IMG/VR virus record: IMGVR_UViG_3300037780_000050
Location: 19,899 to 83,898 of that record
Source: a virus
Lineage: Duplodnaviria > Caudoviricetes
Length of the DNA stretch: 64,000 nt
Direction: 5' to 3' (one strand)
In this document: one piece after another, positions 1 through 64,000 of the stretch
Layout of the letters: each line of letters starts with the position of its first letter
Numbering within the stretch: position 1 is the stretch's first letter
Position numbers and translations under genes: made by a program
Notes under the pieces: model-generated
Told to the model about the DNA's origin: nothing
Databases searched by the model: none
Seen by the model: the letters and a program-made list of their open reading frames with translations, nothing else

Positions 1-13
1 GATCAAACAACCG

Positions 14-793
14 GTGATCACTGGTGAGGAGATTTCCAGCTACACCCTCACGGATCCCGACACCCTCAATGTTGCGCTCACCGACCCTGCGGGCGCTACC
101 ACTACCTACGTGTTTGGCACCGATGCTGAGCTGACCAGAGTTGACACTGGTGTGTACCGTCTGGTCATCAGCGTGCCGACCGCGGGCGAGTGGGACGCCA
201 CTATCACTGCCACCAACCCTGACGTGTACGACGAGCAGGCGTTCATGGTAGGAGAGTCTCAGACGTGGACTGTGGTCCCGCCGCTCAGCGACTACGAGCT
301 GTTCACAGGAGCTGCGGCCACGTCCTACAGCGCCATGGCGCTCGACCAGGCTCAGTTGCTGCTCCAGCTCGCCACCGGCATCTCTGCCCGACCCACCGAC
401 CCCACAGCGCTCCGGGTCTACCGATTCGGGATCTTCGCCATGGCCGAGGCGCTGGAGAACAGCCAGACCACCCGCAGCATCGCGTTCAGCCCGTTCCGGG
501 TGGAGGAGATCGGCAGCTACCGCTACGAGCGGGGTCGTACCGATGTTCGTGCAGGTATCCCCACTGGCATCTTGTGGTTCGACATGGCGGTGGACTACTT
601 CAACGGGTTGGTCGATTCGTCGCTCTACGACATGCACACGTCGATGTCGCTGTTCGAGGTCGAGGACTCTCTCGTGTTCACCAACACTCAGGGTCGTCGG
701 GTGATCTTGGGTCCTGCTGATCGGGCCGCGCCCAACCGATTCGATCAGTACGCGCTGTTGCGGGTGTATGGGACGCAGATCGGGCCGGATTGA
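14..793 (+). CDS. head-to-tail adaptor with N-terminal Ig-like segment; may begin upstream of the window
   Basis: First gene of the neck series; EEIGSYRY motif typical of adaptors; reading frame is open to the window edge. Confidence 0.5.
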   Translation: MITGEEISSYTLTDPDTLNVALTDPAGATTTYVFGTDAELTRVDTGVYRLVISVPTAGEWDATITATNPDVYDEQAFMVGESQTWTVVPPLSDYELFTGAAATSYSAMALDQAQLLLQLATGISARPTDPTALRVYRFGIFAMAEALENSQTTRSIAFSPFRVEEIGSYRYERGRTDVRAGIPTGILWFDMAVDYFNGLVDSSLYDMHTSMSLFEVEDSLVFTNTQGRRVILGPADRAAPNRFDQYALLRVYGTQIGPD

Positions 794-1155
794 TGCGTCA
801 TCTGTTCAACTCCACCGTGTCGATCCAGCGCCAGACCGAGGTCTTCACCAACGGTCTCCCGACGCGCACATGGGTGGATCGCTACACCGGAGTGAAGTGT
901 CGATTGGACTTGCACCACAAGACGCTGGCCAGCAGGCCCGAGCGCGCCGTACAAGAGGCAGGGACCACCCCTGATCTCATGGGTTCTCTGTTCATGGAGC
1001 CTACGGTGGATGTGCGCGTCGGTGATCGGGTGAAGTTCACATCAGGGCTCCACAACGGCCGGATATTCAGCGTGGAGGACACCCCGGCCATGGTCGGCGG
1101 CTACTCAGCTCCACACCATCTGGAGTGGGCAGTCAGCGAAGTGGCCCATGCTTAG
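793..1155 (+). CDS. head closure (stopper) protein
   Basis: TGATG coupling; beta-rich 120 aa with TVSIQR, CRLD and VRVGDRV motifs; position in neck operon. Confidence 0.6.
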   Translation: MRHLFNSTVSIQRQTEVFTNGLPTRTWVDRYTGVKCRLDLHHKTLASRPERAVQEAGTTPDLMGSLFMEPTVDVRVGDRVKFTSGLHNGRIFSVEDTPAMVGGYSAPHHLEWAVSEVAHA

Positions 1156-1516
1156 GATCGACGCCAACATGAAGGCGATGCTGGCCGAGATCGCCCGCCT
1201 CGGCAACGCTCCCAACCTCTCGACCATCCAGAGGTTGGAGTCCGCGTTGCAGGACTCGCTCAACTTCTCCCAGGGGATCGTCCGCGTCGACACGGGCTCG
1301 CTGCGCAACTCCGGGGTCACTGAGTCTGATCTGGCTCCAACCGGTGTGTGGGTTGGGTCTCTCACCTACGGTGGTCCCAGCCCCGGGGCGGTGCACGATC
1401 CTGTGGATTACGCGCTTCAAGTCGTCGCCTACGACGCTCCGTCGGACTGGATCTCCGTCACCGCTCAGACCATGGCACCTCTGTTCTTCGGCGCGGTTGC
1501 CTTGGAGTTCCGATGA
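1148..1516 (+). CDS. HK97 gp10-like neck/tail completion protein
   Basis: VRVDTGSLRNSG motif and VDYA; located between stopper and terminator. Confidence 0.6.
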   Translation: MLRIDANMKAMLAEIARLGNAPNLSTIQRLESALQDSLNFSQGIVRVDTGSLRNSGVTESDLAPTGVWVGSLTYGGPSPGAVHDPVDYALQVVAYDAPSDWISVTAQTMAPLFFGAVALEFR

Positions 1517-1971
1517 GTGACGACTTGGTGACAGCCACCGTGAAGCGACTGACCGCAGACGCCACCGTCGCGTCTCTGGCCACCGCTACCCCACCGATCA
1601 CCCAGGAACAGCCCTACAACATCGTGGAGGGCTCTGGAACGCTCCAGTTGGTAGTCAGTACCGCAGGACAGTGGACCGTGCCTCTGGCGCAGCGTACGCA
1701 GCGTTTCCCGGTGCTCCGGGTGGAGGCGTGGAGCGACCCCACGAGGAACGTCGATGGCAACGTCACCATCCCCGACGCCAGCCGAAAGGCCAGAGCTGCA
1801 CTCGATGCCGTTATTGAGGCTCTCCGAATGGTCAACAACGGGCAGACATGGGGTGATGGATTCACGGTGCTCTCGTGTCATCTTCGCACCGAGCCCGTGG
1901 AGGTTCCCTTGCCGATCGGCGAGGACGAGATGAAGCGCTGGCGAGTGGAGTTCGCTGTCACCCACCCATAG
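1513..1971 (+). CDS. tail terminator protein
   Basis: ATGA overlap at 1513; LRVEAW motif; size and synteny. Confidence 0.55.
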   Translation: MSDDLVTATVKRLTADATVASLATATPPITQEQPYNIVEGSGTLQLVVSTAGQWTVPLAQRTQRFPVLRVEAWSDPTRNVDGNVTIPDASRKARAALDAVIEALRMVNNGQTWGDGFTVLSCHLRTEPVEVPLPIGEDEMKRWRVEFAVTHP

Positions 1972-1990
1972 AGACTCCCAGGAGGAGCAC

Positions 1991-3166
1991 ATGAAGATCC
2001 TGTTCAGGTCGCCCTTGTCCTCACAGTCCGGTTACGGAAATGATGGCATAGGCATGGCGATGGGTCTCATAGACAAGGGCATCGATGTCAGGCTGATACC
2101 GATGCATGTGTCGCCGCCGTTGCCCCGCAAGTTGATCGATCGCTTCGCCCTACCGGTGGAGGCTCCATTCGACATCTACCTCAACCACTCCGACCCAGGG
2201 AGGTTCGAGGTATCACCCGCAGCTCGCAAGACCAGCGAGGTGACCATGGGATGGACCATGTGGGAGTACACCACCCTCCAAAACATGGATGTGGAGGGTC
2301 GATACAACCTGGCGAAGTGCCTGCGCGACTTGGACGTGTTCGTCAGCTACGACGCAGTGACCCACCAGGCGTTCGAGCACTACATGGATCGCATGGCGCT
2401 GCTCCCCGAGAGTCACCCGTTCCACATGACCGAGGATGACCGTCCTCTCCACATCATCGCTCAGGGCGGCTACATCCCAGGCGATTGGCGAGCGCCTGAG
2501 GGTGATGAAGACGAGCGAAACTGGAGCGATGACGGCCCATTCCGGTTCTGCATGGTCGGCATGTTGCACCAGCGCAAGGACCCCATGGTCGCGGTCCTGG
2601 CCTTCAAGGAGTTGAAGGAGGAGATGGGCAGCGAGTTCGAGGATGCCGAGCTGCACTTGAAGACTGCTACCGCAGGCCTGCACTCAGCCATGGAGGAGTG
2701 GGTTCCCAAGCTCCGCATCCACTACGCGTCCTGGCCCCGTGAGATCCTCCAGAAGTTCTACTGGAACATGAACGTGCTGCTGGCACCGTCGCGAGGTGAG
2801 GGCAAGAACATGCCCGCGCTGGAGATGCTCAGCTCCGGTGGGTCGGTGATCGCCACCAACTGGGGTGGTCACACCACATGGATGGATCCCACCTACGCCT
2901 ACCCGCTCGACTACACCCTCGCCCCCGAGCCCCCGTACGAGGACTGCATGTCCGCTCGGGCCAGCAAGGACCATCTCAAGGAGCTGATGTGGCACTGCTA
3001 CACGCACCGCGATGAGGTCCGGCGCAAGGGCGAGATGGGATCGGTGCTCATTCCTCAACGTCAGAATTGGGACACCGTGACAGAGAACATGCTCCGCATC
3101 GTCAGTGAGGCATTGCCGGGCGAGAAGATCCAGACGCTGCTGTCGATCGCCAGGAGAGGAACATGA
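1991..3166 (+). CDS. GT-B fold (GT4-like) glycosyltransferase
   Basis: GGAGGAG RBS; N-terminal SGYG; LLAPSRGEGKNMPALEMLSSGGSVIATNWGG matches the GT4 EGFG-PxLEA signature. Confidence 0.85.
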   Translation: MKILFRSPLSSQSGYGNDGIGMAMGLIDKGIDVRLIPMHVSPPLPRKLIDRFALPVEAPFDIYLNHSDPGRFEVSPAARKTSEVTMGWTMWEYTTLQNMDVEGRYNLAKCLRDLDVFVSYDAVTHQAFEHYMDRMALLPESHPFHMTEDDRPLHIIAQGGYIPGDWRAPEGDEDERNWSDDGPFRFCMVGMLHQRKDPMVAVLAFKELKEEMGSEFEDAELHLKTATAGLHSAMEEWVPKLRIHYASWPREILQKFYWNMNVLLAPSRGEGKNMPALEMLSSGGSVIATNWGGHTTWMDPTYAYPLDYTLAPEPPYEDCMSARASKDHLKELMWHCYTHRDEVRRKGEMGSVLIPQRQNWDTVTENMLRIVSEALPGEKIQTLLSIARRGT

Positions 3167-3456
3167 TCGAGGAGTACCGAGATTGGCGCTGTCCTCACGG
3201 CACCCTGTTCGGCAGGTTCAGCGCAGGGAACCTCACCGTCACCGAGCACAACCTGGCTGAGTTCGCTTGCTCAGATTGCAAGCGCGCGGTGCGTATCGCC
3301 GACCACACCGTGTTTCGGGTGTTGCACCGATTCAACGTCGCCGGAGAGCTGGTCGAGACCATCGTTCAGCGCTCCGGGTACGACGATCAGGTCTTCGTGG
3401 GGTCTGAGTGGATCGAGGCCGATATCAGGGGAGAACTTCGGCTCAACGAGAGGTGA
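3163..3456 (+). CDS. small Cys-containing protein, hypothetical
   Basis: ATGA-coupled; CPHG and CSDC pairs. Confidence 0.55.
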   Translation: MIEEYRDWRCPHGTLFGRFSAGNLTVTEHNLAEFACSDCKRAVRIADHTVFRVLHRFNVAGELVETIVQRSGYDDQVFVGSEWIEADIRGELRLNER

Positions 3457-3465
3457 GAGACGACC

Positions 3466-4032
3466 ATGAGCACACTGAATGTCGAGGGCTTCTCGGTATC
3501 GCACGCGGCCATTCTGGATGGCACCACGGGAGCCGAGGAAGCTGCTGGCGATCTGTACGGCGTCCGTTCCGGTTCGCTGGAGGTCGACATGGACGAGTTC
3601 GACAACACGGGCGACGACTCCGTGCTGTCGAGCTGGATCTGGTTCAACTACGCGAACGTGACGATCGAGATGGGGTACGTCCCCTTCGCCACCATCGCCC
3701 TTCTGACCGGCGCCACCATCATGTCGTCTGGTTCCGATCCCGACGACTACTACGATCTTCCGGTGTGGGAGCAGGGTTCGCTCAACCAGCCCACCCGCCC
3801 GATGCTCATCCGTGTGCCGTCCAAGGACAGTGCGGGCGCGGTGCGGCTGCTGGACATCGTGCTCTACCGGTGCCAGTTCAAGCCCATGGGCTTCGATGGG
3901 CCGTCCTACAAGGACGGTCTGATGATCAACTACAGCGCCAAGGCGCTCATCAGCGATCAGGACGAGGCAGGCAACGCGCTCACTGGTGACCGTCGAGCCA
4001 TCGGCCGACTGGTCAGCAGGCCCGCAGCCTGA
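3466..4032 (+). CDS. major tail tube protein
   Basis: 188 aa, directly before chaperones and TMP; siphoviral tube-like beta pattern. Confidence 0.75.
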   Translation: MSTLNVEGFSVSHAAILDGTTGAEEAAGDLYGVRSGSLEVDMDEFDNTGDDSVLSSWIWFNYANVTIEMGYVPFATIALLTGATIMSSGSDPDDYYDLPVWEQGSLNQPTRPMLIRVPSKDSAGAVRLLDIVLYRCQFKPMGFDGPSYKDGLMINYSAKALISDQDEAGNALTGDRRAIGRLVSRPAA

Positions 4033-4066
4033 TCCACCCCCACTCTGACCCAACTGAGGAGACGGC

Positions 4067-4564
4067 ATGACCGCATCAGAGACCCTGCTTCCCGACGAGC
4101 GTCCTTCGATCACGCTCAGCAACGGCATGGTGGTCACTACGACCCCCATGCGCACCCGTTCGCTGCTGCGTCTGCTCAAGATTCTCACTCGGGGCGTGTT
4201 CTGGGCCATCCCCCAGCTCATGAAGGCCGAGAAGGAGACGGTGGTGGAGGAAGTGCTGGGTGCACTCATCATCGCCATTCCCGAGGCCGAGGACGCGACG
4301 ATCGATTTCGTCAAGAGCGTCGTCACGCTGCCGGGCAAGGCCGAGGCCAAGGACCGTGCTGGACTCGATCTGCACTTGGATGACCCTCCTCTGGATGATC
4401 TCCTCCTGATCGTGGAGCAGGTGGTCGAGCACGAGGCCGAGGACTTGACCGCTCTGGGAAACCGACTGACCGGGATGCTGAAACTCGCCGAGAGGGCGAA
4501 TCAGGTCCCGGCGACGGCAGAGCCGACGACCGAGCCCCAGACCACTGGAAGTCCCCTCTCCTAG
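4067..4564 (+). CDS. tail assembly chaperone (G-like)
   Basis: Between major tail gene and TMP; GAGGAG RBS. Confidence 0.75.
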   Translation: MTASETLLPDERPSITLSNGMVVTTTPMRTRSLLRLLKILTRGVFWAIPQLMKAEKETVVEEVLGALIIAIPEAEDATIDFVKSVVTLPGKAEAKDRAGLDLHLDDPPLDDLLLIVEQVVEHEAEDLTALGNRLTGMLKLAERANQVPATAEPTTEPQTTGSPLS

Positions 4565-4983
4565 ATGGCTACCTACGGAGCTTCGATCTCATCTCGACAC
4601 ACTACGGATGGACAGACGAGCAGATACTTGATCTGACAGTGCGGAGGTTCCGCACGATCGTTGACGCCATCTTGGAAAGGCTCGCAAGCGAGCGGCTCCA
4701 GCAGCGTCTCTCGCTGGAGTGGCAGACCAGGGAGTTGGCGTTGATCACAGCAGCAGCATCGGGTTCCAAGGAGTTGGTCGAGCGAGCCGCTCGCATCTCC
4801 ATGGATCCCGAGCGCAACGCTGATGGAACATCTGCCAAGGGCGACAAGTACGGGCGCCCGCCCGGCCCCAATGGGTTGCCCTTCGACCCCGAGGCCGAGA
4901 TCGACTACGAGTCGATCAAGCTGCCCAACGCCGCCCAGGGTGGCATCCTGCTCCGAGGCTTGACGGGGCCGCGTCATGGCTGA
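4456..4983 (+). CDS. -1 frameshift extension of the tail assembly chaperone (GT-like)
   Basis: In-phase G GGA AAC heptamer at 4456-4462; -1 frame open 4396-4983 and encodes YGWTDEQILDLTVRRF, typical of T domains. Confidence 0.7.
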   Translation, partial: GKPTDRDAETRREGESGPGDGRADDRAPDHWKSPLLDGYLRSFDLISTHYGWTDEQILDLTVRRFRTIVDAILERLASERLQQRLSLEWQTRELALITAAASGSKELVERAARISMDPERNADGTSAKGDKYGRPPGPNGLPFDPEAEIDYESIKLPNAAQGGILLRGLTGPRHG

Positions 4984-7900
4984 TCAGACCGCAGTCTTCC
5001 GGGCGATCGCCGACTTCTCTGCGATCCGCAAGGAGTCGGCCAAGGCCATCGGTGATCTCAAGGCGCTGCAAGCGGCCGCTGCTGGCGTCAACCAGCAGAT
5101 GGCCACCGGCACTACTGCGATCGGCAACAGTGCAGCCGCGATCGGCGCTGCGGGGAAGTCCTCCAGAGGTGCTGCTGCTGGCTACACCGCTGTGGGAGTC
5201 GCTGCGGGGAAGGCAGGCAAGGGGGCCAGCACGGCGTCGCACGGCATGGAGGCTCTCAACCGCTCCATGACCCAGGCCACCCAGCGAACCACGGTGTTCA
5301 ACTCCGGTCTGGTCGGGATGATCCAGACCATGGGCGTGCTCCGCAGCACCGCCGCGGGCACCGCGGTCACGGTTGGCGCGCTCACCGCTGCTGGTGCTGC
5401 GGTCGGCATCAAGTTCAACGCCAGCTTGGAGCAGGCCCGCATCGGCTTCAAGAACATCTTCGATGATGCGGAGCGTGCCCGAGATGTCATCGATCAGATC
5501 GTCTCCTACGCCCGTGTGACGCCGTTCGACACCGCGGGCTTGATCACTCAGGTGCGTCAGCTCACCGCTGCTGGGTTCGAGATGGAGGAGATTCTGGTCG
5601 GCAGCGACGAGGCTGCTACCGGTCTCGCCGTCACCATCGGCAACGCCGCAGCCGCCATGGGCGGGGGCCGGGATGTGGCCGACTCCATGGTGCAGGCCAT
5701 CACCCGCATCAAGGCCACGGGCCGTGTCACGTTCGAGGAGCTGCGCATCTTCGCCGAGCGTGGTGTCCCCGCCATCGAGATCTTGCAGGAGAAGCTCGGG
5801 CTCACCACCAAGGAAGTCCAGCGCATCGGTGAGCTTGGCATCGAGGCTGATGTCGCCATCTCCGCGCTGACCGAGGGCTTGGACGAGCGCTTCGGTGGGG
5901 CCATGAACGAGCAGGCCCGCAGCGCGCTGGGTCTCATCTCCACGTTCTTGGACAACATCCAGATCGGTATGGGTACCGCCTTCGAGGGGCTGTTCGAGGT
6001 CTTCAAGGGTTCGCTCATGGCCGTGACTGATCTCATGACCGAGATCAACGTGCTGGCCGTGGATGTGGGCTTCATCGAGGCGCTCGCCCAGAAGCTCCCG
6101 GTCATCGGTCCGTTGGTCAAGTCCGTCACCGAGTTCCTGTCTGGTCTGGCAGAGGTGGTCAAGTCGCTGGCTCCGGTGTTCGAGGTCTTCATCACCGCGG
6201 CTGCTGGTGGGTTGACACTGCTCAGTGGGGTGCTCTCCAAGGCCGCGGTCGGGTTTCAGGTCTTCGCTGATCTGATCAACTCCGTCAACCCCAACGTTCT
6301 CAAGTTCGCCGCTTCCACCCTGCTGCTCGGGAAGGCTCTCGGCGTTGCGGGTCCGGCGCTGACGACCTTCACCGCAGGGTTGGGGTACATGGTCGGCGGG
6401 ACCGGTGCGGTGGGCGCGTCCAACGCACTGCTGCGACTCAGCGGAGTGCTGGCGAAGTTGGGTCCTCACGGCATGGTCGCTGCCGGTGCCATCACTGCGA
6501 TCGGTGCCGCGTTCCTGTTGGCTGGTAGGGGTGGATCCAAAGCCGAGAAGGCGTGGAAGACCGCTTCGGAGAAGGCCGACATCCTCGCAGGGGCAGCGGA
6601 GCATCTCGAAACTGCCATGGACGGCAACTCCGGCAGTGTCGATCGCAACACCGACGCGTGGAAGAAGTGGCTGGCCGAGACCGACGAGGTGCGCGAGCAG
6701 CTCCGTGGTCTGGACGGCACCGAGGTTCGCCAGGACGAGTTGGCATCCATCGCAGCCAATCTGGTCATCAACGGCATGTCCCCCGAAGACGCCATGCTCC
6801 ATGTGCGGGCTCTGGCTGACGCCGAGTTCGGTCGAGGGTTCCAGATCCCCTTCACCGTGGAGAACCTGGGCAGTGATGGCTTCCTTCGGGACTCCCTTCT
6901 GGGCGGTCTCCAGCAGGAGCTGAACAACATCCAAGTCCCCGACATGGATGAGTTGCTCACCCCGAGAGAATCCAACCTGCGGATCGATGCGTACAACGAG
7001 GCCATGGCCCAGTTGAAGGACACTGCGACCGACATCGGTCCGCAGATCGCTGATCTGTTCCAGTTGGATCCTGCACAGGGCATCGAAGCCTTGATCCAGG
7101 CCGAGAACGCCATCCGCTCCATGGGGCTGTCCTCTGAGGACACCGCCATCATCGTGGACAAGCTCAACGACAGCTTCCGTGAGCAGGCCGGGGTGGCCAG
7201 CGACGGAGGCAACGCCAACAGCACCTATGTCGATGCGCTGTCGTTGGTGGCGCAGGGGGCCGACAACCTCAGTGAGGAGCAAGAAGCGCTCATCTCGGTG
7301 TTCAACGAGACGCTGTGGGTCACCGGAGACGTGGAGACGGCGCTGGACGCGGTGCGCGGCGCCATGGTCGAGCAGGAAGCCGCTACGGACGGCGCCGCTG
7401 GCGCCATCGCTGACTACATCGATGCCATGGATGAGGCTGCGACGGCCGACAGGGACAGCATCGCTCAGCAGATCGAGGACACCACCAAGGCGTTCGAGGA
7501 GTTCGTTGATCCCGCCGACACCTTCATGCAGTTGCTCGATGAGGTCAGCGATGAGGGCAAGCTGGCCGCACAGCAGGCCGCACACGACGCTGGGCTGAGC
7601 GCCGAGGAGTGGAAGCGCTTCCCCACCGAGGCCGGTGTCGGGCTCAAGGATTGGCGCATCGCGCTGGAGAACAGTCTGGTTCACCAGCGTGACTGGGTGG
7701 ACAATCTGGCCGCAGCCAACGAGAAGTTCGGTCCCGAGGTCGCTGCCTACTTCCGTGACGCCGGTCCCGAGATGGCTGGCGCACTGGAGCAGATGGTGGA
7801 GGACACCACTGGGGAGAGCGAGAAGCTCGCCGACGCCATCAAGGAAGACGCTCAGCTCGCCAGCTCCGAGTTCGTGGGTGAGTTCGTTGACGAGATGAAC

Positions 7901-10489
7901 ACCGGCACCGCTGAGATCGCCGCTGCGATGGCTGCGGGTGTTCCATCTATCGCTGCTCAGTCAGCACTGTGGGGTGCTGCTGCATCGAGCGGGGTGGCTT
8001 CGGCTCGTGCTTCCATCGAAGCAGACGTTGCCCGGATGCACGCAGCGCTCAGCCGTCCACTTCCTCGTCCGACCTTCTCCGGGTCTCCTGATGCCGTCGT
8101 TGCCCGAGGCGAGAATCGCTATGGCGGCATTCGCAACTACGGCGCCATGAGCTTCCGCCGAGGTGGCTCTCTCCCACCTCGCGGCCACACCCTCCCCCAG
8201 AACGCCACCATCAAGCGGGGAGGTCCGCTCGTGCAGTGGGCCGAGCCCGGCACCGGAGGCGAAGCATTCATCCCGCTGGGCATGAACAACCGCAAGCGGT
8301 CCTTGGCGATCTGGAGACAGACTGGTCGGCTGCTTGGGGCGCTCAACTTCGCTCGTGGAGGGTTCTTCCGTCGGCGCGTCCCTGGCGAGGACATCGCCGA
8401 GGCTCCACCCGAGGACATCGATGACCACATCGATGGGGCAGGCAGCGACAACCCCTTCCAGCGTCCTGGCGGCTCCAGCGGAGGTGGCGGATCCAGCGGC
8501 GGCGGTGGGGCTTCGGGCATCGATGACGCTGCGGACGCCGCGGAGGACTTGGCTGATGCGATAGAGGAGGCGAAGCAGAACTGGCGGGACTTCCGCTTCG
8601 AGTCCAAGGGTACGGCTGGGCAGATCAAGCAGATCAACCGGGAGCTGGCCAACACGGTCCAGTTCACGGATGAGTGGATGTCGCTCATGGCGCAGCGGCA
8701 GCAGTTGTTCGACCAGATGCGGGGTGATATCGACAGCCAGGTCAACACCCTGAACGGGTTGCTGGACCAGGCTCAGGACATCCGCCAGTCCCGCCGAGAC
8801 CGACGCCAGCAGTTCCGTGACGACAGAGCTGATCTGGTCGAGCGTCGCAACGAGGACTTGGCTCGCATCGATGAGGATCTCGCCGACCGGCTCGTGGACA
8901 TCGCCGAGCGGCGAGACGATGCGTTGGCTGATCTGGCAGAACGCCGAGCTGACCAGATCGAGAACGCCAACCGTCGGTTGGCCGATGCCCAGGAGAGCGC
9001 CGCCGAGCAGCGAGCAGACGCTCTGCTCAATTTGGAGGAGAACCTCGCCGATCAGCGGGCATCTCTTGCTGAGCGCACTTCCGACCAGCTTGCCGCCATC
9101 GAGGAGAACCTCCAGAATCAGATCGAGGGCCGAGCAGACGCGCTGGCGCGCTCGCTCGATCCCCTCCAGCGCTACGAGCAGGCGTGGGCCAACACCACCC
9201 AGTCGATTCTCGACAACTTCCGTGAGCAGAACGGCCAGTTCGACGCCACCTTGGCGGGGATCAACGCGCTGCGTGCGGCAGGGCTGTCCATGGAGGCCAT
9301 CTCGCTGCTGGGGCTCGAAGACGGTCCTCAGGCACTCAGCCAGATCGAGGCGCTGCGCGGGGCCAGCGAAGCGGAGATCGCCGAGCTGAATGCCTTGGCC
9401 GCAGGTCGGGAGACCACCGCTCTCCAGATGGCCACCAACCTCAGCGATGATCTGTTCGCTGAGGCCGCGTCGTCACGAGAGCGTGCACTGGCCGAGGCGG
9501 CAGACGCAGAAGCTCGTCTGATCAGGGACTACCAGCGCAGCCTCGCCGACATCCAGCAGAATTACGACCGGGCGCTGCGTGATGCCAACCAGGCACACGC
9601 CGAGGCCATCGCCAACGCCGAGTCCAGCTACGCCGAGTCGGTCGCCGATGTCCACGAGAGCTACACCGAGTCGGTCGCAGACGCCACTGAGGCCGCGGCC
9701 GAGGCCCGGGCCGAGGTTCGTGAGCAGTTCCGAGAGAGTCTCGCTGATTTGCGAGAGGACTTCCTCTCGGACATGGACGAGCTACAGCAGCAGCTCGATT
9801 CGCTGGGCGAGGATCAGGGCCGGACGTGGGCGCAGGCCATCCGTCAGGGGCTGCGCTCTGGGATTCCCGGCATTGTGGCTCTGGCTCGTGAGATTCAACG
9901 GTCCATCAACCGGTTGGAGAATCTCGAAGCCGACAGTCCCACCATGCCCGGACAGAACAACCCCAATGCTCCCGACGCCGCACAAGATGCGGGGCGCCGC
10001 CCAGGCAACGTCGGCAACCACCCGACGGGGGCACAGGGCAACCCCAACCCCGATCTGCGGTACTACCGGACTCGGGCGGGCGACCGCGGGTTGCAGATTG
10101 CCGAGCGGTTCGGCATCGGACTGGAGCGCCTTCGCAATCTGAACCCCGACGTACGGTTCGGCCCCAACGGCCGGATCGCTCTGGACGAGGGGATCAGGTT
10201 GACGGTGCCGAGGCTGCACAGCGGTGGTCTGGTGACCGGTGGGACCGGTCCCCAGAGCGAGTTGTTGGCGTTGCTCCAGAGCGGTGAGGGCGTGATGAGC
10301 CGGGACGCCCTTCGCGCTATTCGGAGCCAGGGCGGCATGGCCACCGCGCAGGACTACCGAGACGTGACCAGAGGCCAACGTCCGTTGTACGTGCAGGTCA
10401 TCACCCCGGACGGTCGGGTCATGTGGGAGTTCGTTCGTCCGTTCAGCGATGAGGACGAGATCATTCGAGGGGTGATGTCCGGTGGCTGA
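4976..10489 (+). CDS. tape measure protein with C-terminal LysM-like domain
   Basis: 1837 aa, Ala-rich; TPFDT tape-measure motif; WAEPGTGGEAFIPL motif; helical repeats; LysM-like AGDRGLQIAERFGIGLERLRNLNP near the C-terminus. Confidence 0.9.
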   Translation: MADQTAVFRAIADFSAIRKESAKAIGDLKALQAAAAGVNQQMATGTTAIGNSAAAIGAAGKSSRGAAAGYTAVGVAAGKAGKGASTASHGMEALNRSMTQATQRTTVFNSGLVGMIQTMGVLRSTAAGTAVTVGALTAAGAAVGIKFNASLEQARIGFKNIFDDAERARDVIDQIVSYARVTPFDTAGLITQVRQLTAAGFEMEEILVGSDEAATGLAVTIGNAAAAMGGGRDVADSMVQAITRIKATGRVTFEELRIFAERGVPAIEILQEKLGLTTKEVQRIGELGIEADVAISALTEGLDERFGGAMNEQARSALGLISTFLDNIQIGMGTAFEGLFEVFKGSLMAVTDLMTEINVLAVDVGFIEALAQKLPVIGPLVKSVTEFLSGLAEVVKSLAPVFEVFITAAAGGLTLLSGVLSKAAVGFQVFADLINSVNPNVLKFAASTLLLGKALGVAGPALTTFTAGLGYMVGGTGAVGASNALLRLSGVLAKLGPHGMVAAGAITAIGAAFLLAGRGGSKAEKAWKTASEKADILAGAAEHLETAMDGNSGSVDRNTDAWKKWLAETDEVREQLRGLDGTEVRQDELASIAANLVINGMSPEDAMLHVRALADAEFGRGFQIPFTVENLGSDGFLRDSLLGGLQQELNNIQVPDMDELLTPRESNLRIDAYNEAMAQLKDTATDIGPQIADLFQLDPAQGIEALIQAENAIRSMGLSSEDTAIIVDKLNDSFREQAGVASDGGNANSTYVDALSLVAQGADNLSEEQEALISVFNETLWVTGDVETALDAVRGAMVEQEAATDGAAGAIADYIDAMDEAATADRDSIAQQIEDTTKAFEEFVDPADTFMQLLDEVSDEGKLAAQQAAHDAGLSAEEWKRFPTEAGVGLKDWRIALENSLVHQRDWVDNLAAANEKFGPEVAAYFRDAGPEMAGALEQMVEDTTGESEKLADAIKEDAQLASSEFVGEFVDEMNTGTAEIAAAMAAGVPSIAAQSALWGAAASSGVASARASIEADVARMHAALSRPLPRPTFSGSPDAVVARGENRYGGIRNYGAMSFRRGGSLPPRGHTLPQNATIKRGGPLVQWAEPGTGGEAFIPLGMNNRKRSLAIWRQTGRLLGALNFARGGFFRRRVPGEDIAEAPPEDIDDHIDGAGSDNPFQRPGGSSGGGGSSGGGGASGIDDAADAAEDLADAIEEAKQNWRDFRFESKGTAGQIKQINRELANTVQFTDEWMSLMAQRQQLFDQMRGDIDSQVNTLNGLLDQAQDIRQSRRDRRQQFRDDRADLVERRNEDLARIDEDLADRLVDIAERRDDALADLAERRADQIENANRRLADAQESAAEQRADALLNLEENLADQRASLAERTSDQLAAIEENLQNQIEGRADALARSLDPLQRYEQAWANTTQSILDNFREQNGQFDATLAGINALRAAGLSMEAISLLGLEDGPQALSQIEALRGASEAEIAELNALAAGRETTALQMATNLSDDLFAEAASSRERALAEAADAEARLIRDYQRSLADIQQNYDRALRDANQAHAEAIANAESSYAESVADVHESYTESVADATEAAAEARAEVREQFRESLADLREDFLSDMDELQQQLDSLGEDQGRTWAQAIRQGLRSGIPGIVALAREIQRSINRLENLEADSPTMPGQNNPNAPDAAQDAGRRPGNVGNHPTGAQGNPNPDLRYYRTRAGDRGLQIAERFGIGLERLRNLNPDVRFGPNGRIALDEGIRLTVPRLHSGGLVTGGTGPQSELLALLQSGEGVMSRDALRAIRSQGGMATAQDYRDVTRGQRPLYVQVITPDGRVMWEFVRPFSDEDEIIRGVMSGG

Positions 10490-10892
10490 GACCCCCCGCA
10501 TCGAGCGGTACACCGACGCCACATCCTTCGTGGAGCTACCAGGGTTCACCGTCAGGCGCCCCCAGATGACCCAGGAGGCTGCCTTCGTCCAGTACGAGGG
10601 TGACACCCGCCCGCGGGTCTACACGGGCCAGCACACCGACGTTCTGTGGGAGCTGAGCGGGACCTTCTGGCGCACCGATACCGCGGCACTGACCACGCTG
10701 GTGTCGATACTGGACGGCGCGCACGCCAGTGCCGACCGCAGGCTCCGGCTCACCCCAGGCGGGTCTGTGCTCGATGGGATCTATCCGGTTCCGCTGGTCG
10801 TGGCGCTCGATGGTCCGTATTCGATGGACCAGACCCCCAAAGGGTCGGGGATCTGGGAAGTGTCGATGACGTTGCGAGAGGTGGTGGGTTGA
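10482..10892 (+). CDS. distal tail/minor tail protein
   Basis: Directly after TMP; 136 aa beta-rich. Confidence 0.55.
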   Translation: MAETPRIERYTDATSFVELPGFTVRRPQMTQEAAFVQYEGDTRPRVYTGQHTDVLWELSGTFWRTDTAALTTLVSILDGAHASADRRLRLTPGGSVLDGIYPVPLVVALDGPYSMDQTPKGSGIWEVSMTLREVVG

Positions 10893-11119
10893 TGCAGGCA
10901 AAGCTGGGAGGCCCCCGCAGCACGCTGACCGAGGCTGAGGTCGATGAGGTGCTGAGTCACAGCTACGGCGCTCGCATCCGTTGGGGGTTGGTGGTGGAGG
11001 ATGCCGCAGGCAACCCTCGCGGTCCGGTGGTTCTGCACGAGAGCACGGATGAGGACTGGAACGCAGGCACGCTGGATGCTGGTCTGGTCGTGCAGAATGG
11101 AACGGTGACAGGATCATGA
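10892..11119 (+). CDS. 75-aa minor tail protein, possibly the detached N-terminus of the baseplate hub
   Basis: TGATG coupling; ends with DEDWNAGTLDAGLVVQNGTV. Confidence 0.5.
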   Translation: MQAKLGGPRSTLTEAEVDEVLSHSYGARIRWGLVVEDAAGNPRGPVVLHESTDEDWNAGTLDAGLVVQNGTVTGS

Positions 11120-11517
11120 GCAACAGCACAGCTCTGGCCGATGGGGTGCTCGACTACGTGGTGGGCAGAAGTGGTCTGCTGGGAGGCGACGCCAGCCGCA
11201 CCATCCGAGCGTGGACAGTCATGCCCAACGCAGCGGGGACAGGCGGAACCGAGGTCAGTGGCGGCAGCTACGCCGCGCTCACCCTCAGCCGCACCAACCA
11301 CTTCAATTCAGATGCTTCGTCTGGCTCGATCTCCAACACCGGCAACATCGACTTCGCCGAGGCGACAGCTTCGTGGGGCACGGTGGTGGGAGTGACCATC
11401 CATGTCACGTCGGGCAACGCTCTTTTGCGTATCTGTCGGTTCGCCACTCCGGTGACCGTTGCCAGTGGACAGACGCTTCGCATCCCCACAGGCAACCTCA
11501 CTCTCACTCAGGCGTAG
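11116..11517 (+). CDS. small beta-sandwich tail/fibre structural protein
   Basis: GTEVSGGSYA, IDFAEATASWGTV and GNLTLT pattern common in phage tail regions. Confidence 0.6.
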   Translation: MSNSTALADGVLDYVVGRSGLLGGDASRTIRAWTVMPNAAGTGGTEVSGGSYAALTLSRTNHFNSDASSGSISNTGNIDFAEATASWGTVVGVTIHVTSGNALLRICRFATPVTVASGQTLRIPTGNLTLTQA

Positions 11518-11520
11518 CCC

Positions 11521-14500
11521 ATGGCTGACATCCTGCTCATCGGCGCTTCGGTGGTTTCGGGCGGGGCCTTCGGCACCACCGCTGAGGAGGACTCTGCCCT
11601 GGCCCTGGAGGGCCGGGGCCACACCGTCACCCGAGTCCAAGCCTCGACTCTGACGACGCAGCCTGCGGCTTCGTCCTATGACGTGGCCATCCACATGGAC
11701 GGGACGCCCGGGGCCGACGAGGTGCTGCGGGCCACCGACGCCGGGGCCTGCGGGCTGATCGCCTGCAACACCTACTACTGGGCCAACGCCTATGGGCACA
11801 CGGCCTTGGCCACCGGCCCCACCGGGACCGGCAACTCCGATGCCGACTGGGAGATCCTCGACACCACCGAGATCTCATGGACTGCTGGGTATGCAGTCAA
11901 CGACACGGTGGCGGTGTGGCCCTTCGACGTCTATCAGGAGGCCGTGCAGGGCGTGGTGTCGGGCTCGACCCCGGTCATCGCCACGGTCTCGCCGGGCAAC
12001 AACACCTGCGTGCTCGTCCCTGCCGGGGTCACCAACCTGGCGTCGGCCACGACGTCGGCGAACGTGGCCCTGTTCAACATTTGGGCCGACATCTGGCGGC
12101 TGAACTCGGCCGGTCTCCAGATCCTCGATGACGTCATCGACTGGGCCATCGGCGTCAACAGCTACGCCGAAACTCCAGCGTTCACTGCCAGTGCCGCCAT
12201 GACGGTGACGGACGCGCAGGGCCGCTTCGATGCACCCGCTTTCACAGCCAGCGCTGAGATGACCGTCACTTCGGTCTTTGGTCAGGTGGAGTCTGTTGAC
12301 TTCACCGCCAGCGCTGCTCTCACTGTGGAGAGTGTTCACGCCCCACCAGGCGTTGATCCCAGTCTGCTTCTCGGGTGGTGGGACGCGTCGACCCTGGCTG
12401 CCGGGGCGCAGCCCTGGGACGACATCTCCGGGGCCGGGGGAGCGCTTACCGCATGGGGCACTCCAGCGGTCATCGAGAATGCCCGCGGTGCCTTGTCGGC
12501 GTTCAACTACGACATCGCCGACACCGAGTACCACTCCTACGTCTTGTCAGGGGCGGTGGGGCAGGCCATGACCTACGCGGTTGCGTTCCGGGCCGACTCG
12601 GTGGCTGAAACCGCAGTCAACCTCGGGAACGGCTCGCCGCTGGTTGACCGCTCAGCGTGGTCCGGGTTCTCGCTCCACCAGACCGGCGGCATCGTCTACG
12701 CCACGGCGTTCGCGTACGACACCGCCTACCGGTACTCGTCGCCGGTCGAGCTGACCCTCGGCCAGTGGCATGTTGCGATCTTGACCCTGGATGCCGGGGC
12801 CAGCACGCTGACGTTCGCCGTCGATGGCGGCACTCCGGTACAGATCACGGGTCTCACTGGCGAAACCGACCGGACAGGCGTCTTCATCGGCTCCGGCTTC
12901 ACCAACTACTTCGATGGCGGCGTCGGCGAGGTAGTCATTTCTGAGGAAGAAGTAAGCGGTGCTTCCTTGGATCTTCTTACCACCTACTTGACCAGTCGGT
13001 GGTTGGAGAACTTCGAGGAGTTTCCTGGCTTCGATGTCGGCGTCGATGTCAGTGTCGAGGATCTTCAAGGGTGGGTTTCAGCCCCCGAGTTCAGCGCTGA
13101 TGTAGCTCTCACCGTCGATGATTTGCTGTCGATCACCGAGGCTCCCTCTTTCACTGTTGACGTGGCCTTCACCGCCACAGTCGGGACTCTCGTCAGTCTC
13201 TCTCGTCTGACTCCCGAGATCGACATCAGCCAAGCTGATACCGGCTACTCGCTGGTGTCGTGGTCTGCTGTGACCCCACCAGAGACGTTCCTGACCGTGG
13301 AGGTCACATACGATGGGGGGTCGAATTGGTACGAGTGCTCCAACGGGGGTGCACTCCCCAACCTGCCAGGAAGCCTCAGTGGGGTCACGGCTCAGTTCCG
13401 TCAGACTCTTTCACAGCTCGACACCACATCGGAGTGGCCGACTCTCAACGACTTTCGAGTAGAGGTCGGATCCCCCATCAGGTTGGACAACGGCAGCATC
13501 AGCTACAGCTTCTCCAAGCCCCAGCCCGGGGCAACTGACCAGTCCTCGGTGAAGCGCACCGCATCGTTGATCGTCGCTGATCCGCTCCCTGACTATGCCG
13601 ACCCGGGCGTAGCCATCTTCAAGCCCTACGTGGAGATGCAGGCAGCCAGCACTGGCAACTGGGTCCGGTTCTATCTCGGGGAGTTCGAGTCGCTCGCCCC
13701 ACCCAAGACCGATGACGGGACGCGCATCACCCTCAACCTTCGGCTGGCCAGCAGAGAACAGAAGCTGGCCCGAGCAGACACCACCGACTACGTGGTGGCT
13801 CCGGTCAACCGCAACATCGTGCTGTTCGTCCGCGAGGACGTGCTCGTGGACGAGTTCGGAGAGACCGACTTCGACTTCCCGACCACCACCGACACCATCC
13901 CCGACGACATCGTGTTCCCCCCAGGTACTTCGTGGCTGGAGGTGGTCAACACGGCGTTGGAGAGCGTTGGGTGGTCCAATCTGGTCGTCAACGGCGATGG
14001 CCAGTGGACCGCAGCTCCCGCCACAGTCACCAAGACTCCTGAGTGGGTGTATCCCACCGCCACCCCCGTGGTGCGCGCATCGTCCATCGAGCCCTTCACC
14101 GGGGACATCCCCAACGTCGTGGTGGTGCGTGCCCGACGCGGCCCCAGCCTGCCGGTGGAGGGCAACGGCCAGATCACCCTCAGGAATCTGGCTACCGGGC
14201 CGTTCTCCATCGCTGGGCGAGGTGGGCTGGAGGTCACCGAGGAGTTGACGGTGGAGGCTGCCGATCAGGAGGCGCTGGAGCGCATCGGTATCGCCCGGGC
14301 AGAGGCCATGTTCCGAGGGGGAGGCGATCGGCTCCAGCTCACCGCGGGGCTCAACCCTCTCCACGACGAGCAGGACAGCGTGCTGGTGACCAAGGAGCGC
14401 TTCGGGATCACCGACGCGCGGTTCTGGGTGACAGGTTGGGCGATCAATCTTGGGCGGGTGGAGAGCATGGCCACCATGGAGTTGACTTTGGAGCGGCAGG

Positions 14501-14667
14501 TGGCCAATGCAGAGTCGTCGGCTCAAGTCTCGTCTGGTGGGGCGGCAACATCGATCGCGACGGCTGAGGCGGTTGTGGTGGTACCGACGTATGCAGAGTC
14601 TCCAGACGATACCTATGCATGTTCAGCGACATCTCATGCTCAGGGGCTGGTGTTCGATGCTTCGTGA
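11521..14667 (+). CDS. minor tail protein: receptor-binding domains (LamG/ConA-like) fused to a baseplate hub (Tal-like) C-terminus
   Basis: LLGWWDAS to FDGGVGEVVIS LamG-like block; ~20-aa PxFTxxAxxTV repeats; hub-like KRTASLIV, YLGEF, IPNVVVVR, GLNPLH. Confidence 0.65.
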   Translation: MADILLIGASVVSGGAFGTTAEEDSALALEGRGHTVTRVQASTLTTQPAASSYDVAIHMDGTPGADEVLRATDAGACGLIACNTYYWANAYGHTALATGPTGTGNSDADWEILDTTEISWTAGYAVNDTVAVWPFDVYQEAVQGVVSGSTPVIATVSPGNNTCVLVPAGVTNLASATTSANVALFNIWADIWRLNSAGLQILDDVIDWAIGVNSYAETPAFTASAAMTVTDAQGRFDAPAFTASAEMTVTSVFGQVESVDFTASAALTVESVHAPPGVDPSLLLGWWDASTLAAGAQPWDDISGAGGALTAWGTPAVIENARGALSAFNYDIADTEYHSYVLSGAVGQAMTYAVAFRADSVAETAVNLGNGSPLVDRSAWSGFSLHQTGGIVYATAFAYDTAYRYSSPVELTLGQWHVAILTLDAGASTLTFAVDGGTPVQITGLTGETDRTGVFIGSGFTNYFDGGVGEVVISEEEVSGASLDLLTTYLTSRWLENFEEFPGFDVGVDVSVEDLQGWVSAPEFSADVALTVDDLLSITEAPSFTVDVAFTATVGTLVSLSRLTPEIDISQADTGYSLVSWSAVTPPETFLTVEVTYDGGSNWYECSNGGALPNLPGSLSGVTAQFRQTLSQLDTTSEWPTLNDFRVEVGSPIRLDNGSISYSFSKPQPGATDQSSVKRTASLIVADPLPDYADPGVAIFKPYVEMQAASTGNWVRFYLGEFESLAPPKTDDGTRITLNLRLASREQKLARADTTDYVVAPVNRNIVLFVREDVLVDEFGETDFDFPTTTDTIPDDIVFPPGTSWLEVVNTALESVGWSNLVVNGDGQWTAAPATVTKTPEWVYPTATPVVRASSIEPFTGDIPNVVVVRARRGPSLPVEGNGQITLRNLATGPFSIAGRGGLEVTEELTVEAADQEALERIGIARAEAMFRGGGDRLQLTAGLNPLHDEQDSVLVTKERFGITDARFWVTGWAINLGRVESMATMELTLERQVANAESSAQVSSGGAATSIATAEAVVVVPTYAESPDDTYACSATSHAQGLVFDAS

Positions 14668-14679
14668 GAGGAGGGTGAC

Positions 14680-16656
14680 GTGCCCCCGGTAGCAGTAGGA
14701 ACGAGGCTCAGCCTCGCGCAAGTGGTCTCGTCTGATCCCGTGACGGTTCGCCCCTACGGGTCGGTGGTGGAGATGTCCGTCTACGAGAACTTCGCGGGCG
14801 CGCTCACCATCGGGCAGCAGGTGCTCACGGGCTTCGATGAGTCAGGGCGTTTGGTCGTGTTCGCTCAGACGACCAACCCCGACTACATCCCCAACACAGC
14901 CGGAGCGATCAGCACGTACAACATCGCCGACGCCGCCATCACCAGGGACCACATCCTTGAGAATGCCATCGACCGCACGCGCATCGCTCAGGGTGAGGTA
15001 ACGGCCGCGCTCATCGCCGTCGATGCCATCGATGCGACCCACATCAGTCCCGAGGCCATCACCGCCCCGGCCATCGCAGCCAACGCCATCGTGGGATACC
15101 ACATCGTGGCGAACAGCATCAGCGCCAGCCACATCTCTGCCTACAGCATCACCGCTGAGGAGATCGCAGCCAACACCATCACCGCTGACCGCATCCTGTC
15201 GCGCACCATCACTGCCGACCGCATCGGTGTCGGCGAGATCACTGCCACGGAGATCGCAGCCAACACCATCACGGCTGCCGAGATCGAGGCTGGGAGTCTC
15301 ACCAGCGCCAGTGGCGTGTTCGGTGACATCAGCGCCGATGACATCACCACCGGCAGCCTGAGCGCCGACAGGATCAGCGGCGGCACCATCTCGGCAGAGA
15401 CGATCATTCTCGCCGGTTCGACGCTCAGCTCCCTCAACTACGACGGCAACTTTGACGGTGCTTCTGGTTGGAGCTTTCAGGGCGGGACCGCAGTGCTCAA
15501 CGACGTGATCATCCGCGGCACCCTCAGTGGTGTCGACGGTACTTTCTCCGGCAATCTCAGTGGTGGCACGATCGACATAGGCGGATCGGACACTTCATCG
15601 TTTCATGTAGATGATGCGGGCAATATGTGGTTGGGAGCTGCGACTTACGCTGCGGCAGAGTCTACATTTAGGGTATCTAGTTCTGGCGATGCCCAGTGCG
15701 CTACTTTAAGGGTCGGTGAGTGGGGGCGGGTTTCGGTTTTCAACACGAATAGCATGAGGGTAGGCGCCACAGGAACTGGGGCTGCTCGTGGTGCCTTGGA
15801 GTTACTCGGATACGACGGGATATCGATTCTTTCCGATGTTGCTCCAGTAAGGATTACTGCTGGTGGGTCAATTCAGGTCAGTCAGTTGTTGGGGCACATA
15901 GGTCAGTCAATTCACATCGACTTTAGGGACTCACTGGGGACTCGTTTGGGGTACATCGGCTACCCAGGCAACGACGACATTTGGGTCCGCAACGAAGCGT
16001 CCTCAGGGCTGGTCTACATCGCCACGAACAGCGAGGCGCGGATCACCGTCAGCCCTTCTGGAACCGTCACCATTGGTAGCACGACCTCGCCGACGGAATC
16101 CCAGTTCCGGGTCTACGCAGATTGGCCGTCGACCAATGCGGCGATCATCTGGAACCAGGCAGGGACCTTCACCGACTCCCCCAAGGGGCTCGACATCTAC
16201 CTGGGGGCCTCCGGTGCGGTGAACGACCCCCAGAACGACGACGATTTCATCCGGTTCCGCCGGGGCGACGGCTCCGTGGTGGGCCAGATCGACGGCGACG
16301 GCGCGGGCGGCGTTCGCTACCACCCCAATTCGGACCGGAAGTTGAAGACCAAGATCACCAAGGATCTGAGCGAGGCCGTGGACGCCTTCGACCAGATCCC
16401 TTGGCGGTCCTTCGTGTGGAAGGCCACTGACCAACCTGCCGCAGGCGTCATCGCGCAGGAACTCCACAAGGTCCCGCGGTGGGCCTACACAGTCTCCGTC
16501 GGCGGGAAGTTCAAGGAGCCGGATCCCGATACCGGGAAGATGCGGACCTACTACAAGAACTGGGGCGTGGATCACGTCCCGTTCATCGGCGTCATCGCCG
16601 CCAAAGTACGATCTCTCGAAGCCCGAATCGAGCAGCTCGAAGCTGCTGCTCGCTGA
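14680..16656 (+). CDS. tail fibre with ITAxxI repeats and C-terminal S74 intramolecular chaperone
   Basis: Repeated ITADRI / ITAxEIAAN; NSDRKLK followed by GVIAQE and a terminal coiled coil. Confidence 0.85.
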   Translation: MPPVAVGTRLSLAQVVSSDPVTVRPYGSVVEMSVYENFAGALTIGQQVLTGFDESGRLVVFAQTTNPDYIPNTAGAISTYNIADAAITRDHILENAIDRTRIAQGEVTAALIAVDAIDATHISPEAITAPAIAANAIVGYHIVANSISASHISAYSITAEEIAANTITADRILSRTITADRIGVGEITATEIAANTITAAEIEAGSLTSASGVFGDISADDITTGSLSADRISGGTISAETIILAGSTLSSLNYDGNFDGASGWSFQGGTAVLNDVIIRGTLSGVDGTFSGNLSGGTIDIGGSDTSSFHVDDAGNMWLGAATYAAAESTFRVSSSGDAQCATLRVGEWGRVSVFNTNSMRVGATGTGAARGALELLGYDGISILSDVAPVRITAGGSIQVSQLLGHIGQSIHIDFRDSLGTRLGYIGYPGNDDIWVRNEASSGLVYIATNSEARITVSPSGTVTIGSTTSPTESQFRVYADWPSTNAAIIWNQAGTFTDSPKGLDIYLGASGAVNDPQNDDDFIRFRRGDGSVVGQIDGDGAGGVRYHPNSDRKLKTKITKDLSEAVDAFDQIPWRSFVWKATDQPAAGVIAQELHKVPRWAYTVSVGGKFKEPDPDTGKMRTYYKNWGVDHVPFIGVIAAKVRSLEARIEQLEAAAR

Positions 16657-16673
16657 CCAGTTAGGAATCATCT

Positions 16674-16874
16674 GTGACCGATGCATCAGAAGACCAGACC
16701 GATACTGGCCCAGTCCAGCTCAACATCGAGGATGTGCTTGCTGAGTTGCAAGATCAGGTCCAGCGGTTGACGAGTGAGCTGACCGTGGCCAACTCCAGAA
16801 TTCGGGGACTGTTGCGTGAGAATGAACAACTCAAGACCAAGCCCCGACCGAAAAGGACCAGCCCCAAGAGTTGA
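16674..16874 (+). CDS. small coiled-coil protein
   Basis: 66 aa heptad pattern, follows the fibre gene. Confidence 0.55.
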   Translation: MTDASEDQTDTGPVQLNIEDVLAELQDQVQRLTSELTVANSRIRGLLRENEQLKTKPRPKRTSPKS

Positions 16875-16932
16875 GGATGAGGTCTTCGGCTCCGAGCGCT
16901 ACACCCATGTGCCCCATCCCCTCACCAGGGGG

Positions 16933-17316
16933 ATGCGGCGCCTGCTGGGTTGGATCGCCTTCTCCAGCCTGACCAACGTGGTGGTGTTCACTGTCTCCCC
17001 GCGGGACTCGGTGGCTGCCTATGAGTGGGCGCTCGACCTGCTGCCGATCTACACCTTCGAGATCCTGTGGATCACCGTGGCCATCGGGGCCATCTTGATC
17101 CTCACCGACCACATCAACCCGGCCGTGAGGTTCTTCGTGCTCGCCGCCTACGGGGTGATCCAGCTCGTCTTCGCTGTGGCCCTACTGCGCCTGGCGTGGT
17201 CCCAGGGTGGGGAGACCGCCGTGGTCGGCGCTCTCCAGTGGATCGGCTACGCCTACTTCTCCGCGATGTCGGTGGTGGATTGGCCCCCTCGGCCGATGAA
17301 GCAGGCGGTGAAGTGA
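16933..17316 (+). CDS. multi-pass membrane protein of the lysis cassette
   Basis: About four hydrophobic segments; start could be upstream (ORF open from 16816). Confidence 0.55.
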   Translation: MRRLLGWIAFSSLTNVVVFTVSPRDSVAAYEWALDLLPIYTFEILWITVAIGAILILTDHINPAVRFFVLAAYGVIQLVFAVALLRLAWSQGGETAVVGALQWIGYAYFSAMSVVDWPPRPMKQAVK

Positions 17317-17642
17317 TGCCGGTCGATGAGTGGATCCAGGGGGCCGGGGTAGCCTTCGCCGCTGCCGTCGCTCTCATCACGGCAGTGAGACAGTACCGGG
17401 CCGAGAAGCACCGGAACCGGCTGGAGGAGTGGACGGGGCGGGAGTCCATCATCGACGCCCGTATCAACGCCCACCTCGAAAGGCTGGATGAAGAAGTGCG
17501 AGAGCTGCGTGAGCGCAATCAGGAGTTGGAGGAGAAGGTGCAGATCTTGGCCGAACAGCTCGCCGCTGCCGTGAAGTACATCCGCGAGAACGATTTGGAT
17601 TGGCCACCCCCAAGGATTCCAGGGACGGGGCCAGTCTCTTAG
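17316..17642 (+). CDS. N-terminal TM plus coiled-coil membrane protein (lysis accessory)
   Basis: TGATG coupling; one TM, long heptad repeat, WPPP tail. Confidence 0.6.
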   Translation: MPVDEWIQGAGVAFAAAVALITAVRQYRAEKHRNRLEEWTGRESIIDARINAHLERLDEEVRELRERNQELEEKVQILAEQLAAAVKYIRENDLDWPPPRIPGTGPVS

Positions 17643-17703
17643 GTCAGGTACGGTATGAGGCGACGGTCTGCCGATGTAGTAGGTGTCGCACCGAGGAGGA
17701 TGA

Positions 17704-17976
17704 ATGCCCGCCAAGAAGAAGACCGACGAGCCCGAGGTCGAGAAGCCCGAGGTCGAGAAGCCCGAGGTCGAGAAGCCCGAGGCCGAGAAGCCCGAGGCCG
17801 AGAAGCCCGAGGTCGAGAAGCCCGAGGCCGAGGCTTCGACCGCTTCGAGTGGTGATCTTGCCGACCATCCCAAGGCCAAGATGGTGGTCGATGTCGAGCC
17901 TGCTGGAGATGATCCCTACGCAGGCGATCTCTCCAAGAACCCCAAGTCCAAGCCAGGATGGCAGGAGGAATCATGA
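17704..17976 (+). CDS. acidic repeat protein (PE[V/A]EK repeats)
   Basis: GAGGAGG RBS; couples by ATGA into the holin. Confidence 0.65.
   Translation: MPAKKKTDEPEVEKPEVEKPEVEKPEAEKPEAEKPEVEKPEAEASTASSGDLADHPKAKMVVDVEPAGDDPYAGDLSKNPKSKPGWQEES
17731..17832 (+). repeat. 15-bp tandem repeat CCCGAGG(T/C)CGAGAAG, six full units plus a partial unit
   Basis: Units start at 17731, 17746, 17761, 17776, 17791, 17806 and 17821. Confidence 0.95.
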
Positions 17977-18206
17977 TCGGTGAACAGTTCCACGCACTGG
18001 CGATCGCGGTCATCCGCACGATCGTTCCCGCCATTGTCGGCTGGTTGGTCGTCGCCTTCGGCATCGACCCCGAGTCGTCCGAGGCATTCCTCACCATGCT
18101 GATCACGGCCGCGTACTACACGGGCGTGCGGCTGCTCGCCGAGTTCATTCCTCAGGCTGGGTGGCTGCTCTTGGTGAACAAGGCGCCCCGCTACGACAAA
18201 GGCTGA
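17973..18206 (+). CDS. holin, actinophage type
   Basis: IRTIVPAIVGWL, YYTGVRLL and GWLL..KAPRY pattern; two TM segments. Confidence 0.75.
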   Translation: MIGEQFHALAIAVIRTIVPAIVGWLVVAFGIDPESSEAFLTMLITAAYYTGVRLLAEFIPQAGWLLLVNKAPRYDKG

Positions 18207-18210
18207 CTGA

Positions 18211-18555
18211 GTGCTCGATCAAGCACTCGCCGACTTCCGGCAAGACCCCCAGTATCTGGAGGTTGCGCTCAAGTCGGTTCGGTTGACGAAGCGCAAACGT
18301 CGTTCGCTGGTGGTCCGCACCGCGGCTGTTCGCATCACCGAAACAGCCCGGGAGCGGTGCCAGCGAACGGTGTGTGACGTGGCGGGGCCGTGTGGGGTCG
18401 GGGCGTGTCCCTACGCCCAGGGAATGCTCCAGGCCATCAGGCTGGCCCCTACAGAGGGCACAGAGCGCCGTCCCGAGGGGGTGGAGAGTCCCTACCCCAC
18501 CTTCGATCTCGACCAGTTGGTCACCGTGTTGCGGGAGATGCTGCCACATACGTAG
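18211..18555 (+). CDS. hypothetical protein
   Basis: Fills the gap; Cys cluster; weak start. Confidence 0.4.
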   Translation: MLDQALADFRQDPQYLEVALKSVRLTKRKRRSLVVRTAAVRITETARERCQRTVCDVAGPCGVGACPYAQGMLQAIRLAPTEGTERRPEGVESPYPTFDLDQLVTVLREMLPHT

Positions 18556-18590
18556 TCTGGTGAGAATGTGGTCGAGGCGGTATCAGTGAC

Positions 18591-20204
18591 ATGGATACTG
18601 TCTCCGATCTCCTCAGCGATACCCCCCGACGCGAGGCCGCTGCGTGGCGAGTCCACGAGGCATACGACATCGAGCTTCCCCGACTCGCTCTGTGGAACTA
18701 CGAGCCGTGTGGCCGTCACGCTCATGAGGAGCATCCCCGCCCCGACTGCATGATGTGTGGGGTCGAGTTCCGCCGCCACCAGAGGGTGGGGATCTCGTGG
18801 CTGTACCTCAAGCAGCGAGCGCTGCTCGCCGACTCGGTGGGTACGGGCAAGACCATCCACGCAGCAGGTCTGATGGCGTTGCTCATGGAGAAGGGCAAGC
18901 TCCACCGACGCCAGCGTGCGCTGGTGGTCACCCGCCCGGCCGCGCTGGGTCAATGGGAGCGCCAGCTCAAACGCATGGTGCCATCCATGAAGGTCATCGT
19001 GTCCACTGGTGATGCCCGAGACCGCCAGATCCGCTACTCGCTGGATTGGGAGGTCTGTCTCATCGGCTACCAGATGCTCCAGCGAGACATCGACACGGTG
19101 ATGACCTACCCTCTCGACACGCTCATCGTGGACGACGTGGACGCGCTGAGGAACCGGACCAACAAGACCGCCCGCAACCTCAAGCGGGTGGCCTCGGTGT
19201 GCGACTACCGAGTCATCATGACCGGCACCCCGCTCCAGAAGAAGCTCCACGAGATGCACAGCGTCACCGAGCCCATCGGTGGGCGGGAGATCTTCGGCAG
19301 CGAGAAGGCGTTCATGGATCGCTACACGCGCCGGGAACGGCAGATCTACTGGCGAGGGCGGCGCAAGATCGTTACCCAGAAGGTCGTGGGCTACAAGCAC
19401 GTGGACGAGTTCAAGGAGAAGATCGCTCCCCTCGCACTGCGCCGCACGGCTGTGGACATCGATGACGTGGACCTTCCCGCCATATCACCCCAGACGGTGT
19501 GGCTGGAGCTGACAGCGCCGCAGCGAGAGGCGTACGACGAGCTTCGGGAGGGAGTGCTGCGCATCCGTCGGGAGACCGGCGACGACGTGAAGCACGCCGC
19601 GGCGCTCGCGCAGATGCTCTACGGCGCCAGGATCTGTTCCGGTATCGGTGCGCTCGATCCCACGCTGGACTCCCCCACCAACAGCTCCAAGATGGAGTGG
19701 GTGATGGACGTGCTCCAGGGTGATCTCTCCGACGAGAAGGTGGTGCTGTTCGCCAACTTCACCGACACCATCAAGTGCCTGCACCGACGCTTCGCCGAGG
19801 CGGGTATCGAGCAAGTCACCATCTGGGGACCAGAGAACAACCGACGAATCCGCGACGAGCGCATCGCCAGATTCTGGGACGACCCTGAGTGCAAGGTGTT
19901 GATCGGTACGTCGAGCATCGAGCAGTCCCTCAACTTGCAGGTGTCCAGGCATATGATCTGCATGGATACTCTGCTCAACCCCGCGCGCATGGAGCAGTTG
20001 GCGGGGAGGCTCCGGCGTGACGGGAGTCGGTACGGTACGGTGTACGTGCACAACCTTCGGTGCTTGGACACGCAGGAGGAGGGCTACGACAGCCTTCTGG
20101 AGCGCGAGCAGGCATTGATCGATCACGTGTGGGATGAGGAATCGGAGCTGTTCGAGGCACTCACCCCGCTCCAGTTGCTACAGCTCATCGGAGGGCGTCA
20201 ATGA
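18591..20204 (+). CDS. SNF2-like SF2 helicase
   Basis: LLADSVGTGKT, IVDDVD, MTGTPLQ, KVVLF, SLNLQ, EQLAGRLRR. Confidence 0.9.
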   Translation: MDTVSDLLSDTPRREAAAWRVHEAYDIELPRLALWNYEPCGRHAHEEHPRPDCMMCGVEFRRHQRVGISWLYLKQRALLADSVGTGKTIHAAGLMALLMEKGKLHRRQRALVVTRPAALGQWERQLKRMVPSMKVIVSTGDARDRQIRYSLDWEVCLIGYQMLQRDIDTVMTYPLDTLIVDDVDALRNRTNKTARNLKRVASVCDYRVIMTGTPLQKKLHEMHSVTEPIGGREIFGSEKAFMDRYTRRERQIYWRGRRKIVTQKVVGYKHVDEFKEKIAPLALRRTAVDIDDVDLPAISPQTVWLELTAPQREAYDELREGVLRIRRETGDDVKHAAALAQMLYGARICSGIGALDPTLDSPTNSSKMEWVMDVLQGDLSDEKVVLFANFTDTIKCLHRRFAEAGIEQVTIWGPENNRRIRDERIARFWDDPECKVLIGTSSIEQSLNLQVSRHMICMDTLLNPARMEQLAGRLRRDGSRYGTVYVHNLRCLDTQEEGYDSLLEREQALIDHVWDEESELFEALTPLQLLQLIGGRQ

Positions 20205-20542
20205 CCGATCTACTGCCAGACGACCAGTGGGATGAGGGCGCGTTCCCTCAGTACCCCGACGGCGCGGTGCGGGTGTCACGAACAGCGCTCAGCGACCCCG
20301 ACACCTACACACGTCTGGCACTGCTGATCAAGGAGAAGGGTCCGCAGGAGGTGGAGATCAAGTTCACGCCCAGCGGGCGTCCGGTGTGGCTGCCCGAGGG
20401 CGCGGTGTTCACATCGACGCTCGTGCAAGTCAACCGTCAGACGTTCCGTCTCTCTCAGGAGGGGCGCAACCATCCAGTCGACTATTGGTGGGAGGAGGTC
20501 GAATGGATGAAGGTCGGCTCAGCGCTTCCCAGCGTGATCTGA
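20201..20542 (+). CDS. hypothetical protein
   Basis: ATGA-coupled, 113 aa. Confidence 0.55.
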   Translation: MTDLLPDDQWDEGAFPQYPDGAVRVSRTALSDPDTYTRLALLIKEKGPQEVEIKFTPSGRPVWLPEGAVFTSTLVQVNRQTFRLSQEGRNHPVDYWWEEVEWMKVGSALPSVI

Positions 20543-21300
20543 TCACAGAGCACTACAGCTACGCCACCGCGCTGGCTATGCGCCAGCTCTCCCGAGCGCC
20601 ATCTCACGCAGATCGTGAGGAGATCATTTCCTGCGCGTATCTTGGGCTTGTGCAGGCGGTGCAGCGCTGGCCCCACTACTGCGCTGAGAGAGGGTTCTGC
20701 GAGCGTCAGGGCATCGAGCAGGGCTACTTCCGCACCTACATCACCCGACGCATCAACGGCGCGGTGCTCGACCACATGCGGGATCAAGACTGGGTGCGTC
20801 GGTCGAGCAGGAGTCTGCTCAAGCGTCACGGCGGTCCTGGGGTCTCTGACGAGGAGATCGCCGAGCGCAGTGGATCCTCAGTTGCGCAGGTGCGAGCTGC
20901 TCGCGCCGAGGTGGCGCTCAGTCCGATCAGTTTGGATCTGCGCACCGGCTCCGAGGAGGATGCCGGGTGGAGCCCGAGTACTCCCGAGCGTGCCGACATT
21001 CTGACCATGGATGAGGACGACGTGGAGTCGCTGGTCGAGCTGCGCACCGTGTTGGAGGTCTTCTCCAACTGTGTGGACCAGCTCGACCCCATCGAGCAGG
21101 CCGTGTTCATCATGCGGGTGTGGATGCAGATGGACGTGCGAGAGGTCGGTGCCGAGCTGGGCATCCGCCCCGCCCAAGTCAGTGTGATCTACTCGCAGGT
21201 GTGCGAGCAGATCAGTACCGAGGTACTCGCCGAGATGATGGTCACCGGGTTCGAGAAGTCCGGCCGCATCGCCGATCATCTACAAGCCGCAGTCGCATGA
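20503..21300 (+). CDS. sigma-70 family sigma factor, FliA/WhiG-like
   Basis: GGAGGAGG RBS; EIISCAYLGLVQAV, FRTYITRRINGAVLDHMRDQDWVRRS, PISLD, region-4 HTH EVGAELGI. Confidence 0.85.
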   Translation: MDEGRLSASQRDLITEHYSYATALAMRQLSRAPSHADREEIISCAYLGLVQAVQRWPHYCAERGFCERQGIEQGYFRTYITRRINGAVLDHMRDQDWVRRSSRSLLKRHGGPGVSDEEIAERSGSSVAQVRAARAEVALSPISLDLRTGSEEDAGWSPSTPERADILTMDEDDVESLVELRTVLEVFSNCVDQLDPIEQAVFIMRVWMQMDVREVGAELGIRPAQVSVIYSQVCEQISTEVLAEMMVTGFEKSGRIADHLQAAVA

Positions 21301-21449
21301 ACGGTCCAAGGGCATGTTCCCGTCCCGATTGTCCTGCTACTCCCTATGTTCTAGGTCGGGAGGGGGAGTGGTGTGAGGAGTGTCCCGTGTGTGGTGGCGT
21401 CGTTCTGCGCTTGCAGAGAACAAGCATCAAGCCCCGGGAGGGTTCGTGA
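21297..21449 (+). CDS. small Zn-ribbon protein
   Basis: ATGA/GTGA coupling at both ends; CxxxxC and CxxCPVC. Confidence 0.45.
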   Translation: MNGPRACSRPDCPATPYVLGREGEWCEECPVCGGVVLRLQRTSIKPREGS

Positions 21450-21769
21450 TTCCAGCCAACCAGATGCTCGATGAGCACCGCCGAGAACGACTGATCAAGG
21501 ACTTCACCCTGATCCGTGCGGCCACCGCTGAGCTACAGCGCGACGAGTGGACGAGGACCAAGACCGAGTGGATCAACCGGGTCAGGCTCAAGCTCGATGC
21601 CGTGAACGAGGCCGACGACTCTGATCTGGAGGCAGGGTATCGGGCGTGGATGATGCTCGCTGCCGAGGCAGCAGGTGCCGCAGAGGCGCTGATGGCCGAG
21701 TCCGATGGCGTCGTGAACTTCATCTTCGACGTGCCCGACGCTCAGCGTTTGACCCTACGACAGCTCTGA
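21446..21769 (+). CDS. hypothetical helical protein
   Basis: GTGA-coupled; phage-like codon usage. Confidence 0.55.
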   Translation: MIPANQMLDEHRRERLIKDFTLIRAATAELQRDEWTRTKTEWINRVRLKLDAVNEADDSDLEAGYRAWMMLAAEAAGAAEALMAESDGVVNFIFDVPDAQRLTLRQL

Positions 21770-21940
21770 TCGCGACCTATCTGGCAAGATTCGGGTCGGG
21801 CCGGTAGCTAACACGAAGTCTTCCGCCATCTGCACCCCCCAGAGAAGACAGGGGAGAGGGCACCAGTAACGATCTGGTGAGAAAACGGCGCAGCCGGTAG
21901 GAAGCCCGAGAAGAAGCTGGTCTGATCAGGAGCGAGTCCG

Positions 21941-22117
21941 ATGGCACGAACGTACCGATCCCGCCCCCACTGGGAGTGGGCCGCGCAGCGGCTGGAGCCG
22001 TGGCAGCGGTGTCGAGATGTGCGGGCGTGCGGGTGCTGCTCGCCGAAGCAGGTGCGCCGCAGGGCGCCACTCCCTGAGCGCATGAAGCCGAGCGACCGCC
22101 GCAGGGCGGCATCATGA
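21941..22117 (+). CDS. small basic protein, first cassette of the array
   Basis: AGGAG RBS; 58 aa; ends in a TCATGA junction. Confidence 0.45.
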   Translation: MARTYRSRPHWEWAAQRLEPWQRCRDVRACGCCSPKQVRRRAPLPERMKPSDRRRAAS

Positions 22118-22278
22118 GCGAGACACCACATCTCAGGCATATCCACGAACTGCCGCCACACCGCATCATCGAGATCGAGCCGTCCCCGGCACGGGGCATC
22201 GTGGTCGGGATGGCGCTGGCTGCGGTCGCCTGGGGCGGGCTCTACGCCCTGGTCCGCCGCCTCGGTGGTGGGTCATGA
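22114..22278 (+). CDS. small membrane protein (cassette)
   Basis: 54 aa, one TM; TCATGA junction at both ends. Confidence 0.5.
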   Translation: MSETPHLRHIHELPPHRIIEIEPSPARGIVVGMALAAVAWGGLYALVRRLGGGS

Positions 22279-22538
22279 GCGACCGCACGGTTCACGCATA
22301 CACCGACGAGTGGGAGATCGTCCGCTACGACCGTGCCGGTAAGTGGTACGCCGAATGGGTCGGCATCGAGGCTCATCCGGTGTTCGTTGTCGGAACTGAC
22401 CACCGCACGTTCGTTAACTCTCAAGGCCGAGCGCCGTTGACCGTTTCAACGGCGGCCATGTGCGCCAAACGACTCGAAGCCACAATCAACTATGAGCGTC
22501 CCGGTGGGCGCACGTTCGATCGGCTGGTGGCGTCATGA
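22275..22538 (+). CDS. hypothetical protein (cassette)
   Basis: 87 aa; TCATGA junctions. Confidence 0.6.
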   Translation: MSDRTVHAYTDEWEIVRYDRAGKWYAEWVGIEAHPVFVVGTDHRTFVNSQGRAPLTVSTAAMCAKRLEATINYERPGGRTFDRLVAS

Positions 22539-22792
22539 CCGACACGCCGCACACCGTCGAAGAACTTTCTGACCGGCTGCGCGACATCGCTCACGCCATG
22601 AACGACGAGCTGCTGCCGCACAAAGCGTTCACCCTGTTCAAAGCCGCCGACCGCATCGAGGCGCAGGCCAAAGAGATCGCACGCCTCCACTACTTCTTGC
22701 GCGTCATCGACGAAGCCGCCAACGGCATCCGATCGGAGACCGCAATCGCGCTCCGACCCCAACACCTCACCGCCGAGGACGGCACATCATGA
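22535..22792 (+). CDS. AADRIE-motif coiled-coil protein (cassette)
   Basis: 85 aa; shared AADRIE core; ends EDGTS. Confidence 0.65.
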   Translation: MTDTPHTVEELSDRLRDIAHAMNDELLPHKAFTLFKAADRIEAQAKEIARLHYFLRVIDEAANGIRSETAIALRPQHLTAEDGTS

Positions 22793-23022
22793 GCGACGAC
22801 TTGACCGAACGGCTGCGGAACCCGGCTATCGCCACCAACCTCACCCGCCGAGCAGCCGACCGCATCGAGACACAAGACGCCCGCATCGAGGAGTTGGAAG
22901 CCGAGGCCTACCGGCTGAAGGGATGGCTGCGGCTGATCCGTAAGGCCATTTCCTCGCTCGGAGTGTTGCCGACATCGGCACTCGACGGGATCTCAGCCCC
23001 GCCCGAGGACGGTGGGTCATGA
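22789..23022 (+). CDS. AADRIE-motif coiled-coil protein (cassette)
   Basis: Begins MSDDLTERLR, contains AADRIE, ends EDGGS. Confidence 0.65.
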   Translation: MSDDLTERLRNPAIATNLTRRAADRIETQDARIEELEAEAYRLKGWLRLIRKAISSLGVLPTSALDGISAPPEDGGS

Positions 23023-23267
23023 GCGACGACTTGACCGCACGGTTGCGGGAAGCCTCCCGACTGGCTGGGTTGCGAGGCGATGACAGCAGTGAGCTATGCG
23101 ACGCCGCCGACCGCATCGAGGAGTTGGAAGCCGAGGTGGAGCGCCTACGTACTGGGTTTCTGGGTGTTCTGCATCACGGCACTGGAAAGCCGCCCCGCCA
23201 GTTCACCTGCATGTCAAGCCCGAAAGCGATAGCCGAGTTCATGCTCATGGAGGACGGTGCGTCATGA
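23019..23267 (+). CDS. AADRIE-motif coiled-coil protein (cassette)
   Basis: Begins MSDDLTARLR, contains AADRIE, ends EDGAS. Confidence 0.65.
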   Translation: MSDDLTARLREASRLAGLRGDDSSELCDAADRIEELEAEVERLRTGFLGVLHHGTGKPPRQFTCMSSPKAIAEFMLMEDGAS

Positions 23268-23533
23268 GCGACGACCTGAGATGGCTGCATGAGTGGTGGA
23301 GCAGTTTCACCGATGCCGACAAGTTGGCCTTCGTGCGGACCATCGGGCGCTGGCCGAGTCCTTCCTCGGTCGCTGTGAAGTGGGCAGCCGACCGCATCGA
23401 GGCGCAAGACGCCCGCATCGCCGAGCTGGAGGCCGAGCGGGCTGATTACCGAGGGATGGTCGACCCCGAGGACGGCACGCAGTGCGATGACGACTTGCAC
23501 CACATCAGCGGGCGAGAGGGCGACCCGTCATGA
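23264..23533 (+). CDS. AADRIE-motif coiled-coil protein (cassette)
   Basis: Begins MSDDLR, contains AADRIEAQDARIAELE. Confidence 0.65.
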   Translation: MSDDLRWLHEWWSSFTDADKLAFVRTIGRWPSPSSVAVKWAADRIEAQDARIAELEAERADYRGMVDPEDGTQCDDDLHHISGREGDPS

Positions 23534-23645
23534 GTCAGGTGGTTGGCCCGCAGGGCCGATACCTGACGGGTGGAACCAATCCCCGACATGGTGGCGTTCT
23601 TGAGTAGGGTTGCTGCATCGCTACGAGCCGAGATGGAGGCCACAG

Positions 23646-23861
23646 ATGGCGAAGCCGGAGGGCGAGATCACGATCAGCGTGAACATCGAGGGAGTCGAGT
23701 CGGCCATCGCGTCGCTCAACGAAGTCAGGGACATGGTGGGCCAGTTGCGGTCGGAGATCCGAGCGGTGAGCGCCGAGGCGAACACCGCAATCGCCGAAGT
23801 GGCCAAGATGCGGGCTGCGGTGGCCGCGGCCCGAGACGTGCCGGGAGGGGCCAGTGAGTGA
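23646..23861 (+). CDS. coiled-coil hypothetical protein
   Basis: GGAGG RBS; heptad pattern. Confidence 0.5.
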   Translation: MAKPEGEITISVNIEGVESAIASLNEVRDMVGQLRSEIRAVSAEANTAIAEVAKMRAAVAAARDVPGGASE

Positions 23862-24138
23862 CACCCCGATCACCGAGGATGAGTGGATCCAGTTGCTGGG
23901 CGAAGCCCAGATGGTGGACACCTATGGGTTGTCGAGCCTGTTCGAGGATGATGAGGAGCGGTTCGCTCCCGAGGATGCATCTGATGACGCCGAGCTGAAT
24001 TGGCAGCACCTTCCCGACGACACCAGCGACGACGATCCCCCCGTCAAATCGGGGAGCCTGTCGGGTTCGGTGATGGGGCAGTCGGTGATGGGTGATGCCG
24101 CTGACGAGTATCTGGGTGGAGAGGCCGGGCGGCGATGA
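23854..24138 (+). CDS. acidic hypothetical protein
   Basis: Overlaps both neighbours; 94 aa D/E-rich. Confidence 0.5.
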   Translation: MSDTPITEDEWIQLLGEAQMVDTYGLSSLFEDDEERFAPEDASDDAELNWQHLPDDTSDDDPPVKSGSLSGSVMGQSVMGDAADEYLGGEAGRR

Positions 24139-25022
24139 GCAGATGGCCGACCAACCCACGTGACGTGTTCAGGGCGCCGAAGTTCAACTGGCGTCGCTAC
24201 CTCCAGCTTCATCTGGTCCACAGTGGGGTCAACGTCACCGACCTGCACCCCATCCTGGGGCTTCGGCTCGCCGCGCTGTTCGTGGACTTGACCAACGCCG
24301 GGTTGGCCAGTCTCCAGCCGGGCTACGGCAACTTCCAGATCCTCTCCGGTGTCCGCACTCGCAGCGAGCAGATCTACCTCTACAACCGGATCTGCTTGCA
24401 GCAGGGCCGGTGCGCGTATGTGGCCAACCCCTACATCGCCCGCTCCAGCGGTCCCGACGCCGAGGGCGTGCTGCGCTACGGCTCCAACCACATGGCCCAG
24501 CGCCAGGACGCACGCTGGAGCGAGGCGTGGGGCCGGGACCACTCCCGCAATCCGGTGGAGGTCGGCTACGCCGTGGACTTCCGCAACACCGGGGCGAGTT
24601 GGTCCTCGCTGCACAGCCGACTGGCGCGCTTCGGGTTGGATTGGCCACTCAAGTACGGGGCGGTGGAGGTGTGGCACGTGGAGGCGTTCCCGGACCGTTC
24701 CCCCAGCGACTTGGGGTGGCTGCCCGGACCCTGGCCCCGCCGACCCGGGGTGCACCGCCCGCTCTACGCCGGGCTCCGAGGTGGCGATGTGCGCCGACTC
24801 CAGCGCCAGTTGGGTGTGGACCGCGATGCGGTCTTCGGGCCGGGCACTGCCGAGGCGGTGCGCCGCTGGCAGCGTCAGCTCAACGCCGAGATCATCAAGC
24901 GCCAGCGTCGTAAGCTCGATGTGAATGGGATCTGGGACGCCCGCACGCAGCGGGTGTTCGAGCGTGCCCAGAAGGCTCGGGTGGCTGACGACATCCGCCG
25001 TCGGGTGGTCAAGCGGCTGTGA
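24135..25022 (+). CDS. endolysin-like M15-type Zn peptidase plus peptidoglycan-binding domain
   Basis: SGVRTRSEQIYLY, GSNH, AVD, EVWHVE; GGDVRRLQRQLG and DAVFGPGTAEAVRRWQ (PG_binding-like). Confidence 0.8.
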   Translation: MSRWPTNPRDVFRAPKFNWRRYLQLHLVHSGVNVTDLHPILGLRLAALFVDLTNAGLASLQPGYGNFQILSGVRTRSEQIYLYNRICLQQGRCAYVANPYIARSSGPDAEGVLRYGSNHMAQRQDARWSEAWGRDHSRNPVEVGYAVDFRNTGASWSSLHSRLARFGLDWPLKYGAVEVWHVEAFPDRSPSDLGWLPGPWPRRPGVHRPLYAGLRGGDVRRLQRQLGVDRDAVFGPGTAEAVRRWQRQLNAEIIKRQRRKLDVNGIWDARTQRVFERAQKARVADDIRRRVVKRL

Positions 25023-25080
25023 GTTGTGGGCAGGGCGATGTGGTCTGGCCGGGCGATGTGGTGGGGCGAGGAGGAGAACG

Positions 25081-25362
25081 ATGAGCAGGACCAACGGCCG
25101 CAGGCCAGATGCGGCGAAGCGCCAGCGGCGCCAGATCCCCGATGCGGAGCAGAAGCTGGTGGGGGTGTTCCGGTGCGGGAGCTGCCAGCAGATCTTCAAT
25201 ACCGATCCGAACCAGACGGTGGGTGATGTGGAGACCGAGCTGGAGGAGGACTTCGGGATCACCATGGCCGAGATGGTCGACCGCGACATCGACACGTGGA
25301 TTCTGTGCACGCCGTGCTACAACGCGCTGGCGCCGGAGATCCGAGACGCCAAGCTGATCTAG
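25081..25362 (+). CDS. Zn-binding hypothetical protein
   Basis: GAGGAG RBS; CGSC and CTPC. Confidence 0.55.
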   Translation: MSRTNGRRPDAAKRQRRQIPDAEQKLVGVFRCGSCQQIFNTDPNQTVGDVETELEEDFGITMAEMVDRDIDTWILCTPCYNALAPEIRDAKLI

Positions 25363-25407
25363 CGGGGGTGGGAGGTGTTGCCCGCCCAACACCTCCCACC
25401 CCCGCTA
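25360..25407. terminator. perfect 21-bp inverted repeat with 6-nt loop (terminator or cruciform)
   Basis: TAGCGGGGGTGGGAGGTGTTG-CCCGCC-CAACACCTCCCACCCCCGCTA right at a stop codon; no U-tract. Confidence 0.6.
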
Positions 25408-25439
25408 TCTCTCACATCACCGAGCCCCAGGAGGGTCTG

Positions 25440-25625
25440 ATGAGCAAGAATCAGAAGCTGTGGCTGGCGGTGCTCGCCGCTGCCACCCTCAGCAGCATCA
25501 CCGTGCTCTGGTTGCGGCTGTACGACGTGGTGAGTCCGAACTTCGTCGCTGGGTGGATGCTCTCAGGAGTGGGTCTGGCCGTGGCTGGTTTGCTCGCCGC
25601 AAGCATCATCATGGATGGGTCATGA
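25440..25625 (+). CDS. small two-TM membrane protein
   Basis: GGAGGG RBS; two hydrophobic helices. Confidence 0.6.
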   Translation: MSKNQKLWLAVLAAATLSSITVLWLRLYDVVSPNFVAGWMLSGVGLAVAGLLAASIIMDGS

Positions 25626-25984
25626 CGCAGCTCTCACCACGGGACCGGCTCGATTTCGAGCTGGATGACGCCACCAAGGCCCAGGGCCGTCGCCTCAGAG
25701 ACGCTCTCCAAGCCGCTCTGGACGCCGAGATCGCCGCCACCGCACCCAGATACCAGCCCCCGGCCTACTTGGCCATCATGCGCCATTCCTGTCCCGCTCA
25801 CGGAGATCGCAGCACCGCGCTCCAGCTCATCGAGCGCTACGAGGTGGTGACCGACCCCGAAGCAGGCGACGAGCCCACCGAGTTCGTGTGGATCACCAAG
25901 CGGGGCCGCTGCCGGTCCTGCGGAGCTGAGGCCATCACCCCCGAGGGTGTGTTCGAGTTGGGGTGGAGACGCCCGCCGCGGTGA
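25622..25984 (+). CDS. Zn-binding hypothetical protein
   Basis: ATGA-coupled; HSCPAH and CRSC. Confidence 0.55.
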   Translation: MTQLSPRDRLDFELDDATKAQGRRLRDALQAALDAEIAATAPRYQPPAYLAIMRHSCPAHGDRSTALQLIERYEVVTDPEAGDEPTEFVWITKRGRCRSCGAEAITPEGVFELGWRRPPR

Positions 25985-26050
25985 TCTTGTGGTCGGCCAC
26001 AGGATGAACGAGTCTGGTGAAACCGGGCGGGACCGTGTAGAACAGTGCAC

Positions 26051-26109
26051 CGGGGTGGTGGGGCTCCCATGACAACCTTCGCCCGAGGTGCCTTGGCCCC
26101 ACCACCCCG
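26051..26109. promoter_or_regulatory. 14-bp inverted repeat upstream of the helicase gene
   Basis: CGGGGTGGTGGGGC (26051-64) pairs with GCCCCACCACCCCG (26096-109). Confidence 0.45.
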
Positions 26110-26145
26110 CGACCCTTCCCCCGTCGCCCAGACCCAGCGAGCCCC

Positions 26146-27684
26146 ATGACTCAGATCAGTCCGCGCACCGATGCCGAGGTGGGCATGGTGGTGCTGGCCC
26201 GGGTGATCCAGACCAGGGACCCCGCCGCGCTGGACATGGCGCTGCGTCGGGTGTCACCCGAGCACTTCTCCGACAGCGCCCAGGCCACGATGCTGGAGCT
26301 GCTGGACCGCTACAGCACCCAGACCGGTGAGGTCATCGGTGGCGACGAGCTGCGAGATCTTGCGAGCCGGGGCAACGACGTGGGCCGCAGCGCCCGGTTG
26401 GTGCAGTGCTACGACGAGGCCGCGGCTCTCGGCGGGGGCCAGGTTCGCCACGACCAGTTCGTGTTCGGACTCGATGAGCTGCGCAGGCGGCGGGCTAGGG
26501 AACGCACTCGCCAGGCGGTGGCCACCGCGGCCGAGATCATGCGTGCCGACGGCGCCCGCATCGGACGAGACCATCTGGTCGGTGATGAGGACGCCCGGGA
26601 GTGGCTGCTGAGCCAGCTCGCTCACATCGATGCCGAGCAGAACCGCCACGACGCCCCCGAGGGTGACGTGTTGCGGGAGGGCGCCGATGTGATGGCCGAG
26701 TACGCCGATGCCAAGGGGCTGCGTGAGCAGGGCCGAGCGCCGGGAGTCCTCACGGGACTGGCTGGATTGGACAGAGTGCTGGGCAGCATCGACGCCGGAG
26801 AATTGGGTCTGGTGATCGGCTGGACGAGCGACGGCAAGACCACCTTCTGCGTGAACCTCGCGTGGCACGCCGCGGTGATGCAGCGCAAGAACGTGTTCTT
26901 CGCCACCACCGAGACGCTGCGCCCGACGGTGCGTCGTCGCCTCTACTGCCGCCACAGCGCCCAGCCTGAGTTCGGCATGGCCGAGCCGTTGGATTCTGCC
27001 GAGGTGAAGCGGGCCACGCTGTCGATCGAGCACGAGCAGGTGCTCCGCGCCGTCAGCGAGGATCTGACCGAAGGGGTTCGCGACGGCCGCTACGGGGCGC
27101 TGCACGTGGCTCAGGTCCCCAAGGGCGCGAACATCACCCAGCTCGAAGGCCAGATCCGTCGCTACCACGGCCGCACCCCCATCGACTTGCTCATCATCGA
27201 CTACTTGGGTCTGCTGGCCCCCGAGCGCAGGCGCCGTGAGGCCCGCGACGAGCTGACCGAGACCCTCAAGTCGGCCAAGAACATGGCGGCGACCTTCGGC
27301 GACGGGGAGGGCATCGCGACGATCTCGCCGTGGCAGGTGAGCCGCAACGCCCGTGCCGAGGCCGAGCGCAGCGGCCGCTACTCGCTGGCCAGTCTCTCCG
27401 ACACCGCCGAGGCCGAGAAGTCATCGGACGTGATCTTGGGGCTGTTCCGACGCTCTCCTGAGGGCGGGCACTACCCCCGCCACGACGATGTGACGTTGCA
27501 GGTACTCAAGAACCGTGACGGCACCAGAGCTGATGACATCTCAGCGAGGGTGGACTACGCCAGTTGCACCTTCACCGATGCAGGCTCTCGCCGGGTCGCC
27601 GAGCAGATCACTGCTGCGGAAATGAGCTGGTCTAGTAGTGACGACGCCGAGCTGGCGGCGTTGGATTCGCTGCTCGATCTCTGA
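26146..27684 (+). CDS. dnaB: DnaB-like replicative helicase
   Basis: LTGLAGLDRVLG, GWTSDGKTT (Walker A), LLIIDYLGLL, PWQV, AEKSSDVI, VLKNRDG. Confidence 0.9.
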   Translation: MTQISPRTDAEVGMVVLARVIQTRDPAALDMALRRVSPEHFSDSAQATMLELLDRYSTQTGEVIGGDELRDLASRGNDVGRSARLVQCYDEAAALGGGQVRHDQFVFGLDELRRRRARERTRQAVATAAEIMRADGARIGRDHLVGDEDAREWLLSQLAHIDAEQNRHDAPEGDVLREGADVMAEYADAKGLREQGRAPGVLTGLAGLDRVLGSIDAGELGLVIGWTSDGKTTFCVNLAWHAAVMQRKNVFFATTETLRPTVRRRLYCRHSAQPEFGMAEPLDSAEVKRATLSIEHEQVLRAVSEDLTEGVRDGRYGALHVAQVPKGANITQLEGQIRRYHGRTPIDLLIIDYLGLLAPERRRREARDELTETLKSAKNMAATFGDGEGIATISPWQVSRNARAEAERSGRYSLASLSDTAEAEKSSDVILGLFRRSPEGGHYPRHDDVTLQVLKNRDGTRADDISARVDYASCTFTDAGSRRVAEQITAAEMSWSSSDDAELAALDSLLDL

Positions 27685-27708
27685 CACTGGATTGCAACAC
27701 AGCCACCA

Positions 27709-27738
27709 CTTGACAGCACGCAACCTATGATCTAGAGT
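27709..27738 (+). promoter_or_regulatory. SigA-type promoter with overlapping palindromic operator
   Basis: TTGACA-17-TAGAGT; CTTG-N8-CAAC. Confidence 0.75.
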
Positions 27739-27787
27739 GGTCCTTTCTCGGCGAGAGTTTTCGCCTACACACCAGGGAGGAGCCACC

Positions 27788-27994
27788 GTGGTTGTCGAGC
27801 ACAGCGTGGATGTTGATCTCATTGTCCGGTTTGGACGAGAGGTCATCGAGATCAGCTTCATTCGTCGGACATCTCCAGACGCCAGCTCTACTCACACCCA
27901 GCACATGACCATCGAGCAGGCCGAGGCACTGGTCTCCATCCTCAGTGACGTGCTCTACGCCCGGGCCATCGCGGCCGCGGGCGAGGAGGAGTGA
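27788..27994 (+). CDS. hypothetical protein
   Basis: GGGAGGAG RBS downstream of the promoter. Confidence 0.55.
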   Translation: MVVEHSVDVDLIVRFGREVIEISFIRRTSPDASSTHTQHMTIEQAEALVSILSDVLYARAIAAAGEEE

Positions 27995-28971
27995 TGAGCG
28001 CAGAGCGGAGGCTGCGAGACGACGTACAGACGGTCCTGGCCTTTCAGGAGCGTGCTATGGCCATCACCTCCCGACACGACTTGCGGGAGGAGATGTGGTC
28101 GATTTGGACCGAGTACGACCCCTACCGGAATTGGACGAGATCGGTGTTCGATCACTTGGTGGAGGCTCAGCACACATCGGTGGCCGACGATCCGCAGCTT
28201 TGGACCGTTGCCGACGACATCGCGACCGAGATCACCAAGCTGGCCGCGAGCGTGCCGTTGCCCTACAACGAGACCATCAGCATCGAGTCCATCCCGGCTC
28301 CGACGGGGATCGTCAGCGTCCCGTCGTGCATCCCCAGTCGCTTTCGCGTGCAGGTGGTCGATTCCCGAGACTCTGACTACGAGCCGGATGAGATCCCGAT
28401 GATGTTCCACGCACTGTCGTGGGTCTTGCTCGACACCGAGGTGGCCGAGGAGAAGCTGCTGTTCGTGTACCCGTGGTGTTACACGTCGCTGGTGACGGGG
28501 TTGGGTGCCAACAGGGACGTGTTTCCGCTGTCCCCGCAGGGTTCGATGGTGGGGGCCAGGTTCCAGATCGATGGTGTTGATGACCCAGCAGCGCTGTGGC
28601 ATGACGACTACTACGAGCTGGTCCGGTGGCTGTTGGCGCTGTTCGCGTGGAGCGCCGAGGAGGCCACCACCGGGACGACTGCCATCGGGCGCCAGCAGCG
28701 CCGTCAGCGGGCTCGCAAGGGTCTCCACGAGCAGATGGTGCGCACCATCAAGCTGCGCCGTCACAGCCGCTCTGGTGAGGGCTCAGAGGGCACCGGGACA
28801 GAGGTCAGCCCGCACTGGCGTCGGGGACACTGGCGCAATCAGCGGGTGGGGCCGGGCCGTAGCCAGTCACGGTTGGTGTGGGTGCGCTCGCACATCGTGC
28901 ACCGGGATCGGGTGGCTGACCCCGAGAGCCTGCGCCCTACCACGACGGTTCGCCAGGTGGATCGCGTGTGA
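27991..28971 (+). CDS. conserved phage hypothetical protein with basic C-terminal HWRRGHWRNQ motif
   Basis: 326 aa; SPHWRRGHWRNQRVGPG and VWVRSH. Confidence 0.65.
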   Translation: MMSAERRLRDDVQTVLAFQERAMAITSRHDLREEMWSIWTEYDPYRNWTRSVFDHLVEAQHTSVADDPQLWTVADDIATEITKLAASVPLPYNETISIESIPAPTGIVSVPSCIPSRFRVQVVDSRDSDYEPDEIPMMFHALSWVLLDTEVAEEKLLFVYPWCYTSLVTGLGANRDVFPLSPQGSMVGARFQIDGVDDPAALWHDDYYELVRWLLALFAWSAEEATTGTTAIGRQQRRQRARKGLHEQMVRTIKLRRHSRSGEGSEGTGTEVSPHWRRGHWRNQRVGPGRSQSRLVWVRSHIVHRDRVADPESLRPTTTVRQVDRV

Positions 28972-28988
28972 GAAATCTCCAGAAGATG

Positions 28989-29018
28989 GTTGACAGGTCG
29001 CAACTCATACCCTACAAT
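28989..29018 (+). promoter_or_regulatory. SigA-type promoter with overlapping palindromic operator
   Basis: TTGACA-17-TACAAT; GTTG-N8-CAAC. Confidence 0.8.
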
Positions 29019-29066
29019 CATCTCATAGCAACCGAGGCCCCACCAGGGCAGAGAGAGGAACCACCG

Positions 29067-29333
29067 ATGCGAACCCAGATGCATGTCGAGATCGCCCCCG
29101 ACGCTTTCGAGCAGATCATGGCCATGCCCATGCGTGAAGCTCTCGTCGCCGACCGGCTCATGGAGAAGATGTGGCACGGCAGCTTCGAGCGCTTCGCCGA
29201 GCGGGCCACCCACACCGACAAGCTCGATGGGGCGTGGAAGATCCGCCGCCAGAGCGTGGAGTTCCGGGTGATCATCGACCCGGTTTCCGAGGACGCAGTG
29301 CTCGCCACGGTGATCGGGGCGAAGGTCCGATGA
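29067..29333 (+). CDS. possible RelE/ParE-fold protein
   Basis: 88 aa; VEIAPDAFEQI, AWKIRRQSVEFRVIIDP and VLATVIG resemble the RelE pattern. Confidence 0.35.
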   Translation: MRTQMHVEIAPDAFEQIMAMPMREALVADRLMEKMWHGSFERFAERATHTDKLDGAWKIRRQSVEFRVIIDPVSEDAVLATVIGAKVR

Positions 29334-29428
29334 TCCCGCTCCACATCGTTCTCAACATCGCCATGGCCATCGCTGTGATCACAGTGGTGGCCATGGTGGT
29401 CACCCAGGGGAGGGACTTCTTCCGATGA
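29330..29428 (+). CDS. 32-aa membrane peptide
   Basis: ATGA-coupled at both ends; single hydrophobic helix. Confidence 0.45.
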   Translation: MIPLHIVLNIAMAIAVITVVAMVVTQGRDFFR

Positions 29429-29667
29429 GATTCCCGACCGACAACCGACACATCTACGAGCTATTCATGCTCCCAAGAGAGGAAGAAGAAATGCCGACCA
29501 CTGCCGATTCGCTGGCCACGACGTTGAGAGGCATCGCCGAGTTCTACAGCCGCCAGGACCCCAGCTTCGGGGTGGTTCACGTCCACGGCATGGATGCGGA
29601 GTACCGCTTGGAGGTTCGTGACCTGCTCACGATCGCCCGTCTTCTCGATTCCATGAGCGATGAGTGA
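29425..29667 (+). CDS. hypothetical protein
   Basis: ATGA-coupled, 80 aa. Confidence 0.5.
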   Translation: MRFPTDNRHIYELFMLPREEEEMPTTADSLATTLRGIAEFYSRQDPSFGVVHVHGMDAEYRLEVRDLLTIARLLDSMSDE

Positions 29668-29831
29668 CCACCGCCGAGGTCGCAGCCCCCAGATGGTGAG
29701 CTGTACCAACCCGAAGTGCCGCGGAGTCCACGGAACGAACGTGATCTCCGACCAGGCGCTGTGTAAGTTCTGCCAGCAGCCGCTGCCAGTCAGCAAGTAG
29801 GAAGCCCCAAGAGGGCGAAAGGAGCAAGACA

Positions 29832-30413
29832 ATGCCCGCATCCAAGAGTGCGATCCGTACCAACATCAACCGCATCCGCGGCGCCGAGGAGGGCTACACC
29901 GAAGTCCCCGAGATCAAAGCGCTGCTCGATGAGGTGCTCACCGAGATCCCCGAGGCCGACGACAACCTCCCTGAGATCTGGGGAGAGCTGATCGATCGTG
30001 CCGACGCCAAGCACATCGCCGACAAGATCCCCGGCACCGTGGGTCGGATGTACAAGGTGGCCTACGGCAAGACCAAGCCCCGCCCACCCAAGGTGAAGCT
30101 GCGCATCAAGGTGACCGACTCCGCTCGCCGGTACATGCTGGAGTTCACCGAGGTCGTTCAGAACAACGGTTCCGACGAGATCTGGGACGGGATCAACAAG
30201 CTGATCCACCCCACCGCCGTCATGCGTGGCACCAGCGTGGCGGTGCTCAGCCCCTACGCCTTCAAGAAGGCGCTGCGCCGCTCGCTGGGTCAGTTCGACA
30301 CCGACAAGGACCGGGCGTGGGCTCGCCAGATCATCGACGGCATCATCCGCCGCGTGGAGCACGCCGAGGATGTCGACGCCGCCGAGTCCGAAGATGTCTA
30401 CCGCGTCGGGTGA
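29832..30413 (+). CDS. hypothetical protein
   Basis: AAGGAG RBS; strong phage codon bias; 193 aa. Confidence 0.65.
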   Translation: MPASKSAIRTNINRIRGAEEGYTEVPEIKALLDEVLTEIPEADDNLPEIWGELIDRADAKHIADKIPGTVGRMYKVAYGKTKPRPPKVKLRIKVTDSARRYMLEFTEVVQNNGSDEIWDGINKLIHPTAVMRGTSVAVLSPYAFKKALRRSLGQFDTDKDRAWARQIIDGIIRRVEHAEDVDAAESEDVYRVG

Positions 30414-30984
30414 TGCTGGGTGGGATGTCCGCATCATCGAAGCCGTCAATGCCGAGGTCGGTCTCGTCAAGTTCCTCAGCGATGAGGGCTTCGACGTAGC
30501 CGACCCCGGCAGCGGCCGCAGCATCAAGACCCACTGCCCGTGGCGGTGGTTGCACGCCGATGGCGGCGCCGAGAAGGCGTTCCGCGTGTACGCCACCAAC
30601 ACCGCGTTCTGCTTCGCCGGGTGCGGGTTCTTCACTCCTACTAGGGCCGCAGCGATGCTGTGGGACGTGTCCGAGCAGCGAGCCGCCAAAGAGATGGCAG
30701 CCCGCTACGGTGTGTCGGTCGGAGATGTCGATGCGGCTGTGGAGTTGATGCTGCGAGATGTGGATGTGAATCGAGCTGATCTGTTGGACGCCATGCGCCG
30801 ATGGGTCGACGTGAGCTTCACCGGAGACGACAGAGACCGAGCCAGGACCGCGCTCATCCGCTGTGCGAGCGTGGCCGACGTGATAGAGACCGCAGACGAC
30901 GCAGCGACATGGTGGGACAAGTCCCAGGAGTTGATCCGCACCGCTGCCCAAGGGAAGGAACGCCCATGCCCAAGATCGATGTGA
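30394..30984 (+). CDS. DnaG-type CHC2 zinc-finger protein without TOPRIM domain
   Basis: IKTHCPWRWLHADGG, FRVY and AFCFAGCG. Confidence 0.7.
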   Translation: MSTASGDAGWDVRIIEAVNAEVGLVKFLSDEGFDVADPGSGRSIKTHCPWRWLHADGGAEKAFRVYATNTAFCFAGCGFFTPTRAAAMLWDVSEQRAAKEMAARYGVSVGDVDAAVELMLRDVDVNRADLLDAMRRWVDVSFTGDDRDRARTALIRCASVADVIETADDAATWWDKSQELIRTAAQGKERPCPRSM

Positions 30985-31289
30985 CAGACGTGCCCGAGCT
31001 GGGAGGGTGGGTGACCATCCAACGTGCAGCCGACGCCCTGTCGCTGACTCGCCAGGCCGTGTCCAAGAAGGTGCGAGAGGGCCGCGTTCCCATGACCGAG
31101 CTGCGGCGACTCTCGTACGGACCGGGCAGCCAGAATGATCTGCTGCTGCTCAGTGTGAAGTGGGTGCGCGAGGAGATCGAGCGGCGCTCAGGGATGGCCG
31201 CGGAGCGTCGCGCCAAGCTCGATGAGGAAGCCAACGCCATGCCGGTGATCGATCACGTGGATGATGAGAAACTCAATCTTCTAGGTTGA
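30966..31289 (+). CDS. helix-turn-helix DNA-binding protein (Xis/MerR-like)
   Basis: WVTIQRAADALSLTRQAVSKKVREGR. Confidence 0.7.
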   Translation: MPKIDVTDVPELGGWVTIQRAADALSLTRQAVSKKVREGRVPMTELRRLSYGPGSQNDLLLLSVKWVREEIERRSGMAAERRAKLDEEANAMPVIDHVDDEKLNLLG

Positions 31290-31314
31290 CAGCACGCAAC
31301 GCATAGCGTATGCT
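31285..31314 (+). promoter_or_regulatory. SigA-type promoter with overlapping palindromic operator
   Basis: TTGACA-17-TATGCT; GTTG-N8-CAAC. Confidence 0.8.
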
Positions 31315-31344
31315 GATCTCATACCAATCAGGAAGGAACCACCG

Positions 31345-31920
31345 ATGAGCACTCCCATCCCCGCAACCGACAAGCAGGTCGCTTTCATCGACACTCTGCT
31401 CGACCAGCTCGCCACTCTGGGCTGGGTCCCCACCGAGTCCATGGACTTCGCCCCCTACAGCCGTCGCCACGCCAGCCAGCTCATCGACTGGCTCAAGGGC
31501 AAGCTCCACGAGGTGCGCACCGAGGTCGCAGCCCGACCCAAGATCGCTGACACCAGCAACGATCCCGAGATCGGCTACTACATGGTCGACGGTGAGGTGT
31601 ACCGGGTTCAGGCCAACCGCGCCGGGAACAACACCTACGCCAAGGTGCTCCGAGGCACCGGGTGGGAGTACGTGGGCAAGAGCCCGTTCCGCTCGCTGGT
31701 CTCCGAGGCCCGGCTCACGTACGAGCAGGCCCGGGTCCACGGCATCGAGACCGGCCACTGTCTGATCTGTGGCACCCAGCTCGACAACATCGAGAGCGCC
31801 CAGTACGGCATCGGTCCGACGTGCCACAAGAACCTCACCGGCAAGACCTTCGCCCAAGCCCGCAAGGCTGGCGAGCTTCCCCCGGTGGTCAAGCCCGAGA
31901 TCGAGGAGGAGGCAGCGTGA
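31345..31920 (+). CDS. DUF6011-like Zn-finger protein
   Basis: ATDKQVAFI at the N-terminus; GHCLICGTQLDNIESAQYGIGPTC. Confidence 0.7.
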   Translation: MSTPIPATDKQVAFIDTLLDQLATLGWVPTESMDFAPYSRRHASQLIDWLKGKLHEVRTEVAARPKIADTSNDPEIGYYMVDGEVYRVQANRAGNNTYAKVLRGTGWEYVGKSPFRSLVSEARLTYEQARVHGIETGHCLICGTQLDNIESAQYGIGPTCHKNLTGKTFAQARKAGELPPVVKPEIEEEAA

Positions 31921-32114
31921 AGCTGTACGCAGACGAGTTCGCAGTCGACTACGAGTGCGATGCCGATATCGCCACCAGTGACTCCGACGTGTGGCTGGAG
32001 TGTGGATACCAGGGCGTGGTGGAGCCCAGCCACATCAGCCGCACGCTGCTGGGGGACTTCATCGCCACCTACGAGTGTCCGCGGTGCGGAGGCACGTGGG
32101 ACGAGAGGTTCTAG
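31917..32114 (+). CDS. small Zn-ribbon protein
   Basis: GTGA-coupled; YECPRCG. Confidence 0.5.
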   Translation: MKLYADEFAVDYECDADIATSDSDVWLECGYQGVVEPSHISRTLLGDFIATYECPRCGGTWDERF

Positions 32115-32399
32115 GTGGCAGCAGGGCGGTGCGCCGGGTGCGGACGGCGCGACGCCAGCATCCGCAAGATCCAGGCCCACGTGGTCCAGTGTCCCGCCTA
32201 CGCCGCGCTCTACCGAGCCGAGCCGGAGCGGGCGCTGGACCCAGTGGCCGAAGAAGCGCGTTGGCTCGCTGCCGAGGGCAGTGACTCGGCTCGCATCGAC
32301 GCTCGTGACGAGAGGCTGGAGAAGCTCCGGGTGCGTCTCGCCGAGCAGCGGCTGGCCCAGGCCGACCGGTGGCGCACTCCGAAGGGTCTGTTGGACTAG
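32115..32399 (+). CDS. Zn-binding hypothetical protein
   Basis: CAGC and HVVQC. Confidence 0.55.
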   Translation: MAAGRCAGCGRRDASIRKIQAHVVQCPAYAALYRAEPERALDPVAEEARWLAAEGSDSARIDARDERLEKLRVRLAEQRLAQADRWRTPKGLLD

Positions 32400-32452
32400 C
32401 GGCACGATCTGTACCACAGTGTGCGGGCCAACAGTCACATCAGGAGGGCGTC

Positions 32453-32788
32453 GTGTCAGAGGTTGATCAGGTTCAGCGCGTCGAGAAGTTGCTCGCAACG
32501 CAGACGGCGAAGCTCGATGGGTTGTTCAAGGATCGCAAGTTCCAGATCCTGCGGGACGTGACCCCCGCCTTCTTGGAGTCCAAGGGGCGCGACAAGATGC
32601 AGACACCTCTCGGCAACCGAGGCCGCAACGGCTATCTCGTGATGCTGATCGATGGTCCAGAGATCGACCCCGGTCCCTACGCCGACGACACCATCCACCG
32701 CGACAAGAGCGGGCGTCAGTGGTTCTTCGTCGGGGCCACCGTGTTGAAGACCATGGCTGATGACTACCAGGCCGTCACGCTTCCGTGA
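32453..32788 (+). CDS. hypothetical protein
   Basis: AGGAGGG RBS; GTG start. Confidence 0.55.
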   Translation: MSEVDQVQRVEKLLATQTAKLDGLFKDRKFQILRDVTPAFLESKGRDKMQTPLGNRGRNGYLVMLIDGPEIDPGPYADDTIHRDKSGRQWFFVGATVLKTMADDYQAVTLP

Positions 32789-33288
32789 GGCTTGGCACCG
32801 CTGTCGAGATTGGCTCCACGATCTATCGCTCCGTCGCCGAGGCGTTGTGGGGAGAGTTCTTGGTCGAGACCGGAGCCGATCCGGTTCACGAGCCCTTCTA
32901 CGTCGGTGGCGCCGCCCAGTATCTTCCCGACTTCTGGCTTCCGCATCACCGCGCCGTCATCGAGATCAAGAACGGACGTGTGACCACAATGGATCTCGCC
33001 AAGTGGCGAGCCGCGCAGGCGGCATTCGAGGGGTCTGTGCACTTCGCTGTCATCGACGGACATCCTCCTGGGCGGTGGCATCTCATTGTGAATGGCCCAG
33101 GTTCGATTGAGCTTCCCCAGACCATCCCCGCTTTGACTCCGAAGTGGGTGTACGGTCCCTGGCCCGGCATCGAGTGGGACGCAGAGATCTACCAGCGAGT
33201 GCGTGTGCGAGTGGACAATGCTCCCAACCCGATCCGGGTGCCGAACGAGGCCCGACCGGAGTACCGGGAGTGGTCTTTCGCCCAGTAA
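32785..33288 (+). CDS. PD-(D/E)xK nuclease
   Basis: YRSVAEALW, EP, YLPDFWLP and IEIK. Confidence 0.7.
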   Translation: MRLGTAVEIGSTIYRSVAEALWGEFLVETGADPVHEPFYVGGAAQYLPDFWLPHHRAVIEIKNGRVTTMDLAKWRAAQAAFEGSVHFAVIDGHPPGRWHLIVNGPGSIELPQTIPALTPKWVYGPWPGIEWDAEIYQRVRVRVDNAPNPIRVPNEARPEYREWSFAQ

Positions 33289-33292
33289 AGGT

Positions 33293-33338
33293 GTTGTCGG
33301 CACGCAATAAGTTGTGCTAGAGTGTGGTTGCAGAACCA
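33293..33338 (+). promoter_or_regulatory. SigA-type promoter with operator variant and downstream palindrome
   Basis: TTGTCG-18-TAGAGT; GTTG-N8-CAAT; GTGGTT-GCAG-AACCAC just downstream. Confidence 0.6.
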
Positions 33339-33364
33339 CCTAATAGAAATGGACTGACCAGACC

Positions 33365-33967
33365 GTGACAACCAAGACCGAAGCTGACTGGGTTTCCCGC
33401 CCAGCGACTCTGGACTCTATGTATCGGCTTTACCGGCCACGTATCGAGGCCATTTGCGCCAACATGGGAATCATCAACGTGGAGGACGCCGCCAGTGAGA
33501 TCCTGTGTCGCTTCATCGAGCGTGGGTTCATGGAGAAGTTCGACCCCGACTACGTGACCGTGGCCGACGGGCGCTACTACCCGGCGCGCTTCTCCACTTT
33601 CATCTGTGCGTTCGCCGAGCGCTACGCCCGAGGTATCCGTGACCGGGAGCGTCGCTCCAGCAAACGGGAGCATCTCAAGGACGAGCTGATCGATACCGAA
33701 TCCTTCGAGACTCCCGACCAGTGCTGGAGCGACGAGCTGATCGCCACCGTGAAGGACATGCAGGCACGAGTCGCCGAGCTGCCCAAGGTCGGGCGCCGCG
33801 ACTTGGAGCCCTTCTTTGCTGCGCTGCTGGCGCAGGTGCTGGAGGGGCGCAGTGAGATCGACCGCAACATCGTGGCCCGGGAGCTGTCCATCAGCGTGTC
33901 GACAGTCGGGAACTGGATCTACATGGTGCGCGAGGAGATCGAGCCGTGGGCCGACCGGCTGCGGTGA
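33365..33967 (+). CDS. ECF-like sigma factor or sigma-4 HTH regulator
   Basis: VEDAASEI and RFSTFI (region 2-like); IVARELSISVSTVGNWI (region 4 HTH). Confidence 0.6.
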   Translation: MTTKTEADWVSRPATLDSMYRLYRPRIEAICANMGIINVEDAASEILCRFIERGFMEKFDPDYVTVADGRYYPARFSTFICAFAERYARGIRDRERRSSKREHLKDELIDTESFETPDQCWSDELIATVKDMQARVAELPKVGRRDLEPFFAALLAQVLEGRSEIDRNIVARELSISVSTVGNWIYMVREEIEPWADRLR

Positions 33968-34749
33968 TCGGCGCCGAGGCGCAGTGGGACGCGGTGCTCG
34001 CCGCCGATCCCCATGCGCTGGCGCTGCTGTCCAATCCCGACGCCAGGATCGGTGCCCGGGGCTTCGCTCAGGCGTGGGCGCGACATCTTCGGGTGCCCCC
34101 AGCATTCGTGTGTAGCTACGAGGGTGTGACCATGGACGACGCCCGCGCCGCGGTGCTCGACATCATCCGCAGACCGCCCCGTTTGGTCGTGCTGGAGTTC
34201 GGCGAGGACAGCGCTCGCCAGCAGAACGCCGTGCTCAAGGCCATCGAGGACCCTGGGCGCGCCCGTGTGGTGGTGATCGGTTCGAGGGCGACGCTGCTGC
34301 CCACCGTGTTGAGCCGATGCATGGTGGTGACGTTGGGGTTGCTGGGACCGCAAGATCTCGAGCGAGCGCTGCGCGCCCAGGGCATGGACCCTGATCGAGC
34401 GAAGGACGTGGCCATCAAGGTGGGAGTGGGAAGCGTGGAGGACGCGCATCGGGTGCTGGGAGGGTCTCCAGCGGTGTCTGCGGTCGCCAACGTGGCCCGA
34501 GCGCTGGCCCAGAAGGACCGTCGGTTGCTGGAGTCCAGCATCGATCACTGGGACGAGGACAAGCACCGGCTGTTCATGCGCTGGCTCGTGGCCAGCGCCG
34601 CAGGTCGTCCGCTGCGAGAGGTGGGGTCGTGGCAGATTCCCAGAGCCCAGGCACTGCCGATGTGGCGGGAGCTGTGCGACTACAGCGGTGCTCGCCCAGA
34701 GCTGGCCATGGCTGTCGCAGTGGCGTCGATCTCAGAGAATCTGGTATGA
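33964..34749 (+). CDS. holB: DNA polymerase III delta-prime-like clamp loader subunit
   Basis: QQNAVLKAIEDP and LLPTVLSRC (SRC motif); degenerate Walker A. Confidence 0.7.
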   Translation: MIGAEAQWDAVLAADPHALALLSNPDARIGARGFAQAWARHLRVPPAFVCSYEGVTMDDARAAVLDIIRRPPRLVVLEFGEDSARQQNAVLKAIEDPGRARVVVIGSRATLLPTVLSRCMVVTLGLLGPQDLERALRAQGMDPDRAKDVAIKVGVGSVEDAHRVLGGSPAVSAVANVARALAQKDRRLLESSIDHWDEDKHRLFMRWLVASAAGRPLREVGSWQIPRAQALPMWRELCDYSGARPELAMAVAVASISENLV

Positions 34750-34967
34750 CCGTCGGCTGGGCGGTAGCTCTTGTGTGGGCGATCGGCGCCGCGGTCTCGT
34801 TCCGGCCGGTGTGTCGAGCGGTGTGGAAGGAGATGGGTCCGTTGGTCGAGGTCGACAGCAAGGTCGACATGACCCTGATGGGTCTGCTCATCGCCACGTT
34901 CGCGTTGATGTGGCCGCTCATGCTCTTGCTGTGGGCGGTGGGGTCGTTGTCGAGAGAGGACCAGTGA
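34746..34967 (+). CDS. small membrane protein
   Basis: Two TM segments; ATGA-coupled. Confidence 0.55.
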   Translation: MTVGWAVALVWAIGAAVSFRPVCRAVWKEMGPLVEVDSKVDMTLMGLLIATFALMWPLMLLLWAVGSLSREDQ

Positions 34968-35131
34968 TGGATGAAGACGAGTTCGCCACCCAGTTGTTCT
35001 GTCCGGTGTGCTGCTCCACGGTGGATGTGGACAGGCCCGGCCGACACGAGCTGGTCTGTGTGAGTTGCGGCACGCACTTCGAGGTCGATGTCGACCCCGA
35101 GATCGTGGCCGAACACAGTCTGGTGGGGTGA
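34967..35131 (+). CDS. small Zn-ribbon protein
   Basis: CPVC and CVSC; TGATG coupling. Confidence 0.55.
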   Translation: MDEDEFATQLFCPVCCSTVDVDRPGRHELVCVSCGTHFEVDVDPEIVAEHSLVG

Positions 35132-35132
35132 G

Positions 35133-36035
35133 GTGGCGACGTTCATCCAGCACATCCGCCGTCGCTATGAGCGGGCGCCGCGGCGGTTGACGTGGGTGTG
35201 CGGTTCCGATGAGTGGTTGCGTTTGGAGGTCGTGAAGGATCTGGTTGAGCGTTACGCCCAGAACCGGGCGTGGTACGACATCAGTTCGGCGAATGGGATC
35301 AGAGACTTCTGGGCGAGCGCCTTCCAGTACGGGATCGATGACGAGCCCCGCGTCATCGTTGGTACCCGTGCTCACAAGGTGAGTGATTGGGACAAGCTGG
35401 AGCTGTGGGCGTCAGAGATGCGCACCATGCCCAAGCTGTATCTGATCTTCGACAGCGACGATCACAAGATCGAGTCCGACAAGGACCACGTGGCCATGAT
35501 CCGCGACAAGGGTGACGTGATCCGTTGCGCTCCACCCAAGGAGGCCGACACCTTCGAGTGGCTCTCGACAGAGTTCGACACCATGAGCGCGACGGTGATC
35601 AACGCTGTGATCGATCGCACCATGAACGATCCACGCCGCAGCTATCAGCTCTGCGACAAGTTGGCCATGTTCGGCAACGCCCGTCCCGAGCACGTGGCGT
35701 TGCTGGGGGAGGAGTTCGTCGCCGGAGACTTCGTGGACTACGTGGTGCTGGGGGACAAGAAGCGGGCGATGGCTCTGGTCGAGACCATCGAGCCCCGCCA
35801 GGTGCTGGGGTTGTTCGTAGCGAGGTTGCGCCAGATGCAGGAGATGCACCGAGCGTTCCGCACGAACACCCACGCCAACGTCCCGGTGTTCGTGGAGCGC
35901 CGCTTCGAGAAGGTGGCAGGTCGGTACAACCAGGCCAAGGTGGCTCACGCCCGCAGGCTGTTGGCCGCTGCGGACGAGGCCACGAAACGAGGCCCCGCCG
36001 TGGGTGCCTTGGAGATGTTGGTGAGGAGTTGGTGA
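35133..36035 (+). CDS. holA: DNA polymerase III delta-like clamp loader subunit
   Basis: WVCGSDEWLRLEVV resembles the YLxxGxExxL start of delta; ~300 aa; FVDYVVLGDKKRAM lid/collar pattern. Confidence 0.55.
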   Translation: MATFIQHIRRRYERAPRRLTWVCGSDEWLRLEVVKDLVERYAQNRAWYDISSANGIRDFWASAFQYGIDDEPRVIVGTRAHKVSDWDKLELWASEMRTMPKLYLIFDSDDHKIESDKDHVAMIRDKGDVIRCAPPKEADTFEWLSTEFDTMSATVINAVIDRTMNDPRRSYQLCDKLAMFGNARPEHVALLGEEFVAGDFVDYVVLGDKKRAMALVETIEPRQVLGLFVARLRQMQEMHRAFRTNTHANVPVFVERRFEKVAGRYNQAKVAHARRLLAAADEATKRGPAVGALEMLVRSW

Positions 36036-36415
36036 TGGAAGCGAACACGTGGCGTGTCTACGCGCAGGAGTGGGTGGTCGGCACCACCACCAAGAGCGCT
36101 GAGGTGTGTCGGGAGTATCTGGAGAACAAGTACGTGCTGGCCGACGGCCGCGCTCGGCTGCCTTCGACGTGCATCCGGGTGGTGGCGCATCCGCTGGTGC
36201 CCGACCTTTGGCAGGGAGAGATCTGCGTGTGGGTGCTTCGTGGGGAGTTCAAGCGCTACGACGCCGCCAAGCAGTACGTGAGCGAGTTGGTGGTCGAGTC
36301 GCTGGCCAAGGACGGGGGCGTGGATGACATCCACTTGGTCGAGCGCGGCAGCAGAGCCGAGGCCCGTCTGCGAGACTTCGGTGTGAAGGTGCTGCATCAG
36401 GAGGAGTCGGTGTGA
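36035..36415 (+). CDS. hypothetical protein
   Basis: TGATG-coupled, 126 aa. Confidence 0.55.
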   Translation: MEANTWRVYAQEWVVGTTTKSAEVCREYLENKYVLADGRARLPSTCIRVVAHPLVPDLWQGEICVWVLRGEFKRYDAAKQYVSELVVESLAKDGGVDDIHLVERGSRAEARLRDFGVKVLHQEESV

Positions 36416-36645
36416 CCAAGCCCACCCCACGCCACTGGAGTGCGGTGGCGCGCTGTCCCCGCTGCGGTCAGCTCGTGCGCAAGGAGACCGCCACCAAGAT
36501 CGGCAAGCGGTTCTACGGACCGGAGTGCGCGCAGCTCGTGCTCGCCAACATCACCAACCTGCGGGTGGTCGACGGTGAGGTCACCGAGGCTGAGTCCAAG
36601 ACGCATCGCTACATGCGACGCCGGGTGAAGGAGCGAGAGACATGA
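36412..36645 (+). CDS. small Zn-finger protein
   Basis: CPRC and GPEC. Confidence 0.55.
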   Translation: MTKPTPRHWSAVARCPRCGQLVRKETATKIGKRFYGPECAQLVLANITNLRVVDGEVTEAESKTHRYMRRRVKERET

Positions 36646-39020
36646 AGCTGACCCAGCGAGTGACCGACATCGATCAGCTCCGGGAGCACATGGACAAGAT
36701 CTGTTCCGAGGGCATCGTGTTCGGGTTCGACATCGAGACCGGCTACGACGGCGATGATCGGGACAAGGCCGCTACCACTCCCGAGTTGATGAAGGTCGTG
36801 GGGATCTCCTACGCCATGAACACCGACGAGGGCTTCTACGTGCCTCTGGCGCACGACTTGGAGCGCAACGAGGACTTGGCCACCGTGGCCGAGGTCATGA
36901 AGCCCGCACTGCAATCTGGTCTGGGTGTGGCTCACAACGCCAAGTTCGAGATCCGGTGCTTGGCCCAACCCCAGCCCCGAGGGTTCGGCTACCACTGCCG
37001 CGTGTTCAGCGACACCCAGATCGAGGCGTACGTGTTGCAGGAGTGGCAGAGCTTCGCGTTGAAGTCGCTGGTGTACGACGTGTTCGCCTACGAGCAGGCC
37101 ACCTACGCCAGCCTGTTCCCGGGGGCCAAGCCCGCCGAGCTTCGCAGGAGCAGGTTCAACCATCTTCCTGTCTCCCCGGCCGTGATTTCCTATGCGGTGG
37201 ACGACAGCATCTGGTGCCTCGCACTACACCTTCGCCACCACCCTCTGGTCGCCGACACCGCGGTGTACAAGCTGGAGATGCAGGTACTCGATGTGGTCGT
37301 GGCGATGGAGGAGGTCGGTCTCTACTACGACTGGGACTACTTGCGCGCCGGGGCCGAGGGGTGTTTGGAGTTCATCGACCAGCTCGAAATCGAACTGGTG
37401 GACGAGTTGAGCGAGATGGTCTTCGGTGTGGGCATGGAGGGTGGTGTGGATGGCGTCCCCAGCCGTATTGAGGTCAACCTGGCCAGCCCCGCCCAACTCT
37501 CCGACGTGCTGTACAACAAGCTGGGCCTGCCCGTGACGATGCGGTCCAAGAAGACCGACAAGCCGAGCACCAGTGCCGACGCGCTGACCCCGTTGGCCAA
37601 GGACTACCCAGCGGTGCAGAAGATTCTGTGGTGGAAGGAGTTGAAGAAGCTCCACGGCACGTACCTCAACAAGTACGAGCGGGCGTACTCCGGCGCAGCA
37701 GACGGTCGCACCCATCCCAACACCATGCAGGCGGTGGTGGTGAGTGGCCGCTTCGCGGTGAGTGATCCTCCCTACCAGCAGACCCCGAAGAAGTACCGCT
37801 ACGAGTTGGACTCAGGCGCGCATTGGGAGTTCGAGTTCCGCCCATCGATCCGCCCCCAGGAGGGCAACTACTTCCTGTACTTCGACTACAGCCAGGTCGA
37901 GCTACGGGTGGTGGCCGGGCTGGCCAAGGAGCAGGCGTTGATCGATGCGTTCGCCAGCGGCACCGACGTGCACCGGGTGACCGCGAGCCTGATGCTCAAT
38001 GTCCCCTTCGATGAGGTCACCGGGGATCAGCGCGACATCGGCAAGACCATGAACTTCGCTCTGGTCTACGGCATGAGCACCAAGATGCTGGCTCAGCGGC
38101 TGGCGGTCACCCAGGAGCGTGCCGAGGAGCTGTACCAGGCGTACTTCGACACCTACGGGTCGATCAAGGTGTGGCGCCAGCGGGTGATCGAGGAGGCCAG
38201 CGCCAAGGGCTACACCGTGAGCTGGCTGGGGCGCAAGCACAAGATCTGGGAGTTCGAGTCCAACGACCGGTGGGTGTTCGAGAAGGGTGAGCGCTTGGCA
38301 GGCAATGCCCCGGTGCAGGGCGGTGCTGCCGACTACATGAAGGTGGCCATGGTCCGTCAGCACAAGAAGCTGGCAGAAGCTGGTCTGCTGGCAGACGTGC
38401 GGCTGGTCGCCAACGTGCACGACTCCCTCACGTGGGAGGTCACCGACGCCATCGACCCCTTCGACATGATGCGGCTGCTCAATCCTGCGGTCAGCTTCCC
38501 GCTGCCGGGGTTCCCACCGATCACCGCGGACTGGGCCGTCGGGTTGGATTGGGGCAACCTCCACGAGATCAGTCTGGTGGAGGCCGAGGAGCACGTGGCC
38601 GAGCGGTGGTCGGTGTACGACATCATCAACGACATCCCCCAAACACTCTCTCCAGAGCCTCTCCCTGCTCCTGAGAGCCCCGCTGTGGTCTCCGAGCCCC
38701 TGCCATTCCAGCCCGACCCCGCCGCCCAGTACGACGAGCCCAGCGAGGGCTCTGAGTCCTTGGGAACAAAGCGCATGGTGGTGACGCTCCAGGCGATGCC
38801 GACCAAGGCCCAGTGGTCGTCGTTCACCGAGTGGCTGGCCACCAACGCAGGCGAGTGCGAGGTGCACGTGGTCACCCCGAAAGGCAGTGTCGATTTGCCC
38901 CAACGTGTGAGCGAGCGGGCCAACACCGCGTCGGTGATCCACTTCGGCAACACGGGTCGTGTGGAGTGGGAGGTCTTCGAGGACACGAAAGATCTGTTGG
39001 TGTCGGGGCTGGGGCTGTAG
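36642..39020 (+). CDS. polA: family A DNA polymerase with 3'-5' exonuclease and extra C-terminal domain
   Basis: GFDIETG (ExoI), AHNAKFE, FDYSQVELR (motif A), GKTMNFALVYG (B), VHDSL (C). Confidence 0.92.
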   Translation: MKLTQRVTDIDQLREHMDKICSEGIVFGFDIETGYDGDDRDKAATTPELMKVVGISYAMNTDEGFYVPLAHDLERNEDLATVAEVMKPALQSGLGVAHNAKFEIRCLAQPQPRGFGYHCRVFSDTQIEAYVLQEWQSFALKSLVYDVFAYEQATYASLFPGAKPAELRRSRFNHLPVSPAVISYAVDDSIWCLALHLRHHPLVADTAVYKLEMQVLDVVVAMEEVGLYYDWDYLRAGAEGCLEFIDQLEIELVDELSEMVFGVGMEGGVDGVPSRIEVNLASPAQLSDVLYNKLGLPVTMRSKKTDKPSTSADALTPLAKDYPAVQKILWWKELKKLHGTYLNKYERAYSGAADGRTHPNTMQAVVVSGRFAVSDPPYQQTPKKYRYELDSGAHWEFEFRPSIRPQEGNYFLYFDYSQVELRVVAGLAKEQALIDAFASGTDVHRVTASLMLNVPFDEVTGDQRDIGKTMNFALVYGMSTKMLAQRLAVTQERAEELYQAYFDTYGSIKVWRQRVIEEASAKGYTVSWLGRKHKIWEFESNDRWVFEKGERLAGNAPVQGGAADYMKVAMVRQHKKLAEAGLLADVRLVANVHDSLTWEVTDAIDPFDMMRLLNPAVSFPLPGFPPITADWAVGLDWGNLHEISLVEAEEHVAERWSVYDIINDIPQTLSPEPLPAPESPAVVSEPLPFQPDPAAQYDEPSEGSESLGTKRMVVTLQAMPTKAQWSSFTEWLATNAGECEVHVVTPKGSVDLPQRVSERANTASVIHFGNTGRVEWEVFEDTKDLLVSGLGL

Positions 39021-39027
39021 CAGAGTC

Positions 39028-39339
39028 ATGAAGTTCAGACAGGCGATCACAGAGGAGAGGGCCAACGGGGTCTGGTTGAAGTACCACGTCGAGTTGGAGG
39101 AGCCCGACATCGAGTCGAGCGCCGCCGAGATGGGTCTGCCCTACGCAGAGCTGTCGACGTTGGAGCGGTTCAACTTCGCCCGGTTGCTGTGCGCCACGCT
39201 GCTCTACAGCGCCATGGTGGCCGATCATCCGTTGGCCGAGCCCGAGCTGATCGAGGCGCGCAGCCGGTTCACCGAGTACCGGGACCATCTCCGCACCAAG
39301 CACCCGCTGGAGACCGAGGACGTGTGGGGTGACACATGA
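39028..39339 (+). CDS. hypothetical protein
   Basis: 103 aa, directly after the polymerase. Confidence 0.55.
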   Translation: MKFRQAITEERANGVWLKYHVELEEPDIESSAAEMGLPYAELSTLERFNFARLLCATLLYSAMVADHPLAEPELIEARSRFTEYRDHLRTKHPLETEDVWGDT

Positions 39340-39572
39340 GCGACGAGCTGTGCATCCACGACATGGATCCGCTCACGTGCTCGTTGTGCAAGCCGAAGGG
39401 CAAGACGCGTCAGATGCGGGACTACCGGGCAGCGCGCCGAGCGGTGCACGCCAAGGAGTTCCAGGCCCAGTACGACGGGACGTGTGGCGAGTGTGGCGAT
39501 GCGATCTCGACGGGTGAGCGCATCGTGCACACCGATGAGGGCGGCTACAGCCACGCCCGGTGCATGTTGTGA
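39336..39572 (+). CDS. small Zn-binding protein
   Basis: CIHD, CSLC, CGEC and HARC. Confidence 0.6.
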   Translation: MSDELCIHDMDPLTCSLCKPKGKTRQMRDYRAARRAVHAKEFQAQYDGTCGECGDAISTGERIVHTDEGGYSHARCML

Positions 39573-40045
39573 GTACGTCTGATCGATTGGGTGAGATCAT
39601 CACCCAGGCGCAGGTGTGTCGAGCAGAGATCACCAAGCTGTACCCGGCCAAGGGCGCGACCCCGGGTGAGGTGGTCGAGAGCTTGCAGGCGATCCGCCCG
39701 TGGCTCGATGAGTTGGAGACGTTGGTGGTGGCGCTACGCCGCTATCGCAGCGTGAGCGAGCGTGCTCTGGCCACCGCCAAGTCCGCAGCCGAGGACCGTT
39801 GGGACCAGGCTGCACGAGGTAAGGGCGGCAGCGTGCGTGATGCTGGTCCGCGAGAGCGCTACGCACACTTCAATTTGGAGAGCTTTGAGGAGCGTCGCAC
39901 CCAGCGTGAGGCCGAGGCGCTGCACTCCGAGACCACCGCAGCGTTCGATGCTGTGCAGGCCATGTTCCGAGGGGCCGAGAGCATTCGACATGATCTGCAC
40001 GTGCTGATCCGGGCCGCGCAGTTCGAGAGCAGTCTGGAAAGATGA
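39569..40045 (+). CDS. helical coiled-coil protein, possibly a recombination mediator
   Basis: All-helical, 158 aa, near SSB and RecA; function is inference only. Confidence 0.45.
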   Translation: MSTSDRLGEIITQAQVCRAEITKLYPAKGATPGEVVESLQAIRPWLDELETLVVALRRYRSVSERALATAKSAAEDRWDQAARGKGGSVRDAGPRERYAHFNLESFEERRTQREAEALHSETTAAFDAVQAMFRGAESIRHDLHVLIRAAQFESSLER

Positions 40046-40560
40046 GAGAGATGACGAGGAACGCGATCAGCTTCGACTTGGATTCCACCCTGGCCGACAC
40101 CCGCCAGCGCCAGTGGATGGTCCCGATGATCCGTGGCGAGGCCCCCAACCCCGAGGGCTACACGTGGACCGACTACTCCATGCTCTGTGAGCACGACGAG
40201 ACCATCGACGGTGTGTGCACGCTGCTGCGGGGGCTGTACTTCGGTGGGTACTACATCTTGATCAACACCGGTCGCTCTGCCGCGGCCGAGGATTTGACCA
40301 GGGGTTGGCTCAACCGCCACTTCGTGCCGTACAACCATCTGGCCATGCGGCCGGTCGGTGACCACCGCCCCAACGCCGAGCACAAGATCGAGTCCATCAT
40401 CCACTTCGAGGTCAACCACTCAGCCAAGGTGATTCTGCACGTGGATGATTGGGCCGAGGCCGCAGAGGAGGTGGGTCGGCAGTTGAAGATTCCCACGGTG
40501 GTCATCCCTGGCCCCTTCGTCAAGCCCGAGCCCGCTGCGTGGGATCAGGAGAAGGGCTGA
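40042..40560 (+). CDS. HAD-family phosphatase (PNKP phosphatase-like)
   Basis: FDLDSTLAD, INTGRS, MRPVGDHRP, HK and HVDD. Confidence 0.85.
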   Translation: MREMTRNAISFDLDSTLADTRQRQWMVPMIRGEAPNPEGYTWTDYSMLCEHDETIDGVCTLLRGLYFGGYYILINTGRSAAAEDLTRGWLNRHFVPYNHLAMRPVGDHRPNAEHKIESIIHFEVNHSAKVILHVDDWAEAAEEVGRQLKIPTVVIPGPFVKPEPAAWDQEKG

Positions 40561-40964
40561 TGCGGTGTTACCGCTGCAAGGTGAAGATCTCGATCACTGA
40601 GTCCAAGCGCATGGTGACCCAGCACGCCGATGGCTCCGTGTACGACCGGACCAAGGCCAGCCAGGTCGAGCCCGACTCAGTGGCGGTCAAGGCGTGGCAC
40701 AAGAAGTGCCACCACATCGGCGAGAAGCGCAGCGCCATCGGTGGCGACCCCGTGGACGGCCGCGCCGGGCCATCGCTCAACGCCAACGAGATCGATGAGG
40801 CCATCAGGAGTGGCTCCACCGCGGCGCTCAGCGAGGGGTGGCGTCGGCGCCAGCAGGAGATCCTCAGGGACCGAGCAGCAGACCCCGGCCACGTCGAGTA
40901 CCCCGACCGTGATTGGCGTGACCAGCAAGTAGCCGATCTGGTGAAGATCGACCCCGACGAGTAG
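40560..40964 (+). CDS. hypothetical protein
   Basis: TGATG-coupled; CYRC and HKKC. Confidence 0.55.
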   Translation: MRCYRCKVKISITESKRMVTQHADGSVYDRTKASQVEPDSVAVKAWHKKCHHIGEKRSAIGGDPVDGRAGPSLNANEIDEAIRSGSTAALSEGWRRRQQEILRDRAADPGHVEYPDRDWRDQQVADLVKIDPDE

Positions 40965-41025
40965 TAGAATCGACAAGCTCCCCGCAACCAGCCGGTTGGG
41001 GACCACAGAGAAAGCGACCAAGCCC

Positions 41026-42027
41026 ATGCCATTGGCGAAGTTCACCCGCGAGAACACCCAGTCAGGACCGGAGATCCCCCGGCTCAAGCTGGAGAAGGAC
41101 GAGAAGGCCCGGGTGGTCATTCTCGATGAGGGTCCCCAGTACCGGTGGTATCACCGGCTGGAGAAGATCGCTCTGCTGGGCCAGCGCCCGAAGATGGTGA
41201 CGCGAGAGCGCCGCAACGGTGAGACCTACGAGGTCTACGACACCGACTTCGTGGGCACTCCGGCATGTACCGGTGACCCCGAGGTGCTGGAGCAGCGCGG
41301 CGTCGACCCCGACAACTGCGTGATCTGCGCAGCGAGCCGCAAGTACCCCGACGCGATCGAGGAACCCAAGCGCCGCTTCGCCATGAACGTGTTCAAGTAC
41401 CAGACCAAGCCGGGCAGCTCCGAGTTGCAGGTTCCCTTCGGTGGGACACTGCTGGTGTGGTCGTTCACCGAGAAGCGGTTCAGCGTGCTGGTCGACATCG
41501 CCGAGGAGTTCGGCGATCTCCGAACCACCGACTTGGTGCTGGGTCCGTGCTCCAACGCCCAGTTCCAGAACTTCGAGATCCACGGCAGCCCGAAGGCCGC
41601 GTGGATGTCCAACGACGAGACCAAGGCGTACACCGCCAGCGTGTACAAGGAGAACAAGTTCTCCGACGCCGAGCTGATGGACTTGTGCGCCAAGGTCCGC
41701 GAGGAGCGCTACGTCAAGGAAGATCTGGAGATGATCATCGAGCGCTGGGAGCACGTGGCCCGCTGGGAGGCGGGCGACGCTCAGGTCAGCGCCTCGGCCG
41801 CAGCTCCGGCCGAGAAGATCGATGTCGCCGATGCGCTCAGCGATCTGTTCAACTCCAGCGACTCGCCGACCGAGGCAGATACCGAGGTCAAGACCGAGCC
41901 GATCTCTCGCCCCACGACGTCGGTCACCGACGACTTGGACGCTCTGCTGGAGGCTCCCACCGAGGCACCGGCCGAGCCCAAGGAGGAGATCAGCGGCATT
42001 ACCGACTTGGATGATCTGCTCAAGTGA
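41026..42027 (+). CDS. gp32-like single-stranded DNA-binding protein
   Basis: RLKLEKDEKARVV, Cys cluster CxxxxCVIC, RFAMNV, acidic tail ending DLDDLLK. Confidence 0.7.
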   Translation: MPLAKFTRENTQSGPEIPRLKLEKDEKARVVILDEGPQYRWYHRLEKIALLGQRPKMVTRERRNGETYEVYDTDFVGTPACTGDPEVLEQRGVDPDNCVICAASRKYPDAIEEPKRRFAMNVFKYQTKPGSSELQVPFGGTLLVWSFTEKRFSVLVDIAEEFGDLRTTDLVLGPCSNAQFQNFEIHGSPKAAWMSNDETKAYTASVYKENKFSDAELMDLCAKVREERYVKEDLEMIIERWEHVARWEAGDAQVSASAAAPAEKIDVADALSDLFNSSDSPTEADTEVKTEPISRPTTSVTDDLDALLEAPTEAPAEPKEEISGITDLDDLLK

Positions 42028-42398
42028 CCGCCGCCAAGGACAAGGGAACAGCCGGAGAGAACCAGGCAGTGGACATTCTGGTCGCTGCTGGGTTCCCCCG
42101 AGCTGACCCCACCGACCCCACCAGCGTGGGCGTGAAGCGGTTCCAGGGTGGGTGGGAGTCCCACGACATTCAGGGTGCCGGGGATTGGGTGATCGAGGCC
42201 AAGTGGCGGAAGCGCTGGTCAGTGTTCGAGTGGGTCCGCAAGATCCGCAGGCGAGCTGCTGGCAGGCCGTGGGCCATCATCGGTATCCACGGCGATCGCC
42301 GCACAGTGGAGGGGCGTGAGGTGGGCGAGCTGTGCATCATGGATGCGCACCTGGCTGCCAAGCTGATCCACCACTGGGAGATGACTGGTGGGAAGTGA
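42024..42398 (+). CDS. Holliday junction resolvase, Hjc-like PD-(D/E)xK
   Basis: KDKGTAGENQAV, HDI and VIEAK. Confidence 0.75.
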   Translation: MTAAKDKGTAGENQAVDILVAAGFPRADPTDPTSVGVKRFQGGWESHDIQGAGDWVIEAKWRKRWSVFEWVRKIRRRAAGRPWAIIGIHGDRRTVEGREVGELCIMDAHLAAKLIHHWEMTGGK

Positions 42399-42506
42399 AG
42401 CGGGGCAGTATCATCATCAGTGAGAGGGATGGTCAGTCCAATTCTCAACGCATGGCCCGTCTGGTGACCCCAGGCGGGCCGTGTACGTTCTTGAAGGAGT
42501 GTGTGC

Positions 42507-43733
42507 GTGAGTCTCGATGAGATTCTGGCGAGCGTGTCCAAGGAGTTCGATGTCCGCATCGCTCCGCTGAGTGCTTCGGGGGTGGACGTACCTGCGATCA
42601 GCACGGGCAACATCGGCATCGACTACATCACCGGAGTGGGTGGGTTGCCACTGGGCCGGTGCGTGGAGTTGTACGGCCAGCCCGCCAGCGGCAAGACCAC
42701 GTGCGCGCTGATGACCGCGGCCCGAGCCCAGCGGGAGGGCAAGCGGGTGCTGTACTTCGACTTCGAGCAGAAGCTCGACCCCCGTTACGCCAAGGCGTTG
42801 GGCGTGGATGTGGACTCCGAGACGTTCCTGTTCGTGCAGCCTGACAATTTGGAGCAGGGCGCCAACGTGGCCCGCAAGCTGGTGGCCACCGGGGAGATCG
42901 AGGTGGTGATCTTCGACAGCGTGGCCGCGATGACCCCGAGCGCGCTGATCGACAAGGACACCGGCCAGAAGACCGTGGCCGAGCAAGCTCGTCTGATGAG
43001 CGAGTTCCTCAAAGCGTTCGTGCCGCTGCTGCGCCAGACGCACACGCTGGGCATCTTCCTCAACCACGAGATGGAGCTGCTCGACATGGGCGGTGGTGGT
43101 CGTCCGGGGATGCCCCCGCGCAAGTCCACACCGGGAGGCCGTGCGCTCAAGTACTACGCCACGCTGCGGATGCAGTTCGTGACCATCAAGCGCAACAAGG
43201 GCAAGTTCTGGGATCCTCTCACCAACACCGAAGCCGAGTCGATCACGAGCGTGCACACGCTGGTGAAGACCGACAAGAATCAGGTGGGCGTACCGCACCG
43301 CCAGGCGCTGGTCCGGGTGAGCTTCGGCAAGGGGTACAGCCAGGCGTTCAGCGTGCTCAACGTGCTGCTGGCCTACAAGGTCGTGAAGAAGGGCACCGGG
43401 GGGATCTACCGCTTCCCCGGCTTGGAGGGCGAGGAGGGCGCGTTCGAGGGGCTGGAGACCGAGGTCGACGCCAAGGGCCAGCGCTGGGTGCGGGGAGAGG
43501 ACAAGCTGGTGCAGATGCTCGACGCCGCGCCGAAGGCGCTGCGTGTCTGGGCTGAGATCGCCGAGGAGAAGCTGGCCGAGGGTGAGCCCGAGGGGGACCC
43601 CGAGACGGTGACGCTCATCCCCACGCCCGAGCTGACCGAGGGCAAGGTCAGCGCTGCCGCCGAGTTGAAGCTAGGGTCTCCCAACGAGCTGCTCGATGAA
43701 GCTGATCTGGTGGAAATCGAAGCGAAGCGGTAG
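42507..43733 (+). CDS. recA: RecA-like recombinase
   Basis: ELYGQPASGKTT, FDFEQKLDPRYAKALGVD, IFDSVAAM, QARLMS, PGGRALKYYA. Confidence 0.95.
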   Translation: MSLDEILASVSKEFDVRIAPLSASGVDVPAISTGNIGIDYITGVGGLPLGRCVELYGQPASGKTTCALMTAARAQREGKRVLYFDFEQKLDPRYAKALGVDVDSETFLFVQPDNLEQGANVARKLVATGEIEVVIFDSVAAMTPSALIDKDTGQKTVAEQARLMSEFLKAFVPLLRQTHTLGIFLNHEMELLDMGGGGRPGMPPRKSTPGGRALKYYATLRMQFVTIKRNKGKFWDPLTNTEAESITSVHTLVKTDKNQVGVPHRQALVRVSFGKGYSQAFSVLNVLLAYKVVKKGTGGIYRFPGLEGEEGAFEGLETEVDAKGQRWVRGEDKLVQMLDAAPKALRVWAEIAEEKLAEGEPEGDPETVTLIPTPELTEGKVSAAAELKLGSPNELLDEADLVEIEAKR

Positions 43734-43787
43734 TAGTACATGAGCGGGACGACAACGAGTCCCACCTAGTAGGAGAACAGACTGACC

Positions 43788-45008
43788 ATGACCGACATCA
43801 CGATCGATCAGATGCGAGACCGGTTGCTCACCATCGAGCAGCTCCACACCGAGTTGGCAGCCACCGAGCCGCTCAGCGAGATGGAGTTCGAGACGGGCGA
43901 GCAGATCCGCTTCGAGCTGGGCGAGGGTGCGCTCACCCAGGCCCAGAACATCGCCGACACCGAGCCCGTCAACGCGGTGGCCCACATCAACGGCACCGTG
44001 TTCCCGCTGTCCAAGGAGGCGCTGCTGGAGGCCACCAGCAAGTGCGGCATCCCCAAGGGATACGCACAGCGGACCCCCGAGGGACTCATCGAGACCCACC
44101 TCAACTACTGGTTTCAGGAGGGGCTCCGGGTCGGCAGCAACGGCAAGCCCAAGCAGCACAAGGCGCTCGCCGCGGGCACCGATCAGCTCATCGTGGGCTT
44201 CACCGGAGGACAGATCCGCCCGTTCAGCAACCTCCAGTTGCTCGACATCGCAGTGGATCGAGCTGCCAACTACTACGGCGCCCGCGTGGATGATCTGCTG
44301 GTCGACTACAAGCGCCAGCACAGCCTGCGTCTCACCGAGTTCCGGGTGATCGTCCCCGACTACACCCGCAAGATCGTCTCCGGCCGCGACACCGCCGCCC
44401 GAGAGGATTCGTGGAGTGCAGGTCTACAGGTCCGCAACTCCCTCACGGGCGAGGACTCCACCAGCTTGGACGGCTACCTGTTCGCATGGTGGTGCACCAA
44501 CGGCTGCACGAACACCTACGCCACGTCGGGACGCTGGAGCCGCCGTGGCGGTGGCGGCAACGACACCAACGAGGTGTACGACTGGGCTGCCCAGTCGGTC
44601 GACCAGATCTTCGCCGAGCTGGAGACGAGCTTCGATGAGGTGCAGTCGCTGACCCAGGTCCCGATCCGGGGCGATGTGGTCGGTGCGCTGGGCAACATCT
44701 ACGAGCGCTACGGCATCCCGAGCGTGCTGCGGGATCGCATCACCGAGGCCATGGTGGAGTCGGACGATCTCACCATGTACGGGATCATGAACGCCATCAC
44801 CAGCGTGGCCAACGACGGTGTGTCCGCACGCCAGGCCACCACGCTGATGGAGGCCGCTGGCGAGCTGCCTCGGGTGTACGGCAACGCCCGGGTCGCGTTC
44901 GAGGCCGTGGAGACCGGCCACTTGGATCTCCAGGGTGACGTGGACATCACGCTGCCCGACGGGCAGACCGTTCGCACTCGGGTGACGAAGATCCCCGCCA
45001 GCGACTGA
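43788..45008 (+). CDS. DUF932-like protein
   Basis: GLQVRNSLTG and WWCTNG motif. Confidence 0.65.
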   Translation: MTDITIDQMRDRLLTIEQLHTELAATEPLSEMEFETGEQIRFELGEGALTQAQNIADTEPVNAVAHINGTVFPLSKEALLEATSKCGIPKGYAQRTPEGLIETHLNYWFQEGLRVGSNGKPKQHKALAAGTDQLIVGFTGGQIRPFSNLQLLDIAVDRAANYYGARVDDLLVDYKRQHSLRLTEFRVIVPDYTRKIVSGRDTAAREDSWSAGLQVRNSLTGEDSTSLDGYLFAWWCTNGCTNTYATSGRWSRRGGGGNDTNEVYDWAAQSVDQIFAELETSFDEVQSLTQVPIRGDVVGALGNIYERYGIPSVLRDRITEAMVESDDLTMYGIMNAITSVANDGVSARQATTLMEAAGELPRVYGNARVAFEAVETGHLDLQGDVDITLPDGQTVRTRVTKIPASD

Positions 45009-45035
45009 TCGGCAGGCTGTAGGGGCCGCGCCAGG

Positions 45036-45063
45036 CAGGGCCACCCCTTCGGGGGTGGCTCTG
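45036..45063 (+). terminator. GC-rich hairpin with C(UUCG)G tetraloop
   Basis: CAGGGCCACCCC-TTCG-GGGGTGGCTCTG downstream of a stop codon. Confidence 0.75.
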
Positions 45064-45126
45064 TCGCGTACGTAGGTATCTGGCATCAGTCGCCGGAAGG
45101 CGGTATGCATACGGGAGGGCGAACTT

Positions 45127-45345
45127 GTGAAGCACGAGTGCATGACACCAGATCCCTATCTGGTACTGGTGTCCGATCAATGGCAGTGTCCGTGCTGTGA
45201 TCGGTGGTGGGTTCGGCGGGTCGGGTTGACGAGGATGTCCCCGCTGTCGACGCGCATGAGTCCAGGCGTGGTGTGGCTGCCGATGACGTTGGGCGAGCGT
45301 GTTCGGCTCCGATTCCGATTCATATGGGGGAGGGTGACGCGATGA
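45127..45345 (+). CDS. small hypothetical protein
   Basis: GGAGG RBS; WQCPCC. Confidence 0.4.
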   Translation: MKHECMTPDPYLVLVSDQWQCPCCDRWWVRRVGLTRMSPLSTRMSPGVVWLPMTLGERVRLRFRFIWGRVTR

Positions 45346-45845
45346 AGGGAGCCCAGATGCGACCGTTTCTCACCGATGGTGAAGCCGCTGCGTTCAATGA
45401 GATCTGGTCGTACGAGGAGGGGGCTTCCATGATCGATGTCCCGACTCCTTCGGAGGCGTTACGCGATGCGTGGCGCAGCGTTGCCGATGTGCGGGATACC
45501 GAGCTGGTGAAGGTGGTGGTCTTCGATCTCCACGCCCGCATGGTTCACACCATGCAGGAGACTCTCTCGTCTGGAGCCAAGCTCAGGTTGCTCCGGGCGT
45601 ATTCGGATGCCTTCGTTGTGTTCCTGATGCTCAAACTCCCAGCACCGCGTCGTAGGGATCTACCGCTAGCGCTGGTGCAGCGTCACCAGCCGACGGCCTA
45701 TGTCGAGAGTGCCGAGCGGTTCTACGAGTTCTTGCTCGACCGTGAGGAGCAGGGTGGGTCCGTCTCCCCGCTGTGGGAGGACTTGCAGGACGCCGTGGCG
45801 TCGATTGTCGAGGCGTGGCAGGTGCTGGAAGCGGAGAGCATGTGA
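45342..45845 (+). CDS. hypothetical protein
   Basis: ATGA-coupled, 167 aa. Confidence 0.55.
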   Translation: MKGAQMRPFLTDGEAAAFNEIWSYEEGASMIDVPTPSEALRDAWRSVADVRDTELVKVVVFDLHARMVHTMQETLSSGAKLRLLRAYSDAFVVFLMLKLPAPRRRDLPLALVQRHQPTAYVESAERFYEFLLDREEQGGSVSPLWEDLQDAVASIVEAWQVLEAESM

Positions 45846-46078
45846 TGCCCAGGACGTTCGACAGCGACGAGCACCGTGTCCGAGGTGGTCTGCTGACCTT
45901 CGCCGCCAACGTCGACTGTCCCGCGTGCGAGTTGGTCTTCGAGGGCGTGTGGGTCGATGACTCATTCGATGCCGAGCAGGTGACCGACGCGCCCGAGGCA
46001 GAGTTCACGTGCCCGCGCTGTGATGAGGTCTTCGAGGCCGAGTACCCGGGCTTCATCAACTATGGCGATGCAGGCTGA
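45845..46078 (+). CDS. acidic Zn-ribbon protein
   Basis: CPAC and CPRC. Confidence 0.6.
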   Translation: MPRTFDSDEHRVRGGLLTFAANVDCPACELVFEGVWVDDSFDAEQVTDAPEAEFTCPRCDEVFEAEYPGFINYGDAG

Positions 46079-46364
46079 TCTGATAAAGGAGTTTCCGTTG
46101 GCCAGAGATCTGAGAGCACTGTCCCTACCGGACCAGTCCGCAGCGTTGCAGGTGATGGGCTCACCGGTCCCCATCAGGACCATCAACAAGAGCGACATCA
46201 CCGGAGTGCGAATGCAGGCGCTGGCGATCGCTTCGGCAGGCGGGGCGCTCTGGGGCAGCGGTATGGCGTTGGATGACATCTTCGCCGACGCCGAGCGCAT
46301 CGTGCAGTGGGCACTGCGCCCAGCCACACCGGAGGAGGAAGCTGCGGCCAATGGCTCTCGTTGA
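46062..46364 (+). CDS. hypothetical protein
   Basis: Overlaps both neighbours; ~100 aa. Confidence 0.45.
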   Translation: MAMQADLIKEFPLARDLRALSLPDQSAALQVMGSPVPIRTINKSDITGVRMQALAIASAGGALWGSGMALDDIFADAERIVQWALRPATPEEEAAANGSR

Positions 46365-46788
46365 TACGAGTTGGATGCAATACGGGTTGTGCACAAGCAC
46401 CAACATGACCGAGACGTTCTTCCCCGAGGGGCCGACGTCTGACGGTGATTCGTGGAGTGACCGACGCAAGCCGCCACACCCCGGGTACTTGGCCGAGGCG
46501 TACCGTGTGGCGCGACAGCTTTGTTCTCAGTGCCCGGTACAGCCCGAGTGTTTGCAGAGTGCGCTCGATCGAGGTGAGGTCGACCACGGGATATGGGGCG
46601 GGTACAGCCCGCGAGACCGTCGCAGGCTGCGGGCTGGGGTCACTCCCAAGGCTCCGCTGGCAGGGTGTTGCACCCAGTGTGGGTGGCGTGAGTGTCGCTG
46701 TAGTGATGTATCTGGTGTGATCAGCTTCGAGTCGGTATCACACAGAGGGGCGAGACGCCGCCGCCGAGACTTCCGAAGGACGGGATAG
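46351..46788 (+). CDS. whiB: WhiB-family Fe-S transcription factor
   Basis: WMQYGLC, TFFP, ARQLCSQCPVQPECL, GIWGG and basic tail. Confidence 0.92.
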   Translation: MALVDTSWMQYGLCTSTNMTETFFPEGPTSDGDSWSDRRKPPHPGYLAEAYRVARQLCSQCPVQPECLQSALDRGEVDHGIWGGYSPRDRRRLRAGVTPKAPLAGCCTQCGWRECRCSDVSGVISFESVSHRGARRRRRDFRRTG

Positions 46789-46792
46789 CCAG

Positions 46793-47698
46793 TTGCACCG
46801 GGTCAAGATCAGGAACTTCCAGAGCTTGGCCGACGTGGAGTTGGAGCTGGGCAGGTTCACAGTGTTGGTGGGTCCCAGCTCGACTGGCAAGAGCGCGGTG
46901 CTGCGAGCGCTGCGGTTGGTGTTCCGCAACGCCAGGGGCACGTCGTACGTACGTGCCGGATCCAAGGGCACCGAGGTCGACATCGAGGTTCTCGACCCCT
47001 ACCAGAGCGTGAGCATCGCCCGAGGCGTGCTGGGTCGGTCCAACAACTACGTGCTCCATATCAACAGCGCGCCGAGCGAGTTCGCCAAGTGCGGCACGAG
47101 CGTGCCCGAGCCGGTGGCCGAGTGGCTCAACGTGGGCGACGAGAGTCTGTCCACCCAGCACGATGCTCCGTTCCTGCTCACTGCGACCGGCAGCGAGGTG
47201 GCGCAGCTCTTTGGTGAGTTGACTGGCGCAGACGTGCTCCAGAAGGCCGCGGTCAACGGGAGCGCCAGCGCTCGCCAGGCCAAGCAGGACATCGCCGTGG
47301 CCCAGTCAGCGATCGATCAGGCCACCGAGGGACTGGCCCAGCTTCCCGACGTAGACGCTCTCAAACGCTCTGTGAGCGCTGCTGCTGCCATCCTGCGTGC
47401 AGCAGAGCAGGCCGAGGAGTTGCGGCTGCTGGTGGGCAAGCTGGAGCGTGCTCAGAGCAGGGCAGAGGGCGAGCCGTTGCCCGACGTACCGAAGCTCGAC
47501 GTGGTGGAGCAGCTCCAGTACCACCGTTCGCAGTTGCAGGGTTTGATTCAGAACGCGGACCGAGCCGCAGAATCCCAAAAATTGGCGGCGGCGGGTGTCG
47601 AGAGTTCTCAGTCATTCTGGTCTGATAAGAAGTCGGCGCTAGCCGAGCTGATTAACGAAGCTGGTCTGTGTGCAACCTGCCCACTGGTCATCACCTAG
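46793..47698 (+). CDS. Rad50/SbcC-like ABC ATPase, N-terminal half
   Basis: KIRNFQS, GPSSTGKSAVLRAL (Walker A), TQHDAPFLL (Q-loop), coiled coil, terminal CATC. Confidence 0.85.
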   Translation: MHRVKIRNFQSLADVELELGRFTVLVGPSSTGKSAVLRALRLVFRNARGTSYVRAGSKGTEVDIEVLDPYQSVSIARGVLGRSNNYVLHINSAPSEFAKCGTSVPEPVAEWLNVGDESLSTQHDAPFLLTATGSEVAQLFGELTGADVLQKAAVNGSASARQAKQDIAVAQSAIDQATEGLAQLPDVDALKRSVSAAAAILRAAEQAEELRLLVGKLERAQSRAEGEPLPDVPKLDVVEQLQYHRSQLQGLIQNADRAAESQKLAAAGVESSQSFWSDKKSALAELINEAGLCATCPLVIT

Positions 47699-47708
47699 AG
47701 AGGTCCCC

Positions 47709-48092
47709 ATGTCCAAGTCCGAGAAGCCCGACAAGTCCCCCCGAGCCCGTGTGTTGGCAGAGGCCGCAGACGCAGTGCTCCGAGATCGTGCCAACACCTA
47801 CGGCCCACCCGAGGATTCGTTCCGCAAGATCGCATCGCTGTGGAACGGATACCTCGACGCTCGCATGGAGCCCTTCTCCAACCTGACTTCGCTGGACGTG
47901 TGCAACATGCTGGAGCTGCTCAAGATTGCTCGCTCCATCAGCAACCCCGGCCACTTCGACAACTACACCGACCGTGCCGGGTACGCCGCGTGCGCCGCCG
48001 ATCTGGCCCAGTTCATCGATCAGGTGGTCACCCAGGACGGGGGGCTCACCGACGATCAGAAGGCCCACTTGGACACGATGGAGGGCGAGTGA
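47709..48092 (+). CDS. DUF6378-like protein
   Basis: RANTYGPPEDSFRKIASLW, LKIAR and DNYTDRAGYAAC. Confidence 0.75.
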   Translation: MSKSEKPDKSPRARVLAEAADAVLRDRANTYGPPEDSFRKIASLWNGYLDARMEPFSNLTSLDVCNMLELLKIARSISNPGHFDNYTDRAGYAACAADLAQFIDQVVTQDGGLTDDQKAHLDTMEGE

Positions 48093-48454
48093 TGGGAGCC
48101 ATCGATGACGCTCAGCGTGCGGTTGGTACCACTGCCAGGACCAAGGGGTTCTGGGAGGCCCACGCGACGCTCAGTGATTTCCACCAGCAGGCGTACGCCA
48201 AGCTGGCGCTGATCCACACCGAGGTGGCCGAGGCCACCGAAGCGCTGCGAGATCTCCCACGACAGCCAGGGCTACGGGACTTCATGTTCACCGACGAGAA
48301 CGGCAAGCCCGACGGGTTGGGCTACGAGCTGTGCGACGTGGTGATCCGGGTGCTGGACATGTGCGAGTGGATGAATGTGTCGATGGAGTACATGCTCACC
48401 CAGAAGATGGCTTACAACACCCGCCGCGACGCCCTGCACGGGAGGCAGTCGTGA
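48092..48454 (+). CDS. MazG-like NTP pyrophosphohydrolase
   Basis: KGFW, LALIHTEVAEATEA, ELCDVVIRVLD and KMAYN. Confidence 0.85.
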   Translation: MGAIDDAQRAVGTTARTKGFWEAHATLSDFHQQAYAKLALIHTEVAEATEALRDLPRQPGLRDFMFTDENGKPDGLGYELCDVVIRVLDMCEWMNVSMEYMLTQKMAYNTRRDALHGRQS

Positions 48455-49428
48455 TGAGGGAGAGATACATCTTCGTGGGCGATGTCCACGCAGCAGACAA
48501 CCCACCGAGGTTCTGCACCGAGGCGTACCTCACCGACATGTGGAAGGTGCTCGATGAGTTGGTCCCGAAGGCCGCGACCGAGACCGACGCCGAGGCGGTC
48601 GTGTTCGTGGGAGATCTGTTCCATCACAAGGCTCCGAGTCGCACCAGCCATGGTCTGGTGGCCAAGCTCATGCGGGTCTTCACCAACTACCCGTGTCCGG
48701 TGTACGTGGTGCCGGGCAACCACGACATCCAGCACGACCGACTCACCAGCCTGCCCCAGAGCCCGTTGGGCGTGTTGGAGAAGGCCGGAGCGATCCAGTT
48801 CCTGTGGCCCGCGGCCCCCAACGGTCCCGAGCATGTGTGTGGGTTGCCGTGGACATCGAGCGAGCTGGACGAGAAGGCCATGCAGGCCATCGATGATTTG
48901 GCCGCTCCGGTGGTGGTGGCTCATGCCCCGCTGTACCCGCCCGGCAAGGAGCTGCGCTTCGAGTATTGGGACATCGAGCTGTTCGTATCGCTGCTGCCCG
49001 AGCAGGTCACGCACGTGTATTACGGCCATGTGCACGACATGCATGGTGCGTGGAGTTACGACGCCCCCGACGGACGAAGGATCTGGTTCGCCAACCATGG
49101 GGCGGTGACCAGGGGGTCGATCAGCGAGAGTGATCTGCGCAGGCCGCTGGGGTGCACGCTGTGGGATGTCGAGGAGGGGTTCCGCTTTCTGGACTTCACC
49201 ACCGAGCTGACTCCGGTGGAGGATCTGTTCCGCTTGGAGGACGCCGCCGAGGAGAAGGAGTCCAAGGCCGGGGCGCAGAGCTGGATCGATGCGGTGCAGA
49301 GCATTCACACCGCGGCCAACTCGATGGGCGAGCTGCTGCGAGCGGTGCGTGCGCAGCGAGGCCAGGCAGGCGAGGACGTGGTGCGTCGCGCCGAGGAGTT
49401 GGTGTCCGAGGTCGATCAGGGTGAGTGA
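48454..49428 (+). CDS. Mre11/SbcD-like metallophosphoesterase nuclease
   Basis: GDVH, GDLFH, PGNHD, AH and GHVH. Confidence 0.85.
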   Translation: MRERYIFVGDVHAADNPPRFCTEAYLTDMWKVLDELVPKAATETDAEAVVFVGDLFHHKAPSRTSHGLVAKLMRVFTNYPCPVYVVPGNHDIQHDRLTSLPQSPLGVLEKAGAIQFLWPAAPNGPEHVCGLPWTSSELDEKAMQAIDDLAAPVVVAHAPLYPPGKELRFEYWDIELFVSLLPEQVTHVYYGHVHDMHGAWSYDAPDGRRIWFANHGAVTRGSISESDLRRPLGCTLWDVEEGFRFLDFTTELTPVEDLFRLEDAAEEKESKAGAQSWIDAVQSIHTAANSMGELLRAVRAQRGQAGEDVVRRAEELVSEVDQGE

Positions 49429-50245
49429 TGACCCTCTGCTGATGAGTTGGACTGCTCTGAGGGTGCACGAGGAGTGTCGCCACAAGGGCAAGCTCATGCG
49501 CAGCGGTATCCGCTCGCCGATGCAGAACGTCCGCAACTACTTCCATGGGACCGTCGCCGACAAGATCGTGCGGGAGTGGTTGGAGGACCCCGAGCGCCAG
49601 CCCGGGACCATGGTGGGACGAGTCGCGGAGATGTTCGACTCCGAGGCCGAGCGGTTGGCCAACAGCGACCAGGGCTACGTGCGGTGGAAGTCGCTCAGCG
49701 ACCGAGCCGAGATGCAGGCCAAGGTCGAGCGGCTGCTGCGAGACATCGAGCCGTGGTTGGTAGAGAACATCTTGCCCCACGAGTTCGAGCCCGAGGTTCG
49801 GTTCCGGTTCCCGATCTCGATGCCGGGACTGCATGGCGATGTCGTCGTCATCATGGTGGGTGGCATCGACATGTTGGTGCGCACCGCCGAGGGCGACTGG
49901 CATGTGTGGGATCTCAAAGCCACGAACAACCCGAGCTACTGGCGCGCCAGCAAGGGTCAGCTCGTGTTCTACGGGCTGGCGGTGCAGATGGGGTTCCCAC
50001 CCCACAAGGTGCCAACCAAGACTGGTCTGGTGCAGCCGCTGGTGCCCGATGCGTTCGAGAAGGTGTTGGAGCTGACCGATGAGGACTACTCGATGATGTG
50101 GAGTCGCATGGTCAAGATGCTGCACGACATCCAGCGGGGCGACTTCGACTACAAGGACGACACAACCGGATGCGACTGGTGCGAAGTGCGCCGGGCGTGT
50201 ACCAGATTCAACCCCGTCAACGCGTTCTCAAGGAAGCGACCATGA
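49421..50245 (+). CDS. Cas4/RecB-like PD-(D/E)xK exonuclease with Fe-S cysteines
   Basis: EECR, GGIDML, WDLKAT, QLVFY and CDWCEVRRAC. Confidence 0.8.
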   Translation: MSDDPLLMSWTALRVHEECRHKGKLMRSGIRSPMQNVRNYFHGTVADKIVREWLEDPERQPGTMVGRVAEMFDSEAERLANSDQGYVRWKSLSDRAEMQAKVERLLRDIEPWLVENILPHEFEPEVRFRFPISMPGLHGDVVVIMVGGIDMLVRTAEGDWHVWDLKATNNPSYWRASKGQLVFYGLAVQMGFPPHKVPTKTGLVQPLVPDAFEKVLELTDEDYSMMWSRMVKMLHDIQRGDFDYKDDTTGCDWCEVRRACTRFNPVNAFSRKRP

Positions 50246-50478
50246 GCGACGACATCACCCAGCGCATCCAGCTCGCCAAGGAGCGGCTGGAGACCGCGCA
50301 GCGCAGCGTGATCGAGCACAACACCCAGCTCAGGTTGGCCACCGAGGAGCTGGAGCGGGTCACCGCCGAGATGCAGGAGAAGTTCGGCGTGGCCACGCTG
50401 GACGAGGCCCGAGAAAAGCTGGCGCAGATCGACGCCAAGATCATCGAGAAGCTCGATGAGTTGACCAAGGAGTTGTGA
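50242..50478 (+). CDS. 78-aa coiled-coil protein, possible Rad50 coiled-coil fragment
   Basis: Pure heptad repeat; ATGA-coupled. Confidence 0.6.
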   Translation: MSDDITQRIQLAKERLETAQRSVIEHNTQLRLATEELERVTAEMQEKFGVATLDEAREKLAQIDAKIIEKLDELTKEL

Positions 50479-51596
50479 TGGAGTTCCACGCCAAGCGGTA
50501 CGTGCTGTGGGCGATGCTCGACAAGGCATCCAAGGTGGTGCCGAGCCGTGACACCATGCCGGTGCTCAAGAACTTCTACGTGGAGGCGACCCCCGACGAG
50601 GTGCGGGTCGCGGCCACCGACTTGGAGCTGAGTCTGATCGTGGACGCCCAGTTGGTGCACGTGGATCAGCCCGGCAGCGCCATCATCCCGAGCCGCAAGC
50701 TGCTGGAGATCGTCGCGGCTGCCGAGGACGAGGAGGCGTACATCAGGGTGGCCGATGGCCGCTGTCACATCGACATCGGGCGCGCGTCGTGGACGCTGAC
50801 GATCAACACCCAGCCCGACGCCTACCCACCGCTTCCCGACGTGAGCGCCGAGTTCGCTGCCGAGGTCAACAGGGCCGAGCTGCTGGGAGCGTTCCAGATG
50901 GTCGAGCGAGCCGCAGGTAGGGCCACGGCGCGACCCAACTTGATGGTGCTCGACATCCACGACGGCAAGGTCACCGGGACCGATGGGGTGCGCTGTCAGC
51001 AGGTGAGGATGGAGTCATGGCCCGCCAACGTGGACATGCAGATCCCGATCGGCGCGGTGGACGAGCTGATCCGGCTGCTGCGCAGCACCGAGGCCGAGAC
51101 AATCGAGGTGGCCGAGACCGAAGACCATCTGTTGTTCCGGGTCGGCCAGGACTTGTTCGTGGCCAACAGCGTGGCCATGGAGTTCCCGCCCGTGGACCAG
51201 CAGTTGGTGGTCCCCGCGCTGGAGAACGACCAGCGGCTGACGTGTGACCGCGAGGAGTTGACCGAGGCGCTGCGCCGGGTTCGTATCACCGCCGACCCCG
51301 ACACCAGCGCGGTGGTGATGGACTTGACCGAGGACACGCTGACGTTGCGGTGCCGGGACAAGATGGCCAACGAGAGCGTGGAGTCCATCGATTGCGGGTG
51401 GAGCTACGAGGACCGGTCCGTGGTCGTCAACCATGTGTTCTTGATGGACATGTTGAAGATGGCCGACGCGCGCACGTGCGAGTTCTACTTGGGCAAGGAC
51501 AAGACCAACAGCCGCAGCCCGTTGTTGCTGCGTGACGAGTCCAAGGGCATGGTCGGCATCGTCAGCCAGATGCGAGCCGATTGGGTCACCCAGTGA
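50478..51596 (+). CDS. dnaN: DNA polymerase III beta sliding clamp
   Basis: TMPVLKNF, AATDLE, PGSAIIPSRKL, GTDGVR and FPPV; ~372 aa. Confidence 0.9.
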   Translation: MEFHAKRYVLWAMLDKASKVVPSRDTMPVLKNFYVEATPDEVRVAATDLELSLIVDAQLVHVDQPGSAIIPSRKLLEIVAAAEDEEAYIRVADGRCHIDIGRASWTLTINTQPDAYPPLPDVSAEFAAEVNRAELLGAFQMVERAAGRATARPNLMVLDIHDGKVTGTDGVRCQQVRMESWPANVDMQIPIGAVDELIRLLRSTEAETIEVAETEDHLLFRVGQDLFVANSVAMEFPPVDQQLVVPALENDQRLTCDREELTEALRRVRITADPDTSAVVMDLTEDTLTLRCRDKMANESVESIDCGWSYEDRSVVVNHVFLMDMLKMADARTCEFYLGKDKTNSRSPLLLRDESKGMVGIVSQMRADWVTQ

Positions 51597-52234
51597 GCGT
51601 TGCCCGCGCCCGGGAGGTGTACCAGCAGCTCTATTCCAAGATGTCGAGTGCTCAGGGCCAGAAGGAGATGCTGGAGGCCCAGTTGGCCAACGGCACCGCA
51701 GCGCTGGAGCGTGCCACCGAGGATCAGCGCATCAACGCCGAGGCTCAGATGTTGCTGAGCGCGGTGGCCACCGAGCGCCAGGGCCAGTTCCGCCAGAGTC
51801 TGGAGACGTTGGTGACCCATGGTCTCCAGACCGTGTTCGGTGACGAGTCGCTGCACTTCCACATCGTGGAGGAGGTCAAGGCCGGACGCCCCCAGGTGTC
51901 CTTCGAGGTCGAGAGCACCATGGGCGACGAGACGGTGCGCACCAGCGTGATGGATGCCAGGGGAGGTGGGTTGGCGAGCGTGGTGGGGTTCTTCATCAGG
52001 TTGAGCGTGCTGCTGCTCAGCGGGCACCGTCGCATCATGCTGCTCGATGAGACCTTCGCTCAGCTCAGCGCCGGGTACGAGCCGCAGATGGCCGAGTGGT
52101 TGGCCGACCTGTGTGTGCGAGCTGAGGTGCAGATCGTGATGGTGACCCACAGCGATGCCTACAGCGAGCACGCTGATGTGGTGTACCGAACGAGTCAGTC
52201 GGGGGGAGTGACCAGTGTCGAGCGGGTCCGGTAG
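51593..52234 (+). CDS. Rad50/SbcC-like ABC ATPase, C-terminal half
   Basis: Coiled coil, ARGGG signature, IMLLDET (Walker B), VTHS (H-loop). Confidence 0.85.
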   Translation: MSVARAREVYQQLYSKMSSAQGQKEMLEAQLANGTAALERATEDQRINAEAQMLLSAVATERQGQFRQSLETLVTHGLQTVFGDESLHFHIVEEVKAGRPQVSFEVESTMGDETVRTSVMDARGGGLASVVGFFIRLSVLLLSGHRRIMLLDETFAQLSAGYEPQMAEWLADLCVRAEVQIVMVTHSDAYSEHADVVYRTSQSGGVTSVERVR

Positions 52235-52823
52235 CAAGGTCTGCTCGCGCTGCGGCGAGGAGCGCCCGCTCACCCAGTTCGGGCAGAGTCACTACACCAA
52301 GCCGAGGAAGCGGACCTACCACCACCGGGTGTGTGTGGTCTGCAAAGACGAGATCTCCGAGCGTAAGGCCACGAAGGAGGAGCTTCGCACGCTGCGTGCG
52401 TTTGGCATCGTCCCCGACCGGGAGCGGGTGGATGGGCCATCGAGTACCGAGCGTCAGCCCGGGGAGAGCTTCACCAAGGAGTGTTCGGAGTGCCGCGAGG
52501 TCAAGGCCGTGCAGGAGTTCGCGTGGCGCAACAAGGCCGAGAGATCCCGCCGTCCCAGGTGTCGTCAGTGCGAGCAGCAGGCCCGCAGGAGGCGTCGGGA
52601 GCGTCTTGGTGATGATGAGTACCGCCGCCAGAATCGAGAGGCTCAGAGGCGTCACAGGTCAGAGAAGTGGCGTGCGAAGGACCATGAGGCTGCCAGGGTG
52701 CAGCGTCGTGCCCATGCTCGCGCATCAGCGGAGTTGAGAGAGCGCCACCGTGAGGAGTTCGACCGGCTGTACGCGCAGGCCAAGGAACTAGAATCAGCGT
52801 TGGCAGATGAGGAGATCGAGTGA
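52215..52823 (+). CDS. double Zn-finger basic protein
   Basis: CSRC with CVVC and CSEC with CRQC; Arg-rich tail; no HNH core seen. Confidence 0.55.
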   Translation: MSSGSGSKVCSRCGEERPLTQFGQSHYTKPRKRTYHHRVCVVCKDEISERKATKEELRTLRAFGIVPDRERVDGPSSTERQPGESFTKECSECREVKAVQEFAWRNKAERSRRPRCRQCEQQARRRRRERLGDDEYRRQNREAQRRHRSEKWRAKDHEAARVQRRAHARASAELRERHREEFDRLYAQAKELESALADEEIE

Positions 52824-55771
52824 AGCACCGCACCCCGCGCCAGATCCAGAAGTTCTTGGATGAGAATCTCTACCGGTTCGATCTCCCGAGCCAGTATTAC
52901 GGCGACGAGCCCAACGCCTACGGCAAGGAGTGGGCCGACGGTCAGGCCCGATGGTTGATCGCTGCGTCGTGGCCATACGAGCAGGCCGCGGGCAATCAGT
53001 CCATCCCCGCGGTCTACAAGCAGATCAACGATGCCGAGCGAGGGCTCGCCGACCGGTGGTATCTGCCCAACACCCCGAGAGACATGGGGTTCTTCGAGAA
53101 GTCGGACATCCCCATCTTCGGCATCGAGTCCAAGCGCCAGGCCAGCGACTTCGACATCGTGGCCACATCGATCAGCTACCCCGTGCTGATCATCTCGTTC
53201 GTCAAGCAGTTGCTGATGAGCGGTATCCCTGCCGACCGCAAGGTCCGGGCCGAGAGCCCCGAGGCGTGGCCGATGGTCATCATCGGCGGGCAGGCGTATG
53301 GCGCTCCGGGTCCGCTGGAGCCGATCGCGGATGCGATCTGGTGTGGTGAGGTGGAGGAGGAGCCGGGCAATCCCGGCATCCAGACCTTCACCGAGCGGGT
53401 GGCCCAGTTCAAGGCCGTTGGTGTGTGGGACACCGAGCGCAGTCGGTGCTACTACGAGTTGGCCCGAGAGTTCCCCTTCGTCGTGTTCCCCGAGCACACC
53501 GACGTGCACTACGGGTACGAGGACCGGAGTCATGTGGGGTTGGACGAGCCCAGCTTGCAGGTCCAGAGCTACACCATCAACCGATCTGGTCTGAGGGCGC
53601 CGTTCGTCAAGCGGTTCGTCAAGGACATGGACTCCATCGCCCCGCTCGACAACCCACCGCTGCTCTACGCAGATCCAGGGATGGGTGCAGGAGACTTGGA
53701 GGTGGGTCGAGGGTGTCCCGCGTGGTGCTCGTTCTGCGCACTCACGTACCGGCAGAAGCCCTACCGCCAGCGCAGCGTGGGTTACATGACCGACTTCGCG
53801 CAGCGGGTCAAGAACAACCAGGGCGCCACGAGGCTGGTGCCGTTCATGCCCGACTTCCCCATGCACACTCAGCGCCGCGGGCTGATCGCATCGCTGATGG
53901 AGAACGTGAGTGATGAGGTTGATGGCGGGGCCATGCGGGTGGACGACTTCATTGCCGACAACAACTACATCTTGTTGCAGGTCCAGGGCGGTATGGATGC
54001 TCTGACATTGGGCTTGGAGGGCAACAGTCAGCGGATGCGGGATTTCGTGGGCAAGGGTTGCTCCGATGCCGACATCGAGGAGGCGGTGGTTCGAGGCATC
54101 AGCGCAGGCATCACCAAGTTCAAGTTCTTCATGATCTCGAATATGCCGGGCGAGGATGAGGGCGACGTGTTCCGCATCCTGGCGCTGGCCAAGAAGCTCA
54201 GCGACATTCGTGAGCGCATGGGCAAGCCCAAGGTCCAGTTCCAGTTCTCGTGGACTCCGATGTTGATCGAGGCCAACACTCCGTTCCAGTGGTTCGCTCC
54301 CGCCACCAACACCCGGGCGCTGACCGACGTGTGGGAGGAGTTCAGAGATCTCAATGTGCAGTTCAAGCTGGGGGGCAAGAGCGAGTCCAACAAGGCCACG
54401 TTCTTCCAGCTTTGTCAGCGTGTGGGGAGGCTAGGGGGTGAGGCCATCCTGGCGGTGTGCGAGGCCATTGCAGCCAACCCAGGAGGTGCTTGCTGGGGAG
54501 GGGTGCCTCGCAAGCGCATCAAGGGCTACGAGATTCCCGAGCGTCCGGGTGAGCCGGTCAACACCGAGCAGGCGTTGGAGTACGAGCTGCGCAAGCGAGG
54601 GTTCCGCAACGGGTTCGGTGACTGCTTCGATGAGCGCTTCAAGGATGATCTGTTCGGATGGGAGCACATCGATCAGGGCATCCACCCCGAGCTGTTGTGG
54701 CGCACGTACGTGCAGATGCGGGAGTTCTTGGAGCAGACCGACAGCCACACCTACGATCAGCAGTTCACCGACGAGGGCTACCGCGGCAACGAGTGGATCG
54801 AGCGCTGCGACACCAAGTGTTACGGCAAGACGTGCGGGACGTGTGATGCCGACGACTTGAAGATCCGGCGCAACTACATCATCGCTGCCCAGAGCGAGGA
54901 CAAGAGGGATCTTCACGAGATCGTGAGCTTGGACGAGCGGTCCAAGGCCGTGAAGGTCCGTGCCCGGCTGCACAAGAGCGAGGATCGCAGGTTCATCACC
55001 AACGACCACTGGCGGTTCCATGTTCGCCGAGCCGCATACCTGGCGCTGCAAGATCTTGAAGTCACCGACTTCACGATCACCAAGCGGTCGATCCGCTTTG
55101 CCAGCGATGGGTTGGAGTACCGGGACTGGACGTGCGGTGTGGACTACGTGGAGTTCGCGTTCACCAGGGCTCTGGGCCGCAAGCGCATCGCTGTGATCAT
55201 GGAGGCCATGAATCGTCACATGCGGGGCATTCAGCTCGACACTGAGGCGTGGAGCGTGTATCCGCCCACGAGTGCCAGTCTGCGCAGTGATGTGGATCTG
55301 AGCTTGTGGAGTGTGCCGCTGCGTGACGAGCCGGGCGTGGTTCTCAGGGCTATCGAGGCGTGGCATTCCAGCGACTACGTGAAGATGATCATGCTCAAGG
55401 AGCAGACGTTCTTCGAGAGCGGTCACAGCGTGGTCAATGCCAAGGACTACTGCGAGGACGTGTGGTTGGCCCGAGATGGAACTGATCTGGTCGTCAAGAT
55501 GATGATCCGAGGCAAGGCCAGCCCCTACGCCGTGCTCGCTGCGTTGTTGGGCAAGAGTTCGTGGATCGAGGCCGCGTCGCTGCCCGCGCGGCGGTTGGAG
55601 TCGTTCTTGGAGTGGGACGAGGACCAGACCGACTTCTTCCGCCCCAGCAGCGTGGTGAGCGGGTCTTCCATCCCCGTGAATCCTCTGGATCAGCCGTTCC
55701 ACCCCGAGTACACCCCGAAGGAGCTGGACGAGGCCCAGGGGTATCTGGTGTCATCGCTGGCGTTCCGGTAG
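52820..55771 (+). CDS. large radical SAM protein (TIGR03960-like) fused to a TIGR03936/DUF2344-like domain
   Basis: PSQYYGDEPN, FGIESKRQASDFDIV, IIGG, EVGRGCPAWCSFC (CxxxCxxC), RVDD, EGNSQRMR; C-terminal KVRARLHK and RFI. Confidence 0.85.
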   Translation: MKHRTPRQIQKFLDENLYRFDLPSQYYGDEPNAYGKEWADGQARWLIAASWPYEQAAGNQSIPAVYKQINDAERGLADRWYLPNTPRDMGFFEKSDIPIFGIESKRQASDFDIVATSISYPVLIISFVKQLLMSGIPADRKVRAESPEAWPMVIIGGQAYGAPGPLEPIADAIWCGEVEEEPGNPGIQTFTERVAQFKAVGVWDTERSRCYYELAREFPFVVFPEHTDVHYGYEDRSHVGLDEPSLQVQSYTINRSGLRAPFVKRFVKDMDSIAPLDNPPLLYADPGMGAGDLEVGRGCPAWCSFCALTYRQKPYRQRSVGYMTDFAQRVKNNQGATRLVPFMPDFPMHTQRRGLIASLMENVSDEVDGGAMRVDDFIADNNYILLQVQGGMDALTLGLEGNSQRMRDFVGKGCSDADIEEAVVRGISAGITKFKFFMISNMPGEDEGDVFRILALAKKLSDIRERMGKPKVQFQFSWTPMLIEANTPFQWFAPATNTRALTDVWEEFRDLNVQFKLGGKSESNKATFFQLCQRVGRLGGEAILAVCEAIAANPGGACWGGVPRKRIKGYEIPERPGEPVNTEQALEYELRKRGFRNGFGDCFDERFKDDLFGWEHIDQGIHPELLWRTYVQMREFLEQTDSHTYDQQFTDEGYRGNEWIERCDTKCYGKTCGTCDADDLKIRRNYIIAAQSEDKRDLHEIVSLDERSKAVKVRARLHKSEDRRFITNDHWRFHVRRAAYLALQDLEVTDFTITKRSIRFASDGLEYRDWTCGVDYVEFAFTRALGRKRIAVIMEAMNRHMRGIQLDTEAWSVYPPTSASLRSDVDLSLWSVPLRDEPGVVLRAIEAWHSSDYVKMIMLKEQTFFESGHSVVNAKDYCEDVWLARDGTDLVVKMMIRGKASPYAVLAALLGKSSWIEAASLPARRLESFLEWDEDQTDFFRPSSVVSGSSIPVNPLDQPFHPEYTPKELDEAQGYLVSSLAFR

Positions 55772-55787
55772 AGAGCATGATGGTGAG

Positions 55788-56006
55788 ATGCTCGATCCCA
55801 AGAGGCGTTCTCCGAATCACCCGGAGCTTGTCCAAGACGACGATGGGAACTGGTGGGAGGTCATCTCAGATGATGGGGGTGGTCTCACTACGTTGGAGGC
55901 AATCGCGGCCTACTTGGTAGGCGTGGCTGTTGTCGTTGGTTCGTCGTTGTACGTGTGGGCCATGGTCCGAGGTTTACGTGGTCTGGTGAGGATGGTGTTG
56001 AATTGA
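55788..56006 (+). CDS. small membrane protein
   Basis: C-terminal TM helix. Confidence 0.5.
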   Translation: MLDPKRRSPNHPELVQDDDGNWWEVISDDGGGLTTLEAIAAYLVGVAVVVGSSLYVWAMVRGLRGLVRMVLN

Positions 56007-56815
56007 TCAGGGCAGAGGTAGTGGCAGACAGCATCACTTCGGATGGGTCGAGGCTGACCACTGTGGTGGGGACGTGCCACCGGTTCGTGCTGGCCGAGCT
56101 GAACACTCATCGGGTGTTCAGTCGCAACAGCGCCAGCAGTCGAGCCATCCCAACCCACAAGCGCATCGCGCAGGTGCTGGACGATCCGGCGATCCCCATC
56201 GAGTTCGGCTCCAATCAGGCCGGAATGCAGGCCGGTGCTCCCATCGAGGACGAGGACAAGGCCCGCAACGAGTGGCTCCGGGCGCGTGATGCCGCGGTCG
56301 AGCACGCTTCGGCGTTGTTGGAGATGGGCGTCCACAAGCAGGTCGTCAACCGGGTGCTGGAGCCATTCATGTGGCACACCGTGGTGATCAGCAGCACCTA
56401 CTGGGAGAACTTCTTCGACCAGCGATGCAGCCCGCTGGCTCAGCCTGAGATCCGTGCGTTCGCCGAGGTTGTGCGGGGCGCCATCGAAGGCAGTGAGCCG
56501 GATTGGCTCACCCCGGGCGAGTGGCATCTTCCATTCACGCGAGATTCCACCTATGCGGACACGTATGAGCAGATCAGGGTGTCGGTGGCGCGTTGCGCTC
56601 GCACGAGCTACGAGACGCACGATGGCGAGATCGACGTAGCGAAAGATCTGGAGCTGTACCAGAAGCTGGTGAATGCCCGACCTATGCACGCCAGCCCATT
56701 GGAGCATGTGGCGTGCGTCTTGGTTGAGCCGCTGGGTACGAGCAATTTCTACCCCAGGTGGGAGCAGTGGCGGTCGACGGTGGAGAAGAACCGAGGGTTG
56801 GAGACGCGTCGATGA
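56003..56815 (+). CDS. thyX: FAD-dependent thymidylate synthase
   Basis: VADSI, RLTT, HRFVLAELNTHRVFSRNSASSRAIP and HASPLEH; start uncertain (TTG 56003). Confidence 0.85.
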   Translation: MIRAEVVADSITSDGSRLTTVVGTCHRFVLAELNTHRVFSRNSASSRAIPTHKRIAQVLDDPAIPIEFGSNQAGMQAGAPIEDEDKARNEWLRARDAAVEHASALLEMGVHKQVVNRVLEPFMWHTVVISSTYWENFFDQRCSPLAQPEIRAFAEVVRGAIEGSEPDWLTPGEWHLPFTRDSTYADTYEQIRVSVARCARTSYETHDGEIDVAKDLELYQKLVNARPMHASPLEHVACVLVEPLGTSNFYPRWEQWRSTVEKNRGLETRR

Positions 56816-57045
56816 GTCTCGTCGTTCTGTGTCCCGACCCCGAGTGTGGTGGGGAGTGCGAGGTCGAGCAGGATGGTGACCACCGGTACTTCGAGTGCAT
56901 CGAGTGCGGCTACAGCTTCGGCTACGAGCGCCAGTTGCAAGATCTGACCACCGACACGTGCGCTATCGGTGTTCCCATCGAGATCCGACAGCGTGCCATG
57001 GGTGAGCCGACGTCTGTGCCGGTGACGCTCACCAAGAAGGGGTAG
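56812..57045 (+). CDS. small Zn-ribbon protein
   Basis: CPDPEC and CIEC. Confidence 0.6.
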   Translation: MSLVVLCPDPECGGECEVEQDGDHRYFECIECGYSFGYERQLQDLTTDTCAIGVPIEIRQRAMGEPTSVPVTLTKKG

Positions 57046-57049
57046 GGGC

Positions 57050-58201
57050 ATGAGCTTGGCCATCAAGTACCGTCCCCGAAGTTTCCAAGCTACGAGCGGT
57101 CAGAAGCCCGTGAGGGTGGTGCTGCGCCAGATGGTGCGCACCATGCAGGTGCCCAACGCTCTGTTGTTCACCGGGAGCAGGGGCACGGGCAAGACGACCA
57201 CGGCGCGGGTGCTGGCCGCAGCGCTCAACGCTTCGCTCGATGGCGATGTGGATCCAGAGTCTGCTGTGGCGCAATCGATCTTGGACGGGCGCAGCACCGA
57301 TGTGATCGAGCTGGACGCTGCCAGCAACGGTGGCGTGGACAGTGTGCGGGAGATCAGGGAGCTGGTCCAGTACGAGCCCCAGGGGTGGCGTGTGGTGATT
57401 CTGGACGAGGCCCACTCCATGACCCGGGAGGCGTTCAACGCACTGCTCAAGACGCTGGAGGAGCCGCCACCGAGGACCGTGTTCGTGTTGGTGACCACCG
57501 AGCCGCAGCGCATCATCGAGACCGTTCGCAGCAGGTGCATGGAGTTCGTGTTCACGAGGTTGAGCGTGGCCGACATCGTGGCCCGGCTGCGGGAGGTGGC
57601 TGACGCCGAGGAGATGCAGATCAGCGACGAGCTGCTGCACCACTTGGCTGGTCTGGTGCAGGGTGCCATGCGTGATGCACTGATGCTGCTCGATCAGTGT
57701 CGGGTGGTCGGCATCGAGACCGTGGAGGCGTGGCAGGAGTTCAGCGGTGAGGCCGATGTGGCTCCGAAGATCTTGTTGGCGTGCGTCCGAGGGGATATGG
57801 CGGGTGCGTTCAGCGCGGTGAGCGAGGCACTGCAATCGACGGGAGACGTAACTGGTCTGGTGGATGCGATCATCGCAACGCTGCGCGACGTGACGCTGCT
57901 CCAGGCAGACATCGCAATCACAGCCACAGGGCAGGGGTTCATCGACCGTCAGGCGCTGGCCACCATGATCGAGCCCATGAGGCTGCCGATGGCGTTCAGG
58001 GTGCTGTGGGGGCTTCGTAGTGGTCTCCGACTAGGGTCGGGGCGTCGTGAGGATGTCGAGCTGTGTGCCGCGGTGCTGAGCGATGTGCTGTGCCTACAGA
58101 AGCCCCAACCAACGCCACCGCCACACTCCAATGTGTTGCCGTGCTCGACATCTGCCGATGATGAAGAAGTGACTCTGGACGACATGAGGAGCATGACATG
58201 A
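57050..58201 (+). CDS. dnaX: DNA polymerase III gamma/tau-like clamp loader ATPase (domains I-III)
   Basis: LAIKYRPRSF, GSRGTGKTTTAR, ELDAASNGGVD, ILDEAHSM, AFNALLKTLEEPP and TVRSRC. Confidence 0.93.
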   Translation: MSLAIKYRPRSFQATSGQKPVRVVLRQMVRTMQVPNALLFTGSRGTGKTTTARVLAAALNASLDGDVDPESAVAQSILDGRSTDVIELDAASNGGVDSVREIRELVQYEPQGWRVVILDEAHSMTREAFNALLKTLEEPPPRTVFVLVTTEPQRIIETVRSRCMEFVFTRLSVADIVARLREVADAEEMQISDELLHHLAGLVQGAMRDALMLLDQCRVVGIETVEAWQEFSGEADVAPKILLACVRGDMAGAFSAVSEALQSTGDVTGLVDAIIATLRDVTLLQADIAITATGQGFIDRQALATMIEPMRLPMAFRVLWGLRSGLRLGSGRREDVELCAAVLSDVLCLQKPQPTPPPHSNVLPCSTSADDEEVTLDDMRSMT

Positions 58202-58341
58202 GCCGCAGTAAGACCACCGACGAGACCCCCGAGCAGCCCCAGCAGAACGCCGGGTTCAACGCCGAGGAAGACGAGGCCGCAGAGGAGACTCCCGAGGCCC
58301 CCCAGCCAGCGACGTGGAATCCCAGGTCACAGCAGGGCTGA
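58198..58341 (+). CDS. 47-aa acidic peptide
   Basis: ATGA-coupled; GAGGAG RBS. Confidence 0.4.
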   Translation: MSRSKTTDETPEQPQQNAGFNAEEDEAAEETPEAPQPATWNPRSQQG

Positions 58342-58345
58342 GCTG

Positions 58346-59074
58346 GTGCTGGTCTCCATCGGATGCATGATGCGGGACGCCGGTCCCTACTTCACGCGGT
58401 GGAGAGGTCAGATCGAGCGAGCCGCCATGTACCTGGCCAACCAGGGCGATCAGGTGGTCTGTGTGGTGCTGGAGAACGACTCCACCGACGACACCCGGGA
58501 CAGGCTGCGTCAGTTCGCCGAGACCACCGAGTTCGAGGTGGTCTGGACGAGTGTCGAGACCGGCTCCAACTACTGGCCCAGTGTCGACCACCCAGACCGA
58601 TGGAGGCACTTGGCCAGGCTGTGTGAGAAGGTCAGGTTGCTCCAGGCAGGGACCGGTGCCGACACTCACGTGTACGTGGAGTGTGACCTTCGCTGGGACC
58701 CCAAGACCGTGGCTGATCTGGTCAAGCTGTCCCAGCACCAGCCTCACGCCGCGTTCAGCCCCATGCTGATGTGCGACTGGGACAGGAGCCGGTACTACGA
58801 CACGTGGGGCACCGAGGGCATCGATGGGGTGTGCTTCACTGCGGAGCCGCCCCACCACGACCATCTTCGAGGTGCTGAGTACGTGAACGTGAACAGCGTG
58901 GCAGGCATGACCGTGGTCAGCGACACCATCCTGAGGAACACCACGTGGGTGGATGAGCACAGACCAGAGTGCTACCGCACGTGGAACAGGTCGATGAGAG
59001 AGGCAGGGTACGGAGTGGTGCTGAGCAAGTGGCACTACGTGTACCACCCAGAGCCGAGCGAGTTGAGGGGGTAG
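58346..59074 (+). CDS. GT-A fold glycosyltransferase
   Basis: VLENDSTDDT, RWRHLARL, YVECDL (DxD-like) and YYDTWG. Confidence 0.7.
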   Translation: MLVSIGCMMRDAGPYFTRWRGQIERAAMYLANQGDQVVCVVLENDSTDDTRDRLRQFAETTEFEVVWTSVETGSNYWPSVDHPDRWRHLARLCEKVRLLQAGTGADTHVYVECDLRWDPKTVADLVKLSQHQPHAAFSPMLMCDWDRSRYYDTWGTEGIDGVCFTAEPPHHDHLRGAEYVNVNSVAGMTVVSDTILRNTTWVDEHRPECYRTWNRSMREAGYGVVLSKWHYVYHPEPSELRG

Positions 59075-59078
59075 GGGT

Positions 59079-59957
59079 ATGGAGATGGAGTGGGATTTCG
59101 ATACCGATATCGCTCTACGTGGGCCAGTTCGAGGCCGTCCTTTCAAGCTGGCACTGGTACTGAGTGCAGGATCTAACACTAGATTGGAGGGAGTGTGTCC
59201 TCCTGGCGGTAAGGCCCATGTCGAGTTGGGAGACGGCACTACTCCGTGGCTGCGCACCAAGTCCATGCTGATGGAGCGAGGTTGGCTGCCAGTGCTGGTC
59301 GAGTTGGACTCCAACCGCAGCGGTGATGAGTGGGCGATCTATGTGGACCACAGCCATGGCCCGGCGTGGGCTGTGCGTGAGGCACTGCATGTGCTGGGCA
59401 TCGACTACGCCAAGTACCAGTTGCTGGTCTGGTATGGAGACACCGTGCTCACCGAGTGGGACGAGCCGCAGACCCAGAACTACACCGTGTGCGCGACCGA
59501 GCCACTAGGTGTTGGCCGTGGAAGGGGTAGGGGTTATGAACGTGATTGGGATTGGGGATCTGGTTTCGCCCAACCTTTGACGCGCGGTAGGAGGGGTACG
59601 GGTAGTAAATCCACTCCAAAAAGGGGTACGGGTTCCGCCCAACCTATGGAATCAAAAAGCGATTTCGCCCAACCTGTGCGAAATTGGCCATGTGTAGGTA
59701 TTTACCATTTCCGTTCCCCAGAAATATGGATTCAAGCCTTCGATGAAGTCGTTCCGGCTTTCCAAGACCCCGAAACCGAATCCTACGGAGGTCTGGAAGT
59801 GGGGATGGTCGAAATCGCCAACCGTTACGCCGAGATCGAGAAATCTTCCATCGGAGGCTTGCGCGCGCTCCAGATCATCGATGTGACAACATGGCTCGAT
59901 GTTGGAGACGTAGGATCTCTCAACGACGTTCGAGAATCGCTGGAGGCGGCACCATGA
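59079..59957 (+). CDS. sugar-phosphate nucleotidyltransferase-like protein with atypical internal insert
   Basis: LVLSAGSNTRL, K, WYGD, CVGIYHF and WLDVGD. Confidence 0.7.
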   Translation: MEMEWDFDTDIALRGPVRGRPFKLALVLSAGSNTRLEGVCPPGGKAHVELGDGTTPWLRTKSMLMERGWLPVLVELDSNRSGDEWAIYVDHSHGPAWAVREALHVLGIDYAKYQLLVWYGDTVLTEWDEPQTQNYTVCATEPLGVGRGRGRGYERDWDWGSGFAQPLTRGRRGTGSKSTPKRGTGSAQPMESKSDFAQPVRNWPCVGIYHFRSPEIWIQAFDEVVPAFQDPETESYGGLEVGMVEIANRYAEIEKSSIGGLRALQIIDVTTWLDVGDVGSLNDVRESLEAAP

Positions 59958-60493
59958 ACGAGTTCGACCCCGAGGCAGCAGGGATCAACCCCGACGTGCT
60001 GGACGAGTTGGATGAGCAACTTCGCCGAGATCGGGCTGTGCAGGATCGCCAGGTCATCCATGAGCATCGCCAGCCGCTCCCCGAGGGCACCTACCGACTC
60101 CCCGACAACATGGCGGGTGTGGAGAACACCCAGTTCATGGATCTCTACGACACCATCATCTCGAACCTTCACTACGAGGCCCGAGACGCAGGTCGCCAGA
60201 TGACGACCTTCGAGCAGTTGCTGCTGGAGCGAGTGGCCTTCATGTACGTGTACGTTCGCTTCGCCGAAGCTCAGGGAGAGTTCAACGGGGCGCTCCAGCA
60301 CCGTCAGGCCAACCAGTTCTGGCTGGAGATGAGCAAGGAGTTCGAGGAGCGCACCAAGCCGACCGACACGGCGCGCTTCGCCAAGACGATCCAGAAGGCG
60401 TTCACCCAGGCGCTCGATGCCATCGATGACCCGGTGACCAGAAGCCGAGTCGGAGAGATCTTCGGACAAGGCTTGGAACAAGCTGGTCTGTGA
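59954..60493 (+). CDS. hypothetical helical protein, last gene before the repeat region
   Basis: GGAGG RBS; ATGA-coupled. Confidence 0.6.
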   Translation: MNEFDPEAAGINPDVLDELDEQLRRDRAVQDRQVIHEHRQPLPEGTYRLPDNMAGVENTQFMDLYDTIISNLHYEARDAGRQMTTFEQLLLERVAFMYVYVRFAEAQGEFNGALQHRQANQFWLEMSKEFEERTKPTDTARFAKTIQKAFTQALDAIDDPVTRSRVGEIFGQGLEQAGL

Positions 60494-60500
60494 CCAACGA

Positions 60501-60620
60501 TTCGTAGAACTTCGTAGAACTAGTCCGAAGTAGATCGAGATTCGTAGAACTGGTTCGATGTCGCTCGAAAGTTCGTAGAACTGGTCGAACTTCGTAGAAC
60601 TACTTAGAACTAGTTGGAAG
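60501..60620 (+). repeat. array of 10-bp TTCGTAGAAC direct repeats, iteron-like
   Basis: Exact copies at 60501, 60511, 60541, 60572 and 60591, plus degenerate copies; lower GC. Confidence 0.85.
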
Positions 60621-60675
60621 TAGATGAACTTCGCGCTATCTCGGTAGTGAGACCCATTCCCATCCTCACTCTCCG

Positions 60676-60774
60676 TGGTCGACCACTCAGAGTGGTCAGA
60701 CGACCACTCTGCGTGACCGTCACGCGGGGTGGGAATATCACCCCGCGTGGTGCCACAGCGCGTGGGAATATCAC
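60676..60774. repeat. cluster of palindromes and short repeats
   Basis: GACCACTC-A-GAGTGGTC; AGAGTGGTC/GACCACTCT; CACGCGGGGTG-GGAATAT-CACCCCGCGTG; GTGGGAATATCAC twice. Confidence 0.8.
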
Positions 60775-61062
60775 GGTGCGCGGCGGGGCCCGCAACCGGC
60801 CCCGATGCGAAGCGCCGGTTTGAGCGCGCCAGGGCACGAAGCGGCCCCCGACCACGGTGCGAGCGCGCACCGCCGACACAGCGGCCCGGGCCGTAGCTGG
60901 GAACGAAGCGCGCCACAGCGCAGCGGCCCACAGCGGGCCGCGCAGCAATGCGAGCGCGAAGCGGCCCACAGCGGGCCGGTATGTAGGTGGTCAGTCGATG
61001 AGCGGCCCCCGATGCGGTGGCGGGTATGGCGAAATACGGCCCCACCGGGGGCCGATGCGAGC

Positions 61063-61098
61063 ACCGTAGGCCCCCGGTGGGCCGCTCGCAACCTACGG
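61063..61098 (-). promoter_or_regulatory. leftward SigA-type promoter, inverted partial copy of the early promoter module
   Basis: Minus strand reads CCGTAGG-TTGCGA-17-TACGGT; 17 nt identical to the module core. Confidence 0.55.
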
Positions 61099-61193
61099 GC
61101 CGCACTATCGGCCCGGTGGGGCCGCTCATTAGGGGCCGATGCCCCGCGTGCATAGATAGGCGCGAGCGGCCCACAGCGGCCCCCGATGCGAGC

Positions 61194-61247
61194 GGGCCGA
61201 TAATTCCAGGCCGTAGGTTGCGAGCGGGCAACTACTGCCGATAGGGT
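61194..61247 (+). promoter_or_regulatory. early promoter module, copy 1 (51-bp core)
   Basis: GGGCCGATAATTCCAGGCCGTAGGTTGCGAGCGGGCAACTACTGCCGATAG; TTGCGA-18-TAGGGT. Confidence 0.8.
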
Positions 61248-61291
61248 CAGCGCACCGGCCCAACCGGGGCCGCTAGCTAGGAGCCACCACT

Positions 61292-61675
61292 ATGAGTCAC
61301 ACCGTTACGATTGCCGATGTTCGGGCCATGGCCCGACGCTATGAGCGGGCCGCACGGTCCGCGGGCATGGTGCCCGATGGGGCCCGCTTCGTCCTAGACG
61401 AAGGTTCGAAGTACTACGGCCGCGCCTACCGCGTCGCCATGGTGCCCGCGGGCACCACGGGGCACCACGAAGCGCCGGGAATCCGCGCGGCGGGGTACAT
61501 CGGCATGACGAAGCGCGAAGCGTACGACGCGTTGGGCTACATCGCTGCCGCTATCGAAGACACGGTTCACGCGCTCATCACACGATGCCCCGAAGCTGTG
61601 TATGTAGTGCCAGAGTCCGCGATCACAATCGCCCCCGACCCTTTCGCCACCGATGACGATGGGGGCCACCGATGA
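61292..61675 (+). CDS. early hypothetical protein
   Basis: AGGAG RBS; GSKYYGRAYR and GYIGMTKREAY. Confidence 0.7.
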   Translation: MSHTVTIADVRAMARRYERAARSAGMVPDGARFVLDEGSKYYGRAYRVAMVPAGTTGHHEAPGIRAAGYIGMTKREAYDALGYIAAAIEDTVHALITRCPEAVYVVPESAITIAPDPFATDDDGGHR

Positions 61676-61881
61676 TCGTCGCCACCGCTTACACCGTCGG
61701 GGCCGATACTGGTCGTCGCGGCACAATCGCCCCCGATGCATGGCCCGTCACGTTCTACGGCCCCGACGGGGCCCCCGTCATGGTGCGCCACTACCGACTG
61801 TGCCGCACCGCTCGCACCGCGATTGACACAGCGGGCCGCTATGTCTTCCACACTCTGACCGATACCGGGGGCCACCGATGA
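61672..61881 (+). CDS. early hypothetical protein
   Basis: GGGGGCCACCGATGA junction at both ends. Confidence 0.55.
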   Translation: MIVATAYTVGADTGRRGTIAPDAWPVTFYGPDGAPVMVRHYRLCRTARTAIDTAGRYVFHTLTDTGGHR

Positions 61882-62468
61882 ACGCGCATGATTGCGCAGC
61901 GCATACGGTGCGCTGTGGGACGAACGAAGTTCACCAATGGTGCGAGCAATGCGACCCCGCGCCCGCGGCGCTGTGCCATTGGTGTCACGGTCGGGGCCAC
62001 AGTACGGCCCCCATGGGGCCCGCTGCGAGACTCGCGGAGTTGTACGTCGCGGGCTATGCGAGCGAGTACCTAGCGGGCCCCGATGCCGATGCGCTGCGCT
62101 TGCCATGGCAAGCGGTGGCCATGGCGCAGGATTGGCACGGCGGGCAATCGACCATGCTGTACGCACTCGCCAGTACCGGTGCGCTGCGCTGTGGTCGTCG
62201 GCACGACCCCGAACTACTCGCGTCGCTGTGTGATGCGCTCGCGAGTGAGTGGAGCGATGTAGCCCGCGACGAATCAACCGACGGGGCACAGCGGGCCGCT
62301 ACTGCGTTTGCTGATGCGGCCCGGTATGCGACCCATGTTCTAGATCCCGATGAGTATGAACCGATCGGGGCCGATGCCATGGTCGCCATGGTGGAAACAC
62401 TGTGTGAGCTAGTGGTGAGCGATTGGGACCCGCGCAGCGATGACGAGATGATCGGGGGCGACCGATGA
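61878..62468 (+). CDS. early hypothetical protein with N-terminal Cys/His cluster
   Basis: WCEQC and CHWCHG; ATGA-coupled. Confidence 0.6.
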   Translation: MNAHDCAAHTVRCGTNEVHQWCEQCDPAPAALCHWCHGRGHSTAPMGPAARLAELYVAGYASEYLAGPDADALRLPWQAVAMAQDWHGGQSTMLYALASTGALRCGRRHDPELLASLCDALASEWSDVARDESTDGAQRAATAFADAARYATHVLDPDEYEPIGADAMVAMVETLCELVVSDWDPRSDDEMIGGDR

Positions 62469-62803
62469 GCGGCCCCCGTCGCATCGTCGCCACTCTGGCG
62501 ATTGCGCTCGCAATCGTCACAGCGGCCCCCACAATGGCCACAGCGGCCCCCGTGGTGCGCGAGCGCATCGGTTGGGGCGAAGCGGTGGCCATCGATCACA
62601 GCGGCCCGATGTGCTGGCATTACAACGTACGGCCCAACGGTCGTCGCGTTGCTGTGATCATCGGTGGCGAGCGGGCCGCACGCGGTGCACCGTGCCGCGG
62701 CCCCCGGTTGGCCCGCTTCGTACTGCCGCGCCGGTCCCACGAAGATTCGATAACCGTTTTCGCAACCGGTGCCCGCGTGATCGTATGGGTGGCCGATCGG
62801 TAG
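62465..62803 (+). CDS. early protein with signal peptide or membrane anchor
   Basis: Basic N-terminus, hydrophobic stretch, AxA. Confidence 0.55.
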   Translation: MSGPRRIVATLAIALAIVTAAPTMATAAPVVRERIGWGEAVAIDHSGPMCWHYNVRPNGRRVAVIIGGERAARGAPCRGPRLARFVLPRRSHEDSITVFATGARVIVWVADR

Positions 62804-62847
62804 CGGCCCCGATGCCCCACGAACGGCCCCCGTGCCCCTAGCTGGGA

Positions 62848-62966
62848 CGGGGGCCGCTTCGCGCCCGGGCCGATAATTCCAGGCCGTAGGTTGCGAGCGG
62901 GCAACTACTGCCGATAGTGTCACTCCCAGCGGCCCCCACCGGGGGCCCCGACAGATAGGAGCCACC
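62848..62966 (+). promoter_or_regulatory. early promoter module, copy 2 (119 bp identical to copy 3)
   Basis: 51-bp core at 62867-62917; TTGCGA-18-TAGTGT; GGCCCCC-ACC-GGGGGCC hairpin; AGGAG RBS. Confidence 0.85.
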
Positions 62967-62970
62967 ACCA

Positions 62971-63828
62971 ATGCACACAGCGACCGATTACAAGCTCACA
63001 GCGGGCCAAGGCTACCCGTGCCCCTACTGTGGGGCCTGCGCGGAGTTCGACCAGTACGTGGGCGGCCCCGACTCGCCCCCGTACGAAGCTCACAGCGATG
63101 AGTGGCACAGCGGGCCCTACTACTGCAGTAGCTGCGGGGGCCGCGTTGCATACTCCGGCCCGGTGCAGTCGCACAAGTTCCAGTCCCACGCCGCGCAGTA
63201 CGTTTACGAACTGGCGATGGACGGCGCTGCCGACGAAGCGGGATCGGTCGGTTCCACAATGTGGGTCGCCATGGTGGCCATGGCAGACGATGAGTGTCGG
63301 CAGTACGCAGCGATCGGGGGCGATCCCACGGCCCGCTTCGTCATCGTGGGCGAAGATGGCCAGGGTTTCGTCGATATCGTCGCGGAGTACGCAACCGACG
63401 AAGCGGCCGAAGCGGCCGCCGATGGGTGGCCCTATTGGGTCGCCATGGTCGATCCCGACGATGGCCCCACCGATGAGTTGGGCCCCGTGGTATCGGTCAC
63501 CCGTGCCCCCGACGATGGGGCCCCCACCTACGCAACCGGCCCCACCGGTATCGCCCCCACCGCTATCGGTCGGTTGATCAACGGGGGCCGCTTCGTATTC
63601 TGGACTGCCGACGGTGGCGCAGGGATGGCCATCGCCCACAACCCCGCGAGCTACGGCCGTACCATGGCATCGGGCAATGTGTGGGCAATGATCCGGTGGA
63701 ACGAAGCGCAACCGGGCCGCGACCCACAAGCTGCGCTTGTGGTCGACATCCCTGCAATGATCGATGACGACAAGCTGAGCGCGTTGTTGACCGCGATCAA
63801 CCGGGCCAAAGATGAGCTTGGGCTGTAG
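62971..63828 (+). CDS. early hypothetical protein with N-terminal Zn ribbon
   Basis: CPYC and CSSC; 285 aa; flanked by two promoter modules. Confidence 0.7.
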   Translation: MHTATDYKLTAGQGYPCPYCGACAEFDQYVGGPDSPPYEAHSDEWHSGPYYCSSCGGRVAYSGPVQSHKFQSHAAQYVYELAMDGAADEAGSVGSTMWVAMVAMADDECRQYAAIGGDPTARFVIVGEDGQGFVDIVAEYATDEAAEAAADGWPYWVAMVDPDDGPTDELGPVVSVTRAPDDGAPTYATGPTGIAPTAIGRLINGGRFVFWTADGGAGMAIAHNPASYGRTMASGNVWAMIRWNEAQPGRDPQAALVVDIPAMIDDDKLSALLTAINRAKDELGL

Positions 63829-63881
63829 CCCATAGCGGCCCCCAACCGGCCCCCACGAACGGCCCCCACTAGATCAGCTAG

Positions 63882-64000
63882 CGGGGGCCGCTTCGCGCCC
63901 GGGCCGATAATTCCAGGCCGTAGGTTGCGAGCGGGCAACTACTGCCGATAGTGTCACTCCCAGCGGCCCCCACCGGGGGCCCCGACAGATAGGAGCCACC
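63882..64000 (+). promoter_or_regulatory. early promoter module, copy 3
   Basis: Identical to 62848-62966; runs to the window end just before the next expected start codon. Confidence 0.85.

Follow-up and report, generated by a model that had tools for sequence, protein, structure and literature searches.

A sliding clamp, a predicted bacterial-type clamp loader and a family A DNA polymerase encoded together by an 84-kb phage of actinobacteria

An 84-kb phage that infects actinobacteria encodes a DnaN sliding clamp, a DnaX ATPase and proteins resembling the delta and delta-prime subunits of the bacterial clamp loader, and its only DNA polymerase is of family A (PolA). We analysed a window of 64,000 nucleotides of its genome (positions 19,899 to 83,898 of IMG/VR record IMGVR_UViG_3300037780_000050). 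Coordinates are given in the window, and all genes described are on the + strand. The gene set is real and is common to relatives of this phage. The arrangement is known already, and here we describe a new lineage of it. We think it probable that the genes form a self-contained module, in which the phage supplies its own clamp and a pentameric bacterial-type loader, and the loaded clamp tethers the PolA replicase. A self-contained hybrid replisome had been proposed in an earlier sequence-only reading of the window; our analysis supports that proposal, and no refuting test that was run went against it. The observations on which it rests are the genes and their families, the catalytic and arginine-finger motifs, the lack of another polymerase, and the co-conservation of PolA in relatives.

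The phage genome is 83,898 bp and ends in a 127-bp terminal repeat. Because this repeat bounds the sequence, the genome was taken as complete. PolA (792 aa; 36642–39020) is the sole PF00476 match in the whole genome (E 1e-87). The earlier reading had seen no polymerase but a family A enzyme in the window, and this extends to the complete genome. When dnaE was sought in the rest of the genome, six-frame scans of the complete sequence gave no match to DnaE (PF07733) or PHP, and the control genomes were positive. PolB, Y-family and PrimPol genes were also absent from the complete genome, and no family C catalytic subunit of Pol III (DnaE or PolC) was found between the terminal repeats. In the PolA translation, the Exo motifs and Pol motifs A, B and C are legible. 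PolA possesses a 3′-5′ exonuclease domain (PF01612) and does not possess a 5′ nuclease domain, as in replicative PolAs.

The four clamp and loader genes are real ORFs and lie where the sequence-only reading had placed them. DnaN (373 aa; 50475–51596, with the start at 50475 or 50478) carries three tandem beta-clamp domains (PF00712, PF02767 and PF02768), and its residues 2-344 match solved beta clamps (E 1e-20). It also matches phrog_947 (E 6e-44) and TIGR00663 (E 2.7e-37), in the latter case with 128.6 bits, just below the cut-off of 137.65. The pI of DnaN is 4.65, which is within the acidic range that goes with ring clamps needing a loader (PMC3201878). Because the pocket residues differ from those of E. 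coli (TDGVRC versus TDGHRL), the client of this clamp is not readable from them.

DnaX (383 aa; 57050–58201) scored 273.9 bits against TIGR02397 and passed the cut-off of 250. Its translation shows Walker A (GSRGTGKTT), Walker B (ILDEAH), RSRC and the sensor-2 arginine (MRDAL), and sensor 1 and the collar domain are present. Judged by these motifs, DnaX is the ATPase motor of the predicted loader. The collar is followed by no more than about 40 aa of linker and tail. As the sequence-only reading had noted, DnaX does not extend into tau domains IV-V, the part that binds DnaB and the Pol III alpha subunit; both the profile and the translation confirm this, and DnaX is gamma-like. The linker is rich in proline and alanine, and the C-terminal peptide that follows it, [RK][LM][ST][LI]x[DE][ML], is kept in eight phages. 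It should be mentioned that the holA model cross-matches DnaX as well.

Exactly two genes in the genome match PF13177, namely those for DnaX and the delta-prime-like protein. The latter (261 aa; 33964–34749) starts at 33964 according to the gene caller, and its ORF may begin at 33946. It matches PF13177 with 27.2 bits, and its best NCBIfam matches are delta-prime models, with E values down to 1e-10. The protein lacks a GK[ST] P-loop and its Walker B is degenerate (VLEFGE). In contrast, the SRC arginine finger (S117-R118-C119) is invariant across four homologues. This combination of SRC without a P-loop is the pattern required where delta-prime meets gamma at an ATP site. Thus, by its motifs, the delta-prime-like protein is an AAA+ clamp-loader protein, predicted to be ATPase-dead, in which the SRC arginine finger is retained. 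Its AF2 model is moderate (pLDDT 73), and almost all of the Foldseek matches listed were clamp-loader subunits. The delta-like protein (300 aa; 35133–36035, in an ORF open from 35088) matches TIGR01128 (holA) with an E value of 8e-15, over positions 36-312 of the protein and 3-313 of the 316 in the profile. Its AF2 model (pLDDT 95.6, pTM 0.83) shows the three-domain delta fold, with no ATP motifs, and the best eight Foldseek matches in the PDB were all delta chains (including 8giy_A, 1jr3_D and 3zh9). A profile of its family recovered B. subtilis delta (E 1e-20) and E. coli delta (E 2e-9), in both cases along their full length. We predict that this protein is the clamp-opening wrench. In E. 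coli, the delta wrench element that binds in the clamp pocket is L73-F74 at the end of helix 4. In the profile alignment, Q-Y-P of the delta family (Q-Y-G in this phage) is placed opposite M-S-L-F of E. coli and F-P-F-M of B. subtilis. The family motif includes an aromatic residue but is unlike those of E. coli and B. subtilis.

If the HolA-like and HolB-like assignments of the sequence-only reading were wrong, these two proteins would be unrelated ATPases and the loader would be incomplete. Neither protein reaches its curated NCBIfam cut-off, Pfam and PHROG gave no match for the delta-like one, the homologues in Microbacterium phage Magritte are labelled only "ASCE ATPase", and the holA model matches DnaX too. 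However, for the delta-like protein both fold and profiles point specifically to delta, and the delta-prime-like protein matches almost exclusively clamp-loader subunits and has their defining motif pattern. We therefore regard misassignment as most improbable and already largely refuted, and the two names are borne out, HolA by profile and fold and HolB by profiles and motifs.

The co-occurrence of these genes was surveyed in 13 viral records in which this delta family is present, and the clamp and loader set was conserved together with PolA. PolA was present in 13/13 records. DnaN was found in all eight records that are at least 72% complete, and full DnaX in seven, including 5/5 IMG/VR records at least 90% complete. 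The delta-prime gene adjoins the delta gene in 12 of the 13. It should be noted that most delta-family contigs are shorter than 17 kb. Searches of IMG/VR with DnaN or with a four-sequence delta alignment gave no close relatives; an alignment of 120 delta sequences was too diverse for search patterns, and a subfamily of 22 sequences worked. DnaE was encoded by one record of the 13 (G006), in which a DnaE with the canonical QFDLF motif stands beside PolA. Therefore, use of the clamp by a family C enzyme is possible in this clade. This bears on a different explanation, namely that the phage clamp and loader recruit the host family C DnaE1 to phage forks and that PolA carries out only gap filling or repair. 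Pol III is the normal client of the beta clamp and gamma complex, and the pocket of DnaN is partly conserved. However, DnaE is missing from 12/13 records and from the complete genome studied here, and DnaX does not possess the tau domains that bind the alpha subunit and DnaB. Moreover, PolA is a proofreading enzyme without the 5′ nuclease needed for Pol I-type maturation, and a PolA-specific C-terminal extension is found in 15/15 such phages. Recruitment of DnaE1 is thus rather unlikely, and we prefer PolA as the replicase.

The C-terminal extension of PolA (38709–39020) is composed of a linker rich in proline, a domain of about 90 aa with alpha/beta character and a tail that ends in DLLVSGLGL. 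In all 15 PolAs of the delta-family phages, 176-243 residues follow motif C; Streptomyces phage KimJongPhill, by comparison, has a PolA with about 80. KimJongPhill was also considered as a relative and rejected in this respect: its match was to a short stretch of PolA DNA, and no clamp or loader gene is annotated in the 28 kb around its PolA. The tail is hydrophobic and conserved, with D95 and L97 invariant in alignment A4, and it deviates from the canonical QL[SD]LF motif. The same pattern was found at the end of no other + strand ORF in the genome. The tail is therefore a candidate clamp-docking peptide. A word-indexed homologue search with PolA residues 695-792 returned only the query itself, tblastn of the C-terminal domain found nothing in 50,697 phage records, there was no PDB-sequence profile match, and Pfam gave none at E values up to 10. 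A structure search of the Atlas returned merely generic alpha/beta folds (TM about 0.5). A DnaE-like C-terminal domain was tried as a candidate and rejected: BLASTP against a phage DnaE C-terminus gave no similarity, and the hhalign probability was 0.13%. The extension of PolA and the end peptide of DnaX appear to be lineage-specific in this comparison.

The window also encodes a sigma factor, RecA, an Mre11-like nuclease and a PD-(D/E)XK nuclease. With these genes at hand, the clamp might mainly serve non-replicative clients, such as recombination or repair nucleases, or it might link replication with late transcription, in the manner of T4 gp45 or of the host clamp in phage Mu. Phage Mu is reported to use the beta clamp for its late transcription (PMC12867686). 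However, among the + strand ORFs, the tail pattern and QLxLF-like motifs are absent from every end except that of PolA, and the C-terminus of the sigma factor shows none. Furthermore, a role of this kind would add to the replicative one and not replace it. We consider a mainly non-replicative clamp quite unlikely.

Three further genes would complete the fork. A DnaB-type replicative helicase (26146–27684; PF03796, E 7e-22), named as such in the sequence-only reading, was confirmed, and it is syntenic in two relatives (L001 and L004) and in Magritte. A putative primase (30526–30984) is assigned through its homologue Magritte gp59 (tblastn, 32% identity, E 2e-13), which is annotated "DNA primase"; Pfam gave no match. 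The gene at 40996–42027 had been called a gp32-like SSB. The SSB-like part of this name stands, given 36% identity (E 1e-68) to Magritte gp72, annotated as SSB; the protein has a motif rich in Cys, and its C-terminal tail is acidic. The gp32 part was not confirmed: no HMM matched, and searches of Pfam, PHROG and PDB sequences gave nothing.

From these components, we propose the following mechanism. DnaN would be placed on primed DNA by a bacterial-type pentameric loader that the phage itself encodes, probably a 3:1:1 assembly of gamma-like DnaX ATPases, a delta wrench and a delta-prime stator. The loaded clamp would then tether the proofreading family A polymerase, which would act as the replicase, and DnaB and the primase-like and SSB-like proteins would complete the fork. 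PolA would be the client of the clamp and may dock on it through the hydrophobic tail of its C-terminal extension. To our knowledge, no one has yet reconstituted a phage replisome in which a family A polymerase is combined with a bacterial-type clamp and a complete loader of three subunit types. A passage of PMC3201878 cites the stimulation of E. coli Pol I by beta. In an extension of the mechanism that we regard as unlikely, the end peptide of DnaX would bind the C-terminal domain of PolA, so that as many as three PolA molecules would be tethered to the loader at the fork, and the PolA tail would dock on the clamp. If this is true, the link between DnaX and PolA would be a minimal equivalent of the tau-alpha tether that evolved independently and uses a family A polymerase. 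The two short conserved peptides, at the tails of PolA and DnaX, are possible contacts that hold the machine together.

The predicted loader resembles the gamma3-delta-delta-prime complex of E. coli, which acts with beta: the three subunit types, the ATPase and arginine-finger logic and the three-domain clamp are the same. Unlike E. coli, this phage encodes neither Pol III alpha nor tau domains IV-V, its DnaX is without the cysteines of the Zn module, and the client is presumably the family A polymerase instead of Pol III. In T4 (gp43, gp45 and gp44-gp62), the polymerase, a ring clamp and an ATP-driven loader are likewise phage-encoded, and the polymerase docks through a C-terminal peptide. 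However, the T4 polymerase is of family B, the clamp is a PCNA-like trimer, and the loader is RFC-like with a taxon-specific fifth subunit.

The sequence-only reading had treated the pairing of PolA with this clamp and loader as unusual. This was overstated. Streptococcus phage Dp-1 (NC_015274, 56.5 kb) already has it, with DnaN (gp10), DnaX (gp17), a delta-prime-like protein (gp18; TIGR00678, E 1.5e-13) and delta (gp19; TIGR01128, 88.5 bits, above the cut-off), and RefSeq names gp17-19 "clamp loader of DNA polymerase". Dp-1 also encodes DnaB, its PolA is the only polymerase of family A or C, and DnaE is absent, so that our genome has the same module (DnaN, DnaX, delta-prime, delta and PolA, with no DnaE). 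The host of Dp-1 is a Firmicute, and its loader genes are contiguous, whereas in the actinobacterial phage they are dispersed. Furthermore, Dp-1 delta passes the bacterial holA cut-off, whereas the delta family described here is far more diverged. PolA with beta and gamma was discussed in 2011 for phages Ma-LMM01 and RSL1, and the clamp was proposed to serve PolA (PMC3201878). These genomes exceed 150 kb and gamma alone had been found in them; our holA and PF13177 scans of both gave nothing apart from gamma. In contrast, delta and delta-prime are recognisable here in 84 kb. The composition of such loaders was a question posed in 2011 by Kazlauskas and Venclovas. At the level of sequence, this lineage suggests the answer that delta and delta-prime are self-encoded. 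The design is thus not new; what the lineage offers is a tractable example and a chance to correct annotations.

Both points concern Microbacterium phage Magritte (OR553905, 133 kb). Among 50,697 phage records, no other isolate carries this delta family. In tblastn searches of these records, the delta sequence of our phage itself gave no match, and for a typical member of the family (P0017) Magritte was the only match. Magritte has a syntenic module of DnaB, primase, delta-prime-like gp62, delta-like gp67, PolA gp69, SSB gp72 and RecA; it also encodes DnaX (gp4) and DnaN (gp247), and its PolA carries the same C-terminal extension. Magritte provides a model that is cultured and harmless. Its four clamp and loader genes are all labelled "ASCE ATPase", and these annotations can be corrected. 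Identities to our phage are 26-42%, and the Magritte genome is 50 kb larger and contains many tRNAs. In the delta-prime-like protein of Magritte, SRG is found where our phage has SRC.

The virus record is 83,898 bp long and its two ends share a 127-bp repeat. Therefore, the genome is very probably complete. CheckV rates it at 62%, apparently because there are larger relatives (about 130 kb). ORFs of head and packaging size lie in the first 19.9 kb. The sequence-only reading had found family A to be the only polymerase in the window, and this held for the whole genome: a six-frame search gave one PF00476 gene (PolA, 36642-39020) and no DnaE, PHP, PolB, Y-family polymerase or PrimPol, with control genomes positive for each family. 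PolA possesses a 3′-5′ exonuclease domain with Exo motifs and polymerase motifs A-C, and lacks a 5′ nuclease domain. Judged from sequence features, the host is an actinobacterium, because the G+C content is about 64%, a WhiB gene is present (46273-46788) and the nearest isolate infects Microbacterium.

A bacterial-style clamp and three loader subunits had been proposed from the sequence, and all four genes are present as ORFs on the + strand, at the positions given. DnaN (50475-51596) contains the three beta-clamp Pfam domains and matches TIGR00663 (E 2.7e-37) and phrog_947 (E 6e-44); its residues 2-344 match solved beta clamps (E 1e-20). The computed pI is 4.65, and such an acidic pI has been tied to ring clamps that require a loader (Kazlauskas and Venclovas, PMC3201878). 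DnaX (57050-58201) scores above the curated TIGR02397 cut-off, and its Walker A, Walker B, SRC and sensor-2 motifs can be read. Only a proline-rich linker and a short tail follow the collar of this 383-residue protein; it is thus gamma-like and, as had been noted, without tau domains IV-V. In eight phages, a conserved peptide, [RK]-[LM]-[ST]-[LI]-x-[DE]-[ML]-x(3-4), ends DnaX after a Pro/Ala-rich linker (DnaX C-terminus at 58007-58198 here; also in the relatives' sequences L036-L041 and L043). This peptide has a loose likeness to a clamp-binding motif. Between dnaN and dnaX, a 983-aa radical SAM protein (Radical_SAM_N2 and Radical_SAM; 52820-55771) adjoins a ThyX-like gene (55955-56815).

The delta-like protein (35133-36035) has no Pfam or PHROGs match. 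The NCBIfam holA model spans it end to end (E 8e-15), below the curated cut-off, and this model also cross-matches DnaX of another phage. Therefore, we sought independent evidence. A profile of four close homologues matched, at E up to 0.001, 296 of 1.84 billion cluster representatives; among the matches listed, all have about 220-360 residues. Judging by these matches, the family is distinct and mostly uncultured. At full length, the family profile matched B. subtilis delta (E 1e-20) and E. coli delta (2e-9), the next match being at E 0.1. An AlphaFold2 model built on an alignment of 120 family members had a pLDDT of 95.6 and a pTM of 0.83. When it was compared with the PDB by Foldseek, the best eight matches were all delta chains (E. 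coli or B. subtilis), which outranked gamma, T4 gp44 and RFC chains. On these profiles and the predicted fold, the protein is a genuine homologue of delta, and the HolA assignment stands. The wrench residues of E. coli delta, M-S-L-F, align with Q-Y-P in the family and with Q-Y-G in this phage, which makes the predicted contact of delta with the clamp plausible only.

Delta-prime is unable to bind ATP, yet the first DnaX receives an arginine finger from it. In NCBIfam, the delta-prime-like protein (33964-34749) is matched best by delta-prime models, with E values as low as 1e-10. It lacks a GK[ST] P-loop and its Walker B is degenerate, yet its Ser-Arg-Cys is invariant in four homologues; as read from sequence, this pattern is the defining one of delta-prime. 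The fold model is moderate (pLDDT 73), and the Foldseek matches listed are almost all clamp-loader subunits, with delta-prime and gamma not separated. Exactly two PF13177 genes exist in the genome, DnaX and this one. The HolB assignment is thus borne out by the delta-prime models and by the lost P-loop with invariant Ser-Arg-Cys.

Close homologues of delta and delta-prime are confined to a few metagenome contigs, two of which (86 kb and 37 kb) share the order DnaB, delta-prime, delta, PolA, RecA. We tallied 13 records, namely 12 IMG/VR records from the delta-subfamily alignment and Microbacterium phage Magritte. PolA was present in all 13 and delta-prime-like genes in 12, about 1 kb from delta. 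DnaN was found in eight (every record at least 72% complete) and full-length DnaX in seven (all five IMG/VR records at least 90% complete, the IMG/VR record G011, and Magritte). DnaE occurred in one record only, the 129-kb G006, where a DnaE-like polymerase of 1,233 aa (L042, G006:C1:97000-103500, ORF 1153-4851), which carries the canonical clamp-binding motif QFDLF, accompanies PolA, DnaN, DnaX, delta and delta-prime. As far as gene content goes, the proposal of a self-contained hybrid replisome is supported. We regard PolA as the probable client of the clamp; the main rival is that clamp and loader recruit the host DnaE1.

The C-terminus of PolA bears on its predicted role as client. In all 15 PolAs of phages with this delta family, 176-243 residues follow motif C, whereas PolA of Streptomyces phage KimJongPhill has about 80; the 28-kb stretch around the latter has no annotated clamp or loader gene. 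In the extension, a proline-rich linker leads to an alpha/beta domain of small size and then to a tail, where acidic residues are followed by two or three that are aliphatic or aromatic (DLLVSGLGL in this phage; DVFAGLAL, SMLGGLEL and TLLDGITL in others). The tail is missing in only one of the 15, that of G006, the record with DnaE, and the pattern ends no other + strand ORF in this genome. As the tail differs from the canonical QL[SD]LF, it is only a candidate clamp-docking peptide. Neither five tests by sequence or profile nor an Atlas structure search supported a resemblance of the extension to the DnaE C-terminus. In the closest relative (the 37-kb contig), PolA is 1,118 aa long, and Hom_end and LAGLIDADG matches split the polymerase domain (L004:11495-14851), which suggests a probable intein.

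Ma-LMM01 and RSL1 encode PolA with beta and gamma homologues; the clamp was proposed to serve PolA, stimulation of E. coli Pol I by beta was noted, and the composition of the remaining loader was posed as a question (Kazlauskas and Venclovas 2011, PMC3201878). Our scans of these two genomes gave no loader gene beyond gamma. In the RefSeq record of Streptococcus phage Dp-1 (NC_015274), DnaN is gp10, and the name "clamp loader of DNA polymerase" is given to three adjacent genes. Of these, gp17 is DnaX, delta-prime models match gp18 (E 1.5e-13), and gp19 is above the holA cut-off (88.5 bits). The Dp-1 genome has PolA and no DnaE. Thus, the full set with PolA is already recorded in a cultured phage. 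The arrangement here is a known phage design in a new actinophage lineage; the new details are a delta family that has diverged strongly, the C-terminal extension of PolA and the tail of DnaX.

Among 50,697 GenBank phage records, this delta family occurs only in Magritte, where DnaX, delta-prime-like, delta-like and DnaN (OR553905.1 genes 4, 62, 67 and 247; L003, L043, L044) are all labelled "ASCE ATPase". For the clamp, this label is an annotation error, because the clamp is no ATPase.

Other genes, here and in relatives, deserve mention. A 406-aa protein adjoining RecA (43788-45008) matches phrog_1362, of unknown function, with faint similarity to the ORC/Cdc6 lid (E 0.003-0.01). It is kept in Magritte (gp76, 34% identity) and in the relatives L001 and L004, and could be an initiator or helicase loader. 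The SSB-like protein (40996-42027) has an acidic amphipathic tail, …DLDDLL, like that of Magritte gp72 (…FDDLL), recalling the partner-binding tails of bacterial SSBs. Counter-defence-like domains occur inside relatives' replication modules, namely an Acb2/Tad1-hairpin protein between delta-prime and delta (L008:1159-1392) and an AcrVA2-like protein after DnaB (L004:2762-3769). In the relative L010, Ku (1041-1877) and an ATP-dependent DNA ligase (3621-4853) lie upstream of the delta-prime and delta pair and would be an end-joining pair.

Follow-up and report, generated by a model that had tools for sequence, protein, structure and literature searches.

The catalytic cores of family A and family C DNA polymerases are unrelated. 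The DNA polymerase of phage T5 belongs to family A and carries a functional C-terminal extension linked to clamp-independent processivity, and we know of no relationship between this extension and DnaE. In the Escherichia coli replicase, residues 1079-1160 of Pol III alpha form the tau-binding domain, and tau's final 23 residues bind this alpha tail (PMC4703070). Some phages, including Ma-LMM01 and RSL1, encode a PolA together with polIII beta and polIII gamma homologues in one genome and no DnaE (Kazlauskas and Venclovas 2011, PMC3201878). No coupling element was reported for phages of this type, and the composition of their replicase was left open (PMC3201878). Adaptation of a family A polymerase to the bacterial clamp has been described for actinobacterial PolA2 (APEX), a cellular, low-fidelity enzyme whose inactive exonuclease domain contains an internal QxxLF motif for binding the clamp (PMC12926913).

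Here we discuss a phage PolA that ends in a DnaE-type C-terminal domain, encoded in a 64,000-nucleotide stretch of a caudoviricete genome (hereafter, the window). No published description of a PolA with a Pol III alpha-type tail was found in the literature.

The polymerase gene and its C-terminal tail

The polymerase gene (P0001) occupies positions 36642-39020 of the plus strand, stop codon included, and was delineated from its open reading frame and stop-free translation of 792 amino acids, Pfam and NCBIfam matches and AlphaFold models. A 3′-5′ exonuclease domain covers residues 51-193 (36792-37220, plus strand; Pfam PF01612, DNA_pol_A_exo1, E 4.3e-6, above the cut-off), and its Exo I motif can be read from the sequence as FDIET. 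The polymerase domain reaches from residue 277 to residue 643, where the PolA core ends (37470-38570, plus strand; Pfam, motifs and NCBIfam pola). Within it, DNA_pol_A (PF00476) spans residues 277-602 (E 1.1e-87), with motif A (DYSQVELR) at 415, motif B (KTMNFALVYG) at 468 and motif C (HDS) at 593. Judged by these sequence features, the protein is a family A, Pol I-like enzyme with a proofreading domain, and its likely role is that of replicative polymerase. The NCBIfam matches were to pola (E 7e-86) and PRK05755. As the pola model stops at residue 639 (model position 888 of 890), with the core ending near residue 643, about 150 residues lie past the normal end of a PolA.

This region begins with a Pro-rich flexible linker at residues 666-708 (38637-38765, plus strand), recognised from its sequence and from a pLDDT below 50 at residues 672-708 in a full-length AlphaFold model whose mean pLDDT is 90.1. 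The tail past the linker measures 84 amino acids. In the frame of the polymerase, GC at third codon positions remains within 0.75-0.93 as far as about 38980, and the tail is therefore coding and in frame. The original prediction had placed an extra domain of about 90 amino acids beyond motif C and this linker. The domain is real, being encoded by an intact reading frame, conserved and predicted to be folded, but it is smaller than was thought: the fold takes up only about 70 residues (709-778; 38766-38975, plus strand), with the string KRMVVTLQAMPTKAQW... beginning at residue 710, and is followed by a conserved flexible peptide of 14 residues. The domain was defined by AlphaFold, Foldseek, VIA-align and hhalign, and the AlphaFold models give it the fold beta-alpha-beta-beta-(alpha)-beta. 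In the full-length model pLDDT is 92-94 at residues 711-760 and below 50 at residues 781-792; a model of the tail by itself has a pLDDT of 81.9.

The terminal peptide, ...KDLLVSGLGL (residues 779-792; 38976-39017, plus strand), is delimited by family conservation and by a pLDDT of about 40-50. Across the family, the carboxy end follows the consensus VDxxx-hydrophobic-hydrophobic-x-G-L-x-L/F. The peptide may serve in docking, possibly to the clamp; the consensus does not contain the leading Gln of the beta-clamp motifs QL[SD]LF and QLxLxL, and phage clamps may read another motif.

The tail is carried by 105 of the 120 nearest PolA homologues, and the same module is found in gp69, the PolA of the cultured Microbacterium phage Magritte (32% identical overall); with such conservation it is not a chance sequence. 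Both DnaN and DnaX are encoded by all 17 near-complete related IMG/VR genomes, and they are also encoded where the phage PolA has no tail. A requirement for the tail in clamp use was therefore rejected, and the tail is not essential to the PolA-clamp system. In five tail-less relatives a search for a free-standing copy of the tail domain came back empty; it lacked a positive control within the records concerned.

Similarity of the tail to DnaE

The original prediction identified the tail as a DnaE-type C-terminal domain, and named a lack of profile or structural similarity to DnaE as a finding that would count against it; both kinds of similarity were found. The reference structures were the Pol III alpha tau-binding domains of E. 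coli (residues 1079-1160; PDB 5FKU, 5FKV) and Thermus aquaticus (about 1128-1205; 2HPI, 3E0D, 4IQJ). In the Foldseek check, the top five matches were all to Taq Pol III alpha, with probabilities of 0.96-1.00 and query TM-scores of 0.53-0.62 at an E-value of 9e-3, which is above 0.001; the following match had a probability of just 0.15. VIA-align superposed the tail on Taq alpha 1128-1205 with a Z of 9.3 and an rmsd of 2.6 over 71 residues, and on E. coli alpha 1081-1160 with a Z of 6.0-6.7, the next fold being KaiB (Z 5.2). When 48,161 PDB representative chains were searched exhaustively, Taq alpha ranked first and E. coli alpha second. The modelled tail can thus be superposed on the experimental structures of the alpha C-terminal domain, a comparison to be read with the caveat that small beta-alpha-beta-beta-alpha-beta folds recur among unrelated proteins.

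Profile comparison with hhalign aligned the tail family with 74 DnaE C-terminal domains over 72 columns (probability 73.5%, P 3e-5), and independently built alignments (A7 and A9) gave a P of 4.7e-5. For both comparisons (72-76 columns) P is significant as a one-to-one test, while the probability of 68-74% falls under the usual 90-95% confidence level. Against full-length DnaE the sole match lay at columns 1103-1180 of 1187, which is the C-terminal domain. The true match scored 29-30, reversed decoys 11-16 and twelve other DnaE blocks 8-12. A tail HMM run on full-length DnaE likewise placed every match inside the C-terminal domain; the reciprocal DnaE C-terminal-domain HMM ranked the phage PolA first, yet only at E 1.1. 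Identity between the tail and the Pol III alpha C-terminal domain is about 17%. The sequence pattern that the original prediction gave for actinobacterial DnaE C-termini agrees with the real DnaE C-termini compared here.

Searches at the level of single sequences and curated families returned no DnaE. Pfam found no match to the tail alone at E<=10, PF20914 (DNA_pol_IIIA_C) included. This family is narrow, matching in only one of 14 control genomes (E. coli), and so does not define the wider domain of actinobacterial or Thermus DnaE. A phmmer search of 1.84 billion representatives recovered no DnaE and two true relatives, both PolAs; four further matches, to repetitive Ig- or fn3-type proteins, were judged by Pfam scan to be repeat or composition artefacts. 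DnaE was not found among PDB sequences by phmmer and two profile searches, and a BLASTP comparison of the tail with the E. coli alpha C-terminus yielded only noise. A word-indexed protein search with the tail region returned only the phage PolA itself, and two single-sequence IMG/VR scans gave no matches. An ESM Atlas feature search yielded nothing usable, the structural neighbours being generic alpha/beta proteins with TM-scores below 0.5. Profiles of actinobacterial and non-actinobacterial C-terminal domains score alike against the tail, which shows no special affinity to actinobacterial DnaE, and recent capture from that source is accordingly without support.

The clamp, the clamp loader and a DnaX terminal peptide

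The phage encodes no DnaE, though DnaN, DnaX, delta and delta′ are present. The beta sliding clamp, a DnaN homologue of 373 amino acids (50475-51596, plus strand), has three beta-clamp domains in Pfam and matches NCBIfam dnan at E 2.7e-37. Two clamp-loader subunits are encoded upstream of the polymerase: a delta′-like protein of 267 amino acids (33946-34749, plus strand; Pfam DNA_pol3_delta2 and NCBIfam holB models), and a delta-like (HolA) protein of 315 amino acids (35088-36035, plus strand) whose match to NCBIfam TIGR01128 holA (E 8.2e-15) covers positions 3-313 of the 316-position model and lies below the curated cut-off. The loader ATPase is a short DnaX-like protein of 383 amino acids (P0127; 57050-58201, plus strand), found by Pfam and by NCBIfam dnaX_nterm at 273.9 bits, over the cut-off. 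It is of gamma length and has neither tau domain IV nor V; PF12170 (tau domain V) is absent throughout the phage genome in Pfam searches.

This short DnaX ends, after a Pro-rich linker, in a conserved peptide (EEVTLDDMRSMT; 58163-58198, plus strand) that was defined by its family consensus, [KR][LM][ST]L[ADS][EDQ]M, in about 110 family members, and that is found in Magritte too. The peptide is present, in clear or variant form, in all 16 tail-bearing genomes scored. Among five tail-less genomes, from two separate clades, it is absent in three and unclear in a fourth; one genome without a PolA tail (G014) keeps a peptide-like LTASEM. The DnaX peptide thus tends to vanish where the PolA tail has been lost, a co-loss that amounts to two independent events only (sign test p 0.5). 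A peptide resembling it also sits at the N-terminus of an unrelated 406-amino-acid protein, and the DnaX peptide may therefore address a different hub.

A proposed docking module and its possible partners

The explanation that we favour is that this is a family A polymerase whose DnaE-type tail docks it to the Pol III-type accessory machinery of the phage, to which we assign a probability of roughly 0.6. The tau-binding-type domain, held on a flexible linker, would tether an otherwise unrelated PolA to the phage's own clamp loader and clamp. As its partner we would favour the conserved peptide that ends the phage DnaX, by analogy with E. coli, where the alpha tail is bound by the unstructured C-terminus of tau; the terminal peptide of PolA itself may in turn contact the clamp. 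Docking onto a bacterial-type replisome fits both the gene content and the co-loss pattern. We infer that tail and DnaE domain are homologous and not convergent, which is in keeping with the similarities of fold and profile.

The main partner could instead be the phage DnaN, with the domain and the ...G-L-x-L peptide together acting as a clamp-docking and processivity module and the DnaX peptide serving otherwise. Clamp-binding peptides are commonly found at the extreme C-terminus of polymerases, the peptide in question is conserved and predicted to be flexible, and DnaN occurs in every near-complete relative. Against this, the peptide does not have the Gln of either clamp motif, and tail-less PolAs occur alongside DnaN, so that clamp use needs no tail; moreover, the E. 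coli contact is made through an OB domain, which the phage PolA does not have. We consider a true DnaE-type tail directed mainly at the clamp unlikely. Recruitment to the host replisome, through binding of the tail to full-length host tau and not to the short phage DnaX, would fit the lack of tau domains IV and V in the latter, and actinobacterial tau proteins do end in a conserved amphipathic LSGxxLLxxELGA... that could be the natural ligand. That the phage encodes a complete loader and clamp of its own, that the tail profile is no nearer to actinobacterial DnaE than to that of other phyla, and that the phage DnaX has its own terminal peptide, prone to disappear together with the tail, make such recruitment distinctly improbable.

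The tail might also have come to resemble DnaE by convergence, both having reached a small alpha/beta fold that is common; it would then be an accessory domain with no relation to DnaE, such as an extension that binds DNA or confers intrinsic processivity, in the manner of the C-terminal extension of phage T5 polymerase. The failure of sequence-level searches to find DnaE, the modest HH probability and the alignment of KaiB and ferredoxin-like folds to the tail at Z 3-5 all speak for this. Nevertheless, two independent methods picked the same DnaE domain, one from the 48,161 chains and the other from 1187 DnaE columns, the match spans the full domain, and the setting is shared, each domain forming the very C-terminal end of a replicative polymerase and each system having DnaX and a beta clamp. 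We regard convergence as the least probable of the readings, and prefer docking of a DnaE-type tail to the phage loader.

Implications and comparison with known systems

A broader proposal, on which we would not quite offer even odds, is that an entire lineage of large actinobacterial phages uses a hybrid replisome, in which a family C tau-binding domain was grafted onto PolA while tau was cut to a gamma-length DnaX that ends in just a peptide of about 10 residues for binding the polymerase. If this is true, the alpha-tau tether would be a portable two-part module of domain and peptide that can link a polymerase of unrelated kind with a Pol III-type loader. A DnaE docking domain on a PolA would be a plain example of a domain passing from one replicase to another that is not homologous to it. 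The domain of about 70 residues and the candidate peptide of about 10 would provide a minimal model of the polymerase-to-clamp-loader tether, and the presence of the architecture in the cultured phage Magritte makes its biochemistry feasible. Annotation of hundreds of metagenomic phage polymerases would also improve.

With the Pol III alpha C-terminal domain, the phage tail shares its fold, its extreme C-terminal position in a replicative polymerase and conserved Gly turns (PG, LG), as well as a setting that includes DnaX, delta, delta′ and a beta clamp. It differs in being part of a family A and not a family C polymerase, and in following a disordered linker in place of an OB domain. Since tau domains IV and V are missing from the phage DnaX, the ligand of the tail must differ from that of alpha or be minimal. 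Like the T5 polymerase, the enzyme is a phage family A polymerase extended past the normal C-terminus. Like PolA2, it would be a family A polymerase adapted to a bacterial sliding clamp; unlike PolA2 with its short motif, it has a whole folded DnaE-type domain, a conserved Exo I motif and an exonuclease-domain match.

A close parallel is with Ma-LMM01 and RSL1, since this phage also pairs PolA with a bacterial-type beta clamp and DnaX and has no DnaE. How phages with this combination assemble a working replicase has been an open question (PMC3201878), to which a DnaE docking domain fused to PolA offers a concrete, testable answer. In contrast to the account given for Ma-LMM01 and RSL1, the full loader set of DnaX, delta and delta′ is present here, and the PolA bears a domain of the Pol III alpha type that would serve in docking.

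Domain architecture of the polymerase

The family A polymerase (PolA) is encoded on the plus strand at 36642-39020 as an open reading frame of 792 residues with no internal stop; the parent IMG/VR virus contig measures 83.9 kb and carries direct terminal repeats, and the window, which spans its bases 19899-83898, has a GC content of ~63%. Pfam assigns a 3′-5′ exonuclease domain to residues 51-193 and the DNA_pol_A domain to residues 277-602 (E 1.1e-87). In NCBIfam, the full-length pola model aligns up to residue 639, equivalent to model position 888 of 890, so the end of an ordinary Pol I-type protein would fall near residue 643 (…GLDWGNLHEI). In the phage protein, two short helices (residues 644-665) and a Pro-rich stretch (666-708) follow, and the string quoted in the original prediction begins at residue 710. 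In the polymerase frame, GC at third codon positions remains 0.75-0.93 up to ~38980, beyond which the signal passes to the frame of the following gene; the tail is therefore translated as part of the polymerase. An AlphaFold2 model of the full-length protein (81 sequences; mean pLDDT 90.1) reaches a pLDDT of 92-94 at residues 711-760 and falls below 50 at 672-708 and 781-792. Pfam, the end of the pola model, the frame-specific GC and this pLDDT profile together bear out the claim that an extra domain lies past the core after a Pro-rich linker: the polymerase core is followed by a linker without order, then by a small domain that is folded and lastly by a floppy terminal peptide.

From its first listed start codon, the next open reading frame (38959-39339) overlaps the polymerase end by ~60 nt. 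The switch in codon-position GC near 38980-39040 suggests that its real start lies later.

Probable homology of the tail to the DnaE C-terminal domain

Ordinary sequence searches give no indication of where the tail comes from. It has no Pfam match, PF20914 included, although the silence of this model means little, since it is narrow and was positive in E. coli only among 14 control genomes. DnaE was absent from the phmmer matches of the tail among 1.84 billion representatives, and from HMM searches of PDB sequences with the tail.

Profile comparison is more informative. DnaE sequences were taken from 80 loci of GTDB genomes, ~45 of them actinobacterial and the remainder from many phyla; their C-termini read PV…L…T…V…LK.VL..HPG…V.L…L..DLK.LLG, in agreement with the actinobacterial pattern given in the original prediction. 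In profile-profile alignment the tail family matches 74 DnaE C-terminal domains with a probability of 73.5% (P 3e-5, score 30.1) over 72 columns, the whole domain, whereas reversed decoys score 11-16 and twelve other 140-column DnaE blocks 8-12. Against the full-length DnaE alignment the sole match covers columns 1103-1180 of 1187, and two independently built alignments, A7 (22 tails) and A9 (57 C-terminal domains), match over 76 columns with a probability of 68.2% (P 4.7e-5). The tail HMM matches at least 25 full-length DnaEs, each time inside the C-terminal domain; the reciprocal DnaE C-terminal-domain HMM ranks the PolA frame first of 1172 six-frame phage fragments, but with an E-value of 1.1. 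Profile comparison revealed no closer affinity of the tail to actinobacterial than to other DnaE.

The predicted fold leads to the same protein. Residues 709-792, modelled by AlphaFold2 from a 93-row alignment (pLDDT 81.9), form a beta-alpha-beta-beta-(alpha)-beta arrangement with the last 15 residues disordered. The top five Foldseek matches in the PDB are Thermus aquaticus Pol III alpha chains (probability 0.96-1.00, query TM-score 0.53-0.62, rmsd 2.7; best E-value 9e-3), and the following match has a probability of 0.15. VIA-align superposes the tail on Taq alpha 1128-1205 (Z 9.3, rmsd 2.6 over 71 residues) and on E. coli alpha 1081-1160 (Z 6.0-6.7), the next fold being KaiB (5.2). An exhaustive alignment against 48,161 PDB representatives, independent of Foldseek, left ranks 1 and 2 unchanged, and everything below rank 3 scored at most 3.8. 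The profile and structure lines are independent, and both pick out a single domain, that at the C-terminus of DnaE. Homology of the tail to this domain is rated at about 85%. Convergence on a common small fold, which would leave the resemblance without shared ancestry, takes up the small remainder. Profile comparison and predicted fold thus both support the prediction that this family A polymerase carries a DnaE-type C-terminal domain.

Distribution of the tail among PolAs

The exhaustive phmmer search returned two genuine relatives, both PolAs with a C-terminal tail, one containing a LAGLIDADG intein; four repeat proteins also returned were Ig- or fn3-type artefacts according to Pfam. The tail domain is conserved within a lineage of phage PolAs: in a collection of 5.8 billion proteins, 105 of the 120 best PolA homologues carry it, with a rough consensus of R-x-V-I-V-x-L-x-x-M-P-(6)-R-F-x-x-L-L-x-x-x-P-G-x-N-x-x-x-L-x-T-P-E-G…T-x-L-x-P…S-x-x-L-G-G-A-x-V…V-D-x-x-x-h-h-x-G-L-x-L (h, hydrophobic), the last part lying at the carboxy end. 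The nearest cultured relative is gp69 of Microbacterium phage Magritte (888 aa, 32% identical), and the alignment reaches into the tail.

The closest PolA relative (P0002, L004:10001-13357; 81% identical) has a LAGLIDADG-type intein of ~330 aa directly ahead of motif B (…RDIGK / …HN TMNFALVYG), and several further family members of 1030-1190 aa look intein-bearing. The last ~85 residues of the PolA of IMG/VR genome G025 (locus L116) form a divergent tail, …ILLIEMSEFPEAEPW…PVWVQIGDQ…IRTVELELAS, which is missed by the family HMM and at its end is reminiscent of how E. coli alpha terminates.

Replication genes and the DnaX peptide

The phage encodes no DnaE. It does encode a beta clamp (DnaN, 50475-51596), a DnaX of 383 aa above the dnaX_nterm cut-off (57050-58201), delta′ (33946-34749) and a HolA-like delta (35088-36035, E 8e-15), as well as DnaB, RecA and an SSB-like protein. 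Gene order is common to the phage, two metagenomic relatives and Magritte, which encodes DnaN and DnaX homologues too, and both genes are present in all 17 near-complete contigs among 32 related IMG/VR contigs. The replication region also contains a 983-aa radical SAM fusion (Radical_SAM_N2 + Radical_SAM, 52820-55771), adjoined by a ThyX-like thymidylate synthase (55955-56815).

The phage DnaX lacks tau domains IV and V. Past domain III it continues as a Pro/Ala-rich linker and a terminal peptide, EEVTLDDMRSMT (58163-58198). The terminal motif [KR]-[LM]-[ST]-L-[ADS]-[EDQ]-M is conserved across ~110 phage DnaX family members of 360-397 aa (the peptide was also read in proteins P0129-P0247 and at locus L090:1292-2377), and in Magritte it reads RKLSLAEMQRG; the G025 DnaX retains KLTLAEL. 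The peptide has the look of a short linear motif for docking, carried by a clamp-loader subunit of gamma length. A four-Cys zinc module (PCGxCxSC, positions 61-74), kept in >90% of the family, is missing from the DnaX of the window.

Sixteen genomes with a tailed PolA and DnaX were scored, G025 being included for its divergent tail; the DnaX peptide is clear in 14 and variant in two. Among five genomes with tail-less PolA, DnaX ends right after domain III in three, is unclear in one and keeps LTASEM in one, and a stand-alone copy of the tail domain was not found in these genomes. In the PolA tree the tail-less enzymes fall into two distinct clades, both well supported and both lying within the tailed enzymes; a tree built without the tail columns shows this too. 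These two independent co-losses of tail and DnaX peptide are suggestive, although a sign test (p 0.5) puts them well short of significance. Tail-less PolAs coexist with clamp and loader; the tail is therefore no prerequisite for clamp use and would act as an accessory coupling device.

Proposed coupling and candidate ligands

That the grafted domain docks PolA to a Pol III-type replisome is plausible, if unproven, and agrees with gene context and co-loss. Its partner would be a minimal tau, namely gamma plus a polymerase-binding peptide, in the form of the phage DnaX. Since the last 23, unstructured, residues of E. coli tau bind the alpha tail (PMC4703070) and the phage DnaX peptide is conserved, the phage DnaX is by analogy an attractive partner. 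A candidate site of contact with the clamp is the peptide at the C-terminus of the polymerase (…h-h-x-G-L-x-L/F), which is conserved and disordered; it departs from the QL[SD]LF consensus.

Other peptides of the phage and its potential hosts mean that the tail could instead have its true ligand in host tau or in a different phage protein. Downstream of RecA, a conserved protein of 406 aa (43788-45008) bears a DnaX-like peptide in its N-terminus, which reads MTDITIDQMRDRL; this peptide is conserved in L004, the locus of the closest PolA relative, and, as MSISIHDLEKK, in Magritte gp76, and the protein matches only phrog_1362 (function unknown). The SSB-like protein (40996-42027; ...ITDLDDLLK, with ...NFDDLLSEMS in Magritte gp72) and DnaB (26146-27684; ...DDAELAALDSLLDL) end in acidic-hydrophobic tails that may be further replisome docking peptides. 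Full-length actinobacterial tau from Streptomyces, Nocardioides and Nanopelagicaceae (L148-L150) has a conserved extreme C-terminus, …LSGxxLLxxELGAxxIxE…, a candidate DnaE-binding peptide.

Relation to known replisomes

A hybrid replisome of PolA, clamp and loader is already known: Kazlauskas and Venclovas noted that Ma-LMM01 and RSL1 have a PolA alongside homologues of polIII beta and gamma, leaving replicase composition open (PMC3201878). A 2026 survey of bacterial polymerases reports a clamp-binding motif in PolA2 and describes no DnaE-type domain on PolA (PMC12926913), and no description of a PolA-DnaE-tail fusion was found in the literature outside subscription journals. What appears to be new beside these systems is the grafted alpha tail domain together with a matching short DnaX.

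Follow-up and report, generated by a model that had tools for sequence, protein, structure and literature searches.

A phage radical SAM protein encoded between sliding-clamp and clamp-loader genes

One of the widespread radical SAM systems for which we found no assigned chemistry is the cellular pair formed by the TIGR03960 'B12-binding radical SAM protein' (rSAM_fuse_unch) and the TIGR03936 (DUF2344, PF10105) 'radical SAM-associated protein', which occur either fused or adjacent. We found the pair in 29 of 61 sampled Actinomycetota genomes, and in 5 of 5 actinobacterial genomes checked TIGR03936 lies directly upstream of RNase E/G. Full-text literature searches on these families and COG5011, on 'radical SAM-linked' proteins, on radical SAM genes with rne and rplU, and on phage radical SAM genes with inteins and clamp loaders found no paper on function. 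Precedents exist for radical SAM enzymes that act directly on DNA (spore photoproduct lyase) or on a uridine in tRNA (Elp3). Other B12-type members have different targets: MgmA methylates a protein glutamine and OxsB rearranges a nucleotide.

Here we analyse a phage gene that joins both halves of this pair in a single chain. It lies in a 64,000-nucleotide stretch (the window; positions 19,899 to 83,898) of the IMG/VR record IMGVR_UViG_3300037780_000050, a contig of 83,898 bases with direct terminal repeats from an uncultured soil phage, probably of Actinobacteria. A sequence-only reading of the window had noted a 983-residue fusion with an intact CxxxCxxC motif, a TIGR03960-type N-terminal region, an extra Cys cluster and a TIGR03936/DUF2344-like C-terminal domain. 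We confirm that observation. The gene (52820-55771, +) is intact, with a GTG start 7 nt after a GAGGAG Shine-Dalgarno sequence and a GC3 of 0.85.

The N-terminal half belongs to the TIGR03960 type, though distantly. Pfam searches match PF19864 (Radical_SAM_N2, residues 64-181; 3.6e-20) and PF04055 (residues 294-456; 2.6e-8). The TIGR03960 model covers residues 15-498 (model positions 2-466 of 605) with E 2e-43, but the score of 148.8 bits is far below the curated cut-off of 462.3; bona fide bacterial proteins score 699 and 986 bits. All 30 family members examined hit this model, the best with E 2.1e-57, which is still far below the cut-off. A Rossmann-type, B12-binding-like domain (52862-53689, +; residues about 15-290) precedes the radical SAM TIM-barrel core (53690-54424, +; residues about 291-535). 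The barrel contains CPAWCSFC (53714-53737, +), the CxxxCxxC ligands C299, C303 and C306 of the SAM-binding [4Fe-4S] cluster. A second cluster, C-x3-C-x4-C-x2-C (C663, C667, C672 and C675), lies in CDTKCYGKTCGTC at 54806-54844 (+). Both sets of Cys are invariant in 30 relatives, and C663, C667 and C672 are invariant columns in an alignment with the C-terminal Cys cluster of bacterial TIGR03960 proteins (Actinosynnema and a faecal scaffold).

Is the C-terminal domain (54941-55615, +; residues about 708-932) truly related to DUF2344? No TIGR03936 or DUF2344 model hits this protein at E<=10, and direct searches of the record with PF10105 and TIGR03936 found nothing. The domain is nevertheless real. 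Five of 30 relatives hit PF10105/TIGR03936 (best E 5.5e-5 with Pfam and 3.9e-6 with NCBIfam), and hhalign of the family's C-terminal part against 26 bona fide TIGR03936 proteins gives 96.7%, E 4.5e-10, over 211 columns (template positions 2-219 of 234). A structure search of the ESM Atlas returned TIGR03936/DUF2344 clusters at TM 0.38-0.45, which is only a lead.

The predicted fold of this domain is that of TruA-type pseudouridine synthases. In an AF2 model of the protein (pLDDT 83, pTM 0.85), residues 710-960 match TruA, Pus1, PUS3 and PUS10 at Z 10-11.9 (1dj0, 11.9; 1vs3, 11.8; 2nqp, 11.7), with about 200 aligned residues. Pfam treats DUF2344 as part of the pseudouridine synthase domain (PMC7955657), and the TIGR03936 model weakly cross-hits truA genes. 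By hhalign, bacterial DUF2344 aligns to TruA at 78.7%, with RTDAGVH of TruA over a consensus 'aLPvGv' that has no Asp; the catalytic Asp of the RTD motif falls on Pro. The mapping onto the phage domain is indirect, because direct hhalign of the phage domain against TruA gave only 0.6% and the link rests on structure and on the bacterial intermediate. If the G-V is matched, Thr771 takes the place of the Asp, but an invariant D775 sits two residues after the conserved G-V.

The sequence-only reading inferred nucleotide or nucleic-acid chemistry from ThyX, MazG, a DUF6378-like gene, a GT-A and a nucleotidyltransferase nearby. A ThyX-like gene is indeed present at 55955-56815 (+; Thy1, 54.6 bits) and DUF6378 at 47670-48092. 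However, thyX lies beside the gene in only 3 of 21 related phage loci, the 'GT-A' at 58346-59074 is a sub-threshold hit (25.2 bits against 28.8), and no MazG or nucleotidyltransferase appeared in the ORFs scanned. The interpretation is partly supported: its direction, towards nucleic-acid chemistry, a family with no assigned function and not a trivial host copy, stands on different evidence. That evidence is the predicted TruA/Pus-type fold, the position of cellular TIGR03936 genes beside RNase E/G, the deeply conserved position between clamp and clamp loader, and a clamp-binding-like peptide specific to the phage forms.

The conserved order is SbcD, PD-(D/E)XK nuclease, DnaN clamp, SbcC-like ATPase half, this gene and DnaX clamp loader. 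It holds in the 19 of 21 IMG/VR loci long enough to show the upstream genes, and all or part of it is seen in seven metagenome contigs whose radical SAM protein is 26-57% identical. In the window DnaN lies at 50475-51596 (+; 19 of 21 loci) and the DnaX-type ATPase at 57050-58201 (+; 19 of 21), with a 95-residue zinc-ribbon protein between the radical SAM gene and DnaX at 56758-57045 (+; 17 of 21). Just upstream, at 51581-52234 (+; 19 of 21), is a 217-residue ATPase (phrog_15167). We considered it as a dedicated partner and rejected this, because it carries the ABC signature, Walker B and H-loop and looks like the C-terminal half of a split SbcC/Rad50, whose Walker A half is at 46793-47698. An HNH/endonuclease VII-like gene (52215-52823, +) overlaps the radical SAM start by 4 nt; it is absent from all 21 related loci and so is probably a mobile homing endonuclease. 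Conserved order within one phage lineage can, of course, reflect shared descent rather than function.

Could the gene be a recent passenger captured from a host? Donors are at hand, given the frequency of the cellular pair in Actinomycetota. The evidence contradicts this reading, and we regard it as very unlikely. The protein is only 25-27% identical to bona fide bacterial TIGR03960. In a tree, all 22 bacterial-clade rows lie on one side of a starred branch and every phage row whose gene context was checked lies on the other. A scan of 185,579 bacterial and archaeal species genomes with two family-specific peptide patterns found one ordinary bacterial TIGR03960 and no phage-type copy. Gene order, moreover, is conserved down to 26% identity.

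The phage family is large, with 130 cluster representatives at E<=1e-30. PHROGs gave no family for the protein, INPHARED phages gave only 23-27% identical hits to the N-terminal half and no full-length relative, and BFVD gave only generic radical SAM matches. The nearest cultured phage, Microbacterium phage Magritte (PolA 34% and DnaN 31% identical), has the clamp but not this gene, so the enzyme is not needed for replication as such. Inteins are found in 22 of 120 close relatives (about 18%), placed at the CxxxCxxC loop (the main site), at about residue 520 and in the second Cys cluster (in the relative P0067). These sites independently mark the two Cys clusters as functional centres. We take the inteins, together with the HNH gene abutting the start codon, as signs of an important gene.

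Following the C-terminal domain is QTDFF (residues 936-940; 55625-55639, +), a pentapeptide in a predicted coil segment (pLDDT 73 for this block) that resembles the β-clamp-binding motif. A strict Q.D[FLMW][FLWM] pattern occurs at the same place in 92 of 121 close relatives, with variants such as QDDMF, QFDLF and QEDFF in deep clades, and in 0 of 22 bacterial-clade relatives. It is the only such pentapeptide in 18,658 residues of window proteins. Clamp binding is inferred from sequence alone, and two features weigh against it: about a quarter of close relatives have Q replaced (for example VIDFF), and the motif is followed by a zinc ribbon rather than lying at a free terminus. Most relatives have a CxxC...CPxC zinc ribbon in the C-terminal tail (55640-55768, +), although in this protein all four Cys are replaced, by Ser, Ser, Thr and Lys. 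We first considered a G-x-L-V-x-x-L-x-F sequence at the extreme C-terminus as the clamp hook, but dropped it because only a subset of relatives has it.

A second possibility, which we hold to be less likely than docking at the replisome, is that the protein modifies RNA, doing the same job as the cellular pair. The substrate would be host or phage tRNA, rRNA or mRNA, for example to retune translation or RNA decay; the place of the gene in the replication module would only reflect early or middle timing, and QxDFF would be a structural element. The pseudouridine-synthase fold is an RNA-binding fold and the cellular relatives sit beside RNase E/G, which favours an RNA substrate over DNA. The N-terminal half also resembles the RNA and ribosomal-protein methylthiotransferases MiaB and RimO. 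Against this view, the phage forms have gained a QxDFF peptide that the 22 bacterial-clade relatives lack, and the gene stays between clamp and clamp loader even at 26% identity. The window holds no convincing tRNA gene; the single ARAGORN call, a tRNA-Arg(GCG), lies inside an ORF and is probably false.

It is also conceivable, though unlikely, that the substrate is a small molecule or a protein, such as a nucleotide-pool metabolite, a cofactor or a replisome protein. The best structural matches of the catalytic half are MgmA, OxsB, CysS, TsrM and AprD4, and a thyX-like gene is adjacent here and in 3 of 21 relatives. But a 225-residue pseudouridine-synthase-type domain, conserved and fused in every member, is hard to explain for a small-molecule substrate, and no conserved small-molecule pathway genes lie nearby.

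We favour, at roughly even confidence, a model in which this is a core gene of a large group of uncultured tailed phages, probably infecting Actinobacteria, and encodes a divergent, single-chain version of the cellular pair directed at nucleic acid and tethered to the phage replisome. The analysis itself establishes the order of the modules: the Rossmann-type domain and barrel with an intact CxxxCxxC, the second four-Cys site, the TruA-type fold as modelled, the Q-x-D-F-F peptide and, in most relatives, the zinc ribbon. What these parts do is inference. The [4Fe-4S]/SAM site would generate a 5'-deoxyadenosyl radical. The pseudouridine-synthase-like domain seems to lack the catalytic Asp, so it would serve as a grip that presents a flipped-out nucleotide to the radical site. 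The QxDFF peptide would dock the enzyme on the phage's own DnaN, so that it would work on freshly primed or copied phage nucleic acid, either DNA or the RNA primer or hybrid. The reaction would be a radical C-H functionalization, such as a C-methylation or a repair reaction.

The most far-reaching version of this model, which we offer tentatively, is that the enzyme rides the sliding clamp and writes a radical-SAM-dependent covalent mark on newly made phage DNA, or repairs it there, using a dead pseudouridine-synthase fold as a base-flipping DNA grip. That would be a replication-coupled DNA modification system of a kind not described before, present in hundreds of soil and sediment phages. If the protein modifies or repairs DNA at the fork, it would add a new enzyme class to phage DNA modification and anti-restriction biology and would show a pseudouridine-synthase fold re-used on DNA. 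If it acts on RNA, it would point to the function of the cellular family next to RNase E/G. The phage version gives a sharper handle on the cellular problem: it is a single, deeply conserved polypeptide set in a defined context of clamp, clamp loader and recombination nucleases, and carries a candidate docking peptide.

How does the protein compare with described systems? With spore photoproduct lyase and Elp3 it has no detectable sequence or domain relationship beyond the radical SAM core. Class B (cobalamin-type) radical SAM enzymes such as MgmA (9ccb), OxsB, CysS, TsrM and TokK likewise have a Rossmann domain followed by a radical SAM barrel; the match of residues 44-535 to MgmA has Z 15.9 over 368 aligned residues with an rmsd of 3.4. 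The resemblance is one of predicted fold alone, and none of these enzymes carries a pseudouridine-synthase-type domain or a clamp motif. The methylthiotransferases MiaB, MtaB and RimO have a similar three-part layout of N-terminal flavodoxin-like domain, radical SAM barrel and C-terminal substrate-binding domain (MiaB Z 13.1, RimO Z 12.1). In the phage family, however, residues 1-290 have no invariant Cys triad (only C210 is conserved at 90% or more), the auxiliary Cys site lies after the barrel, and a pseudouridine-synthase-like domain takes the place of TRAM.

The TruA, Pus1, PUS3 and PUS10 enzymes share the predicted C-terminal fold with an rmsd of 3.3-3.9 but only 9-12% identity. On the indirect mapping of the catalytic Asp, the phage domain is probably not a pseudouridine synthase but a binding module. 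The QxDFF peptide has the Q-x-D-hydrophobic-F form of the internal clamp-binding motif of Escherichia coli Pol III alpha, which is QADMF (strengthened form QLDLF; PMC3664792), but it sits between a folded domain and a zinc ribbon. The closest relative remains the cellular TIGR03960/TIGR03936 pair, with which the phage protein shares the order of modules from the PF19864 domain through the barrel and Cys cluster to DUF2344. It differs in being always fused, in carrying insertions at about residues 232-262, 510-580 and 640-660, in adding a QxDFF peptide and usually a zinc ribbon, in its frequent invasion by inteins, and in lying between DnaN and DnaX instead of upstream of RNase E/G.

Window 52820-55771 (+) is an uninterrupted ORF of 983 codons. 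It has a GTG start seven bases after a GAGGAG Shine-Dalgarno and the third-position GC content of a real gene (0.85). The window is the last 64 kb of an 83.9-kb IMG/VR virus record with direct terminal repeats, and all of its plausible genes lie on the + strand. The sequence is from a phage. What is its host? A WhiB-family transcription factor gene lies at 46273-46788, the window is 64% GC, and the nearest cultured phage is Microbacterium phage Magritte, whose PolA and DnaN are 34% and 31% identical to those of the window. Together these point to an actinobacterial host. The phage also encodes a sigma-70-like factor with regions 2, 3 and 4 and a protein like the phosphatase domain of polynucleotide kinase (PNKP), at 20386-21300 and 40042-40560. 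A scan for tRNA genes with ARAGORN called a tRNA-Arg(GCG) at 46869-46944, but this lies inside the SbcC-like ORF and is probably a false positive.

Pfam finds Radical_SAM_N2 at residues 64-181 (3.6e-20) and Radical_SAM at residues 294-456 of the encoded protein. NCBIfam finds TIGR03960 at E 2e-43, although the score, 148.8 bits, falls below the curated cut-off of 462.3 and the match covers only model positions 2-466 of 605. Two cysteine-containing motifs, CPAWCSFC (C299/C303/C306) and CDTKCYGKTCGTC (C663/C667/C672/C675), are invariant in an alignment of 30 relatives. When the protein is aligned with two bona fide bacterial TIGR03960 proteins (699 and 986 bits), the second cluster falls on their C-terminal Cys cluster; it is therefore a family feature, not an addition. 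No DUF2344 or TIGR03936 HMM hits this protein directly, but 5 of the 30 relatives are hit. Furthermore, an hhalign comparison of the family's residues 690-983 with 26 bona fide TIGR03936 proteins gives 96.7% probability (E 4.5e-10) over 211 columns that cover the whole domain.

An AlphaFold2 model built on the 30-sequence alignment has pLDDT 83 and pTM 0.85; its only poor loops are the two Cys clusters, as expected in the absence of metal. In this predicted structure, residues 44-535 superpose on the cobalamin-type radical SAM methylase MgmA (Z 15.9, 368 residues, rmsd 3.4) and on MiaB and RimO (Z 12-13). Residues 710-960 superpose on TruA, Pus1, PUS3 and PUS10 (Z 10-11.9, about 200 residues, rmsd 3.3-3.9). 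The second match agrees with Pfam's treatment of DUF2344 as one half of the pseudouridine synthase domain (PMC7955657). It also agrees with a sequence-level trace of the DUF2344-TruA relationship in actinobacterial genomes: weak TIGR03936 hits (E 3e-6 to 9e-4, model positions about 46-120) fall inside the truA genes of those genomes (genome, contig and position: G003:C3:95779-95970, G029:C18:16070-16300, G030:C13:41612-41827 and G020:C14:15947-16132). Does the domain retain pseudouridine synthase chemistry? Bacterial DUF2344 aligns to 15 actinobacterial TruA proteins at 78.7% (E 1.7e-5), and the catalytic RTDAGVH of TruA falls on a consensus 'aLPvGv', so the catalytic Asp is not kept. For the phage domain the mapping is only indirect. 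It puts Thr771 at that place, with an invariant D775 close by, and we do no more than lean towards a dead fold.

The family is large. A word-indexed search gave 380 relatives, of which the best 120 all scored above 1100 bits, at 49-100% identity. An exhaustive phmmer search of 1.84 billion cluster representatives gave 130 hits at E<=1e-30, 1691 at E<=1e-10 and 3734 at E<=0.001. Twenty-one IMG/VR contigs of up to 152 kb carry the gene. In contrast, a scan of one genome for each of 185,579 bacterial and archaeal species, using two family-specific peptide patterns, found only one ordinary TIGR03960 gene (Actinosynnema, 26% identity) and no phage-type copy. We also built a FastTree of 97 N-terminal parts. 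The 22 rows that cluster with the two bona fide bacterial proteins lie on one side of a starred branch, and every row whose context we checked as phage lies on the other. The tree is unrooted and was made with FastTree alone, and most bacterial-clade rows are labelled bacterial only by their clustering. Nesting among host orthologues as a recent passenger, which had been named beforehand as the result that would count against the proposal, is not what is seen, and we consider a passenger gene very unlikely.

A tblastn comparison of the window's proteins with the 21 loci shows a fixed gene order: RecA, a 406-aa protein, an SbcC-like Walker-A half, SbcD/Mre11, a PD-(D/E)XK nuclease, DnaN (window 50475-51596), a 217-aa ATPase, this gene, a 95-aa zinc-ribbon protein and DnaX. 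All or part of the same order appears in metagenome contigs whose radical SAM protein is 57, 56, 36, 31, 26, 26 and 26% identical to this one. The 217-aa ATPase (51581-52234, phrog_15167) was considered as a dedicated partner, but it carries the ABC signature, Walker B and H-loop and so looks like the second half of a split SbcC. An SbcC/Rad50-like ATPase thus appears to be divided between this half and a 301-aa Walker-A half at 46793-47698, the two being separated by DUF6378, SbcD, the PD-(D/E)XK nuclease and DnaN; the split and the order are conserved in most related phage loci. thyX, in contrast, is adjacent in only 3 of the 21 loci. The ThyX-like protein of this phage (55955-56815) matches only profile positions 60-181 of Thy1 (54.6 bits) and reads THRVFSRNSASSR where ThyX usually has an RHR...S motif.

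Related phage contigs carry other genes in or near the module. One (GCA_013565735.1, locus L024) has a gene for a 577-aa protein with a TROVE (Ro60-like) domain at 2021-3754, a few kb upstream of the same replication module. Another, of 200 kb (locus L025), has a YoeB/Phd gene pair and a PemK-like toxin gene with a small upstream ORF, at 3266-3789 and 9001-9549; both lie on the opposite strand inside the replication module, one of them directly upstream of the radical SAM gene. In Magritte (locus L052, 7842-9080), gene 247 is annotated 'ASCE ATPase' but is 31% identical over 92% of this window's DnaN, which has all three beta-clamp Pfam domains; it is probably a sliding clamp. Magritte has this clamp but not the radical SAM gene, so the enzyme is an accessory to replication rather than part of the core machinery.

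The gene is often invaded by inteins. Twenty-two of the 120 closest relatives are 1259-1622 aa long, and several of these carry LAGLIDADG or intein-splicing Pfam domains. The insertions map to three places: query residues 289-308 (the CxxxCxxC loop, in most cases), about residue 520, and residue 670 in the second Cys cluster. Some alleles (the relatives P0125, of 2062 aa, P0128, P0126 and P0067) align to the query in three or four separate stretches, which implies two or three inteins in one gene; representatives of up to 2062 aa align in four. Inteins favour conserved catalytic sites of important genes. This supports both Cys clusters as functional and the gene as one the phages cannot easily lose. 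In the present phage the gene directly upstream (52215-52823) is HNH/endonuclease VII-like, overlaps the radical SAM start codon by 4 nt and is absent from all 21 related loci. It is probably a free-standing homing endonuclease beside a conserved target, which would parallel the inteins inside the gene in other phages.

The protein also carries a peptide that resembles a clamp-binding motif. QTDFF, at residues 936-940, lies in a coil between the pseudouridine-synthase-like domain and the tail, where the local pLDDT of the model dips to 73. A strict pattern is present at the same place in 92 of 121 close relatives, QQDFL being the commonest form, and deep clades carry QDDMF, QFDLF, QEDFF, QDDLF or x-x-D-M-F just before the zinc-ribbon CxxC. 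None of the 22 bacterial-clade rows has it. It is the only such pentapeptide among 18,658 residues of window proteins. That it binds the clamp is inferred from sequence alone. Most family members end in a CxxC...CPxC zinc ribbon; this protein (window 55640-55768) and a minority of relatives have replaced some or all of its four Cys, here all four, by Ser/Ser/Thr/Lys, while keeping the QxDFF peptide and the spacing (proteins P0003, P0006, P0009, P0011, P0014, P0015, P0044, P0061 and P0113).

In cells, TIGR03936 is over the curated cut-off in 29 of 61 sampled genomes of the phylum of Actinosynnema. In all five genomes that we checked it lies directly upstream of the RNase E/G gene, with TIGR03960 zero to 10 kb further upstream. 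Two unpublished genomes (G002 and G019) count only as negatives in this tally and as positives in the 30-of-31 truA tally; no sequence from them was used, locus L071 was left out, and without them the first tally is 29 of 59. The RNase E/G neighbourhood, together with the predicted pseudouridine-synthase fold, argues for an RNA-related role in cells. A plain RNA-modification role is likewise a possible reading of the phage protein, though a doubtful one.

The sequence-only reading was correct in what it observed: an intact radical SAM fusion gene lies at this place. Its interpretation, that neighbours such as thyX point to nucleotide or nucleic-acid chemistry, is partly supported, being right in direction but resting on neighbours that are not conserved. 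The best-supported reading, to which we give middling confidence, is a nucleic-acid-directed radical SAM enzyme that the phages keep in their replisome module and probably tether to their own clamp. The gene, its motifs, its relationship to the two cellular families and its conserved place among replication genes are direct results of the analysis; action on nucleic acid, whether on DNA or on primer or other RNA, and docking on the clamp are inferred. A non-nucleic-acid substrate is unlikely.

The phage protein belongs with a known but uncharacterised group of proteins, from which it differs in several respects. It scores 148.8 bits against TIGR03960, compared with 699 and 986 bits for the two bona fide bacterial proteins, yet it shares their C-terminal Cys cluster. 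Its gene keeps company with DnaN and DnaX, whereas TIGR03936 lies directly upstream of RNase E/G in the five cellular genomes checked. Its QTDFF peptide, of a pattern missing from the 22 bacterial-clade rows, resembles the internal clamp-binding motif of E. coli Pol III alpha, which is QADMF; QLDLF binds more tightly (PMC3664792).
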